A DNA stretch of 64,000 bases from Macrostomum lignano (lineage: Eukaryota): NCBI GenBank assembly GCA_002269645.1, contig NIVC01000111.1, positions 124,001 through 188,000 on the forward strand, read 5' to 3'. Made by a program: the position numbers and the translations under genes. The notes beneath the pieces were generated by a model, which was not told the origin of the DNA, searched no databases, and was given only the letters and a program-made list of their open reading frames with translations. Below, piece by piece: positions 1 through 64,000 of this stretch (positions within the stretch are counted from its first letter, which is position 1; each line of letters begins with the position of its first letter).

Positions 1-1170
1 AGTGGTCAGATCCGTGACAGGGCATATTCCTAATGCAACGGTGAGATGTTCGATCAAGACTGATACACAGGACTATATTCCAGAGAAGAATGTTGTAACT
101 AGATCTGAAACAGTTGACGTTGTGGTCGGATCCGTGACATTGCAAATTTCTGATGCAACAGTGAGACGATGTTCAAGGATGATATGCACAACTACACTAC
201 AACGATATTTTAACCAGGTCTGAAACAGTTGACGTTGTCGTCGGATCCGTAACATAGCGAATTCCTGATGCAACGGTGAAATGCTGTTTAAGGCTGATAT
301 GCAGGACTACACTTCAGAGAAAGATATTGTAACCAGATCAGAATTAATTTAAGTTGTCGGATCCGTGACAATGCAGATTCCTAGTGCAACGGTGAGATTT
401 TCAAGGCTGATTTGCAGGACTACACTCCATGCAGAGAAAGATATTGTAACCAGATCTGAAACAGTTGACGTTGATGCAGTGGTCAGATCCGTGACAGGGC
501 ATATTCCTAATGCAACGGTAAGATGTTCGATCAAGACTGATACACAGGACTATATTCCAGAGAAGGATGTCGTAACTAGATCTGAAACAGTTGACGTTGT
601 GGTCGGATCCGTGACATTGCAAATTTCTGATGCAACGGTGAGACGATGTTCAAGGATGATATGCACAACTACACTACAACGATATTTTAACCAGGTCTGA
701 AACAGTTGACGTTGTCGTCGGATCCGTAACATAGCGAATTCCTGATGCAACGGTGAAATGCTGTTTAAGGCTGATATGCAGGACTACACTTCAGAGAAAG
801 ATATTGTAACCAGATCAGAATTAATTTAAGTTGTCGGATCCGTGACAATGCAGATTCCTAGTGCAACGGTGAGATTTTCAAGGCTGATTTGCAGGACTAC
901 ACTCCATGCAGAGAAAGATATTGTAACCAGATCTGAAACAGTTGACGTTGATGCAGTGGTCAGATCCGTGACAGGGCATATTCCTAATGCAACGGTGAGA
1001 TGTTCGATCAAGACTGATACACAGGACTATATTCCAGAGAAGGATGTTGTAACTAGATCTGAAACAGTTGACGTTGTGGTCGGATCCGTGACATTGCAAA
1101 TTTCTGATGCAATGGTGAGATGTTCAAGGGTGATATGCAGGACTAGACTCCAGAGAAGGATTGTAGCTAG
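1..1170. repeat. Higher-order tandem repeat: 477-bp unit made of four related ~115-126-bp monomers (about 2.4 units, open at window start)
   Basis: Anchor GATCCGT recurs at 9, 129, 244, 360, 486, 606, 721, 837, 963 and 1083 (spacings 120/115/116/126, sum 477). ORFs 365..700 and 842.. repeat with a 477-bp offset. Confidence 0.93.
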
Positions 1171-4100
1171 TGACTTATATTTGTCGTGTCACTATACATG
1201 TATGTTTTTTAAGAAACGTGCATTTGAGAAATTTCTATGGATCACGTATACAAGTACAGTAGTTTATACGACTGTACAGTTACAAAGTCATAAAAGTCTA
1301 CTAATATTGCCCCACTATTCTGAAAATTTCGAATAGTGGGCTAAATAAGAGTATGGAAACGGTCTAGAAACTGATAAACAGAAACAATATTTATATAGCA
1401 ATAAGAACTCAAATTGATACTGTGCTGATAATCCACCCAGACTAAATGTCTTACTTACTAATTCTACTACAACGTACGCTTCTCTCGCTGCCGAGCATAG
1501 TTAGTTTGCATGGTTATACCGATTATTGAGGTCTCTGTTCGTTCATTTACATAAAGATACAACAATAGACGCAAGATATAGCTAGAAAGCAGGCTTAGAG
1601 CGGATAACTGTGGGAATCGGATCTGATCTAGTGGCTATACATTCCCGACACAATAATTAAGGTTGAGAGCTGTCCGCACGGTCGACACTGAGACAGAAAT
1701 CTTTGTGGTTTTTGCATCCATTCCAAGAGATCAGTCAACGTGGCCGCTACCTGGATATCAATACGGAAAGTGTGTTGTTGTTTTAAAAGGCAATAAAATT
1801 GAAAACGCGTGACGAAAATAGGGCATGGGGGACACTCGGACGGACGAGATCCCCGTACCCAGTCCTACTTTATGTGCTCGTACATGTACACGTATACCAG
1901 GCCAGTGGCTCCGTTCTGATGCAGTTTCGGAAGGCAGACGCCATACAAGTGGTGTTATTACTGTCTACTCTGGCTACAAGACAGCTACTACAGTCGTTTT
2001 TCTACATATTTCCCGACCCGTGTCTCTGATGGGCATTCGCCTCACAAAGGAGATGTCGAAGGTTCGATGCTTGAATATCTACAATTCGATGGATAGTCAC
2101 TCTACTGTCATGTCTAGATTGCATTGAATTCAGTTTAGCTAATTATGAAACCATGCAGTTGTTGCCAGTGTTGTCTCTCGTCCTCCCGACTTTTTTCATT
2201 CACAAAAGGGCACGTTCCCTTTCATTTCCACTTGCACTCTACTTGACCATGCAGTTGATAAACCAACTGTAGTAGGGCATTATTTTAGGAACAGGTATTA
2301 GTCACGGGACAAATACGCTTTTACCCTACTATCAGTAGTTTCAGCTAAGGGAAATAATTAGAGCCGGGTAAATCGCTATTTTGGGGGTTGCTTTAGAACT
2401 ACCGAGCAGTTGGGCTCTTGGGAAAGCATCCTCCGCGGAAATTCCGTTTGTGATCCGATTGAACTCAGAATGATTTTAAGGAATTTGATTTGGTAAGAAG
2501 GGAAATAAAAGGGAAATAGAGTTAGAACGCACAGAAGAGTCTTGCCTCTAAAATTGTTGGGAGTCTTGCCCAGAGCACATAGGGAGAATAGGGAATGTAA
2601 CAAACCAACTTCTGTACAAGTAACATTCTTTCTATTAACTTTGTGTTAACTTAAACTATTGAATTTGTGTCCTGACTCACTTCTTTAAATCTAAGTGCTA
2701 GAATTAGGGAAGGCAAAAACCTGGTGGCACCGAACTACCAAAATCTCAAACCAGTAAATCCACTAGAAAGATCCTTAGCACAGAAACCAGTAGCTTAGCC
2801 GCGAGGTTACACGCCCATTCCACAACCAATATAAATATTTTTAGTAAATGGAACTTAATTGATAATGATACATATAGATGTTTGGTTTGATTCTTGGTCT
2901 AATTTTAGTAGTACAAGTTCCGTATAGTTTGGATAGAAGTTGGATATAGTCTATAACAGACTGCATGCGTCTGTCGCTATACATGATTTATGAGTACCTC
3001 TAACTCTCATTCATTTTTTTGACATCTTGACACGAAAACATACTCTTTAAGGTATACTGTACTTGACTCTACTTGAGCTGAAAGAATGTATACATGTATA
3101 TACGACTATACAAATTATTTCAGTTGATTCATGGTTTCAATAACAAGTTTCAATTTGTTAGCAGCTTTCAAGCAGCTAGAGGCCCCGTAGCTGATGAGTG
3201 TCATATCGCGTGACTCACCAGGTTATTTTTTATTGTTGACTAACCAATTTTATCGAGCGTAATGACTTTTCTCTCTTTGTGTGCGCGTTCTTTTGAACCC
3301 ATAGTGCTTTTAAGCGTGTCGTGCAGTGTACGTGCTTTACATGTCGAAGTCTAAAAGCTTGTGAGCTTCAAAGCTTAAAGTTCGTATTTCATGCACTAAA
3401 GAAACTAGAGTTATTTAAATGAGCATTTCGAAATTTACCTGATGGCTCTGAGCGGTACTGTGCTCCAAGTCCTAAAGACGAAAGTTAAGGACTAGGCCCT
3501 CCACATTCTACCCGCCGACAGCCAGTCTGGGTAGCAGCGCTCCTCGAGATGCTGAAAGCCCTCGACTGGGGTTAGGAGTTTGGTAACCTGTTTATCTACG
3601 AGGACGAGCAACCCCGGACAGTAGTAAGCACTGTGCCTGGATTCCGCCTTGCAGCGCCATCACCAACACCGAGCTGTGACGCCTACTAATGTAGCAACCA
3701 ATCCCGATTTACCGGCAAATAGTATCGTGGTTCACAAGACCATCTCCAAGCTTAGCTGAGCGGAAACGGTTTCACGGCCATCCTCAACCTGTCTAATAGC
3801 TGGATGCTTCGATTTGCAGTTCAGAATCCTACACCACCCGTACATTGCCTCCGAGAAGCGTCAGCGGGCAAACGGGATCTCTGTCTAGCGGAAACGGAGC
3901 CCTTGTGCATCATGACCCCTACGAGGACATAGACGGTGGACCCCATCAGGGAGAAAGCCACGAAGGCTGCCAAAACAGCTAGGAGGATGTGAGAAGGGCC
4001 GGAAAACCGCCCGGAACAGTATACACTCTGGATTGCAGCTGCTAGACACTGCCAAGGTTCGCAACCGCAGCAACCCCCAACCCAGTGTCACCACTGCGTC

Positions 4101-5229
4101 CCATACTCTTGGCCCAACCCCCACGGCCACCGCCGTTGGCACCACTCTGATCAACCAGTAGGTGGACCCAAAGCATAGGGAGAGGTGGGCTAACACCCTT
4201 AAATGCCGGAAATCCTGGACGGCTATCCCTTGTCCTGCCGTTGCACTCGACAGGGCCCTGCTTGGACTTAACCACGGGGACATCAGGGCGGTGACTATGG
4301 CTCTCTGATGACATGATGTTTTATTTTCTCACAAATGCTCATTACGCCTCTCCAGTGTTGAGAATGCGGAGCACTTCAACTGTGAAGAGTTTTACACTTT
4401 TACGCCCTAATATACTACAGTGGTCCTGAAGCTTGCCATCGCTGCTCTTATAGTGTTGCGTACGTACAGAATCCCAGGGCTGTTGCAGAAGCTGTCAAGG
4501 ACACCGAAGGGACTATCGAAGTCTGGGAGAGAATTGTAACAGCTAGAAGCGAGTCGACACGTCGACTCACACATGGACTATCATGTGTGAATCGCGCTCG
4601 AAATACTGAATCACTCTCACTATCTGCTGCACGTTGACTTGGCGCCATAAGGCTGAGTTTTTCAAGCTCAGAGGGACACTGACATCCAACGAGCTGGTAT
4701 TACACTGATTTCAGTTATAATTACATGTGTGCACACTAAAATGCAACTAGTCAACGTACTGCAATCAGCGCCAGGTGACTATTTTCACAGTCGGAGTGTA
4801 CAGCAGTGCAAAGAAGCCGTGATCAGTGATACAACTGACTATTTTAAGTGAACCGCTGCAGATATGCTTGATTCTACACTGCAGGTAAGGTATCAAAGCT
4901 GGTTGTACACTTGTACTGTGATATTTTTCAAATAGACAGAATATAGTTAGCCCTAAACAAACCTAGCTGGCGCAGTATTGCTCGATCGGTTATTCTACCA
5001 ACATTTATGGTAGCAGTAGCTAGTGATACAAAGAGTTAAAAATGATACTGTACAAGTAAATAAACAACGCGAGTGAACACGATCACAGATTTGAGTGCGA
5101 GCACTGACTCATTTTTACTCTTAAGAAAAAACTTGCAACGTCGCAAGGATATTATTCCTAAATTTAATTGACACGGACAATTTAGACAATAAAATGTTAA
5201 AAAATTCAGCGCTGCTTTTAACAAGACTG

Positions 5230-6010
5230 GTATGACTATTCACTTCAGGAGTGACGACCCTGCTTCTCAATTCAAGAACTGATTCGCCCAAAGGTAACTC
5301 GCAGTCACTCGTGTCAAGTTCAATCTGAAGAGGCTGGCATTGAACTTTTTTGCCACGTCTCACGGTAAGGGCGCGATCGATGGAGGCACACTGAAACGGT
5401 TTGTTTGGAAGCTAGTTAAGGTGAGGCAGGTGATTGTCAGAATGCAGCAGTTAATAGTGCAGATGAGGTGTGTAAGATTGAGTGAGACCTACTGCATCTC
5501 AAAAAAGAAGATTCTGGAACTGCTTATGCTTAACGATTGAGTAGATAAGATTTTCACAGCCAGAGGTGAGTGGTTTTTTTGTTGAGAGATCTGCAGAACT
5601 CAATGACTGAGTCTCTGCCTTCATTTCAAGTTCCAAGCATCAAGCGGCAGCACTTTTGGTGTGCATATGACAACTCACTTGCTGTCTTCACCAACAAACT
5701 GTCCATCGACCGATATGAGTATATGACCAGTTTCCAGGTAGCCAGAGCAGGATACGCAGCTTGATCCTTAAGCCAGACAGCTGCCCAGACTCGACTATAG
5801 ATATCAGCTTACAGTTGTAGGTGACTGGGTGCTCGTCAAATACTGGTAGAGTCTAAAGACACAAGTTATACCTGGACAAGTCACCAATGTCATCAACATC
5901 ACCATGGTGCAATCGCACTGTGGTCACAATTGCTACAAATGGACTCGAAAGGACCTAATATACCATGCTGAAACTGACATTGTGCACATTATTGACACAC
6001 CTGTTGCACT
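5230..6010 (+). mobile_element. Decayed DNA-transposon-like (putative DDE transposase) coding remnant
   Basis: Broken frames read HFRSDDPASQFKN* (~5242-5283), NFFATSHGKGAIDGGTLKRFVWK (5340 ORF), then VGDWVLVKY and CYKWTRKDLIYHAETDIVHII. This matches the SDGxxxQFKN ... FFATSHGKGxxDGxGGxxKR pattern I recall from repeat-derived invertebrate proteins. Stops and frameshifts are present; superfamily not assigned. Confidence 0.6.
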
Positions 6011-8166
6011 TGTTCAAAGCTATTTTGACAAATGTTGCAATAATTACTACACAAGCAGGCTCATAAAAAACTGTGTTGCCTTTCTTTTGTTAAGAACTTA
6101 TGAAAATCACCTTAGTATACTGATGATAATTCCCCAGAAATCTTCAGAAATATGGCATTGAATTTGAGAAGAATGATCTTGATTCTAATACAGGTCCTAA
6201 CTACTTGCAGATCTTGGAGTATAAAATAAGAGGGGGCATATTTTAACCAAGAGTAGGATGCCATATTATGCAAAAGAGGTGCACCATATTGAAAAAACTG
6301 ATGGCAGTGAAGACCCTTTTTATGACAACTTCTATGCTTATTTTCTGGCACTCTTGTATTATTTCCTGTTTTGGATTATATTACTCTATCTTGCAAAGTA
6401 TTATACTTTTAGGATTTTGATACTTATACATGCGCAACTCTCCCTCCTATACACCAGCTATGCGACATACTTTTGACCATGTGACTTACCTATAAAAGAA
6501 GCTTAAGAAAATAAACGTGATTTTGGGTAGACGGCAAGAGTATAACTATGACTAAATTTTTAGGGAAAATGCCTCGTCATCTAATTAATACTATGTATAT
6601 TTTGGATAGGCATTTTTGTGACTACTTACCTTGGCTTATGCCAGTGATCATATGCCAGTACTCATTTAATTTAAAGGAATGATATAGTTATAATATTACT
6701 ATGAATAAGTTATTAGCCTAACATTATTAATTTGATTAAAGTTTCAACAATTTCAAATTCAGTCATGAAACTCTTAAAGACTTGGTACATAGTGTAATGC
6801 TTAGCATATAAAGCAAGTGCTACTTGGTATCCTTAGTGCATAATATATGATACTTTATGTGCTTGGCCTCATACATACGCAACTGCTAGCCAACCTAGCC
6901 AATCCAGCTACCATAAATAGTGGTAGACTAGGTGTAAATTGCAAAAATGCCTACCCAAAGAATAGATATAATACTAATCAGATGATGAGGCATTTAGCCT
7001 TAATAAGACAGTCATGTAATGACTCAGGAATCAGGCAGCATTTGTGGCATGCAAGAAAAAGGTCTTAACCCTCCAAGTAGGGTGAGACAATATTTATATA
7101 TTTGGAAGCGATCTGATTGCAACGTGCACAAGACCCGCATGCCATATGTACATAAGTTGGGTAGCGACATGTACGTGCTAATATAATGTACAAGCTAGCA
7201 CTGGCCAGAGTGGCATTACAAGTCATAGTTACTCCTGCTATTTACTAAAATTCACATTCTAATTTTTGCTTAATGGTTTCTTTTATGGGTAAATTGCATT
7301 TTTGGTCTAAAAGTAAGTTGCATGGCTAGTATAAATCAGTGGGATTGTGCATGTATGCTTGGCTTGCAAAGTATATAAAGCTTAGTGCCTTTGGCATATA
7401 TAGTATACTATAGTTTGGAAGGCAACATGTATGCTAAGATTTCCTAGCATAAAACAAGTCTTACCATTTTTTAGTATACATTAACATTAGGGTATATCCC
7501 CGAATATATGACACAGCAGATATATTGTGTCAAATGACAATTTTTTTGTCATTTTTTCTGGCATTAAACCTGACATACACTAATATACGATCCTAACTAT
7601 AGATAATAGGCCCTATATAATGCTTAGCATGTTGATAGACTTTGTTTTTGAGAACTTTACTATAATACAGCCATTAATGGGCTTTAATATAAGCTGATGA
7701 AATATAAAATGAGTCAACACAATGATTATAATTTTTCATGTTTATATTGAATAAATTATTGTCAAATAATTATTAATTAATCATTAATTATATAAGATAT
7801 TAGATTTGAAGTATCTAATATCATAAAATATTTAAAGCTATTTATTATAGTATTTACTATTTAATTTGGTCCAAAAAATATAAATCTAGTTCTAAAAATA
7901 AAAAGCCACAGATATTTATCTAGACTAGGCCTAGGCCCTATCTAGGCTTATTAAATTAGACTAGAACTTAGAAGATAGTATTTTATAACTAGATAGGCCT
8001 ACTTAGATTATATATCAATGACAAAAGGTAGCAGATATTAATAAGTTACAAGATGAATACATACAAACTGACAAACATTGCTTTATCTTTTAGATCTTTA
8101 AAAAATTGAAAATACAATGATGGCATTGTACAGAAATATGTCATCTATCTCTATTAATATAGAGAT

Positions 8167-8908
8167 ACAGCATACATTGCGCAATATCTAGCCAAGCCAG
8201 ACAATTGGGCCAGCTAATAAGGGGTCCACCAAGTAAGTTGCAAAAATGCCCAGCTAAAAATCTGCATGTATTTCTAATTAGATGACGAGGCATTTAGTAT
8301 TAATAATACATTAATAGTTACTCATGCTGCTTACCCAAAATTATGTAAATTTTGCTTAGGTTTCTTTTATAAGTAGGCCTAAGTCGCATGGCCACTTGGC
8401 CGGTGAAATCAGGGGGTTACATATGCAGAGGGGCCATTTTTCTAAATAGGGCCTGGTCAATTTCAAGTTACCAAACTTAAAGAATATGACAATATAAATA
8501 TGATATATCTCTCTACTATCTACTATCTACTATCATAGATGATGTATCTCTCTACGATCTACTATCTACTATCATATCTATATTGTCATATTCTTTAAGT
8601 TTGGTAACTTGAAATTGACCAGGCCCTATTTAGAAAAATGGCTCTTCTGCATATGTAACCCCCTGATTTCACCGGCCAAGTGGCCATGCGACTTAGGCCT
8701 ACTTATAAAAGAAACCTAAGCAAAATTTACATAACTTTGGGTAAGCAGCATGAGTAACTATTAATGTATTATTAATACTAAATGCCTCATCATCTAATTA
8801 GAAATACATGCAGATTTTCAGCTGGGCATTTTTGCAACTTATTTGGTGGACCCCTTATTAGCTGGCCCAATTGTCTGGCTTGGCTAGATATTGCACAATG
8901 TATGCTGT
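8167..8908. mobile_element. Foldback/MITE-like element with ~330-bp inverted arms
   Basis: 8167-8496 (ACAGCATACATTGCGCAATATCTAGCC...GAATATGACAATATA) is the near-perfect reverse complement of 8579-8908. The 82-bp spacer is CTAT-rich. Partial related sequence lies at ~6480-6600. Confidence 0.9.
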
Positions 8909-11709
8909 TCTATTATTCTATTCCTCTAGTTGGAATGCAAAGACAATTTTAGCTATAGTATAGAACCTGAGACTCCTAGAGTTTGTATCTTTATTTAGAA
9001 CTATATCGACTTTTTGTAGGACCAAATTAGGTGAGAAATGGTATTTAATTTTAATAAGCTATAACTACTAATATAAATCACATTTATTTTATAAAAAAAC
9101 TCACCAAAATGCATTGAGAGTTGGTTGCTGACAGTTTTTTATTACTTTTAGAATAAGAAATTAATGTTACAGGCCTTTTGGCTCTCTATAGAATTCCACT
9201 AAATGCCACCAAAGTTGTAACAGGGCTAATTTACTATTCTCTTAAATGTTCTTGTTAGGTTGGTAGCTGCCACCAAGATTATTCTATTAATAAATTATGA
9301 GTTTATCAATATTAGAATAATCTGAAAATGTTTCTTAGAATAGGTCTGAGTATTTAGTCTGAGTATTATTCTTAGAAAAACTGTTAGCCCTGAGAGGTTT
9401 ACTCTTCTGATTATTCTGGTAGCGTTCTATTATTCTGGTAGCGTTCTACTTAATAATGGCCTGAGCGGTATTCTGGCTTACTGGTATATGTATTTCATGT
9501 ACTTTGCAAGTCCTTGGGCGTTACCGAGATCAGAGGGTCACAGCCTCCGTTATTCTTACACGTCTTGTTTCAGATCTACTTCGCAACTTCTTACTACTCA
9601 ACACTTTCCTTCTTAGTAGTATATACGGTACACACCTCCGTCTACTTCACTCTTACTTCTCAAAGGAATGAATACAGAAAACACTTCTTCAATTCTTATT
9701 TTCTCGGAACTCTCATTAACTGCTATTAATCGGTATTATTGCGAACCGCGATGCGCGAGGGGTTTGTTCTTCCTCCGCCAAAAACGCTTCTATTTATACT
9801 AATTTTACTCGTAGATTAAAACAAAAATTATATTTGTAAAATATTATGAGAAAATCGTACAGTATAACAAATTATTTACTTAGCGTTTAGGCACGAATTT
9901 GAAAGCATTATTACTCGTACAATTATAGATCGCCCTGCACATTAAAGAGCAAGAACTAAAATCAAAGCAAAATCATGCACTGTATCCCATGCAGTCTAGG
10001 TCCACTTAATTTTAATTAGGCCTAAGCCTAAGCTGAAAGCCAAAGGCATTTCAACTCTTTTCAAAACCACTAAGTCTAGTAGACTGCAGGGTTGATCTTT
10101 CCAGACTTTCCTTCATTTTCCTTGCCTCTATCTCTAATAAGTCAATCACTATTGGATAGGGCATGGCCGGGTGTGATAGATAGGTTTAATGACCCTATAC
10201 ACGAGTAGGACAAAAAACTCTATAGCCCCAAGTCAAAAAAGAGGGGTTGTTGTGTACGCAGCAGAATGCAACCCCCCTCCCTCTATCCCAAACCAATCGA
10301 TAAAATGGAGGGGGTTGGCAGAGAGCCTTTGTGTTTGTTTAATTCTATGGAATAAGTTGGTTTGGCTAGGTCTTCTTTCTATGATTCGATTCCTTACTAT
10401 TTAGATTGAACCATTTTATCTTTTTTAATCCCCTTTTAAAACTTCTGTTGTGTAGTAATTTAAAAGTATTTATTGATACTAACAGGCAATAAGCAAATAG
10501 CAAATTGTGATGCCCATCATGCCACTAAAATCTCTTACAAAGGGACAATTTTCTTGGGGAATTTTAGCGGTAAGGGCAGAATGTCTAATAGGTGTTCCAA
10601 CTGTGCTGGGCACAAAATTAAGACTTGGAAGAGAGGCAGGTTCTTTGACCTATGTCTCCAAAGAAACAATACTTGCCCCCATTTGGGAACAAAGCATAGG
10701 CCTACTGTATTATTTCCTGGCCTTTTAGGGCCTCCTCAATCCTCATTGGCCTTAGCAGGTTCTAGCTGTACATTGATGAGAGAGTGGGAAAATGCAGGTA
10801 CAACCTGACCTGACAGAGCGAGTCTAATGGTTGTATGACTTAGCAGTCACGCATGCTTCATACACTTTGTACACTAAACAGTAACACAGTCACAACAATA
10901 GGGAATTGGGAAAGAGACAAAATGCCTTATGGATAGAGGTCTAAGGTTAGGAAAGATGCCTGGCCTTGGAGACAGCAGAACATCTATGGGGGTAAGGCAA
11001 GACACCTAGGGAGACAGTATATCTGGGGATAAGCAAAACACCTAGGAAGACAGCACATCTAAGGGGGGGGGAAATAGGCAAGATGCCTATTCAGGCCTAT
11101 ATGCCTTGAGGAGAAGGGAAGAGGCAACATGCCCCTATTAGACAGGATGTTTCCTAGGGACAAGGGGCAGAATGACTAAGAAATAAGGCATTGATGAATA
11201 TGCTATTTTTAAAACTTGGATAGGCATAAGCAAAAATTGCAAGTTGCAACACCAAGAACAAGTTGGTCTGTCAGAATATTTTCTGATTCCTTTTTATAGA
11301 GCAAAACAGAGTTGTGTAGTATTTAATAAAACAGAGTTTTGACAATTTGCAGAGAAATACAGGGGATCTGTCTCTTTGTCCTTGCCCTTATTACCCGAGG
11401 GCAATGCATTAGCCCTTAGTAACTTTGCACTTTTCAAAATACATTAGATAATTTTTTATCCTTCATTTAAAAAAAGAAAGATATTTCAACCAATGTTGAC
11501 ATAATTTTAACACAAGGTTGTCACAAATATAGCATTATATTTGCAGAATTTACGCATGCAAGCAATCACATATACATATGCAAGTGGTGGTCTGAAGTTG
11601 AATGTTAAAAAGCAAGCCGCGGGGATGCCACATTCACTTTGCTTTGTGTGTGAGTGAGTGCTTGTGTGCATAAATTTTGTAAATCATCACAATATACTAA
11701 ATCTCTTAG

Positions 11710-11710
11710 A

Positions 11711-11776
<66 letters not shown>

Positions 11777-11840
11777 GTTCTGTCTGTCTGTTGACTGTCT
11801 CTCTGTCTGTGTGTCTGTCTGTCTGTCTATCTGACTGACT
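11710..11840. repeat. (TCTG)n microsatellite
   Basis: Direct reading of the sequence. Confidence 0.95.
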
Positions 11841-12197
11841 GGTATTTCAGTCTATAGCCTGAAGCCTGAACCATTTTTTTTCAAACTTGCTTTATTCATT
11901 CGGAAATTCTTGTGAGATTGTGTGGGTGTAATTGCATTGATAAAATCGAATGGGAAGATGGTTAAATATTTGGAAAACTATATTTTCCCTATCTAATTAG
12001 TGTATTTTTCTCATAGTGAGAGCTCAATATAACTATGGCCATAGACTAAACTTCAACTTCTTGAGCTAATGCTACTCTCTATAAATAATTAAATACGCAT
12101 ATTCGAAAACATGCTTTTTTGTATAAAAGAGAGATATCAGCCAGTGCACTTTAAAAACATTGAAATATTATGCAACTGTGTATTAGGCCCATGGAGT

Positions 12198-12491
12198 AAA
12201 GAATAGAATGGAGTGCTAATCTGAGCCAGTTATTTTTATCTCGCTTAATTTTTGCTTTTAACATCCCTTCCCCCCCATTCCTTCATATTGGCTGAAAGCA
12301 TATTTTGATGCAAGCTCATACTATGCTGGGACAGACCTTTCAGAGGGGAACGAAAATGAAAATGAGACAAAAAATACTTCGTCTATGGCAGTCACGAGCC
12401 AATAGGAAAGAACGGGAGAAGGGGATGTTAAAAGTTAAGATCGAGTGAGATAAAAATAATTGGCTCAGATTAGCACTCCATTCTATTCTTT
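12198..12491. mobile_element. MITE-like element with imperfect terminal inverted repeats
   Basis: AAAGAATAGAATGGAGTGCTAATCTGAGCCAGTTATTTTTATCTC at 12198 pairs with GAGATAAAAATAATTGGCTCAGATTAGCACTCCATTCTATTCTTT ending at 12491; looser pairing continues inward. Confidence 0.8.
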
Positions 12492-12516
12492 CCTACATGA
12501 TTAGGCCTCACTGTTA

Positions 12517-13154
12517 TACACTCAGCAACATTTAAAACGCAACACTCTAACTAGAAGAAAAATCAACTCACTCAAAAGAGTCAAAGCGCATAGTCTATGG
12601 TTCAAATCGAGCTTCAGAAATGCGTGTAGCTTCCTCTCGCAAGTAACAGGGCGATGACTATGGACTGTTTTCAGATAGAGTGATCTAGCTGAGAGAATGG
12701 TTCAACAGATGACAGACGCGGAAAGATGGCAAGCAGTCGGAATGTTGGAAGCAGGTTGTACTCTTCGAACAGTTGCGAACCACTTCGGGAGGTCGCCTTC
12801 AACAGTTTTACATCTGCTACAGAAGAGCAGAGCCACTGGAAGTGTGGCTCATGCGAGAAAAGGTACGGTGCTTCACCAACTTTGCAGTACAACAGCTATT
12901 GTTCGAAGAGTACAACCTGCTTCCAATATTCCGACTGCTTGCCATCTTTCCGCGTCTGTCATCTGTTGAACCATTCTCTCAGCTGGATCACTTTATCTGA
13001 AAACAGTCCATAGTCATCGCCCTGTTACTTGCAAGAGGAAGCTACACACGTTTCTGAAGCTCGATTTGAACCATAGACTATGCGCTTTGACTCTTCTGAG
13101 TGAGTTGATTTTTCTTCTAGTTAGAGCGTTGCGTTTTAAATGTTGCTGAGTGTA
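12517..13154. mobile_element. Non-autonomous Tc1-family foldback element with 255-bp inverted arms and a transposase N-terminal fragment
   Basis: Arms 12517-12771 and 12900-13154 are reverse complements with TA at both ends (TATACACTCAGC...GCTGAGTGTATA). ORF 12697 reads MVQQMTDAERWQAVGMLEAGCTLRTVANHFGRSPSTVLHLLQKSRATGSVA, a Tc1/Tc3-type N-terminal HTH. Confidence 0.88.
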
Positions 13155-13269
13155 TATCACTCACTGTGTATATCACTCACTGTGTATATCAGCCGCTATG
13201 TATTTGACTGCATTGCCAAAGCATATCATTGGCTGATGCTAAAAATTGTCTGTCTGTGTGTGCCCTGGG

Positions 13270-13590
13270 TCTGAGAAATGCTTGCTTATGCTTGCTGTCT
13301 GAGTAATGCTTGCTGTCTAAAGAATGCTTGCTGTCTGGGAGATGCTTGCTGTCTGAGGAATGCTTGCTATCTAGGGGATTGCTTGCTGTTTGGGTGATGC
13401 TTGCTATTTGAGGAATGCTTGCTGTCTGAGGAATGCTTGCTGTCTGAGGAATGCTTGCTGTCTAAGGAATGCTTGCTGTCTAAGGAATGCTTGTTGTCCT
13501 AGGGGATTGCTTGCTGTCTGGGGGATGTTTGCTGTCTAGGGGATGTTTGCTTATGCTTGCTGTCTGGGGATGCTTGCTTTCTGGGAGATT
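13270..13590. repeat. Minisatellite, ~19-bp unit (ATGCTTGCTGTCTGAGGA-like)
   Basis: Repeated ATGCTTGCTGTCT core with variable GAGGA/GGGG tails. Confidence 0.88.
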
Positions 13591-16500
13591 CTTTGAGTTA
13601 GGCTAATAAAGAGGGGCCTAAGGCTGTGAGCTCCCGATGTAGACCAGAATATGCCTTGGCCATAGTGACAATATGCACTAAGAGTTTGTGCTTGAAAGGA
13701 TAAGCACTATTTGCTGATTGAGAAAGGGTTTTGGGTTGATAAGGAAACTTTTGGCTGATTAAAGTTTTGATTTATGGCAATTTGGTATCATTTTTAAGGC
13801 CCCCCCAGTGGGGGGCTACATGGCTAGTATGCTATACTTGTGGCAACATTAAGTGTTAAAATTTTGTCAATACCTCGTATAGGTTGCAAATGACAAAGTT
13901 ATTAATGTTTTACTTTAAATCAGGCGTGTTATACGTGGGCCACCCTCTCTTTAAAAAAGCTATGAGATTGATGCTATATAATTTGCACTGTTTCCCAATC
14001 AATAGATTTGTTATAAAGTGCCAAAATATAGCACCACTGGCGCCAAAATGAATGTTTAAAACACTTAAATGAGCACATGCAATGCCACAAAATGAGTGCC
14101 TATGGTGCAAAAAATAAGTGTCTGTAGCCTAGTGCAAATTTGAATGTTTGCGGACTTTTGTCAAGATGTTTTGAAACTGGCATTCCAATAAGTTTCTATT
14201 AAAAAATTCATTCGTAATTCATAAAACTGAAATGAACTGGGCCTACTTTTTGTTGTTCCCAAATGCATCCCTTGAACAACATAATACGAGTATAGCTAAT
14301 CCGATATATATTGAGGTTATAATTAAAAAAATCCATTTTGTCTATTAATTTTTTTTCTAATTTGATTTAACAATTATAGACTCATTCACTTAAACAAAAT
14401 TCATAAATCCATGACTACTATTGCGGGCCTATAAATATATTTTAATATTATAATCATGGACTTAAAGAATCGTAAGCATGAATTAATAAGCCAAAAATAA
14501 CAAACAGGGTTCAGTTTGAAATCATTTTTCGGTATTCTTGGCTGCTGCACACTTCATCATTTGTACTTTCTATTAGACTCAGATTATAATATTTGCCCTA
14601 ATTCAACCTACAACAAAACAAAATCAAGTAGGCCTACTAGGCCTAGGGCAAAAATTAATTATTAATATAAAAAGTGCAGGATTTAGAGACTTTTGAGCTT
14701 CAAATTGCAATTTTAAATAATTGATATTATGTAGGCCTACTAATATCATTTTCAAGTCTAGAGAATATCTACCTGTCCAAAATTCTAAACTCATCATAAA
14801 TGTAGTACTGCTGTATTAGGCCCTAGCTGTACTACTTGTGTGCTATAAGGTTCATTTTACCTGGGCATGGTTATGTCTCGATCAGGTAGTTTGTACATGT
14901 ATGACGACTATATGTATATGAGTTTGAGATTCTGTTCCCGATAGAATTTTCACAAAAATAAAGCTTTTACATTGCTAGGCCTAGGCCTACATGTAGCTTC
15001 TGGATTCTAGAACGTGCAGATTCAAAATTCCCAAGTTGCAACCAAAATTATTTAAGGCCTTGTAAATTTAAGTTCAATGTAACTTTGATTTTTGTTCTAT
15101 ATTTAATCTACGACTACATGTAATCAGAGATCAGTGAGACAGCTAGACAGACGACAAAAGAACTTCAATCTCCAAGGTCAAAGGTCAGGGCGGTTTTATT
15201 TTGAATTTGTCAATTGTGATTTTAGATTTTAACAACCTCAAATTAAATGCATTTCAAAGTTCAAAACCGCGCATGCATCCATCATAAGGAGAGGCAATTC
15301 TGAGAGGAACTGTGCATGCAATAGAGGGCAGATCGAGTGTTCACTGCTAGTTGAATATCCCAATCAATACATGCAAGTGCAGTTTCTTATTTTTACCATT
15401 TGCTAAAGAATTATGTACTCGTAGCTATACAATACAATAAAATATTTTGACTGCTCTGCAATTACCTGCCCAAGTGCTGTCACATGATTAATTTGGGGCT
15501 AAATGTGAATCCGCGGTTTGGGTCCATGCATGCTCGTCTGCTAAAAAGACCAACAGCGTTTTAAGAATGCTCGGACTGTGTGCTAAAATGGCTTATGGAG
15601 GTATAAATTTTTGAAATGCTCTGCAACCTCACTCTCACCTCAGTAAAAGCTATGGGGGGAGTATGCCAATGCTTTGTCCCCTCCCCCAAACCTTGTGAAT
15701 TATGAAATTATTGAATAATCAAAAAATTTTTCACCTCAAGGCGCCAAAATATAGAGAAGGGCGCTAAAATAGGGCGCCAAAATATAAATAATGCCTGCGG
15801 CGCCAAAAGAAAAGCCTGCGGCGCCAAAGGAAATACCTGCTGCGGCGCCAAAAAAGCCTGCGCGGCGCCAGAAGCTGTAATCTCACTCCCAGCTCTGCAA
15901 TCTCAAGTCAGCCCTACAATTGATAAGGACGCACTTTTTTCCAAATCCCGCGCTAGCACATGGGCTCTAAACTTACTAGCCTACTAACAGTGGGCAACAA
16001 TGGGCATTTTTATCATTTTTCTGCGAATTGTCATGGAATCTATACTAGATATAAGGTTTGATCATACTATAGTAGTCATAATAACATAGGCGCAGCTTTT
16101 TGGGTCATAAATCATCGCTTTCGAAGCTGGTCTGACAGCCACCTGCGCCTCACTCAGTGTTGAGGCGGGCGCCAGATGGTCTGAGGGGATGCGAATGATA
16201 GCTTTTTTCTCATCATTTTGACAGGCCATCAAGATTTATGAGGTCAGGGCCTATTGACCGGCCAGGAATTGACCGTCGTTTCTTGATCCACGGATTGCGA
16301 CCCCCCCCCCATCATCATCAAGGGCGAGTCCCCCCGGTCATCAGCAGTGAACATCAAAGTGAAGTGCATCACCTGCTAGCTATTAGCGAAGATTACGACA
16401 TCAGCATCATCCCGGGCCTACAGCTGCGAAGCACTAAGCCGATTCGGTCACTGTGGATTACCTGGTCTCCGGCTGTTGAGTTTCTGATTGGTTGGGTGAG

Positions 16501-17336
16501 AGGCTGCCTAGACTTGCTTGATTGGATGATTCCTTATCTGTCCCCTGTTTCAGTAGCTGGATTAGGCGCAAAATTTTGCTCATTTTATTCAGTAGTGCTG
16601 TTAATCGAGGCAGAAGTCATTCAATAATACTGCTAGTAGTCTAAACCCCAATTCAATCTGAAGTGTGAATTGTGATCTAAAGAGAAGGTTAAATCTAACA
16701 GTTATTTTTATCAATTCTATTTCTTTGTTCGCCGATGGCTCAGATAAATAGCTAAGCTAGTAGGCGCCGGTCACAGTGGACCAATGGCAAGGCAGTTCTC
16801 AGTCGATCAATCTACGAGCTATCAAATCGTTAGCGAAATTGCCAATAGTGCAGAATCGGCTCCAGAGATGTACTCTGTGCACTCTAGGTTAGCCAAGTGG
16901 CTCGGGTGATCAATCATGCGGTCTCTGAAGTTCGAGTTAGTCTATCATCAGCGCTAGGAGAGGCTAGTTGGCGCGTTGAAGGCCAAAAGTACAATTCTTC
17001 GTATTTAGCAATGTAATAGTACATGTATAGCTACCCCATAGACTCGCCACCGCAAGAATCCCCTGCACAAGTCCCCTCTGTACCTGCATGGCCAATGCGA
17101 TCGAGTCCCAGCATTGTCAAAAATCAGCCTTTAGGATAATGCAATCGTCTATGGTTAAACCATGAGCACATTTATTTATTTTTTTCACTTAAACTTCAGG
17201 ATAATGATTTCAAACTAGGGATAATGGACGCCTATTTTTAGAACAAAACAGCAAACACCAACAACAAAAGATTAGCGCTATGGAAAGTTAATTGTGCAAT
17301 ATCAATATGGCGCAATTGTCATAGTGCCGAAGACCA

Positions 17337-17790
17337 TTACAGATTGCAATTGTTGAAAGTGCAGTTGTTCATAATAAAGATATTCCGATCGTTCATCTGA
17401 CGACCATCAGACACGCTCACTGCTTCTTGCACGATGGAACTTTGGATGCTGATGTCAGCAGGCATTGTTACTTGACCGTGGGTCGCGGCGCTTTGTCCCA
17501 TGTTCAACGCACGCGACACTGCATCGCTGCATTGTTGCAGGGACTTGTCCCGTTTAACTGCCAGGTAGCGCCGGACCGTGCTCTCGGACTTTTGACCCGT
17601 GATAGCCATGATCTCGCTCATCGAATGCCCAGCCGATTCCAGGTCTCAAGAAAGTGCAAGAAGTTCAAAAAGTCTTCGTTATCCTTCATGTCCTTCTGAG
17701 ATGTGGAAAGTCTTGAGATCCAATTGAGTTCGCTGCTAGATACGTTGGCTAAACTTTCGACAGGCAGATTGCCCCAGTTGATCGGATATG
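17337..17790 (-). mobile_element. Decayed Crypton-type tyrosine recombinase C-terminal fragment (DUF3504/KCTD1-like)
   Basis: Minus strand, frameshifted: HLRRT ... NRLG ... EIMAITGQKSESTVRRYL ... FIMNNCTFNNCNL*. This matches the HxxR, IMxxTGHxS and catalytic-Tyr segments and the NCTF tail of Crypton-derived proteins; the His of TGH reads Gln. Confidence 0.68.
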
Positions 17791-18020
17791 ACGTCTGGTT
17801 CTCCATGGCCAAGCGAATGTAGCCATTTACGTTTTATTCTCTCTTTCTCTCCACATCTCCTTCCTTTCCACCCTCTTAACCCCCAGCCTGTTTGCAACTT
17901 CGTTGTCTATGGCCCAAACTCCAGTAAACCACCTCAGTCTTTATGTCTCTCTCTCCTCGGTAACCCCTCTCTCCTTTCAATGCCCTTTTTGTCTATGGCC
18001 CCACTGAAATTCGACAATGC

Positions 18021-18125
18021 GGTTATTCGTAAGTGAGACTTTAGGATAATAGTCCTATACTCACTCGTGCGCTGCGCGCACTCATTAGCCGGACTATTAT
18101 CCTAAGGTCTCACTTACGAATAACC
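18021..18125. repeat. Hairpin with 35-bp inverted arms and a GC-rich, self-complementary loop
   Basis: GGTTATTCGTAAGTGAGACTTTAGGATAATAGTCC (18021-18055) and GGACTATTATCCTAAGGTCTCACTTACGAATAACC (18091-18125), one mismatch. The loop contains GTGCGCTGCGCGCAC. Confidence 0.92.
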
Positions 18126-18971
18126 AACCAGTGTCCCTTATCATCGGCTATGACTTCGAGATTGACAGCAAAAAGACACTAGTTGGCAGCAGGTAAGTGC
18201 AAAGCCCCTTCTAGTCGGAAGCCCAATTTTGAGAGTCCCGGTGTGGTGAGCCAGGACGAACGGGCTGGTGGCAGCGAGTTAGCTAATCTGCGGATTAACT
18301 AATTTCTACCTTAAAAATTCTCCGTTTGTCTCTCGCTGTCCCTCTCTTAGCTATAGGACCTAGACTGCTCACCACAGATCACAGCTACCATGGGGCTGAC
18401 CATCTGACAGGAGTGGGGGGCCAGGACTCTAATTGATTTATTTCTAAGACCTGAGGCCCGAAGGCTTCCCCACAAGGGGGCCGAAAGGCCGAAACCCATC
18501 ACAATCTACAGTACGGAAATAGAGTAATAAAAATTCAAGTGAATCCTTCACACCGAAAAAGTTAGGCGTCTTAAATGACGTTAAGAATATAGACTTAAAG
18601 GTCAAGAGAGTCACTTATCAAGTTTTTTTTTCAAAACACTGAGCAATGCAAGATAGTGTAGTGTATGAGGTACACGCGAGGCGAATTATAAAGCTTTCTG
18701 GCTATAAGTAAAATGCTTGAAAAACATTCGAAATTTTTTGTTTGAAAAAAACCACATCCGGCCAAATTGACCTATGCGGCCATTTATTTGCAAAATTAAT
18801 TAGCTATATCAGCTCATTAATTAAAAATAGACCATTTCAAGGCTCTGTTGCACAGAGATAGCTAGAGGATACACGTATGCTGAGAATCAAGAGTATATAA
18901 AATGGCGAAGTTGAGCTGGCCCGTGCAGAATATTATAGAGGCTTTTAATTATATCCTCTACTTTGTTGGAA

Positions 18972-21900
18972 ATGCGACCCTTTCGTTTTATCGCGGCTAT
19001 CATTGTACTTCTATTAGTCAGCTGGGTTCCATCTGAGTCTGCATCCATTGATGAAGCGCACACAGCTGTTATCTCCCGACTCAGGCCGTACCAGGCCGAG
19101 TTCTCCATACCGGCTGAGCAGCTTCTCGATGCGGCCTTCAGACTCCGAGTCATGTCGCCGAATGCCTCAGCTGTCGCGCCAGTTCTGATTGGCCTGCAGC
19201 ACAGAGAGTCTGTCGAATCTTGGATAATTACAGCGCCATTGGCAACCGTTGCTAGGACGCTTTGCCCTCCAATGAGTTTGAGCAGAGAATTTGAGCTGGC
19301 GACAGACTGGGAGCTGCTGACGCTGACCATCGCCACCCAGTCTGCCCGGCCGGTGCTGGTTGAGTTCTCCGGCCAGCTGATGTCAGACTTCACCGTGACT
19401 CCGGGTTCCAGCGTCAGTTTCACCGTGGAATCGGCGGATTCTCCGCAACTGCTGGCGATTCGCGTGGCGTCAGGTCCAGCGGCGCTCCAAACAGCGTGGC
19501 GGCTGGCCTTCAGAGCGGCGCCGTCGATTCGCTGCGCTCTGGTACAGCTGCATCAGGCTCGATGTCCGCTGAGCGACCCGGGAAGCAGCGTCATCAGTGC
19601 GCAGACCCTGACAGGCAGCGGCTACCTTCTAGTCAGTGCAGCCGCCGCCACAATTCGAAGCGCAAATTCCACGCTATCGACATATTTCCTGACTGTCCGG
19701 ACTTTTCCTGACGGGGGCGGCCAATGCGGCATCTTGGACACCGGAATTAGCGATGTCGGCGGCGGCCAGACGAATTTCAGCCTGACTGTCCAGTCGCTGC
19801 CAGTTCACGCGGCCAGCCTGCCCGTGGCTCTGACAGCCGGCTGCCTCCTCCTGCTGCTCCTGCTGGCGCCCGTGTGCGCGCGCATCTGCTGGAAGGCGCC
19901 AGGCCCTGCGGCGGTTTCTGAGCGGAATAAGGCGGTAAATTCGCGGCTTCAATACTAAAGTAGATACAGAAAGGACAGTGTGTCATCTTCTTCATGGTAC
20001 ATGTGTTTCTTAGAGACTGTTAGGCCTACACGAAATCCGGCTCAACTGGTGCAAAGTTCATAAAATAAGTGACCTTTGTGCCAACATTGACACCTGTATA
20101 GGAAATCAGGACTTGTGCAGCGAAAGGTTTAGTGCAAACTCTTTGAAATTGAGTCCCATGTAGCTTTACAATCTCACTCCCAGCTTTACAATCTCACTCC
20201 CAGCTTTACAATCTCACTCTCAGCTTTACAATCTCACTCCCAGCTCTGCAATCTCACTCTCAGCTTTACAATCTCACTCTCAGCTCTGCAATCTCACTCT
20301 CAGCTCTGCAATCTCACTCCCAGCTCTGCAATCTCACTCTCAGCTCTGCAATCTCACTCCCAGCTCTGCAATCTCACTCCCAGCTCTGCAATCTCACTCC
20401 CAGCTCTGCAATCTCACTCCCAGCTCTGCAATCTCACTCCCAGCTCTGCAATCTCACTCCCAGCTCTGTAATCTCACTCCCAGCTCTGCAATCTTACTCC
20501 CAGCTCTGCAATCTCACTCTCAGCTTTACAATCTCACTCTCAGCTTTACAATCTCACTCCCAGCTCTGCAATCTCACTCCCAGCTCTGCAATCTCACTCC
20601 CAGCTCTGCAATCTCACTCCCAGCTCTGCAATCTCACTCCCAGCTCTGCAATCTCACTCCCAGATCTGCAATCTCACTCCCAGCTCTGCAATCTCACTCC
20701 CAGCTCTGCAATCTCACTCCCAGCTCTGCAATCTCACTCCCAGCTCTGCAATCTCACTCCCAGCTATACAATCTCACTCTCAGCTTTACAATCTCACTCC
20801 CAGCTCTGCAATCTCACTCCCAGCTCTGCAATCTCACTCCCAGCTTTACAATCTCACTCCCAGCTCTGCAATCTCACTCCCAGCTCTGCAATCTCACTCC
20901 CAGCTCTGCAATCTCCCAGCTCTGCAATCTCACTCCCAGCTCTGCAATCTCACTCCCAGCTCTGCAATCTCACTCCCAGCTCTGCAATCTCACTCCCAGC
21001 TCTGCAATCTCACTCCCAGCTCTGCAATCTCACTCCCAGCTCTGCAATCTCACTCCCAGCTTTACAATCTCACTCCCAGCTCTGCAATCTCACTCCCAGC
21101 TCTGCAATCTCACTCCCAGCTCTGCAATCTCACTCCCAGCTCTGCAATCTCACTCCCAGCTCTGCAATCTCACTTTCAGATCTGCAATCTCACCCTAGCT
21201 TGAATTCAAATGCATGCCTGCACTATAAAAATCATACCTTCAAGAGAACATCACCAGAAGCCAACTACGAACTCGGATCACCAGTACGCGACACGCCAGT
21301 GGACACAGTCGACCGGAGCCAGCTCTGCACCTGTCGGCCACTGCCGGACGGCGTTGTCAGCCTCGAAGACGTCATCAGCGACGCGGTGGACGCGGCAGAC
21401 GGCCGTCGGCAGACTCGGTACTGCGTCCACGCCGCGGTGGCAGCGGTCTTCTTCTGCCTGCCGGCTCTGCAGCTGGTGATGTCCAGCCAACGGCTGCTGC
21501 ACGAGTCCGGCGACCAGGACCTCTGCTACTACAACTTCGCCTGCCTGCTGCCTGTCACGGTGCTGGGCCACGTGATCTACGCCTCCAACAGCGTGTTCTC
21601 CAACATTGGCTACGCAATTCTTGGTGTCACTTTTCTAATTTGCACTCTGGTGCACCGGCGCTCGATGAAGGCGCGCCGGTTAGCGAGACGGCGACAATTA
21701 GCGGTTGACAGCGGCGGCAAGTTCGGCGTACCGCACAGCCACGGCCTGCACTTTGCCTCCGGACTGTGCATGTGCGTTGAGGGCTTGCTGTCGGCTGGCT
21801 ACCACCTGTGCCCCAGCGCCGCCAGCTTCCAATTCGACACCGCCTTCATGCTGGTGCTGGCGTCGCTGCTGGCGCTGCTGGCGCTGGCGAAACGGCGTCC

Positions 21901-22615
21901 CGGACTGCGGCCGCCGGCGCACTGGGGCTGCCTGACCATCGCCGGCCTGCTGCTGCTGAACTCGCTCGGCTCGTCCGTCAATTCTGAGTCAGCGATTCGA
22001 GCCGCGGTCTTCGCCGCCACCGGCATGCTGCTGCTAACGCCGCCAGTTGCCGTTGTGGCCGTCCGGTGCGCCCGGCTGCGCAGCTGCCGCGGCAGCGTTA
22101 GCCTAGCTGAAGTCGCCTACGGCTGCATCTGGCTCTCCGAGTCGGCAGCCGCCTTCGCCGCCGCCTACTTTGCTGGTCGAGGCTCCGCCCCGGTGATGTC
22201 GGCCTCCTACAGCCTGCTGCTGCTGGCCTGCCTGCTCACCAACACCGCCTGCTACTTGGCCTACTACCTGGCTAAGAAGCTGCAGTCCTGGGCTCGAACT
22301 CCGCGTTGCGAGGTGCACCGCTCGGTGGGATCAACCATCGCCGCAGCGTCGGCGTCGACTTTCTGCCTTACGGTGGCGCTGGCGGCCTGGGGCGTGGCGC
22401 TGTGGCAGTTCTCGCTGTCGCCGACAGACTGGAAGCTGTCGCCCGCGCAGTCCCGCTCGGCGCGCAACCGGCCCTGCGCGGCTCTGGGCTTCTTTGACGC
22501 GCACGATCTGTGACACTTTGCCAGCTCCGCGGCCATCTTCTTCAGCTTCCTGTTCCTGCTCACCCTGGACGATGATGTGGCCGATGTGCCGCGCTATAGG
22601 CTGGAGGCTTTCTGA
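18972..22615 (+). CDS. sid-1: SID-1 transmembrane family protein (SIDT1/SIDT2/CHUP-1-like), with an in-frame TGA at 22511-22513
   Basis: Exon 1 about 18972-19934: signal peptide MRPFRFIAAIIVLLLVSW, ectodomain, first TM, donor GTAAAT in phase 0. Exon 2 about 21245-22615 after TTCAAG (phase 0). Family motifs: QDLCYYNFAC, NSVFSNIGY, EGLLSAGYHLCP, FQFDTAFM, SPAQSR..NRPC..LGFFDAHDL*HF, LLTLDDD. About 777 aa if the TGA is read through. Splice junctions are inferred. Confidence 0.92.
20162..21200. repeat. Intronic minisatellite, 20-bp unit CAGCTCTGCAATCTCACTCC (~52 copies)
   Basis: Direct reading; variants CTTTACA/CTCTGCA. Lies inside the inferred SID-1 intron. Confidence 0.97.
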
Positions 22616-23455
22616 TTCGCTGATAATGTGAAGTGCATATATGGCGTTCTCCCAAGCATACTGTCAATATATAGCAAGGACCGGTTTTCACTGCCTTGAC
22701 AATAACTATAGCTACATATGCTGTACGTAATACGAGGTTTTATTTTTTAGCTCTTCCAAGAAGCATGTGGAAATCGTAATAAACTCGATTAAAGATTAGT
22801 TTGCCAATTTACTCTAGTCGTACACAATTGTAGCTTTGTGAAGTACAGCAATTATTTTACTTATTTTATATACATTACGTTGTGACGTAGACATCAAGAA
22901 AAAATTGGGATTAGGAGCTATTATATACTATGTATAGATGTAAAATGTAGTACATGTTTATAGCAGGAAGTTACATGTAGCTCCAGTATAATTTGTCATT
23001 TCAAGGGCTATAAAATAACTATGCAGAACAAATGCTTCGCGGTTCTTCTCAAAATGCATGGTTAAAATTATAGTTTTTAAGTCAAATGCAACGATCATAG
23101 GGCCGCGGTTTTTTGATCTCAACTTCCAAAAATATTGATCCAGTCGATCACGGAATATGCATGCGTTGTTTACGATCGGTCTCGCTGAAATAAAACTTAA
23201 ATGCATACCAAACTAAGACGCGCGAGCCTAAAACAGCTACATACATGCGCCCAAATGCAGTTAATACATGTAATTGTCTAGACTGCTAGCTGGGTTCGCC
23301 TTTCTGCATAATAAATCCAAAGTCTGGGCTTGCTTTCCAAAGTGCAGTCCATACTGTATACCATAGACAGTTAGCCAGCTTCTGTATTGTAAACAGACGG
23401 CCAATAGAAGACGAAGTACATTTTTCACCAATCACCACTATATATGGGGCGGTAT

Positions 23456-23680
23456 TACACCTTTTCACGTTCAATTTTGATCAAAGTCCAGTTCTAAAAA
23501 ACTATAGCGGAACTTCAATTCAGACTGAGGATATAATTTTGTCTATGGCTAAACCTTACTTCGGTTAGAATTTTTTGAACTGGGGTTAGACTGGGCCCCA
23601 GTCTAAATAATTGTCTGAATTGAATTTCCGCTAATTTTTTAGAACTGGACTTTGATCAAAATTGAACGTGAAAAGGTGTA
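23456..23680. mobile_element. MITE with ~69-bp TIRs and TA ends (Tc1/mariner-like)
   Basis: TACACCTTTTCACGTTCAATTTTGATCAAAGTCCAGTTCTAAAAA...TCAATTCAGAC pairs with GTCTGAATTGA...TTTTTAGAACTGGACTTTGATCAAAATTGAACGTGAAAAGGTGTA. Confidence 0.85.
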
Positions 23681-24203
23681 GTGGTGATAAAATGTTGTGC
23701 CATAGACATTTGTGTCATTGACAAAGTGGGACAGAATAATCGATCGGGCGTTAAATGTAAATTTGCACTAAAGTAAGTTTGACATAGACAATCGGGCGTT
23801 AAAATGTCATTAACTGCCCGCTAATTTTGATATTTCTTTCCTGCAAGCGGGCTTAATTGTAGTCTATGGTATTAAGGCAAGAATAAGTGCCCAGCGGGTG
23901 CCATGTTTTGGTCTTACACGCTGGGCATACATCACGTATGTGAGTGCCCACTACTACATTTTATATAAGCCCGCTTGCAGGACTTTTATACTTTAAACTT
24001 CTTTAATGCAAATTGTAGCAGCACCAAAGCATTCATCATTTATTCTAATTCTTTCTTATTCTACATTCCAATCGCTTTAGTTCACCGATAGACATTTCCG
24101 TACTACCTCGTTTGCCCCAGCGCTTAATAACCCCAACGCAATATAACAAATTGCGTTGTCATCTTTTCTTTTCTCTAATGCCGATTCCCATCTCTCATAT
24201 CTA

Positions 24204-24823
24204 TACTGTCCGTCAAAAGTTCCGGAACCCTTGCTACGATGTCTTCTAGCGGACATAATTTCAGTCCGTTTCAATTGTAACTTGATTCAAATGAAAGCTG
24301 CGGATCTCAGCTCCATGATGTGGTCAAGAAAAAGTTTATTCGAAGGAGCGCGTGTGAACAGGCCAGTGTTATGTACATAAAGGTTAGAAAAAAAAGTGAG
24401 GAAAAGACAAACAAGCAATTGTCTATGGTTGCTGAGTCTATGGAGCAAACACACATGGGAAGGAATCGGTTTGCGCGCAGTGTTCAGCCTGGCCAACATT
24501 AGTCTATGGCCAAAACTTGTGTTGAAATCAACAGGCTCTTATGGATTCTTGTGCAGTCAGCTTTCATGGGAGAGTAAAAAACAGGGTCTACGTCAACAAG
24601 CCAGCTTAGCTTGTTTGTCTTTTCCTCACTTTTTTTTCTCTAACCTTTATGTACATAACACTGGCCTGTTCACACGCGCTCCTTCGAATAAACTTTTTCT
24701 TGACCACATCATGGAGCTGAGATCCGCAGCTTTCATTTGAATCAAGTTACAATTGAAACGGACTGAAATTATGTCCGCTAGAAGACATCGTAGCAAGGGT
24801 TCCGGAACTTTTGACGGACAGTA
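24204..24823. mobile_element. Foldback/MITE with ~213-bp inverted arms and TA ends (Tc1/mariner-like)
   Basis: 24204-24416 (TACTGTCCGTCAAAAGTTCCGGAACC...) is the reverse complement of 24609-24823 (...GGTTCCGGAACTTTTGACGGACAGTA). This explains the mirrored ORFs 24156+ and 24647-. Confidence 0.9.
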
Positions 24824-25639
24824 TATGATCACGATCCCTCCTTTCCACTCTCAGCAGACCTAGCCATTAAGCTGGATTTTTTCTAGCAGTAGAGGCAAAA
24901 TTGTTTCCAAGCCTCAGCTGGCGTACACTTCGAGCCACATGTAGAGACTCAGAGAGTAAGAGACCAGTCTGTTTCGGAAACTTTGATCTTACACGCACTG
25001 TAAAATGTTAATTTCCCACCCTGAAATCTGTTGGGTAACTTTTGTCATACTGTAGGAGTGTAGTTCGCACTGTAAATGTGTGTCACCTTGTTTCTGACAA
25101 CCCACATCATAACACATTTACAACTTTCCAACTTACCATGCAATAAAAACTGCATAATCGCACATTTAGTGCGTCAAAATTAAGGTTTGCATGTACTGTA
25201 TAACTTCATGTAGCTTACATATGTGCACCTCCAGCAGCACCGTGTTTTGAATTACGTTTCCGAAGCAGACGCGTGAAGGTCAAAGTGTTGCGCGCGCGCG
25301 CGCAAGCAAAGCGTGCAGCAGTGCTAAAAATATCTTTTGTCCCGCAGGCCTTCGTGCAATAAGAATAAAGTTCGTACCTACTACGTAAATGCCAAAGCCA
25401 GCCAGCCCATGCAGTGAGGCTAAAGTTCAACCTTGCACTGACACTCGACAGTGCAAGACAAAAATATTTCCGACTGGCTGAGTCACGGCTTGGGCTTTAC
25501 AGAAAAAGAAATCAGGTATATAAGTTTCAGAAGTTTCAGGAAAATAACAGAGATAAAGTTGATAAGATTAAATGAAGGGATGAAAAGGGACATGTGTGAA
25601 AACAAAGTAGATGAGAGATTTAATGCGGGTGGATAGCAT

Positions 25640-26295
25640 AGATGATGAGACCAGTGGAGAGACCAGAGATGAGATGAGACTGAAGAGAGCATAGATGAGA
25701 TGGGAGTGGAGAGAGCAGAGATAGATGAGATGGAAGTGTTGTTGAAAGAGCTGAGCTGGAAGTGGAGAGAGCAGAGAAGAGATGAGATGGGAGTGGAGAG
25801 AGCTGAGCAGAGATGAGATGGGAGTGGAGAGAGCAGAGATAGATGAGATGGAAGTGTTGTTGAAAGAGCTGAGCTGGAAGTGGAGAGAGCAGAGAAGAGA
25901 TGAGATGGGAGTGGAGAGAGCTGAGCAGAGATGAGATGGGAGTGGAGAGAGCAGAGATGAGATGGGAGTGGAGAGCAGAGATGAGATGAGATGGGAGTGG
26001 AGAGAGCAGAGAAGAGATGGGAGTGGAGAGAGCAGAGAAGAGATGAGATGGGAGTGGAGAGAGCTGAGCAGAGATGAGATGGGAGTGGAGAGAGCAGAGA
26101 TGAGATGGGAGTGGAGAGAGCTGAGCAGAGATGGGAGTGGAGAGAGCAGAGATGAGATGAGATGGGAGTGGAGAGAGCAGAGATGAGATGAGATGGGAGT
26201 GGAGAGAGCAGAGATGAGATGAGATGGGAGTGGAGAGAGCAGGATCACATGAGAAGGGAGTGGAGAGAGCAGAGATCACATGAGAAGGGAGTGGA
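25640..26295. repeat. Purine-rich minisatellite (GAGATGAGATGGGAGTGGAGAGAGCA-like)
   Basis: Direct reading; source of the low-complexity ORFs at 25568-26516. Confidence 0.92.
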
Positions 26296-26869
26296 TATAG
26301 AGACTGCAATGAGACAAAATATCTGCCCACCACAATGAGAAATAACAGAGCAGTGCCCACAGAGAATGAGTAGAAATTTAAAGAGAAACCAAGCAGTTTC
26401 CGAGATGCAGTGCAGGTGCAGCGCAATCTCAAATTTTCCCGCACCCAGACAGCAGATGGCGATGCTAAATTAGAATCGCAATAATAATAATTATTATTGA
26501 TGTCGAATACCGACAAATCAAATTATTCCACTGAAATAAATGGGCATTTCAATAATTGCCAGCAGGCACAAGCTGGAGAACACTTGAACAACCTGTGCAC
26601 TGCGAAATGAAGTGAAGTGGCCCAGAAAACTGAATTCAACCGAATAAAGAAAAGATTTTTTGTAACTTTAGGGGATTAAAATTAAGCAAGAGGTGCTAAT
26701 CGTGTTAACAGAAGGGCAGATCAATGCGAAAGCTGCAGGGTTATTGCTAGGAGAAAAAAAGAGCAGGCCGACCTAGTGCCGCGTTGTCATAGGAAAGCAG
26801 TTAAAAATATTTCTATTAGCAAATTGCATGGATTGTTATTGTTTTGTTGTCGATAACGCGATTAAAAAA

Positions 26870-27420
26870 CGACGGTAGTTTCTATGAAAAACAGCTCGAT
26901 TGTGGTAGTTTCTAGAAAAAACAAGTTAAATCCTGGTAGTTTTTAGCACAAGTAGTTCCCTTCTGGTAGTTTCTAGGAAAAGCGCTCAATTTTGGTAGTT
27001 TCTAGGAAAACAAGTTTAACTCTGGTAGTTTCTAGGAAAACTAATTCATTTCTGGTAGTTTCTAGGAAAACCTGTTTAATTCTGGTAGCTTCTAGGAAAC
27101 CCAGTTTAATTCTGGTAGTTTCTAGGAAAACCAGTTCACTTTTGGTAGGTTCTAGAAAAACCAGCTCGATTCTGGTAGTTTCTAGGAAAAACAAGTTAAA
27201 TCCTGGTAGTTTTTAGCAAAACTAGTTCACTTCTGGTAGTTTCTAGGAAAACCAGTTCACTCTTGGTAGTTTCGAGGAAAACCAGTTTAATTCTGGTAGT
27301 TTCTAGGAAAACCAGTTCAACTCTGCTAGTATCTGGGAAACCCAATTCAATCCTGGGAGTTTCTAGGAAAACCAGTTTGATTCTGGTATTTTCTAGGAAG
27401 TCTATTCGATTCTTATATTT
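26870..27420. repeat. Minisatellite, ~30-bp unit with core TGGTAGTTTCTAGGAAAA
   Basis: Core repeated about every 30 bp with a variable middle. Confidence 0.92.
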
Positions 27421-27849
27421 CTAAGAAAAGGTAAGTCACAGTGCAGTCAGAGAATCGGGCAGTAAACAGAAGCAAATCGAACGTTGCTAAGCGCTTATAC
27501 TGTGTGGATCGAACTAAAGACAACGAACAAAGACTTGCGCAAAAAACGAACAGTCAGTTTGTTAAAAAGTGAATACTTTCAAAATACTTAGCAAACAAAC
27601 AAGGCTACTCAGATTTAAGAGACACCTAAGAAGAAACACCTTAATCAACACCAGCTGAATATATATAGTGCTAGTCATGGCTCAATCAAAAACCGAACCT
27701 AAACCTGCTACGTCCATATTGACGAGGGGCAAAAAGCTAAAACTGCACTTCGGCAAATCAAAAGGCATGCAGAGACTGGGGCGCAACACCCGCCAGATAT
27801 AGAGAAGCAAAAATGATCTGCACTGCAAGGTGAGACTTCGACATACTAC

Positions 27850-28015
27850 AATCTGACTCTAGGACATGAAAATCTCATTGAGATGCTTGAATCTCTCTCT
27901 AAGATAATGTAATCTCACTATGCGATACTGCTGAAATCTCCCCCTGGGATAATGTAATCTCACCTTGAGATACTTAACTCTCCCTCTAAGATAATGTAAT
28001 CTCACCATGAGACAC
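27850..28015. repeat. Short degenerate tandem repeat (GATAATGTAATCTCAC core)
   Basis: Core at ~27903, ~27948 and ~27990. Confidence 0.6.
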
Positions 28016-28177
28016 TAAAACCCCCCTAAAATACTTAAAGGCTCCCCACGCAAAGATTCAGATAACTATTTTTTCATAATTAATTAACAAGCCATCAATG
28101 ACAAAGTCCTATTGATTTAAATTGAGTTCCCCAACCATGCTCAAACCAGGCTCGCACAAACGGCTGACCCCGCCCAA

Positions 28178-29130
28178 TCAGCATTCGCCGTCGGCATAGT
28201 CCTGCAGATAGGCATAGGCGGAGGTCAGCTTGCCGTTCTCGGCGATGGTGGCATCTTGAAGCACGCGGCTGCAGCCGCCGGGGGCCACGTGCGGCAGCAG
28301 CATCTCGGGCACCACCCGGCGCAGGAGGAGCTCGCCGAAGGTGCTGGACGAATCGCGCGGCAGTTCGATCGGCAGATTGTCAACTGACATCACGTCGACG
28401 TAGGCTTTGTCGATATTTCGATTGTCGGAGGGCAGCTCGCAACCGCTGCTGGGGTCGAAGGTGAAGATGGGATCGTCCACGGTGGTGGCTCGTAAAGTGG
28501 ACGGCAGCGAGGCCACCGGGGCGATGTCGCAGGTGATGTCGCCGACAAGTTGGATGCCGAAGTCGGGCCGGCGCATGTCCTCAAGCGTGAGCAGCGGGGC
28601 GCAGCGGTGGTCCCAAAAGATGCCGTTGATCAGCACGTTGGCCCTGGTGGCGAACGGCCAAATGACGCTGTGGTAGCCGGTTGGGTCGGAGAAAAACTCC
28701 ACGCTCCAGCCGGCCTCGGGGCCCTTGGCGGATGGGTGCAGGGCAGATTCGATGTACTGAAATTCGTGCATTTTTACGATTGTTTCCAGTTTTCCTCCGC
28801 TGTAGCCCGGAGCTGGGGTTGACAGTGATTCAGAGAAATAATATCCAGGACGATTTGAGTTGTCACGCAATCAGCCAATTGTGCGCTGGCTAAATGTCCG
28901 GATTTACAAGAATATTTTGATTTAATGCGAGGCTTTTGTAGACAGACAGAATTATGGATAGATAGAAGATAGAGATAGAGAAATATACTAACTAACAGAC
29001 AGACAGAGACAGACAGACAGACAGACAGACATAGAAACAGACAGGCAGAGGCAGACAGACATACACTAAGACAGACAGACAGATGGACGGACGAAGAGAC
29101 AGACAGACACATGCATAGAGTAAGACAGAA

Positions 29131-29177
<47 letters not shown>

Positions 29178-30995
29178 AAGACAGGGAAATCCCTTTACTG
29201 AATCAGTAAGCTAATAAAGGTGAATTAGCAGCAGGCATGGAATCAGCTCTAGAGACTGGCGGAATCCGCAGCCGCTACCTGTGAGCAAACAGACCTTGCG
29301 GAACAGCCAGTCCGCAGGCAGCTGGGTATACGTGCCCGCGTGCCCCGGCTGCCACTCGCGGGCCAGAAAGTCCTGCGGCGCCAGGCGCTCCAGGCCCAGC
29401 AGGTTAAGCAGTTCGCAGGCTCCGTTGCCAACCCGACCGTCGCCAGTGACAACCACGCGAAGATCTGGCGTTACGAGCAAAATTAAATGACTTTTCTATG
29501 TACAAGCAGGAGCCATAGCAACTGCTTTAGTTCGTATTTTTTGTAAACGCGAAAATTTCTTATTTTCTTGATTCTGTCTTGTTGAAGTTCACGAGGATCC
29601 GTCAAGCTGGACTCAAGTAGTTGATGCTTGCTCTCAAGTGCTCAAAAAGTGACATAAGGAATGCTGTCCTGGGAAAGTCCTTTTAGAACTGCTTTCCGAG
29701 CTTCGCGCGTTATTCTTATTTTCGATTTTCACTGTGCCAAGAAGATACCTACAGACAAGTGATTTTTAGTATAGTGGACTAGCAACCTGCGCCCCCCGTT
29801 GGGGAGGCAAAAAAGCAGTAATTTTTTTTACTTAACTACTTATATATCTGTCGACCTTATACAATCTTGTACAATTTTGTCACTATTGTTAGTTCCTTTA
29901 GGAAAACGATGTTCAAAGCCTCCCTTTGAGCCATGGCTTAACTTTTAACCTACCTTTGATGCTTCGCCTATCAACAACTTCCAACTGACCCTTGGCATCC
30001 CAGCATTGCTGCTAATCTCATGAGTTCTCCCTGCGAGCCTTGGCGTCTCAACAATTTTTTATGTATTAGGGGCATTTTCAAGTTTTTCCCTAGCTAAATA
30101 ATCTGTTCAACATAATTTCCCGCGGCAAGTCAGATATTGGAAGCATTGCTGGTCTTTTGTAAGAATTCAATATTTAACCTAGCGACTTTTCACATGCAGA
30201 AACATCCCATTATTGACGCTTAAACGTGGAATGTCTTCAAGATAAGGAGCAAATAAATCGACCTAAAATAAAGGCTCATCCGGACAAAAACTTCTTGGAA
30301 ATGCAATACCTCGTACCTGGGTGCCAAATAAGAAACCGTTTGAATTAAAATAATCGAAAATCGTCTCGTGTGACAACTTTTGGGTTTTCAAGGAACCAAA
30401 GACACAAACCTCTCATCATCTCCGGCTTGATCTCATCAGCGTAGCGCTTTTTGGCCGCCTCCCAGTCCTGCGCCTCCCTCAGCCGGAACAGCTGGCAGCA
30501 GCCAGAGCGCCGGCCCCAGGCCATCATGGTGTTGTGCGCGCCCACAATGCCCGCCCAGCGACCGAATCCTACCAGTCGGATACCTAGGGCGTCGCGCATG
30601 CACTCCCAGTCCATGAGGCGGATGCCTTTGTCCAGGACAGCTCTCAGCAGATCCCTATTGTGAGGCTGCTTCTTAATAGTGTGCGAGAACAGGGCGTAGG
30701 TGGCCCCGGGCTGCAGGGTGTCCACAGCAGGCGGCTTCACTCCGAGCAGGAAGTCGGCGCCAACTGCTTTCTCAACAATTTTCGCCCCAGCGGCCAAATA
30801 TTCTTTGTCGCTGTAGCAGCGAAATGGGCAGCTTTCAACAAGGATAGTGACTCTGGAGCCGTACAGGGAGAGGATCTCCTCACAGTTGGCCGGAGTCAGC
30901 GGAACCCGGGTCTCATCAGGAATCAGAGTCTCGCGGATGATGCCAATGGTGACTGGAGCACCAGAATTGTTAGCTTCAGTGTTTGTGCTGGACAT
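28178..30995 (-). CDS. Stand-alone saccharopine dehydrogenase/lysine-ketoglutarate reductase-like oxidoreductase (AlaDh/PNT superfamily), copy 1, 433 aa
   Basis: Exons 30995-30410, 29464-29295 and 28723-28178 join in frame (586+170+546 = 1302 nt) through GT-AG introns of phase 1 and 0. Motifs: IGIIRE..ETRVPLTP, LLGVK, FSHTIKKQPHN, DWECM, GFGRWAGIVGAHN, VVVTGDGRVG, LINGIFWD, DITCDI, SVDNLP, ATIAENGKLT..YAYLQDY. Confidence 0.92.
28995..29185. repeat. (GACA)n microsatellite inside intron 2 of copy 1
   Basis: Direct reading. Confidence 0.93.
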
Positions 30996-33900
30996 TCTGT
31001 GTAATTAGTTAGTTGCTGTGGGAGTGGGAATGCCAATTAGATAAGCAAGTCAGTCAAGCAATACAAGCAAAGATAATATTTATCTAATATTGTCTATGTT
31101 TAAAGATGGCTAGGATCAAATATTTTTACGATTAACAAAGTTTCGAATAGAGATGTTCATTTGGATCCCGTGATTTTGGACAATTAGGATGAAAAGTATA
31201 AATATTTGCACTCTTTCCACAACTATCCAACAACCAGTCTGCATATTCTTCTGACTCCTGAGCATTTACAAGCACACAGATACTGTACATAGACGCACTC
31301 ATACACATACATAGGGTGTCCAGCAGCCATAACATTCTAATCATCTAGAATCTATAGTCCAAAGTATCTTGGGAGTTGGCCTGCATGGATGTGAATTGCA
31401 GAAGCCCCAAATAGTAGAGTATAGCAACTTCTGCCCTCCTTCAATTCACTTAGCACTCTTCATTATTTACTCTCTTGTGCAATTCAGTCTAGACTTCCTT
31501 ACCCTCTATTCACTCTGATTAATCCTCCCTCTTTAGCCTCTTGTTCTCACTCCAACCCTCCATTCATTTTGCATAGCTAACCTACCCCCCCTCTTTGCAT
31601 GCCTTAACCCCCCTGCTGCCCCACAATTTTAATATAAAAAAAATGTTGTAGGCTTTGCTTATTGACTATATACTGACCACTTCTGTCTTACTATTAAATG
31701 TAACTCAAGTTAGATTAGTTTGTCTTAGTTTTTTAACATGTCTAATGTGGGGCCATGTCTAAATTTAGATTAGTTAACTCATTATTTTCTCAACACACAT
31801 ATTAGGACTTTGACACCATATGAATACTGTGGTTAGGATAGTAGGGCCTTAAATAAAGATGAATGAAGCCAAAAGGGAAAGCTGCCCAGCATTTGCCATT
31901 ATCAAAGAATGCTAAAGGAAGCATCTTGGAAACCAACTGATAAGTATGCCATTACTCTTACAGAAGATCTTAGTAAGAATTAGTAATGGACTGAATATGG
32001 ATTTTTACAAGTTTTCAAAACCAAATACTAATGCACAAAAAATTTTGAATCCAAATTTCAATATCCAAATGTGTTTCCAAATGTAAGCAAAAAGTGGTGG
32101 GAGTAACTTGACACATTTAATTACAATTGCCTCCTCATCTAATTAGTGATACATATGAATTGACTCTCAAGATTATATCTGTCCTAGGCTTATGCCTTAT
32201 ACTATATCTATCTAGTATCTATCAAAACCAAATTTAGTAAAGAGTAAATAAGTTTGAATTGAAATTAATTTTTATATATCTTATCTAACTAATTTTAATT
32301 TATTATTAATACTAACTGATATTATATTTGTGCAATTCAATAATTTTACTTTAAGCCTATATATATATGCATTTGCATTTTGAAAAAAAGTAATAATTAT
32401 ACTTAAATAATGATTACCTAAAGAATGTTTTTATGAATTTAGTTTTAATGCCTCAAGGGTTTCAAGGCCAAATTTTACAAACTTTACTTGATATAAACTT
32501 TTAAATATGTTTTTGCAAAAACTGACAATTGTAAAAATGATTAATGAATAATGCCTAAAATAATAGGTCTATAAAATTTTGTAAGCCTATTCTTATTTTT
32601 TAATTTACTTTCTTATTTTAAAAGCATTATTACTTTTACATTTGTAATTGCTTTGGTTTGTTGCTTTTTTCATATTTGGAAGCAAATTTAGAAATGTCGC
32701 CCCTTAGGTGGAGACCCAAAAAAATCAAAGGAAGACCAAGCAAATTTTTGCCAAAAACAGAGCCACCCCTCCGCCCCCCCCTCCTGGCCTCCCAAGACTT
32801 TACCCTCCAGAATCCGCCCCCTCAAAAAATTTCTGGTTGTGCTACTGAAGTATACCAATTTTTCTTTAGGCCTAGCAAAGGCCACCTTTATGACTAAGCC
32901 TATGGAATTGTGTTATCCAAAACGTTCTTTCTTAGAAAAAACATCTAAGTTTACTTTCCTCTGTCTCTGGCATTTTAGTCAAAACGTCCACTTGTTTTTC
33001 CCGGTTTCCTTGTTTGCTTCAATAAAATGCATACAAGTAAATAAATAAAAAAGCCCTCTAGAGTTAGTATTCTCTATATCAAAAAAAGGTTTTTAAGATT
33101 GTAATAAAATAATACCACGATTTTAAGGCACAGTTTTCAGAAAGGGCTGACGCAGTGCTAAAATCTTACATGCTGAGTTGAGCCAGACAAAGGTAATGAT
33201 AGTTCGAAGAAAACTAGAGGTTTAACTTTTTATATAATACGTAATTCTACTGTAAAGTAAAACAAAACAACACTGTCTTTATATTGCTTAAACGATCTGG
33301 AATTTTTCCAAAAGTGTGAGCTCTAAAAAATTGTCTGAAAATTGCATTATATAACTAAGGCATGTGTTAAATCCATTAAATATGGCTTTGGTGTTAATGA
33401 GGTTAAAAAGGCATTTTATTCTATATATATATTCTATATTCTATAGGCTATTTTACTGTTCAAATAGGCTTACATTTTCGAAGAATTCAGTTAATCAGTC
33501 AAGTTCATTTAATTCGGCCAATGGCCAAAGGCTTTAATATCTGAAGTTCTAGTTGGATTTAAGACAGTTTGTAAAATTATATGTACTACTTTACGTTACA
33601 CTAGGCAGACTGCAGACAACAAAACATGTTTCAGAGACCTGCTACATGAAGGTCAAATATTATACTCAAAAAAAGACGAAGGATAATTCTTTAAAATTTT
33701 ATGCCTGAAGATCCTAAGTAGCTGGAACATCAAGCAGAGGTTTTTTATTCACAAAGCTGTTCAAAACGGCAATGTTAGTTCCGAAAAAATATTACTTTGG
33801 TCATCGCAGAGTGTAAAAAGGATAACAATTAATAAGAACTAGATAAAAGTTTTATCTTTGCCGCGTTTGCAAAAAGATGGAGGAAATAGTTCAACGAGCT

Positions 33901-34553
33901 TATCAGGTCTCTGATTTAACGGCGCCAGCGCGCAATGAGATATTCTGACTGTAAAGGAGCAAAAGGCCAAGTACTGTAGGTGAATCAGCAGATAGAAAAA
34001 TGGCCACGTTTTGGTAAATATAATAATACGAAAAAGCTGACTACCATAATTACGCAATATGCAGATCGCAAAAAAATATCGTAAAAATAAAGTGCTTGGG
34101 CGGCGGGGTTACAACAAAAGCGCAAGCGCTGGGAAAAAGACGCTAAGGTTAAATTTTTATGTTACGATTAGAACAACAAAGCTTTAGCACGGAGTAGCAA
34201 AAAACTTAAAAAATGAAAAAAATATGTTTTATTCATCAATATAACAATTCGATTACTATAGAAAATAATAACATCGTACGAAACATCCAATACCGATTTT
34301 TTATTACGTCCGTAACCCGGAAAACGCGCGATCCGCATAGCAACAGGAGTTTCTAAGAAACAGGACGACAAAAATTGAATTTTATTAGTTGTTTAGTAAA
34401 ACTTCTGTTTTATTTTTTTACTCCCATTGCTATGTGGAAATGATAAGGCAAGAGAAATATAATTAATTATGATAGAAACATGAGAAAAACACCGTCACCT
34501 TTACTAATTTATTACTAAGGTTATTAAAAGTCTTGGTCAGTTCTTGTTGTCAA

Positions 34554-37500
34554 TCAGTCCTCGGCCGCGTTAACAAAGTCGCTCAGGTAGGCGAAAACGC
34601 TTGTCAGCTTGCCGGCTTCCGTGATGGTGGCGCCCTCCAGCACCGGGCTGACCCGCTGATTGCCATCAGCGGCAGCCGCCTGGAGGAACTCCGGCAGCAC
34701 CTTGTTGAGAATCATGTCGCCAAAGTCGCGGGAGGCATCCCGAGGCAGCTCGCTAGGCAGGTTGTCCACCGCCATGACGTCAACGGCAAGGGCTGAACGC
34801 GGCTCGCCTGGCTGCAGCTCGCGACCGAGCTCCGGGTCGAAGGTCAGCACCTTGGGTTTGGGAGAAGTCGGGCAGCCATTCTTACTCAGGATTCCACATT
34901 CAATTTGAGATCCTCAAGCTACGGTATGGATGGGTGCAAAGCGCAGGAAACTGCGCTCATATTTTTAATACCTCCATCTGGAACGGCTTGAATTAGATCG
35001 GGCAGGCAGGTTGACCTCGCTAGCAAGCAAGATGGCGAGCCGAACTCCAAGCACAGGCTGTGCAGGTGCTATTCACTTGCTCACAGCAGTTTGAGAGGGC
35101 GAGTGTTTTGTTTGAGAATTGGGTAGCTCAGACCATCTACTGCGGGTTAAATTTCTTGCTGCTACTATGGACAGAAGATGGCGACGATTCGAAAATATCA
35201 AATTTTACAATGGATTTTCTTCGCTACGGTATGCTGTTTAAATTGGGTAGGGTGATCCTTAACTATGGTATGATGATCCTTAACTATGGTATGGTGATCC
35301 TTAACTATGGTATGATGATCCTTAACTATGGTATGGTGATCCTTAACTATGGTATGGTGATCCTTAACTACGGTATGGTGATGCTTAACTACGGTATGGT
35401 GATTCTTAACCATGGTATGGTGATCCTTAACCATGGTATGGTGATCCTTAACTATGGTATGATGATCCTTAACTATGGTATGGTGATCCTTAACTATGGT
35501 ATGATGATCCTTAACTATGGTATGGTGATCCATAACTATGGTATGATGATCCTTAACTATGGTATGGTGATCCTTAACCATGGTATGGTGATCCTTAACT
35601 ATGGTATGATGATCATTAACTATGGTATGGTGATCCTTAACTATGGTATGGTGATCCTTAACTATGGTATGATGATCCTTAACCATGGTATGATGATCCT
35701 TAACTATGGTATGATGATCCTTAACCATGGTATGATGATCCTTAACTATGGTATGGTGATCCTTAACTATGGTATGGTGATCCTTAACCATGGTATGGTG
35801 ATCCTTAACTATGGTATGATGATCCTTAACCATGGTATGATGATCCTTAACTATGGTATGGTGATCCTTAACTATGGTATGGTGATCCTTAACCATGGTA
35901 TGGTGATCCTTAACTATGGTATGATGATCCTTAACCATGGTATGATGATCCTTAACTATGGTATGATGATCCTTAACCATGGTATGATGATCCTTAACTA
36001 TGGTATGGTGATCCTTAACTATGGTATGGTGATCCTTAACCATGGTATGGTGATCCTTAACTATGGTATGGTGATCCTTAACCATGGTATGGTGATCCTA
36101 ACTACGGTTGAACGTAGATTGTTAACTACGGTATGGGGATTCTTAACTACGGTATGGGGATTGTTAACTACGGTATGGGGATTCCTAACTACGGTATGGA
36201 GATTGTTAACTACGGTATGGGGATTCCTAACTACGGTATGGGGATTCTTAACTACGGTATGGAGATTGTTAACTACGGTATGGGGATTCTTAACTACGGT
36301 ATGGGGATTGTTAACTACGGTATGGGGATTCTTAACTACGGTATGGGGATTGTTAACTACGGTATGGGGATTCTTAACTACGGTATGGGGATTGTTAACT
36401 ACGGTATGGGGATTCTTAACTACGGTATGGGGATTGTTAACTACGGTATGGGGATTCTTAACTACGGTATGGAGATTGTTAACTACGGTATGGGGATTCC
36501 TAACTACGGTATGGGGATTCTTAACTACGGTATGGAGATTGTTAACTACGGTATGGGGATTCTTAACTACGGTATGGGGATTCCTAACTACGGTAGATTT
36601 TTAACTATGGTATGGAAGGGAATTTAGCTACGGTATGGGGGGAATAAGCTACGGTATGGGAGGGAATTTAGCTACGGTATGGGGGAATTTAGCTACGGTA
36701 TGGGAGGGAATTTAGCTACGGTATGGGGGAATTTAGCTACGGTATGGAAGGGAATTAGCTACGGTATGGAAGGGAATTTAGCTACGGTATGGAAGGGAAT
36801 TTAGCTACGGTATGGAAGGGAATTTAGCTACGGTATGGAAGGGAATAAGCTACGGTATGGAAGGGAATTTAGCTACGGTATGGAAGGGAATTTAGCTACG
36901 GTATGGAACGGAATTTAGCTACGGTATGGGGGAATTTAGCTACGGTATGGGAGGGAATTTAGCTACGGTATGGGAGGGAATTTAGCTACGGTATGGGAGG
37001 GAATTTAGCTACGGTATGGAAGGGAATTTAGCTACGGTATGGGGAATTTAGCTACGGTATGGAAGGGAATTTAGCTACGGTATGGAAGGGAATTTAGCTA
37101 CGGTATGGAAGGGAATTTAGCTACGGTATGGAAGGGAATTAGCTACGGTATGGAAGGGAATTTAGCTACGGTATGGAAGGGAATTTAGCTACGGTATGGA
37201 ACGGAATTTAGCTACGGTATGGAAGGGAATTTAGCTACGGTATGGAACGGAATTTAGCTACGGTATGGGGGAATTTAGCTACGGTATGGAAGGGAATTTA
37301 GCTACGGTATGGGAGGGAATTTAGCTACGGTATGGGGGGAATAAGCTACGGTATGGGGGAATTTAGCTACGGTATGGAAGGGAATTTAGCTACGGTATGG
37401 GGGAATTTAGCTACGGTATGGAAGGGAATTTAGCTACGGTATGGAAGGGAATATAGCTACGGTATGGAAGGGAATTTATCTACGGTATGGAAGGGAATTA

Positions 37501-40500
37501 GCTACGGTATGGAAGGGAATTTAGCTACGGTATGGAAGGGAATTTAGCTACGGTATGGAAGGGAATTTAGCTACGGTATGGGAGGGAATTTAGCTACGGT
37601 ATGGAAGGGAATTTAGCTACGGTATGGAAGGGAATTTAGCTACGGTATGGGGGAATTTAGCTACGGTATGGAAGGGAATTTAGCTACGGTATGGAAGGGA
37701 ATATAGCTACGGTATGGAAGGGAATTTAGCTACGGTATGGAAGGGAATTTAGCTACGGTATGGAAGGGAATTTAGCTACGGTATGGGGGAATTTAGCTAC
37801 GGTATGGAAGGGAATTTAGCTACGGTATGGAAGGGAATTTAGCTACGGTATGGAAGGGAATTTAGCTACGGTATGGAAGGGAATTTAGCTACGGTATGGA
37901 GGGAATTTAGCTACGGTATGGGGGAATTTAGCTACGGTATGGAGGGAATTTAGCTACGGTATGGGAGGGAATTTAGCTACGGTATGGAGGGAATTTAGCT
38001 ACGGTATGGAGGGAATTTAGCTACGGTATGGAGGGAATTTAGCTACGGTATGGAGGGAATTTAGCTACGGTATGGGGGAATTTAGCTACGGTATGGGGGA
38101 ATTTAGCTACGGTATGGAAGGGAATTTAGCTACGGTATGGAAGGGAATTTATCTACGGTATGGAAGGGAATTTAGCTACGGTATGGAAGGGAATTTAGCT
38201 ACGGTATGGGGGAATTTAGCTACGGTATGGAAGGGAATTTAGCTACGGTATGGAAGGGAATTTAGCTACGGTATGGAAGGGAATTTAGCTACGGTATGGG
38301 GGAATTTAGCTACGGTATGGAAGGGAATTTAGCTACGGTATGGAAGGGAATTTAGCTACGGTATGGAAGGGAATTTAGCTACGGTATGGAAGGGAATTTA
38401 GCTACGGTATGGAAGGGAATTTAGCTACGGTATGGAAGGGAATTTAGCTACGGTATGGAAGGGAATTTAGCTACGGTATGGAAGGGAATTTAGCTACGGT
38501 ATGGAAGGGAATTTAGCTACGGTATGGGGGAATTTAGCTACGGTATGGAAGGGAATTTAGCTACGGTATGGGGGAATTTAGCTACGGTATGGAAGGGAAT
38601 TTAGCTACGGTATGGAAGGGAATTTAGCTACGGTATGGAAGGGAATTTAGCTACGGTATGGGGGAATTTAGCTACGGTATGGAAGGGAATTTAGCTACGG
38701 TATGGAAGGGAATTTAGCTACGGTATGGAAGGGAATTTAGCTACGGTATGGAAGGGAATTTAGCTACGGTATGGAAGGGAATTTAGCTACGGTATGGAAG
38801 GGAATTTAGCTACGGTATGGAAGGGAATTTAGCTACGGTATGGGGGAATTTAGCTACGGTATGGAGGGAATTTAGCTACGGTATGGAGGGAATTTAGCTA
38901 CGGTATGGAAGGGAATTTAGCTACGGTATGGAAGGGAATTTAGCTACGGTATGGAAGGGAATTTAGCTACGGTATGGAAGGGAATTTAGCTACGGTATGG
39001 AAGGGAATTTAGCTACGGTATGGAAGGGAATTTAGCTACGGTATGGAAGGGAATTTAGCTACGGTATGGGGGAATTTAGCTACGGTATGGAGGGAATTTA
39101 GCTACGGTATGGAAGGGAATTTAGCTACGGTATGGAAGGGAATTTAGCTACGGTATGGGGGAATTTAGCTACGGTATGGAAGGAATTTAGCTACGGTATG
39201 GAAGGGAATTTAGCTACGGTATGGAAGGGAATTTAGCTACGGTATGGAAGGGAATTTAGCTACGGTATGGAAGGGAATTTAGCTACGGTATGGAAGGGAA
39301 TTTAGCTACGGTATGGAAGGGAATTTAGCTACGGTATGGAAGGGAATTTAGCTACGGTATGGAAGGGAATTTAGCTACGGTATGGAAGGGAATTTAGCTA
39401 CGGTATGGAAGGGAATTTAGCTACGGTATGGAAGGGAATTTAGCTACGGTATGGAAGGGAATTTAGCTACGGTATGGAAGGGAATTTAGCTACGGTATGG
39501 AAGGGAATTTAGCTACGGTATGGAAGGGAATTTAGCTACGGTATGGAAGGGAATTTAGCTACGGTATGGAAGGGAATTTAGCTACGGTATGGAAGGGAAT
39601 TTAGCTACGGTATGGAAGGGAATTTAGCTACGGTATGGAAGGGAATTTAGCTACGGTATGGGGGAATTTAGCTACGGTATGGAAGGGAATTTAGCTACGG
39701 TATGGAAGGGAATTTAGCTACGGTATGGAAGGGAATTTAGCTACGGTATGGAAGGGAATTTAGCTACGGTATGGAAGGGAATTTAGCTACGGTATGGAAG
39801 GGAATTTAGCTACGGTATGGAAGGGAATTTAGCTACGGTATGGAAGGGAATTTAGCTACGGTATGGAAGGGAATTTAGCTACGGTATGGGGGAATTTAGC
39901 TACGGTATGGAAGGGAATTTAGCTACGGTATGGAAGGGAATTTAGCTACGGTATGGAAGGGAATTTAGCTACGGTATGGAAGGGAATTTAGCTACGGTAT
40001 GGAAGGGAATTTAGCTACGGTATGGAAGGGAATTTAGCTACGGTATGGAAGGGAATTTAGCTACGGTATGGAAGGGAATTTAGCTACGGTATGGAAGGGA
40101 ATTTAGCTACGGTATGGAAGGGAATTTAGCTACGGTATGGAAGGGAATTTAGCTACGGTATGGAAGGGAATTTAGCTACGGTATGGAAGGGAATTTAGCT
40201 ACGGTATGGGGGAATTTAGCTACGGTATGGAAGGGAATTTAGCTACGGTATGGGGGAATTTAGCTACGGTATGGAGGGAATTTAGCTACGGTATGGAAGG
40301 GAATTTAGCTACGGTATGGAAGGGAATTTAGCTACGGTATGGAGGGAATTTAGCTACGGTATGGAAGGGAATTTAGCTACGGTATGGAAGGGAATTTAGC
40401 TACGGTATGGAAGGGAATTTAGCTACGGTATGGAAGGGAATTTAGCTACGGTATGGAAGGGAATTTAGCTACGGTATGGGGGAATTTAGCTACGGTATGG

Positions 40501-43500
40501 AAGGGAATTTAGCTACGGTATGGAAGGGAATTTAGCTACGGTATGGAAGGGAATTTAGCTACGGTATGGAAGGGAATTTAGCTACGGTATGGAAGGGAAT
40601 TTAGCTACGGTATGGAAGGGAATTTAGCTACGGTATGGAAGGGAATTTAGCTACGGTATGGAAGGGAATTTAGCTACGGTATGGAAGGGAATTTAGCTAC
40701 GGTATGGAAGGGAATTTAGCTACGGTATGGAAGGGAATTTAGCTACGGTATGGAAGGGAATTTAGCTACGGTATGGAAGGGAATTTAGCTACGGTATGGG
40801 GGAATTTAGCTACGGTATGGAAGGGAATTTAGCTACGGTATGGAAGGGAATTTAGCTACGGTATGGAAGGGAATTTAGCTACGGTATGGAAGGGAATTTA
40901 GCTACGGTATGGAAGGGAATTTAGCTACGGTATGGAAGGGAATTTAGCTACGGTATGGAAGGGAATTTAGCTACGGTATGGAAGGGAATTTAGCTACGGT
41001 ATGGAAGGGAATTTAGCTACGGTATGGAAGGGAATTTAGCTACGGTATGGAAGGGAATTTAGCTACGGTATGGAAGGGAATTTAGCTACGGTATGGAAGG
41101 GAATTTAGCTACGGTATGGAAGGGAATTTAGCTACGGTATGGAAGGGAATTTAGCTACGGTATGGGGGAATTTAGCTACGGTATGGAAGGGAATTTAGCT
41201 ACGGTATGGAGGGAATTTAGCTACGGTATGGAAGGGAATTTAGCTACGGTATGGAAGGGAATTTAGCTACGGTATGGAGGGAATTTAGCTACGGTATGGG
41301 GGAATTTAGCTACGGTATGGAAGGGAATTTAGCTACGGTATGGAAGGGAATTTAGCTACGGTATGGAAGGGAATTTAGCTACGGTATGGAAGGGAATTTA
41401 GCTACGGTATGGGGGAATTTAGCTACGGTATGGAGGGAATTTAGCTACGGTATGGGGGAATTTAGCTACGGTATGGAAGGGAATTTAGCTACGGTATGGA
41501 AGGGAATTTAGCTACGGTATGGAAGGGAATTTAGCTACGGTATGGAAGGGAATTTAGCTACGGTATGGAAGGGAATTTAGCTACGGTATGGAAGGGAATT
41601 TAGCTACGGTATGGAAGGGAATTTAGCTACGGTATGGAAGGGAATTTAGCTACGGTATGGAAGGGAATTTAGCTACGGTATGGAAGGGAATTTAGCTACG
41701 GTATGGAAGGGAATTTAGCTACGGTATGGAAGGGAATTTAGCTACGGTATGGAAGGGAATTTAGCTACGGTATGGAAGGGAATTTAGCTACGGTATGGAA
41801 GGGAATTTAGCTACGGTATGGAAGGGAATTTAGCTACGGTATGGAAGGGAATTTAGCTACGGTATGGAAGGGAATTTAGCTACGGTATGGAAGGGAATTT
41901 AGCTACGGTATGGAAGGGAATTTAGCTACGGTATGGAAGGGAATTTAGCTACGGTATGGAAGGGAATTTAGCTACGGTATGGAAGGGAATTTAGCTACGG
42001 TATGGGGGAATTTAGCTACGGTATGGAAGGGAATTTAGCTACGGTATGGAGGGAATTTAGCTACGGTATGGAGGGAATTTAGCTACGGTATGGAGGGAAT
42101 TTAGCTACGGTATGGAGGGAATTTAGCTACGGTATGGAAGGGAATTTAGCTACGGTATGGAAGGGAATTTAGCTACGGTATGGAAGGGAATTTAGCTACG
42201 GTATGGAAGGGAATTTAGCTACGGTATGGAAGGGAATTTAGCTACGGTATGGAAGGGAATTTAGCTACGGTATGGGGGAATTTAGCTACGGTATGGAGGG
42301 AATTTAGCTACGGTATGGAAGGGAATTTAGCTACGGTATGGAAGGGAATTTAGCTACGGTAGGGAATTTAGCTACGGTATGGAAGGGAATTTAGCTACGG
42401 TATGGAAGGGAATTTAGCTACGGTATGGAAGGGAATTTAGCTACGGTATGGAAGGGAATTTAGCTACGGTATGGAAGGGAATTTAGCTACGGTATGGAAG
42501 GGAATTTAGCTACGGTATGGAAGGGAATTTAGCTACGGTATGGAAGGGAATTTAGCTACGGTATGGAAGGGAATTTAGCTACGGTATGGGGGAATTTAGC
42601 TACGGTATGGAAGGGAATTTATCTACGGTATGGAAGGGAATTAGCTACGGTATGGAAGGGAATTTAGCTACGGTATGGAAGGGAATTTAGCTACGGTATG
42701 GAAGGGAATTTAGCTACGGTATGGGGGAATTTAGCTACGGTATGGAAGGGAATTTAGCTACGGTATGGAAGGGAATTTAGCTACGGTATGGAAGGGAATT
42801 TAGCTACGGTATGGAAGGGAATTTAGCTACGGTATGGAAGGGAATTTAGCTACGGTATGGAAGGGAATTTAGCTACGGTATGGAAGGGAATTTAGCTACG
42901 GTATGGAACGGAATTTAGCTACGGTATGGAAGGGAATTTAGCTACGGTATGGAGGGAATTTAGCTACGGTATGGAAGGGAATTTAGCTACGGTATGGAAG
43001 GGAATTTAGCTACGGTATGGAGGGAATTTAGCTACGGTATGGAGGGAATTTAGCTACGGTATGGAGGGAATTTAGCTACGGTATGGGGGAATTTAGCTAC
43101 GGTATGGAAGGGAATTTAGCTACGGTATGGAAGGGAATTTAGCTACGGTATGGAAGGGAATTTAGCTACGGTATGGAAGGGAATTTAGCTACGGTATGGG
43201 GGAATTTAGCTACGGTATGGAGGGAATTTAGCTACGGTATGGAAGGGAATTTAGCTACGGTATGGAAGGGAATTTAGCTACGGTATGGGGGAATTTAGCT
43301 ACGGTATGGAAGGGAATTTAGCTACGGTATGGAAGGGAATTTAGCTACGGTATGGAAGGGAATTTAGCTACGGTATGGAAGGGAATTTAGCTACGGTATG
43401 GAAGGGAATTTAGCTACGGTATGGAAGGGAATTTAGCTACGGTATGGAAGGGAATTTAGCTACGGTATGGAAGGGAATTTAGCTACGGTATGGGGGAATT

Positions 43501-46500
43501 TAGCTACGGTATGGAAGGGAATTTAGCTACGGTATGGAAGGGAATTTAGCTACGGTATGGAAGGGAATTTAGCTACGGTATGGAAGGGAATTTAGCTACG
43601 GTATGGAAGGGAATTTAGCTACGGTATGGAAGGGAATTTAGCTACGGTATGGAAGGGAATTTAGCTACGGTATGGAAGGGAATTTAGCTACGGTATGGGG
43701 AATTTAGCTACGGTATGGAAGGGAATTTAGCTACGGTATGGAAGGGAATTTAGCTACGGTATGGAAGGGAATTTAGCTACGGTATGGAAGGGAATTTAGC
43801 TACGGTATGGAAGGGAATAGCTACGGTATGGAAGGGAATTTAGCTACGGTATGGAAGGGAATTTAGCTACGGTATGGAAGGGAATTTAGCTACGGTATGG
43901 AAGGGAATTTAGCTACGGTATGGGGGAATTTAGCTACGGTATGGAAGGGAATTTAGCTACGGTATGGAAGGGAATTTAGCTACGGTATGGAAGGGAATTT
44001 AGCTACGGTATGGAAGGGAATTTAGCTACGGTATGGAAGGGAATTTAGCTACGGTATGGAAGGGAATTTAGCTACGGTATGGAAGGGAATTTAGCTACGG
44101 TATGGAAGGGAATTTAGCTACGGTATGGAAGGGAATTTAGCTACGGTATGGAAGGGAATTTAGCTACGGTATGGAAGGGAATTTAGCTACGGTATGGAAG
44201 GGAATTTAGCTACGGTATGGAAGGGAATTTAGCTACGGTATGGAAGGGAATTTAGCTACGGTATGGAAGGGAATTTAGCTACGGTATGGGGGAATTTAGC
44301 TACGGTATGGAAGGGAATTTAGCTACGGTATGGAGGGAATTTAGCTACGGTATGGAGGGAATTTAGCTACGGTATGGAGGGAATTTAGCTACGGTATGGA
44401 AGGGAATTTAGCTACGGTATGGAGGGAATTTAGCTACGGTATGGGGGAATTTAGCTACGGTATGGAAGGGAATTTAGCTACGGTATGGAAGGGAATTTAG
44501 CTACGGTATGGAAGGGAATTTAGCTACGGTATGGAAGGGAATTTAGCTACGGTATGGGGGAATTTAGCTACGGTATGGAGGGAATTTAGCTACGGTATGG
44601 AAGGGAATTTAGCTACGGTATGGAAGGGAATTTAGCTACGGTATGGAAGGGAATTTAGCTACGGTATGGAAGGGAATTTAGCTACGGTATGGAGGGAATT
44701 TAGCTACGGTATGGAAGGGAATTTAGCTACGGTATGGAGGGAATTTAGCTACGGTATGGAAGGGAATTTAGCTACGGTATGGAAGGGAATTTAGCTACGG
44801 TATGGAAGGGAATTTAGCTACGGTATGGGGGAATTTAGCTACGGTATGGAAGGGAATTTAGCTACGGTATGGAAGGGAATTTAGCTACGGTATGGAAGGG
44901 AATTTAGCTACGGTATGGAAGGGAATTTAGCTACGGTATGGAAGGGAATTTAGCTACGGTATGGGGGAATTTAGCTACGGTATGGAAGGGAATTTAGCTA
45001 CGGTATGGAAGGGAATTTAGCTACGGTATGGAAGGGAATTTAGCTACGGTATGGAAGGGAATTTAGCTACGGTATGGGAATTTAGCTACGGTATGGAGGG
45101 AATTTAGCTACGGTATGGAAGGGAATTTAGCTACGGTATGGAGGGAATTTAGCTACGGTATGGAAGGGAATTTAGCTACGGTATGGAAGGGAATTTAGCT
45201 ACGGTATGGAAGGGAATTTAGCTACGGTATGGGGGAATTTAGCTACGGTATGGAAGGGAATTTAGCTACGGTATGGAAGGGAATTTAGCTACGGTATGGA
45301 AGGGAATTTAGCTACGGTATGGAAGGGAATTTAGCTACGGTATGGGGGAATTTAGCTACGGTATGGAAGGGAATTTAGCTACGGTATGGAAGGGAATTTA
45401 GCTACGGTATGGAAGGGAATTTAGCTACGGTATGGGGGAATTTAGCTACGGTATGGAAGGGAATTTAGCTACGGTATGGAAGGGAATTTAGCTACGGTAT
45501 GGAAGGGAATTTAGCTACGGTATGGAAGGGAATTTAGCTACGGTATGGAAGGGAATTTAGCTACGGTATGGAAGGGAATTTAGCTACGGTATGGAAGGGA
45601 ATTTAGCTACGGTATGGAAGGGAATTTAGCTACGGTATGGAAGGGAATTTAGCTACGGTATGGAAGGGAATTTAGCTACGGTATGGAAGGGAATTTAGCT
45701 ACGGTATGGGGAATTTAGCTACGGTATGGAAGGGAATTTAGCTACGGTATGGAAGGGAATTTAGCTACGGTATGGAAGGGAATTTAGCTACGGTATGGGG
45801 AATTTAGCTACGGTATGGAAGGGAATTTAGCTACGGTATGGAAGGGAATTTAGCTACGGTATGGAAGGGAATTTAGCTACGGTATGGAAGGGAATTTAGC
45901 TACGGTATGGAAGGGAATTTAGCTACGGTATGGAAGGGAATTTAGCTACGGTATGGAAGGGAATTTAGCTACGGTATGGAAGGGAATTTAGCTACGGTAT
46001 GGAGGGAATTTAGCTACGGTATGGAAGGGAATTTAGCTACGGTATGGAGGGAATTTAGCTACGGTATGGAGGGAATTTAGCTACGGTATGGAGGGAATTT
46101 AGCTACGGTATGGAAGGGAATTTAGCTACGGTATGGAAGGGAATTTAGCTACGGTATGGAAGGGAATTTAGCTACGGTATGGAAGGGAATTTAGCTACGG
46201 TATGGGAGGGAATTTAGCTACGGTATGGAGGGAATTTAGCTACGGTATGGAAGGGAATTAGCTACGGTATGGAAGGAATTTAGCTACGGTATGGAAGGGA
46301 ATTTAGCTACGGTATGGAAGGGAATTTAGCTACGGTATGGAAGGGAATTAGCTACGGTATGGAAGGGAATTTAGCTACGGTATGGAAGGGAATTTAGCTA
46401 CGGTATGGAAGGAATTTAGCTACGGTATGGAAGGGAATTTAGCTACGGTATGGAAGGGAATTTAGCTACGGTATGGAAGGGAATTTAGCTACGGTATGGA

Positions 46501-49500
46501 AGGGAATTTAGCTACGGTATGGAAGGGAATTTAGCTACGGTATGGAAGGGAATTTAGCTACGGTATGGAAGGGAATTTAGCTACGGTATGGAAGGGAATT
46601 TAGCTACGGTATGGAAGGGAATTTAGCTACGGTATGGAAGGGAATTTAGCTACGGTATGGAAGGGAATTTAGCTACGGTATGGAAGGAATTTAGCTACGG
46701 TATGGAAGGGAATTTAGCTACGGTATGGAAGGGAATTTAGCTACGGTATGGAAGGAATTTAGCTACGGTATGGAAGGGAATTTAGCTACGGTATGAAGGG
46801 AATTTAGCTACGGTATGGAAGGGAATTTAGCTACGGTATGGAAGGGAATTTAGCTACGGTATGGAAGGGAATTTAGCTACGGTATGGAAGGGAATTTAGC
46901 TACGGTATGGAAGGGAATTTAGCTACGGTATGGAAGGGAATTTAGCTACGGTATGGAAGGGAATTTAGCTACGGTATGGAAGGGAATTTAGCTACGGTAT
47001 GGAAGGAATTTAGCTACGGTATGGAAGGGAATTTAGCTACGGTATGGAAGGGAATTTAGCTACGGTATGGAAGGGAATTTAGCTACGGTATGGAAGGGAA
47101 TTTAGCTACGGTATGGAAGGGAATTTAGCTACGGTATGGAAGGGAATTTAGCTACGGTATGGAAGGGAATTTAGCTACGGTATGGAGGGAATTTAGCTAC
47201 GGTATGGGGGAATTTAGCTACGGTATGGAAGGGAATTTAGCTACGGTATGGAAGGGAATTTAGCTACGGTATGGAAGGAATTTAGCTACGGTATGGAAGG
47301 GAATTTAGCTACGGTATGGAAGGAATTTAGCTACGGTATGGGGGAATTTAGCTACGGTATGGGAAGGGAATTTAGCTACGGTATGGAGGGAATTTATCTA
47401 CGGTATGGAGGGAATTTAGCTACGGTATGGGAGGGAATTTAGCTACGGTATGGAGGGAATTTAGCTACGGTATGGAGGAATTTAGCTACGGTATGGGGGA
47501 ATTTAGCTACGGTATGGAAGGGAATTTAGCTACGGTATGGAAGGAATTTAGCTACGGTATGGAAGGAATTAGCTACGGTATGGAAGGGAATTTAGCTACG
47601 GTATGGGGGAATAGCTACGGTATGGGAGGGAATTTAGCTACGGTATGGAGGAATTTAGCTACGGTATGGAGGGAATTTAGCTACGGTATGGGGGAATTTA
47701 GCTACGGTATGGAAGGGAATTTAGCTACGGTATGGAAGGGAATTTAGCTACGGTATGGAAGGGAATTTATCTACGGTATGGAAGGGAATTTAGCTACGGT
47801 ATGGAACGGAATTTAGCTACGGTATGGAAGGGAATTTAGCTACGGTATGGAAGGGAATTTAGCTACGGTATGGAAGGGAATTTAGCTACGGTATGGAAGG
47901 GATTTAGCTACGGTATGGGGGAATTTAGCTACGGTATGGAAGGGAATTTAGCTACGGTATGGAAGGGAATTTAGCTACGGTATGGAAGGGAATTTAGCTA
48001 CGGTATGGAAGGGAATTTAGCTACGGTATGGAAGGGAATTTAGCTACGGTATGGGGGAATTTAGCTACGGTATGGAAGGGAATTTACTACGGTATGGAAG
48101 GGAATTAGCTACGTATGGAAGGGAATTTAGCTACGGAAGGGAATTTAGCTACGGTATGGAAGGGAATTTAGCTACGGTATGGAAGGGAATTTAGCTACGA
48201 TGGAAGGAAATACGGTATGGGGGAATTTAGCTACGGTATGGAAGCGGAATTTAGCTACGGTATGGAAGGGAATATAGCTACGGTATGGAAGGGAATTTAT
48301 CTACGGTATGGAAGGGAATTTAGCTACGGTATGGAACGGAATTTAGCTACGGTATGGAAGGGAATTTAGCTACGGTATGGAAGGGAATTTAGCTACGGTA
48401 TGGAAGGGAATTTAGCTACGGTATGGAAGGGAATTTAGCTACGGTATGGGGGAATTTAGCTACGGTATGGAAGGGAATTTAGCTACGGTATGGAAGGGAA
48501 TATAGCTACGGTATGCCGTATGGAAGGGAATTTAGCTACGGTATGGAAGGGAATTTAGCTACGGTATGGAAGGGAATTTAGCTACGGTATGGAAGGGAAT
48601 TTAGCTACGGTATGGGGGAATTTAGCTACGGTATGGAAGGGAATTTAGCTACGGTATGGAAGGGAATTTAGCTACGGTATGGAAGGGAATTTAGCTACGG
48701 TATGGAAGGGAATTTATCTACGGTATGGAAGGGAATTTAGCTACGGTATGGAAGGGAATTTAGCTACGGTATGGAAGGGAATTTAGCTACGGTATGGAAC
48801 GGAATTTAGCTACGGTATGGGGGAATTTAGCTACGGTATGGGAGGGAATTTAGCTACGGTATGGAGGAATTTATCTACGGTATGGGAGGGAATTTAGCTA
48901 CGGTATGGGAGGGAATTTAGCTACGGTATGGGAGGGAATTTAGCTACGGTATGGGAGGGAATTTAGCTACGGTATGGGGGAATTTAGCTACGGTATGGAA
49001 GGGAATTTAGCTACGGTATGGAAGGGAATTTATCTACGGTATGGAAGGGAATTAGCTACGGTATGGAAGGGAATTTAGCTACGGTATGGGGGGAATAAGC
49101 TACGGTATGGGAGGGAATTTAGCTACGGTATGGAAGGGAATTTAGCTACGGTATGGAACGGAATTTAGCTACGGTATGGGGGAATTTAGCTACGGTATGG
49201 GAGGGAATTTAGCTACGGTATGGGAGGGAATTTATCTACGGTATGGGAGGGAATTTAGCTACGGTATGGGAGGGAATTTAGCTACGGTATGGGAGGGAAT
49301 TTAGCTACGGTATGGGAGGGAATTTAGCTACGGTATGGGGGAATTTAGCTACGGTATGGAAGGGAATTTAGCTACGGTATGGAAGGGAATTTATCTACGG
49401 TATGGAAGGGAATTAGCTACGGTATGGAAGGGAATTTAGCTACGGTATGGGGGGAATAAGCTACGGTATGGGAGGGAATTTAGCTACGGTATGGAAGGGA

Positions 49501-52376
49501 ATTTAGCTACGGTATGGAAGGAATTTAGCTACGGTATGGAAGGGAATTTAGCTACGGTATGGAAGGGAATATAGCTACGGTATGGAAGGGAATTTATCTA
49601 CGGTATGGAAGGGAATTTAGCTACGGTATGGAACGGAATTTAGCTACGGTATGGAAGGGAATTTAGCTACGGTATGGAACGGAATTTAGCTACGGTATGG
49701 AAGGGAATTAGCTACGGTATGGAACGGAATTTTGCTACGGTATGGGGGAATTTAGCTACGGTATGGAAGGGAATTTAGCTACGGTATGGAAGGGAATTTA
49801 TCTACGGTATGGAAGGGAATTTAGCTACGGTATGGAACGGAATTTAGCTACGGTATGGAAGGGAATTTAGCTACGGTATGGAAGGGAATTTAGCTACAGT
49901 ATGGGGGAATTTAGCTACGGTATGGAAGGGAATTTAGCTACGGTATGGAAGGGAATATAGCTACGGTATGGAAGGGAATTTATCTACGGTATGGAAGGGA
50001 ATTAGCTACGGTATGGAAGGGAATTTAGCTACGGTATGGAAGGGAATTTAGCTACGGTATGGAAGGGAATTTAGCTACGGTATGGAAGGGATTTAGCTAC
50101 GGTATGGAAGGGAATTTAGCTACGGTATGGAAGGGAATTTAGCTACGGTATGGAAGGGAATTTAGCTACGGTATGGTGTTCTAAACTAAGGAAAGGGAAT
50201 TCTAAAACCTCAGAATTGGGATTCTTGAATTTTTTGGTGCGAGGATTTGGGACATCCAGACTCATAACTAATGGGCCAAGAGTCCTATAAAATCTCAAAC
50301 TCGGAGTAAAAATCCCACAATCCTCACCGGATCCTTCACAACGGTGGGCCGCACAGTGCAGGGCAGCGAGGCCACCGGGGCGATGTCGCAGGTGATGTCG
50401 CCAATCAGTCGGACGGCCATCTCCGGCTGGCACATCTGCTCGATGGTGAGCAACGGGCCGCAGCGGTTGTCCCAGTACATGCCGTTGATCAGAATGTTGG
50501 CCTTGACCATGTAGGGCCAGGCGATGCTGTGGTAGCCGGTGGGGTTGGCATAGTAGTCGGGACTCCAGCTGTTGTCCGGGCCAAGGCGGAACAGGTGGTC
50601 GGCGGGCAGCTGGGCGTACACGGGCGGATGATCGGCCGATGACCAGTCGCGGGCCAGCAGATCGGCTGGCGAGATCTTTTCGAAGCCGAGCAAATCCAGA
50701 ATCTCTCTGCAGCCGGTGCCGACCCGACCGCTGCCGGTGAGGACAACTCGCATGCCTGCGGAATGGCGAGGTCGAGTATTAGCGATCATATAAAATACAC
50801 TGGCAGTCTTAGCTCTTCCCCCAGTTGTTGATAAGCGCTAGATAAGCAAATCATTGTTTTTTAGTAAAATCACTAAATGAAAATTGCAAATAGAAAACAA
50901 TAGGAAAAAAACTTATCTAGCACAGATATCTAATTTTCAAGCATGAGATATCGGCTTTCCCACTTTGAATTGCCCCCCGCATTCTCAGCCTGGCATCTCA
51001 GCAATTCCCCATATGACCCTTAGCATCTCAGCAATTCTCTTTTATGACCATTGGCATTTCAGCAGTTCCTTTTATGACCTATAATATCTAAAGAATTCCC
51101 TCTATGACCATAGAATCTCTTTATGAAACTTGGCATCTCATGGAATTCCCTTATGACAACTTGGCATCTCAGGAATTCCTCATAGAGCATAACCTTTGGT
51201 GCGTTAAAGCCTAATTTTAGCGCTTAACACCACTCCTCAGGCTAACGTTTGTACACCTTTGTGTGTGTACCTGCGGACATATCCGTGTGCGTGCCCAGGC
51301 GTCAGGTGTCCAGGCTGGCTGCAGGTCGGCTGGCGATTGCCTTGATTTGCATCAAAGCCCCCTGACTAAGGTGGGGAAGAGACGAGAGAGCGAAAACAGT
51401 AATAATTAGACAGCTCTACTCAAATCAGAGGAGCCGCTACACTCACCGCGCAGCAGTTCAATGGGCAGCTCCTCGCGGTAGCGCTTTTGCGCCGCCTCCC
51501 AGTCGGCGATTTTGCACAGGCGGAACAGATCAAAGCGGCCAGTCTTTTTACCCCAAGCCGCTATGGTGTTGTGCGCCCCGACTATGCCGGCCCAGCGGCC
51601 GAAACCAATTAGGCGAACTTTGTTCTCGTCGCGCATAAATTCCCAATCCATTAGGCGTATACCTTTGGCTAGGATTGCTCTAAGCAGCGTGCGATTGTGC
51701 GGCTGCCGCTTGGCTGTGTGCGAGAACATCACGTAGGTTGAGTTGTCCTTCAGCGACTCAATGGAAGCCGCCTTGACACCCAGTAGCAAATCTGCGTTTT
51801 CAGCCTGCGATTTTTTAATATTTCAATTTTGTAACATTTGTGTTTGAAAGAATAAAATCATAGAAAAAATGCCTTCAGTTCTACTAACAGTACCTTAAAC
51901 AAGTAGGTAATAAAAATTGCAGTTCAAACTTTTTTGATGCAAATTGAACATATTTTGCAACAAAAAAACTTCTGAACTGAACTGGAAAATATAAAATCTG
52001 TACAGATTCAAAGCTGAAAAATTAACTGCATACAATTATCCAGTAAATAATCACTGCATTAAGTCCTAATATACTAGCATGCAAGTTCCATAGCCTGAAA
52101 TGAATACTACAGAACATATCGGCAAATAAAGAAAAATATGGTCTCTATATACAAGTATATACTTACCTTGTCAACTAGCTTTATTCCAAGATCTTCATAT
52201 TCCTTGTCACTATAGCAGCGAAATGGATATTTCTCAACCACAATGGCCACTTTGTCACCATATTGAGCTAGTATCTTGGCACATTGGTTAGGAGTCAATG
52301 GAGTCCTAGTTTCATTTGGCACCATAGTCTCACGCAGGACACCAATGGTGAATGGCTTAGGCTTGTTGTTAGTCAT
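34554..52376 (-). CDS. Stand-alone saccharopine dehydrogenase-like oxidoreductase, copy 2, 430 aa
   Basis: Exons 52376-52167, 51804-51447, 50755-50328 and 34850-34554 (210+358+428+297 = 1293 nt, in frame). Donors GTAAGT, GTGAGT, GTGAGG; acceptors CAG, CAG, AAG. The junction KDP|VLTFDP aligns with DDPIFTFDP of copy 1, and the motif set is the same. Confidence 0.9.
35251..36110. repeat. Satellite block A, 21-bp unit GGTGATCCTTAACTATGGTAT
   Basis: Direct reading; variants ATG/GTG and CTA/CCA. Confidence 0.97.
36119..36600. repeat. Satellite block B, 21-bp unit GGGGATT(C/G)TTAACTACGGTAT
   Basis: Direct reading; TTCTT and TTGTT variants often alternate. Confidence 0.97.
36601..50176. repeat. Satellite block C, 23-bp unit GGAAGGGAATTTAGCTACGGTAT with 21/22-bp variants (~13.6 kb)
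   Basis: Direct reading; variants GGGGGAATTT and GGAGGGAATTT. No unique spacers. Confidence 0.98.
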
Positions 52377-55300
52377 ATTTTTGCTTGTTAGTTTCAAAGG
52401 AAAGATAAGCATGAACAAATGATTGAAACAAAATCAATTTTTAGCTTTGGTTTTATTTAGTTATTTATTATAATATATTGAAACTTTAAGCATAGGGCCA
52501 TAGGCTATATAGTCATAACCAAAACTAAAGTCTATAATGCAAAGATCCAGATCAGGTCAAAAAGGACAAGACAAATATTTATCAAATTATCATTTTAGCA
52601 AAGGCAAAATAGAAAAAAGCAAATAGCCTTTTTTAGATCTACACTTAGTTACACAACATTTTTTTTCAATATTTATAAATGATATACTTAAATTAAACCT
52701 AGCCTAAATAATGATAATGCTTTTTTTGTTATAGTTGTAGACTTTGTTCCTAATTAATTATGTGACTGGCACCCTTGGTATACTATATTGACTAGTACCA
52801 ATTGACCTTATTTTAAATTTCTTTATGACATCAATACTAAATGATATATTGATATAAAAGTTAATTTTAAAAACAAGAAAAAGATAGTTCACCAAACATA
52901 GTTGGTCAGTAGTCAAGCCATAGGCCTATTATTGTTTTTTGTATTGGTACATTTTTTTATTAGAGGCAGGGGTGTTGTGTGCACCCTGGCGCAATTGAAG
53001 CGTCATTGGCACACAACCGGCAAGAGGCATTACTGCCCATTCCGCCGACTCCCCTGAGCAGGCATACAAGCGCGCGGATACGTTACGCAGGCACACACTC
53101 ACACAGGAGTGTACAGCGGCCCTAACTTTATATTATCATTAGGCATGTACACTTCACTGCGCCTTGGGGGGTTGGCTCTCAAGGCCGTTAATTGCACAAG
53201 CAAGCCAAGCCGAAATTCCAATTCAGCCCCAAATTAATGTGGCTGCACTTGGAATCAAGCCTGGGTCACGGCACACCAGAGCAGCTGCGCTACCGCTGGG
53301 CTACGGCCCCCCTGTATTGGTACATTACATTCTTGTTAGTAAATTTGCAGATTTGCTGAATCTTGTAAAATGTAAATGTACGAAAAAAGAGAAAAATAAA
53401 CAATAAATTCTGACATGCTTTGCCAAATTAAATGGCATGAGTGTGATTCAGAATTTGGAAAACTAGATTCATAGGCCTATTTCAATTCATTTGGTAGAAC
53501 ATTTTTCTTATCATCAGTCTATCTAGTAAACCTCAGAGTCAGACTTAAACTCTGAGTCTGGTCTTAGTTGAATCCATAAACGTATTAAAAAAATTTAAAT
53601 AAAATTAAAGGAAGCTAGACTTATACCTAGTTTTTGCCCTTTTAGTCAAGTGTCTTTGAGTTGCGTTTTAATTAACCTAAATTGTTATGGCTAGACTTAG
53701 TTAAGAGCCGATAATGATAGGGGCCTAAGTCTAATCTGTTAAACAGCTTGTGAAAGCATTTTTTAGTACTTGCTTCGCTAAAAGCCTCAGTATGTGGCAG
53801 AGCACTGAGGACGAACCTGCGTTAAATACTATTAAAAGAATTAGCAAAAGTGCAACTCGAGCACGTATCATACGCGTGAAGCGTGACTGACCGCGACCGC
53901 GACTTAGTTTAAAATGACCCAAAATACCGAATTCAAAAGTTTAGTGCACGCACATTAAAACGATAAAACAACATTATTTCCATAATTTAAACTTTAGAGT
54001 CGATCACAGAGACACAGACAGAATGTTTTTAGCATATAAACTATATTTTAAAATGACGTTTCTACATGTGTTATACAATAATATTAATGTTTTAATGGCT
54101 GCAAATTTATTCTTTTTTTCTAGAATAGTGCTAGCAATTACTGTCATTCACAAGCTGGAAACTTCACCGCGATTTCGACGATCTGTACAATGCAAGTTTC
54201 CCGACTTTGATGCTAATGCATTTTTAAGCAATTCAATATATTCAATATTCAGAGCGCGCCATCCTTTGCATCGATCGCATGTTAATATTCCCGAAATGTA
54301 TATATATTTTGTACATGTACATCAGTACAGAATTGCATGTATAATAATATAAATCGTTCCTGCAGACTGTCTTTCAGCTAGTAATTTACTGATGGGATAA
54401 ATGCGATTTATGCAATATTTGTTAGTTTAATGTACATCAAGCTAGAGTGATATACTCAGCAACGTTGACGAGTCACCACTCCATGCACCAGTGAACAATA
54501 TCTCTTGTACTATTCTGAAAAAGATAAGAGAAACTCATTGGGATAGCTTTTATCTGTCCAACAGGCACACGGCCGCCGGCCCCCCCCCCCCACTTCATTC
54601 CTCAACTTAAGTCTGCCGCAGAGTAGCTACATGTAGTTGCGTCACTCGCAAAAGATTGAGAGACTTTACCTGTATACTTTCAAAAGTGGCGACCATATGC
54701 ACCGACGGAATCTTCTGTGATGGCGACTTTTGATGTTGCTGAGTATGTAAATGCACGTGTACAGCGTTGCGACATGCACGTGTGGTCGCAGTAAACGTGG
54801 ATTTTACTAGCTTCATGTATCTAGGACTTGGAAGCGCTTCCGAGATCAGCCCATGCACTGTCTGGATTGAGTTTGGAGGCAATCAAGCGGGATGCGTCGG
54901 GCAGCCACGCACAGGTTCAGTTGGTAAAGTTCCCATATGCTGTGATTATGGCACTGATTGATATACATATAGAGTTGGCTAGAAATGCAATGATGATCGT
55001 CATGCCAAAATTGGTACAGGGGCTCAATCTGCATGTGTGCGTAATGCCTGGGACAGAAGACATTGAAGGTTGAGTGCAGACATATTTAGGGGAGGGGTTG
55101 ACGCAGACGGGGGTTGTAAATGTACTTTAACAGCAGCAGAGATTGTACGTAATGCTTATCAGTTGTTGCAAGTTTACCTGTGGACCCGAACCATACTGCT
55201 AGCAATTATGTTTAAGTTTCTATGCCCCAATGCAGTGGTAAAAATTAAATTGGCAGTTTTACTCCAACTCTAGCCAATAGCCATACCATAATTAATCATT

Positions 55301-55807
55301 TTAATTATGTACATATTACGAGTATACATAATATAATAATTCTATACAGTACTATAGATTTGTAAGGATTACTGAAAATGATGTCATTGTCTTTCTTATT
55401 TAACTTTACTGTCTACTGTACAGTTGTGAAAACAGATATACAATACAGAAAGGTTACAATAAACTAATAATAATATAGCTTTGGCTAATCACGGATGTTA
55501 TTTGCTGTTAAGATAAGATCTTGTACGATGTAGCAAGTTGCCCAGATCTGGTAAGTTTACCTAAGTATTAGCATAGCGAAGATCTAGCTTGCACGTTCTT
55601 GCAAGTACTTGTGCAGCAACCCAAGAAAATTAAATGAGATCTGCTAAGAATCCCAACAAGTCAATGTCCTCTAGGGATTCTATCCACCCAAAGTAGTTGA
55701 GACGAGAACATCAGGTGGTTTCTGCATGGTTTTAGCGCGATTCAAACTTTTAAGTTGCAATTATAAATGTGTATATAATCAAAGCAAACAACCGTACTCT
55801 GAGAGAG

Positions 55808-55809
<2 letters not shown>

Positions 55810-55848
<39 letters not shown>

Positions 55849-55857
55849 TAGTGTCTT

Positions 55858-55905
<48 letters not shown>
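55810..55905. repeat. (TCTG)n microsatellite
   Basis: Direct reading. Confidence 0.95.
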
Positions 55906-55907
<2 letters not shown>

Positions 55908-56634
55908 ATCTACGGCTAGCAGCAATTGTTTTAAATGTACCAAAAATAAGAATCAATAGAAAATATGTTAATTTGTTGATGTTGCAAATTTGTTTATTTT
56001 CGTTAAAAAAGAATGCATGCAATGAAGCGATTACTATTGGAACATCGATTTAGCTAGTCCAGAATCTCAGACAAGCCAATCGCAGCTTCATCCGGCTTGC
56101 CCGCGCATCCGATCGGAAATCGTTGGATTCCATCGAAAGTCGGGACCTCCTGACGAACGTCGATGACGCAGATGGCATTTCGTCGAACCTTCAATCGCGG
56201 TTGATTCATCATCAGCGTCGGGTTGTCAAGCTCTGCAGCAGCCGCTTCTGCTTCTCGTTGCGAAGCATCTCCGAGTGCGTAGGACATTGGATTTTAATGT
56301 GTTTGAATATTCGATTCGAAGCGAGAATTGATTGCCAACCAGAATTTGCATCGCATTTATAACTAATGCGCTCGCATACAAGTGGGGGAGAGGGGCAGAC
56401 CTGGCAACCTTCAGCTGCGTTGTTTAATTAAAAGATTAATAATCAAAATGAGGGTCAAGCCTTCTTGCACGTAAAATGGCCGCCAGTGACACATGAAGAG
56501 AGGCGCAGAGCAGCTGTAAAAAAGCAAAGGTACGCAATAATTTGGTGAAGAAATCTCTTACCCATGCATGGGCCTCTTTGACGTCAAACAGCTCGGCGCG
56601 AGCTAGAAAAATTTTGTTGGTCAAAATATTTGTT

Positions 56635-56685
56635 TAGACGGACAGACAGACAGACGGACAGACAGACAGACAGACGGACAGACAG

Positions 56686-56766
<81 letters not shown>

Positions 56767-56797
56767 AAGACAGACAGACAGACAGACAGACAGACAC

Positions 56798-56892
<95 letters not shown>

Positions 56893-56893
56893 C

Positions 56894-56924
<31 letters not shown>

Positions 56925-56943
56925 CACAGACAGACGCAGAGAA

Positions 56944-56987
<44 letters not shown>
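56635..56987. repeat. (AGAC)n followed by (AC)n microsatellite
   Basis: Direct reading; source of the CLSV and RQTD ORFs. Confidence 0.96.
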
Positions 56988-56988
<1 letters not shown>

Positions 56989-58104
56989 TTATTCATACTG
57001 TAGTCAAGCTTTATGTTAAAAATATCTTTAGAGTGCGAGAGCCTCTGCCATGCCATAGATCAATTTTGAAAGCTTTAAAGGATGAAATCAAATGCACGCA
57101 CTGCAGCAGGTAGTCAAAACAGCTTATTCCCGGTTTTAAACACTTGGCCAACTCTCGAATAGAATCTGCAGGCTTGGGATAAACTGACTTACAAGTCGTA
57201 CGGCGAACAGTGGCCATGCCGAACATAAAAGCATTTGGAAGCAATGCAATGCAGTTTCTGCGATCTGGTATGTGCTAATAATCCACATAAGCTTTTCTGT
57301 CTTTTTACTTTTAAAAAAACGCATGAAATCTCGCATCTTGCATACGATCGCGAACTATCTTTATTGTCTGCGACAATAAAGGTGAACAATCTAATAAACA
57401 AGTTATTCTCGTAGCAACCCCCAGTATCAGTTTGATGATCGGTGCCCCCTAGCAACCAAGCCGGTGTGCTCCTGACAACCAAATTGGCGCCCGTATAGTA
57501 CTTAAACCAACGCTGAACCAAAAATATGCTGTACAATATAAACTCCTAAAGCAGTGTTGTAGATGGTTCGTCTCAAAACAACTCTTGGTGCTCAAGGTGC
57601 AACGTGAAAACCATTGACGGAATGCCGAGTGCGCACCTGTCCTCACCTCACTGGTGCATGGGGCGTCTGCAGCGTCTGTGAACAAAGCTGCTGAGGCCAG
57701 AACACAAAGCGTGTCGGTCCTGAACGTGTGGACCACCAGCTAGGTTTTGGATTCCTCTTTGATGCAGTACTCAAATTGGTTCAGCACACTCAAGTTATCA
57801 CATAACTGGGATTTGCCCCTAACTTTTCTGGATGGCACCCTTTCTGGGACCCAATGCATTTTTGGAAGACAATTTTTATCATTTTAAATAATTTTCAGCT
57901 GCTCGAGCCGTTCGCTCAGCCTGCCAGCTAAAGAGGCCTCAGCAACTAACCGAGACGTCAAACTCGAACAGCGCATTTAGCCGAGCATTGCAGTGCCGCA
58001 CAGCTCGCCGATCGGGTACGAACCGCGGCAAACCTGGCAGCAGGTCAACTTGTAATAAAGGAACGGAATGTACGACAATTCATCAAAGCTCCAACAGTGA
58101 TCTG

Positions 58105-60906
58105 ATGCTTAATTACCAGTCACCGCAGCGCCAAGTTGAGTTGAGTCCGAAAAGCAACAGTTCAATGGACGATCCAGCGTTGCTAATGCGCGAGAGTGAC
58201 AGCTTCAGTCTGGAGAGCGGAGCTGGCTTCGAGTGCGATGAAATTCAGGACGTGTGGACTGGCCATTCTCCGATGCGGTGGGAGCGGTTGGTTTTAATCG
58301 GGTGGTTTTCTGGTTTGGGAAATATCTGAAGTCTGTTTGTGTTGGATAGTTGATATTGGGGTGTTGTGATGTTGGGGTGTTGTGATGTTGGGGTGTTGTG
58401 ATGTTGGGGTGTTGTGATGTTGGGGTGTTGTGATGTTGGGGTGTTGTGATGTTGGGGTGTTGTGATGTTGGGGTGTTGTGATGTTGGGGTGTTGTGATGT
58501 TGGGGTGTTGTGATGTTGGGGTGTTGTGATTTTGTGGTGTTGTGATGTTGGGGTGTTGTGATGTTGGGGTGTTGTGATGTTGGGGTGTTGTGATGTTGGG
58601 GTGTTGTGATGTTGGGGTGTTGTGATGTTGTGGTGTTGTGATGTTGGGGTGTTGTGATGTTGGGGTGTTGTGATGTTGGGGTGTTGTGATGTTGGGGTGT
58701 TGTGATGTTGGGGTGTTGTGATGTTGGGGTGTTGTGATGTTGGGGTGTTGTGATGTTGGGTTGTTGTGATGTTGGGGTGTTGTGATGTTGGGGTGTTGTG
58801 ATGTTGGGGTGTTGTGATGTTGGGGTGTTGTGATGTTGGGTTGTTGTGATGTTGGGTTGTTGTGATGTTGGGGTGTTGTGATGTTGGGGTGTTGTGATGT
58901 TGGGGTGTTGTGATGTTGGGGTGTTGTGATGTTGGGGTGTTGTGATGTTGGGTTGTTGTGATGTTGGGGTGTTGTGATGTTGGGGTGTTGTGATGTTGGG
59001 GTGTTGTGATGTTGGGGTGTTGTGATGTTGGGGTGTTGTGATTTTGTGGTGTTGTGATGTTGGGGTGTTGTGATGTTGGGGTGTTGTGATGTTGGGGTGT
59101 TGTGATGTTGGGGTGTTGTGATGTTGGGGTGTTGTGATGTTGTGGTGTTGTGATGTTGGGGTGTTGTGATGTTGGGGTGTTGTGATGTTGGGGTGTTGTG
59201 ATGTTGGGGTGTTGTGATGTTGGGGTGTTGTGATGTTGGGGTGTTGTGATGTTGGGGTGTTGTGATGTTGGGTTGTTGTGATGTTGGGGTGTTGTGATGT
59301 TGGGGTGTTGTGATGTTGGGGTGTTGTGATGTTGGGGTGTTGTGATGTTGGGTTGTTGTGATGTTGGGTTGTTGTGATGTTGGGGTGTTGTGATGTTGGG
59401 GTGTTGTGATGTTGGGGTGTTGTGATGTTGGGGTGTTGTGATGTTGGGGTGTTGTGATGTTGGGTTGTTGTGATGTTGGGGTGTTGTGATGTTGGGGTGT
59501 TGTGATGTTGTGGTGTTGTGATGTTGGTGTCGCGGGGTGATGATGTTAGGCTGTTGATGTTGGGCTGATCTTGGTGTATTGTTGTTGGGGTATTGATGTG
59601 TTTGACCTGTGGATGTTGAGGTGCTCATAGTACTTATGGTACTCATAGTACTTAGACAGTACTATGAGTGGATGTATAAGTGGTTGGTGGTGCTGGGGTG
59701 CACTTAATGGGGTTGTTGAGTCTGAATGTCGTTGGTCTTTAAGTTGAGGTGCGGATATTGAGGTGCTGATATTACGGAGCTGTCTAGCTAGGATTACGAT
59801 GCAATTTTTGAAAAAATGAAGCTTTTTAGATCGTAGCTACATGTGTACATGCTACACCATAAGTCAGGTTCTGCAGAATGCTGAATCAACTCACTGTCTT
59901 ACTTCTCATAAACTATACCACCAACGTGCAGAGTTCAGTCTCCATCAGTCCTCAGTGACACTGTTTCAATCGAATCCGGTGCCGAACTTGAACTGTGTGG
60001 CGCTGTGGCTGACGTCAAGAGCTTAGAGCTTCCAGCAGCTCCTCTCTCCAGCGGTGTTGAGTTCGAGACCAATCTCCAAGATGAGGACGAGGAGCTGGAC
60101 ACAGTTCCTGTTCTGATCGCAGCCGGACAGTCAGACGTTCCGGACAGCAACAAGTCGGAGGCGTCCGACCTGCCGCCGGATCTGCTGTCGGACGTAAGCG
60201 ACACGGATCAGGTGAAATATTTTAAACCTGCAGCTTGGTTGGCTCTGGACCAGCAAGGGTATTTGCATGTTCAGGAAGTTGAATGAGATTCAGAAATTTG
60301 TGTGATCACAAATGTATAGATGCATACCGGTATGTAATATCCATAAACCATAGTATCTGCATGTAGTTTTCTTTTAAAAGTATTGATGGTACTCGATACT
60401 TCTTCAAAACTGGTTGGAAAGTTGTTCGTGTCCTTAAAATTCGTTCGCTGTAAAACATCAAGCCTTAACATTTTTCATTGAGTATAGAATGAAACATGTA
60501 ATAAATCGCAATCCACCAGGATGTGCTTGCGAGTCGGTCGCAAACAAGCCCTTGCGGAGAGCTCGACAGTTGCGATGTGTCCACTCCAGTCACGGTGATG
60601 TCCGCCTCCAGCGCGGCTTCTGTGCCGCAGTCTGGCTCGAACGTTGACAGCAGCGTACAAATTCAAGCAGCAGGTAGCAGATCAGCTCAACCGGAGAACT
60701 TGGAGCCCAGGCGGCAGAGCAACTGGATGAGCTCTCGTTTCAGACGGGTCAAGCGCGGACTAATCAAGAGTTTTCGGCGACTGCGTCACGGCGTGGATCC
60801 TCAGGAGCAATCTAGGCGAGACAAGCCTAGCGAGACAGCCGAGGCTCACGAGGTACGAATCGTGCTCGACGATAAGACAAATGACAACAACAATTACTGC
60901 CGCTAA
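58105..60906 (+). CDS. Putative three-exon orphan gene, ~279 aa, acidic/Ser-rich with a basic C-terminal patch
   Basis: Exons 58105-58277, 59932-60211 (alternative donor GTAAGC at 60194) and 60520-60906 join with compatible phases 2 and 0 at GT/CAG sites. Exons are GC-rich against AT-rich flanks. No recognisable domain, and the first donor (GTGGGA) is weak. Confidence 0.5.
58357..59527. repeat. Minisatellite, 16-bp unit GTTGGGGTGTTGTGAT (~70 copies)
   Basis: Direct reading; the 16-aa period of ORF 58294..59646 corresponds to three units. Confidence 0.97.
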
Positions 60907-61448
60907 ACAATATAAAGTTCAATGCACGCGCGTCTTCGTTCAGCCAAAGCTTCCTCAAAATGTGTGCATCGTTATAACATAAGCCCTGCATGCTTATAAT
61001 CAGTCAATCGTCGATAAAAAGTGACTTTTTCAGTTAACATATTCTTTTCAAATGCTTGAAAAAGATAAACATTCATTTTTTGTGTTATTTGTTTCTTTTT
61101 TTCATCAGGCTGTCAATCAAGATTTACACGATTTGGTATGCAAATTGTACATGCAGTTGTACATACAGTACAAAAGGCATTTAGATAAATTTTCAAATGA
61201 TTTAAATTTTCAGTTTACATGTACATGCATTGTAAAATTTGCAATATAGTACATGCAAGAAAGCCTTGAATGTTAAAGTAAAAGTACATAATTATTGTTA
61301 ATTGACATCTCAGTGCCACATTAATTGGTCTTTGGTTCATACATTTGGAATTTCACGTCGCCTTTCTTAAGATGTCTCATGCGGAAACCAACATGAAAGA
61401 AAGTTCGACTTTTCTTCAATTCTGTTAGACTTTTTTGGAACGGGACTA

Positions 61449-62000
61449 TACGAGGGGTGCTGATTAAGTTCCCGGAAAAGTTCAATTCTGATTATCGCTT
61501 CTGTGCGAAATTTTACCTGTAGCGACTGCAGTCTATTATAACTTCTCAACATAATTTCCACCCAAATCGGAGCACTTTTGCAGGCGCTGGAACCATGCGC
61601 CGAAGCACCCCCTGAGATCAGCTTTGGTAAATTAAGCTGTCCAGCTCAGCTTGCAGCACAAAAACCAGCTCTTTCCTCGAGTCGAAGCGCTTCCCCTTCA
61701 GATTTTTCTTCATCCTGGGAGAGAGGAAAAAGTCAGCAGGCGCCAGGTCCGGCGAATATGCGGGATGCGGCAGCTGGACGAGCTGGATCGCCTGAAGGAA
61801 CTCCTGGGTTACTCGTGCCCGGTGCACGGGAGCGCTGTCCTGATGGAGGAACATGCCTTTGTCAAGCATTTTGGCCGCTGCTGTGCGAGCGCCTGCAGAA
61901 CCTGAGGCAAGCAGACGGTGCTGTACCATTCTGCCGTCACTGTGGCGCCGTGCTGCAGGATGCCGCGTCGAAATCGCATAGGCGTGCATTAGCTAGGCAT
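61449..62000 (-). mobile_element. 5'-truncated mariner (DD34D) element: transposase C-terminus plus one terminal repeat
   Basis: Minus strand FLHQDSAPVH...HPAYSPDLAPADFFL...LKGKRF has 34 residues between the last two Asp. After a frameshift it reads WFQRLQKCSDLGGNYVEK. The terminus TA|CGAGGGGTGCTGATTAAGTT is at 61449. Confidence 0.9.
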
Positions 62001-64000
62001 TAATCCATATATTCATTTTATTGTCTAGATTTTCTGCTATTCGATCTAATTTTTAATTGGTCGCAGTCAAAATATTGTATGTGCAAGAATTTCTGCCGCC
62101 AGCAGTCAATATTATTGTCAATATATTAGCAAAAGTTTTGTTGGACGTCATTTGTAGTAGCAGTCGATTTGTGAGAGTCATTTGTCATATACCCATTTCG
62201 AGCCGCCTCTAAATGGGCCTTTTAATATTGCTTGTTCTGGTTCTAGAACCAGATCCAATTTCTAAAGTAAAAATTTTTGTCTACTAAACTAGAATATACG
62301 TGCTAAAGTTTTATTTATTGAATGCATGAAATAATAGAAAAAAAGAAAGTGAAAAATTGTGCAAAGTGAGGCTGTTAAGGCAGTCAAACATTCAAGAAAG
62401 TTAAATAGTTATACTGCTTTTCTTTGAAGATCGGAATCGATTCTGGTTCCGGAATCGGTAAATATGAAAAGCATAAAAAGTTACGCTCAAATGTACTTTT
62501 TCTGACGTTAAAACAATCGTAGGCAACAATATTTTTAGAAAGGTGCATTTTTCTAAACTATGGTTAGCCGAGGCCAACAATAGATATATTATCTAAAATT
62601 TTATAGTCTAAACAAACAAGACAAAGAATTACAATTTTCTAATGATTTTATTTTAAATCATGTTGTGAAAAAAGAGATCATCGTCGTTGTCGAAGAATTA
62701 GTTGATTGATTGATTGACAATCACATCACATGATCACACCGATTAGACTTGGGAACATTGACATTCATAGTTTTAAGTGTTTGTTGTCACGTCCACAATG
62801 TCACCATGGAGTTTAAGATTTTTTGCCTTGGCTATAACTAACGGACTAAAATGTCACCTGGTACCTATTTACAGACTCACAGTATGTATGAAGGCATATT
62901 TTAATATGAATGAATCTCTTAGTCTTAGTTTGCTGCGTTAAATTATTTATCAGTTTTTTCACACAGAAATGGTCATAACAGGCAGAATATGAGTAGCAGG
63001 CATATTGCCATATTATAATAAGTGTGTCAGGTAAGTATCGTCAGATCAGTAATAGGCCTATTAATTAAATAATAGGCCTACTAATAATAGTGAGCCTGAG
63101 CCACCCAGTAAAGGCGAGGCAGTGCATAAGTCAGCAGCTTCAGCAGCTGCAACAGGGTTAGATATGGCTGCCCTGGAAAAAAACATCCTTTGGGATGGCC
63201 TTCTGTGTCCTGCAGGTAGGAAATGATCAGCAGTAGCTGTCAACAAACTGGGCTCTGTCGCTTTATTTAGTCACTGTTGCTGCATAGCTGGAGTCTTAAG
63301 ACATTATTCACAGACCCAAGAATTCCTCAGGAGCCCATACACGATACACAGCTAACTAGCAAATAGTCAACATCTTGTTGGCTATTAGCAATATAAGCTC
63401 CTTGGCTTTAGGTTAACATTGGCTTTAAAATGGCTCAGGCCTATTATTAAGTAAAAAATGTAAAGTATAGAAATTAAATTATATTATCTATTTTCTAAAA
63501 TTACAATTTGCATTTTTCCTATCTTTAACTTATAATTAGGCCTATTACCTATATATACTTTACTTTAAATAACTACTAGTAATACTTATATATTAGACCT
63601 TTTTAGGTTAATGTGCTTATTTTTTAAAAAAGTCTTATTTGATTAAATATAAAATAATTAATTCGGCCTAAGCAAACAGAATACTTGGGCTTAAATCTAG
63701 TCTATTCTATAATAGGCCTCTAGTCAATTTCAGTAATAACCATTTTGTTAATAAACCATTTTGGCAACAATTGCTTAAGTGATAAAGTAAGACTAACTAA
63801 ATAATAAATTTAATGGTAACAGTTTATACAATTTAGGTCTTATATCTAATATATAAACATTAATTAAAATACTATTTTCCTTTATTTCCAACTGATTTGG
63901 TTTAAATATCTGATAAAACAGATTCAAATACCAAATAATACTAAATAAAAACAAATATTTTAGTAAAAATATCCTTTTAGTAGCCCTCAAAAAACAGTAA

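What the first reader, a model, noticed from the sequence alone, without database searches (positions are those of the whole stretch)
28178..52376. Tandem pair of intron-bearing, bacterial-type stand-alone saccharopine-dehydrogenase-like genes: candidate domesticated horizontal transfer
Both ~430-aa proteins are complete single-enzyme AlaDh/PNT-fold genes that stop right after ATIxExGKLT..(Y/F)AYLxD(Y/F), with no fused second domain. Animal AASS is a bifunctional LKR-SDH fusion with GTGNVS, ICDISAD and an LRLLALGHHTPF insert. These proteins instead have TGxGRVG and DITCDI and lack the insert, as I recall for Bacteroidetes SDH-like proteins (CDD cd05199). Equivalents of yeast Lys1 Arg18, Lys77 (GVK), His96 (FSH), Glu122 and Arg131 are retained. 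Spliceosomal introns and host-type repeats argue against contamination. The genes could give an animal a new lysine/saccharopine or opine-type (keto acid plus amine, NAD(P)H) reaction, for example for anaerobic redox balance, with the paralogs diverged in substrate. The function is inference.
Basis: partly seen in the sequence, partly recalled or inferred. Interest (0 to 1): 0.82.

Follow-up and report, generated by a model that had tools for sequence, protein, structure and literature searches.

The report
Bacterial lysine-enzyme genes in a flatworm
The flatworm Macrostomum lignano carries two neighbouring, intron-containing genes for a saccharopine/lysine-type dehydrogenase that came from Bacteroidota-like bacteria rather than from animal ancestors, a well-supported and apparently unreported case of bacteria-to-animal gene transfer whose biochemical role is still untested.

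Summary
Two head-to-tail genes on the minus strand (A: 28178-30995, 3 exons, 433 aa; B: 34554-52376, 4 exons, 430 aa; 57% identical) assemble with GT-AG introns. Each encodes a complete stand-alone AlaDH/PNT-fold enzyme with no second domain.

The window is Macrostomum lignano. A metazoan SID-1 gene lies next door. A homeologous contig carries the same pair with the same splice sites.

The best non-self relatives are ~400-aa bacterial proteins (41-48% identity), mostly Saprospiraceae, Lewinellaceae, Chitinophagales and some cyanobacteria. Eukaryotic bifunctional AASS reaches only about 33-36%.

In a 151-sequence tree, A+B are monophyletic (100%) and sister to a bacterial metagenome protein (90-95%). 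They sit deep inside the bacterial family, away from all AASS-type sequences.

The closest solved structure is the human AASS lysine-oxoglutarate reductase domain (TM 0.80). The equivalents of yeast Lys1 catalytic residues R18, K77, H96, K99, E122 and R131 are present in both genes. All 24 family-conserved columns are retained, and dN/dS between homeologs is about 0.11-0.14.

Verdict: a domesticated, duplicated bacterial gene under selection. Its substrate, cofactor and physiological role remain inference. Whether the worm also has a canonical AASS, and whether other Macrostomum species share the genes, could not be tested.

The parts
30410..30995 (-). Gene A exon 1 (ATG at 30995; codons 1-195 plus 1 nt)
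   Evidence: GT donor. The protein equals UniProt A0A1I8I4M3.
29465..30409 (-). Gene A intron 1 (945 bp, phase 1, in codon D196). Same position and phase as gene B intron 2.
   Evidence: D196 of A aligns with G190 of B. Conserved in the homeolog L004.
29295..29464 (-). Gene A exon 2 (Rossmann motif TGDGRVG)
28724..29294 (-). Gene A intron 2 (571 bp), containing an (ACAG)n microsatellite at 28995-29184
   Evidence: The same microsatellite type occurs elsewhere in the window and in L004.
28178..28723 (-). Gene A exon 3, including the TGA stop (28178-28180). An alternative in-frame acceptor at 28756 was rejected.
   Evidence: The 433-aa form matches the annotated proteins P0002 and P0124 and gene B, which has no intron here.
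52167..52376 (-). Gene B exon 1 (ATG at 52376). Unusually AT-rich (GC 0.42).
51447..51804 (-). Gene B exon 2 (GVK, FSHTAK, MDWE and RLIGFG catalytic motifs)
50756..51446 (-). Gene B intron 2 (691 bp, phase 1, in codon G190). Shared with gene A intron 1.
50328..50755 (-). Gene B exon 3 (TGSGRVG, DITCDI)
34851..50327 (-). Gene B intron 3 (15,477 bp). Almost wholly satellite DNA: 21-bp unit x64 at 35246-36595 and 23-bp unit x~600 at 36600-50176.
   Evidence: The same intron is 1,755 bp with about 250 bp of the 23-bp satellite in homeolog L004.
34554..34850 (-). Gene B exon 4, including the TGA stop. AATAAA lies 41 nt downstream.

Best explanation
A stand-alone gene of about 400 codons was transferred into the Macrostomum lineage from a Bacteroidota-like bacterium. 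It encodes an NAD(P)-dependent lysine-2-oxoglutarate reductase / saccharopine dehydrogenase-type enzyme (AlaDH/PNT fold). The nearest relatives are Chitinophagales, Saprospiraceae and Lewinellaceae.

After transfer the gene acquired at least one spliceosomal intron and host-like GC3. It then duplicated in tandem into paralogs A and B (57% identity), which later gained further private introns. The whole pair was multiplied again by the recent genome duplication of M. lignano, giving three copies of the pair in the public assembly. Both paralogs are kept by purifying selection.

Inferred mechanism (not shown): each protein catalyses the reversible reaction amine (most likely the L-lysine epsilon-amino group) + 2-oxo acid (most likely 2-oxoglutarate) + NAD(P)H <-> saccharopine-type imino acid + NAD(P)+. 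In B/A numbering, Lys81/87 and His99/105 would act as the acid-base pair and Arg24/30 and Arg134/140 would hold the carboxylates.

The proteins have no room for a mitochondrial presequence. They also lack the Ser-Arg pair that gives human LOR its NADPH preference. I therefore guess a cytosolic, NAD(H)-leaning enzyme that is separate from the mitochondrial bifunctional AASS route of other animals.

Shown: gene structure, host integration, bacterial affinity, fold, retention of catalytic residues, selection. Inferred: substrate, cofactor, direction, location, physiological role.
For: Host and integration:
- P0001 and P0002 are M. lignano proteins.
- A SID-1 gene (PF13965, E 5e-62) lies at 18963-22513.
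- GT-AG introns are conserved in homeolog L004.
- Satellites sit inside the introns.
- GC3 is 0.72-0.77, against 0.65-0.80 for SID-1.

Bacterial affinity:
- All named hits in the top 120 are bacterial, at 41-47% identity and E 1e-110 to 1e-96.
- The 80 best loci in 185,579 prokaryote species genomes are mostly Saprospiraceae, Lewinellaceae and Chitinophagales.
- The contexts of the four top-ranked hits I looked up (P0003-P0006) are compact prokaryotic loci.
- In 1.84 billion representatives, the best bifunctional AASS-type hit scores 194 bits against 346 bits for the best bacterial representative (P0003 scored 387 bits).
- Profile scores are 436/426 bits for the bacterial 400-aa family, against 298/277 for AASS-type.
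- In the NJ tree, A+B have 100% support, are sister to bacterial P0003 at 90-95%, and sit about 13 nodes deep in a 92-sequence clade that excludes AASS-type sequences.

Single transfer followed by duplication:
- A+B are monophyletic, share three small insertions, and share one intron at the same codon and phase.

Function:
- PDB sequence hits to the human AASS LKR domain have E 1e-33 to 1e-38, and to Lys1 about 1e-13 to 1e-14.
- The AF2 model (pLDDT 86.6) matches human LOR at TM 0.80 and Lys1 at 0.67-0.77.
- The Lys1 equivalents R18, K77, H96, K99, E122 and R131 are retained.
- All 24 columns that are at least 95% conserved in 89 bacterial representatives are retained in both paralogs.

Selection:
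- dN/dS is 0.108 (A) and 0.138 (B) between homeologs. There are 12 synonymous and 5 non-synonymous differences, binomial p about 1e-4.
Against: - No enzyme assay or RNA evidence was available here, so function and expression are inferred.
- The bacterial family has no characterised member that I could find. It also has no conserved operon partner; only a convergent purC appears, in 12 of 78 loci. The substrate assignment therefore rests on homology to LOR and Lys1 at only 21-33% identity.
- The trees are neighbour-joining only. A first tree with a single human outgroup placed A+B as sister to all sampled bacteria. I attribute this to long-branch attraction, because it disappeared with broader sampling.
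- The sister sequence P0003 is itself an orphan (at most 57% identity to anything), so the donor is not pinned down.
- No orthologue from another Macrostomum species or other flatworm appeared in the databases. The age of the transfer is therefore untested.
- Intergenic DNA between the homeologs is as similar (99.1%) as the exons. Exon conservation alone is thus not evidence of selection; only the synonymous/non-synonymous ratio is.
Confidence: 0.8

Rival explanations
1. Vertical descent. The genes are relics of an ancient eukaryotic stand-alone LKR-like gene that was lost from nearly all other eukaryotes and animals.
For: A first NJ tree rooted on human AASS alone put A+B outside all sampled bacteria. 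At three loop regions the Macrostomum proteins are longer than the bacterial ones, and so closer in length to AASS.
Against: - With 151 sequences A+B nest deep within the bacterial family and are sister to a bacterial contig.
- The extra residues are shorter than the AASS insertions and do not align with them, and 5 of 90 bacterial representatives have similar lengths.
- No other animal sequence appears above AASS level in 1.84 billion representatives.
- The only other eukaryote-sourced member, from a Rhizamoeba transcriptome, falls elsewhere in the tree, next to Cytophagales.
Confidence: 0.04
2. Indirect transfer. The gene reached Macrostomum from another eukaryote (prey alga, protist or symbiont host) that had itself taken it from bacteria.
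For: A member of the family occurs in a Rhizamoeba saxonica transcriptome, so eukaryotic carriers may exist. The long stem of A+B (0.21) leaves room for unsampled intermediates.
Against: The sister of A+B lies on a compact bacterial contig with sulfotransferase, Usp, GlmS and BamH genes. No eukaryote-sourced protein appears among the top 120 hits of B, P0003 or the Rhizamoeba protein, other than the Macrostomum proteins and the Rhizamoeba query itself.
Confidence: 0.08
3. Bacterial contamination or a chimeric assembly rather than true animal genes.
For: The proteins are bacterial-like, and the public M. lignano assemblies come from animals cultured with diatoms and bacteria (background knowledge).
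Against: - There are seven GT-AG introns in total, one of which holds 15 kb of host satellite.
- The splice sites are identical in a second contig that is 1-6% diverged.
- Three copies of the pair lie on contigs of 103, 354 and 702 kb.
- A metazoan SID-1 gene lies about 6 kb away.
- GC3 is host-like.
Confidence: 0.01
4. Same origin but a different job. The enzymes no longer act on lysine/saccharopine. They may act as opine-type dehydrogenases, condensing another amino acid and keto acid as an NADH sink in hypoxic sediment, or run in the lysine-releasing direction, with A and B specialised on different substrates.
For: - A and B have diverged to 57% identity, yet both are kept.
- The Glu78 equivalent of Lys1, which is Glu in the bacterial consensus (GVKEV), is Pro in A and Ala in B.
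- There is no Ser-Arg NADPH pair, and an Asp follows the beta-2 strand.
- There is no fused or adjacent SDH to consume saccharopine.
Against: The residues that bind both carboxylates of the 2-oxoglutarate moiety in Lys1 (R18, R131), as well as K99, are intact. Known animal opine dehydrogenases belong to a different family, and Pfam reports only AlaDh_PNT_N for these proteins. There is no direct evidence for any substrate.
Confidence: 0.3

Closest known systems
Uncharacterised ~400-aa stand-alone AlaDh_PNT_N proteins of Bacteroidota and some cyanobacteria. These are annotated automatically as 'NAD(P)-dependent oxidoreductase', 'alanine dehydrogenase' or 'saccharopine dehydrogenase (NAD+, L-lysine-forming)'. 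Examples are the Chitinophagales, Saprospiraceae and Lewinellaceae MAG proteins and P0003.
   Same: End-to-end collinear alignment at 41-48% identity, the same single-domain architecture, all family-conserved columns retained, the highest profile score, and phylogenetic nesting.
   Different: - The Macrostomum genes carry spliceosomal introns.
- They have an 8-14 residue N-terminal extension.
- They have three small loop insertions (+4, +3/4 and +5/7 aa).
- Pro or Ala replaces the consensus Glu after the catalytic Lys.
- GC3 is host-like.
- They form a tandem pair, whereas in bacteria the gene is single.
Lysine-2-oxoglutarate reductase (LOR/LKR) domain of animal bifunctional AASS (human, PDB 8E8T/8E8U/8DDA)
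   Same: It is the best solved-structure match by sequence (E 1e-33 to 1e-38) and by fold (TM 0.80). It shares the GVK, FSHTIK, DxE, R-x-x-x-FG and DNLP motifs.
   Different: - Only about 25-30% identity.
- No fused SDH domain.
- No LRLLALGHHTPF-type insertion.
- TGxGRVG instead of GTGNVS.
- Pro-Ala instead of the Ser266-Arg267 NADPH determinants (PMC9490328).
- No presequence.
- Falls in a different clade.
Fungal Lys1, saccharopine dehydrogenase (NAD+, L-lysine-forming), EC 1.5.1.7 (PDB 2Q99, 2QRJ, 3UGK)
   Same: A stand-alone single enzyme of similar size. The catalytic Lys77/His96 pair and R18, K99, E122 and R131 all have equivalents. Fold TM is 0.67-0.77.
   Different: About 21% identity. 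The DHLPS motif is DNLP here. Lys1 works in lysine biosynthesis via alpha-aminoadipate, a pathway animals lack (background knowledge).
Other documented bacteria-to-animal transfers of metabolic enzymes (for example arthropod beta-cyanoalanine synthase, PMC4011162; nematode cellulases, PMC8826503)
   Same: The same hallmarks are present: a bacterial phylogenetic position, acquired introns, host flanking genes, duplication after transfer, and purifying selection.
   Different: The recipient phylum (Platyhelminthes) and the enzyme family differ. I found no paper reporting this case.

Membership tests
AlaDH/PNT superfamily | Pfam AlaDh_PNT_N domain above the gathering score | tested here: met
   PF05222 scores 72.3 and 68.8 bits against a cut-off of 30.4.
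LKR / Lys1-type saccharopine dehydrogenase (EC 1.5.1.7/1.5.1.8) | Closest fold and sequence match is LOR/Lys1 rather than alanine dehydrogenase or transhydrogenase dI | tested here: met
   PDB phmmer gives AASS LKR E 1e-33 to 1e-38, Lys1 about 1e-13 to 1e-14, and AlaDH/PNT at least 6e-5. Foldseek TM is 0.80, 0.67-0.77 and about 0.6 respectively.
LKR / Lys1-type saccharopine dehydrogenase (EC 1.5.1.7/1.5.1.8) | Acid-base pair Lys77/His96, and carboxylate-binding Arg18/Arg131, Lys99 and Glu122 (Lys1 numbering) | tested here: met
   The alignment to 2QRJ gives A: R30, K87, H105, K108, E131, R140 and B: R24, K81, H99, K102, E125, R134. The roles of these residues are as cited in PMC9490328, refs 18-20.
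LKR / Lys1-type saccharopine dehydrogenase (EC 1.5.1.7/1.5.1.8) | Catalysis of lysine + 2-oxoglutarate <-> saccharopine | not testable with these tools
   Needs a recombinant enzyme assay.
Animal/plant bifunctional AASS (LKR-SDH) | C-terminal saccharopine dehydrogenase domain (PF03435/PF16653) fused to LKR | tested here: not met
   The stop codons fall 5-6 residues after the conserved (Y/F)AYLxD(Y/F) C-terminal motif. tblastn with four SDH halves finds nothing in the window. P0200 shows what the fused form looks like.
Animal/plant bifunctional AASS (LKR-SDH) | Groups phylogenetically with eukaryotic AASS-LKR | tested here: not met
Animal/plant bifunctional AASS (LKR-SDH) | Ser-Arg NADPH determinant (human S266/R267) | tested here: not met
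   The aligned residues are Pro-Ala in both A and B. The determinant is described in PMC9490328. The alignment is uncertain by +/-1.
Bacterial ~400-aa stand-alone LKR-like family (Bacteroidota type) | End-to-end alignment, best profile score, and retention of family-conserved columns | tested here: met
   436/426 bits against 326/307 and 298/277; 24 of 24 columns.
   No CDD library was available. NCBIfam gave only weak sub-threshold pntA hits.
Horizontally acquired, domesticated animal gene | Nested within a donor-domain clade with support | tested here: met
   Sister to bacterial P0003 at 90-95% NJ bootstrap, inside a 92-sequence bacterial clade. No maximum-likelihood tree could be run.
Horizontally acquired, domesticated animal gene | Physically integrated: spliceosomal introns, host repeats and host neighbour genes, reproducible in independent contigs | tested here: met
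Horizontally acquired, domesticated animal gene | Absent from related animals | tested here: inconclusive
   No other metazoan member appeared in 5.8 billion or 1.84 billion protein sets. Coverage of other Macrostomum and flatworm species in those sets is unknown.
Horizontally acquired, domesticated animal gene | Purifying selection / intact ORFs | tested here: met
   dN/dS is 0.11-0.14 with 12 synonymous and 5 non-synonymous differences. Both paralogs are intact in at least two loci.
Horizontally acquired, domesticated animal gene | Transcription and correct splicing | not tested
   No RNA-seq was accessible. The annotated public models match my exon models.
Invertebrate opine dehydrogenases (octopine/alanopine/strombine DH family) | Octopine-dehydrogenase-type domain | tested here: not met
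   The Pfam scan reports only AlaDh_PNT_N. Any opine-like role would be by analogy, not by membership.

The most novel reading that the evidence does not exclude
The acquired enzymes give Macrostomum a cytosolic, NAD(H)-linked saccharopine or opine-type reaction that no other animal has. This could be a fermentative NADH sink in hypoxic intertidal sediment, or a route that releases or salvages lysine from saccharopine. The two old paralogs would have diverged to different amine and keto-acid substrates. Bacterial gene transfer would then have created a new branch of animal amino-acid or redox metabolism.
Probability: 0.2. Interest if true: 0.75.

Novelty: new member of a known kind. Interest (0 to 1): 0.58.

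Why it matters
Well-supported bacteria-to-animal transfers that are integrated, intron-bearing, duplicated and under selection are still few. I found none reported for this enzyme family, and no paper reporting this case in Macrostomum lignano.

M. lignano is a transgenic and RNAi-tractable model, so the physiological value of an acquired metabolic gene can be tested directly. The gene family is a large bacterial family, commonest in Bacteroidota, with no characterised member, so an assay of the worm enzymes would also help annotate those bacterial genes.

The case also shows intron gain, tandem duplication and a 15-kb satellite expansion inside a foreign-derived gene.

Tried and rejected
1. 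First NJ tree (183 sequences, human AASS as the only outgroup). It placed A+B as sister to all bacteria. I rejected it as a long-branch artefact after adding 150 representatives that span the family.
2. Eukaryote-like loop lengths. Three Macrostomum-specific insertions looked as if they might be shared with AASS. The re-alignment shows they are shorter and not positionally homologous, and similar lengths occur in some bacteria.
3. Alternative acceptor at 28756 for gene A exon 3 (445-aa form). Rejected because the annotated proteins and gene B support the 433-aa form.
4. Gene-neighbourhood inference of function in 78 bacterial loci. There is no conserved operon partner and no adjacent SDH or aminoadipate-semialdehyde dehydrogenase.
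5. Co-transferred DNA. The neighbours of P0003 (sulfotransferase, Usp and two small ORFs) have no trace in the window.
6. A hidden SDH domain or further copies in the window: none.
7. Canonical AASS in M. lignano. There is no way to query the species directly. The best AASS-type representative (P0200) is protist-like, so it was not a useful probe.
8. Literature. Nothing was found on this transfer or these gene IDs. Neshich et al. 2013 on bacterial LKR/SDH is not held.
9. A look-up of a contig for P0002 failed.
10. Cofactor call from sequence. It gives only a weak lean to NAD(H), and the alignments disagree by one residue.


Full report
**What is in the sequence.**
The interval holds two genes on the minus strand in head-to-tail order. 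Gene B lies upstream and gene A about 3.5 kb downstream.
- Gene A: exons 30995-30410, 29464-29295 and 28723-28178. It encodes 433 aa.
- Gene B: exons 52376-52167, 51804-51447, 50755-50328 and 34850-34554. It encodes 430 aa.

Every intron begins with GT and ends with AG. The two proteins are 57% identical over their whole length. My gene A model is identical to UniProt A0A1I8I4M3, and my gene B model equals PAA90382.1 over all 430 residues. An alternative acceptor that would add 11 residues to A was rejected for that reason. Pfam reports only the AlaDh_PNT_N domain. Both reading frames stop 5-6 residues after the conserved (Y/F)AYLxD(Y/F) C-terminal motif. Searching the window with four SDH-domain halves of bifunctional enzymes finds nothing.

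**Whose genome it is, and whether the genes are really part of it.**
- The best database hits are Macrostomum lignano proteins.
- About 6 kb from gene A lies a SID-1 dsRNA-channel gene (PF13965, E 5e-62). By background knowledge this is a metazoan family.
- A public contig of assembly GCA_002269645.1 (locus L004) carries the same tandem pair. All seven exons are collinear, the splice dinucleotides are the same and the reading frames are intact, while introns and flanks differ by 1-6%.
- Consecutive accession numbers show three copies of the pair, on contigs of 103, 354 and 702 kb. This is as expected for the duplicated genome of this species.
- Intron 3 of gene B is 15,477 bp. It consists almost wholly of a 21-bp satellite (64 copies) and a 23-bp satellite (about 600 copies). 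In the homeolog the same intron is 1,755 bp with about 250 bp of the 23-bp repeat.
- Intron 2 of gene A contains an (ACAG)n microsatellite of a type found elsewhere in the window and in L004.
- Third-position GC is 0.77 (A) and 0.72 (B), within the range of the SID-1 exons (0.65-0.80).

Contamination or chimeric assembly is excluded.

**Where the genes came from.**
- Against 5.8 billion protein clusters, the next hits after the Macrostomum proteins are about 400-aa proteins at 41-47% identity (E 1e-110 to 1e-96). Every named one is bacterial: Chitinophagales, Saprospiraceae, Lewinellaceae and some cyanobacteria.
- The 80 best loci among 185,579 prokaryotic species genomes give the same picture.
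- The four top-ranked hits I looked up (P0003-P0006) lie on compact, intron-free contigs with typical bacterial neighbours.
- An exhaustive HMMER scan of 1.84 billion representatives found 1,937 relatives. The bacterial ~400-aa family fills roughly ranks 2 to 75. It is followed by 430-450-aa bacterial LKR-like proteins, and only then by bifunctional eukaryotic LKR-SDH proteins. The best of these scores 194 bits, against 346 bits for the best bacterial representative; P0003 scored 387 bits in the earlier search.
- Profiles built from the three groups score the worm proteins at 436/426, 326/307 and 298/277 bits respectively.

**The tree, and an initial contradiction.**
My first neighbour-joining tree used 180 close bacterial sequences and human AASS as the single outgroup. 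It placed A+B as sister to all the bacteria, which could have meant an old eukaryotic lineage. I also noticed that at three loops the worm proteins are longer than the bacterial ones.

With the broader 151-sequence set the picture changed:
- A+B are monophyletic in 100% of bootstraps.
- They are sister to P0003 in 90-95% of bootstraps. P0003 is a protein on a bacterial metagenome contig flanked by sulfotransferase, Usp, GlmS and BamH genes.
- They lie about 13 nodes deep inside a 92-sequence clade with a long stem (0.21) that excludes all AASS-type and 430-aa sequences.
- Dropping P0003 leaves them inside the same family.
- The loop insertions are shorter than the AASS insertions and do not align with them, and similar lengths occur sporadically among the bacteria.

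I therefore treat the first tree as a long-branch artefact. I could not run a likelihood method, and this is the main technical caveat.

P0003 has no close relative. Its best matches are Chitinophagales MAG proteins at 55-57%. The donor can therefore be named only as a Bacteroidota, probably Chitinophagales-like, lineage.

The only other eukaryote-sourced member I found comes from a Rhizamoeba saxonica transcriptome. It sits elsewhere in the tree, next to Cytophagales, with no eukaryotic neighbours. It is either an independent transfer or prey contamination. There is no eukaryotic clade.

**History after arrival.**
A and B share three small insertions, and they share one intron at exactly the same codon and phase (D196 in A, G190 in B, phase 1). 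The other three introns are private to one paralog. The simplest order of events is:
1. One transfer.
2. Gain of the shared intron.
3. Tandem duplication, long enough ago for 43% of residues to change.
4. Further intron gains.
5. Multiplication with the genome duplication.
6. A copy-specific satellite expansion in intron 3 of B.

The shared intron abuts the 4-residue insertion, which hints that the intron's gain or sliding created the insertion. This is inference.

**Are the genes functional?**
- Between the window and L004, gene A shows 3 synonymous and 1 non-synonymous difference, and gene B shows 9 and 4. This gives dN/dS of 0.108 and 0.138. Twelve synonymous changes out of 17 has a binomial probability of about 1e-4 under neutrality.
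- Intergenic DNA is as similar as the exons (99.1%), so I do not use exon identity itself as evidence.
- All 24 alignment columns that are at least 95% conserved in 89 bacterial representatives are retained in both paralogs, despite their mutual divergence.

**What the proteins probably do.**
- By sequence, the nearest solved structures are the lysine-2-oxoglutarate reductase domain of human AASS (E 1e-33 to 1e-38) and then yeast Lys1 (about 1e-13 to 1e-14).
- An AlphaFold model (pLDDT 86.6) matches human LOR at TM 0.80 and Lys1 at 0.67-0.77. Alanine dehydrogenase and transhydrogenase dI match less well.
- The alignment to Lys1 shows equivalents of the acid-base pair Lys77/His96 and of Arg18, Lys99, Glu122 and Arg131 in both proteins. 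The roles of these residues are as cited in PMC9490328, refs 18-20.

The most likely chemistry is therefore the reversible reductive condensation of lysine with 2-oxoglutarate to saccharopine.

The following points are weaker:
- The residues aligned with human Ser266/Arg267 are Pro-Ala followed by Asp. Those two residues explain the NADPH preference of LOR. The substitution leans towards NAD(H).
- The catalytic domain starts 9-15 residues from the N-terminus, which leaves no room for a mitochondrial presequence. I therefore guess a cytosolic location.
- The Glu that follows the catalytic Lys in the bacterial consensus and in Lys1 is Pro in A and Ala in B. This could alter pH dependence or substrate preference.
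- In bacteria the gene has no conserved partner. One Flavobacteriales lineage fuses it to an M3 peptidase, a faint hint of a link to peptide or amino-acid catabolism.

Substrate, direction and physiological role remain open.

**Comparison with what is known, and novelty.**
The genes are members of the AlaDH/PNT superfamily and of a large uncharacterised bacterial family, commonest in Bacteroidota, related to LOR/Lys1. They are not members of the animal AASS family: they have no SDH fusion, they fall in the wrong clade and they lack the NADPH determinants. They are also not members of the invertebrate opine dehydrogenase family.

As an evolutionary event this is a new example of a known kind, namely domesticated bacteria-to-animal transfer. 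The proteins are in public databases as 'AlaDh_PNT_N domain-containing' or hypothetical proteins. Five literature searches found no report of their bacterial origin.

**What remains undone.**
I could not determine any of the following:
- whether M. lignano also has a canonical AASS;
- whether other Macrostomum species carry the genes;
- whether the genes are transcribed.

These points, together with a likelihood phylogeny and an enzyme assay, are the decisive next steps.

Noticed in passing
window 34851-50327 (satellites 35246-36595 and 36600-50176); L004 13399-13647: Intron 3 of gene B holds about 600 copies of a 23-bp satellite and 64 copies of a 21-bp satellite (15.5 kb in total). The homeologous copy has only about 11 copies of the 23-bp unit in a 1.76-kb intron. 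This is either a copy-specific satellite expansion inside an intron of a functional gene or a collapse in the older assembly.
   Followed up: partly
window 18963-22513 (+): Two long ORFs form a SID-1 (dsRNA-gated channel, PF13965, E 5e-62) gene. This is the nearest host gene to the transferred pair, with GC3 of 0.65-0.80.
   Followed up: partly
window 52167-52376: Exon 1 of gene B has GC 0.42, whereas exons 2-4 have 0.56-0.65 and all of gene A has 0.62. The reason is unknown; it may be local AT-rich context or a more recent remodelling of the 5' end.
   Followed up: no
window 29465-30409 and 50756-51446: The one intron shared by A and B lies directly next to a 4-residue insertion that is specific to the Macrostomum proteins (ELPIELLRG / EIKPEMMRD against the shorter bacterial loop). 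This suggests that intron gain or sliding created the insertion.
   Followed up: no
window 58351-59527 (ORF 58294-59646): A 16-bp satellite (74 copies, strong GC and AT skew) creates a spurious 450-aa open reading frame.
   Followed up: no
window 25686-26295, 26874-27399, 28995-29184, 56636-56988: There are 31-bp and 30-bp minisatellites just downstream of gene A, and (ACAG)n/(AGAC)n microsatellites in gene A intron 2 and upstream of gene B. L004 has a tetranucleotide array of about 2.5 kb at the corresponding upstream position.
   Followed up: partly
window 61618-61989 (-) and 12697-12969 (+): Transposon remnants: a weak, sub-threshold match to a DDE_3 transposase fragment (24.4 bits, gathering cut-off 28.6) and an HTH_38 helix-turn-helix fragment, Tc1/mariner-like.
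   Followed up: no
protein P0129 (EukProt, Rhizamoeba saxonica transcriptome): This is a member of the same bacterial ~400-aa family from an amoebozoan transcriptome, on a long branch. Its nearest relatives are Cytophagales (Algivirga, 54%). Its first 84 residues are a duplicated copy of the true N-terminus, probably an assembly artefact. It is either an independent transfer or prey contamination.
   Followed up: partly
protein P0192 (1052 aa, Schleiferiaceae; 106 members in its 90% cluster): A natural fusion of the LKR-like enzyme with an M3 family metallopeptidase (Dcp type). This is a possible Rosetta-stone link between this uncharacterised family and peptide or amino-acid catabolism.
   Followed up: partly
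window 27778-28177 and 34154-34553: Gene B has AATAAA 41 nt after its stop codon. Gene A has no AATAAA or ATTAAA within 400 nt of its stop, so its 3' end is formed differently or lies further away.
   Followed up: no
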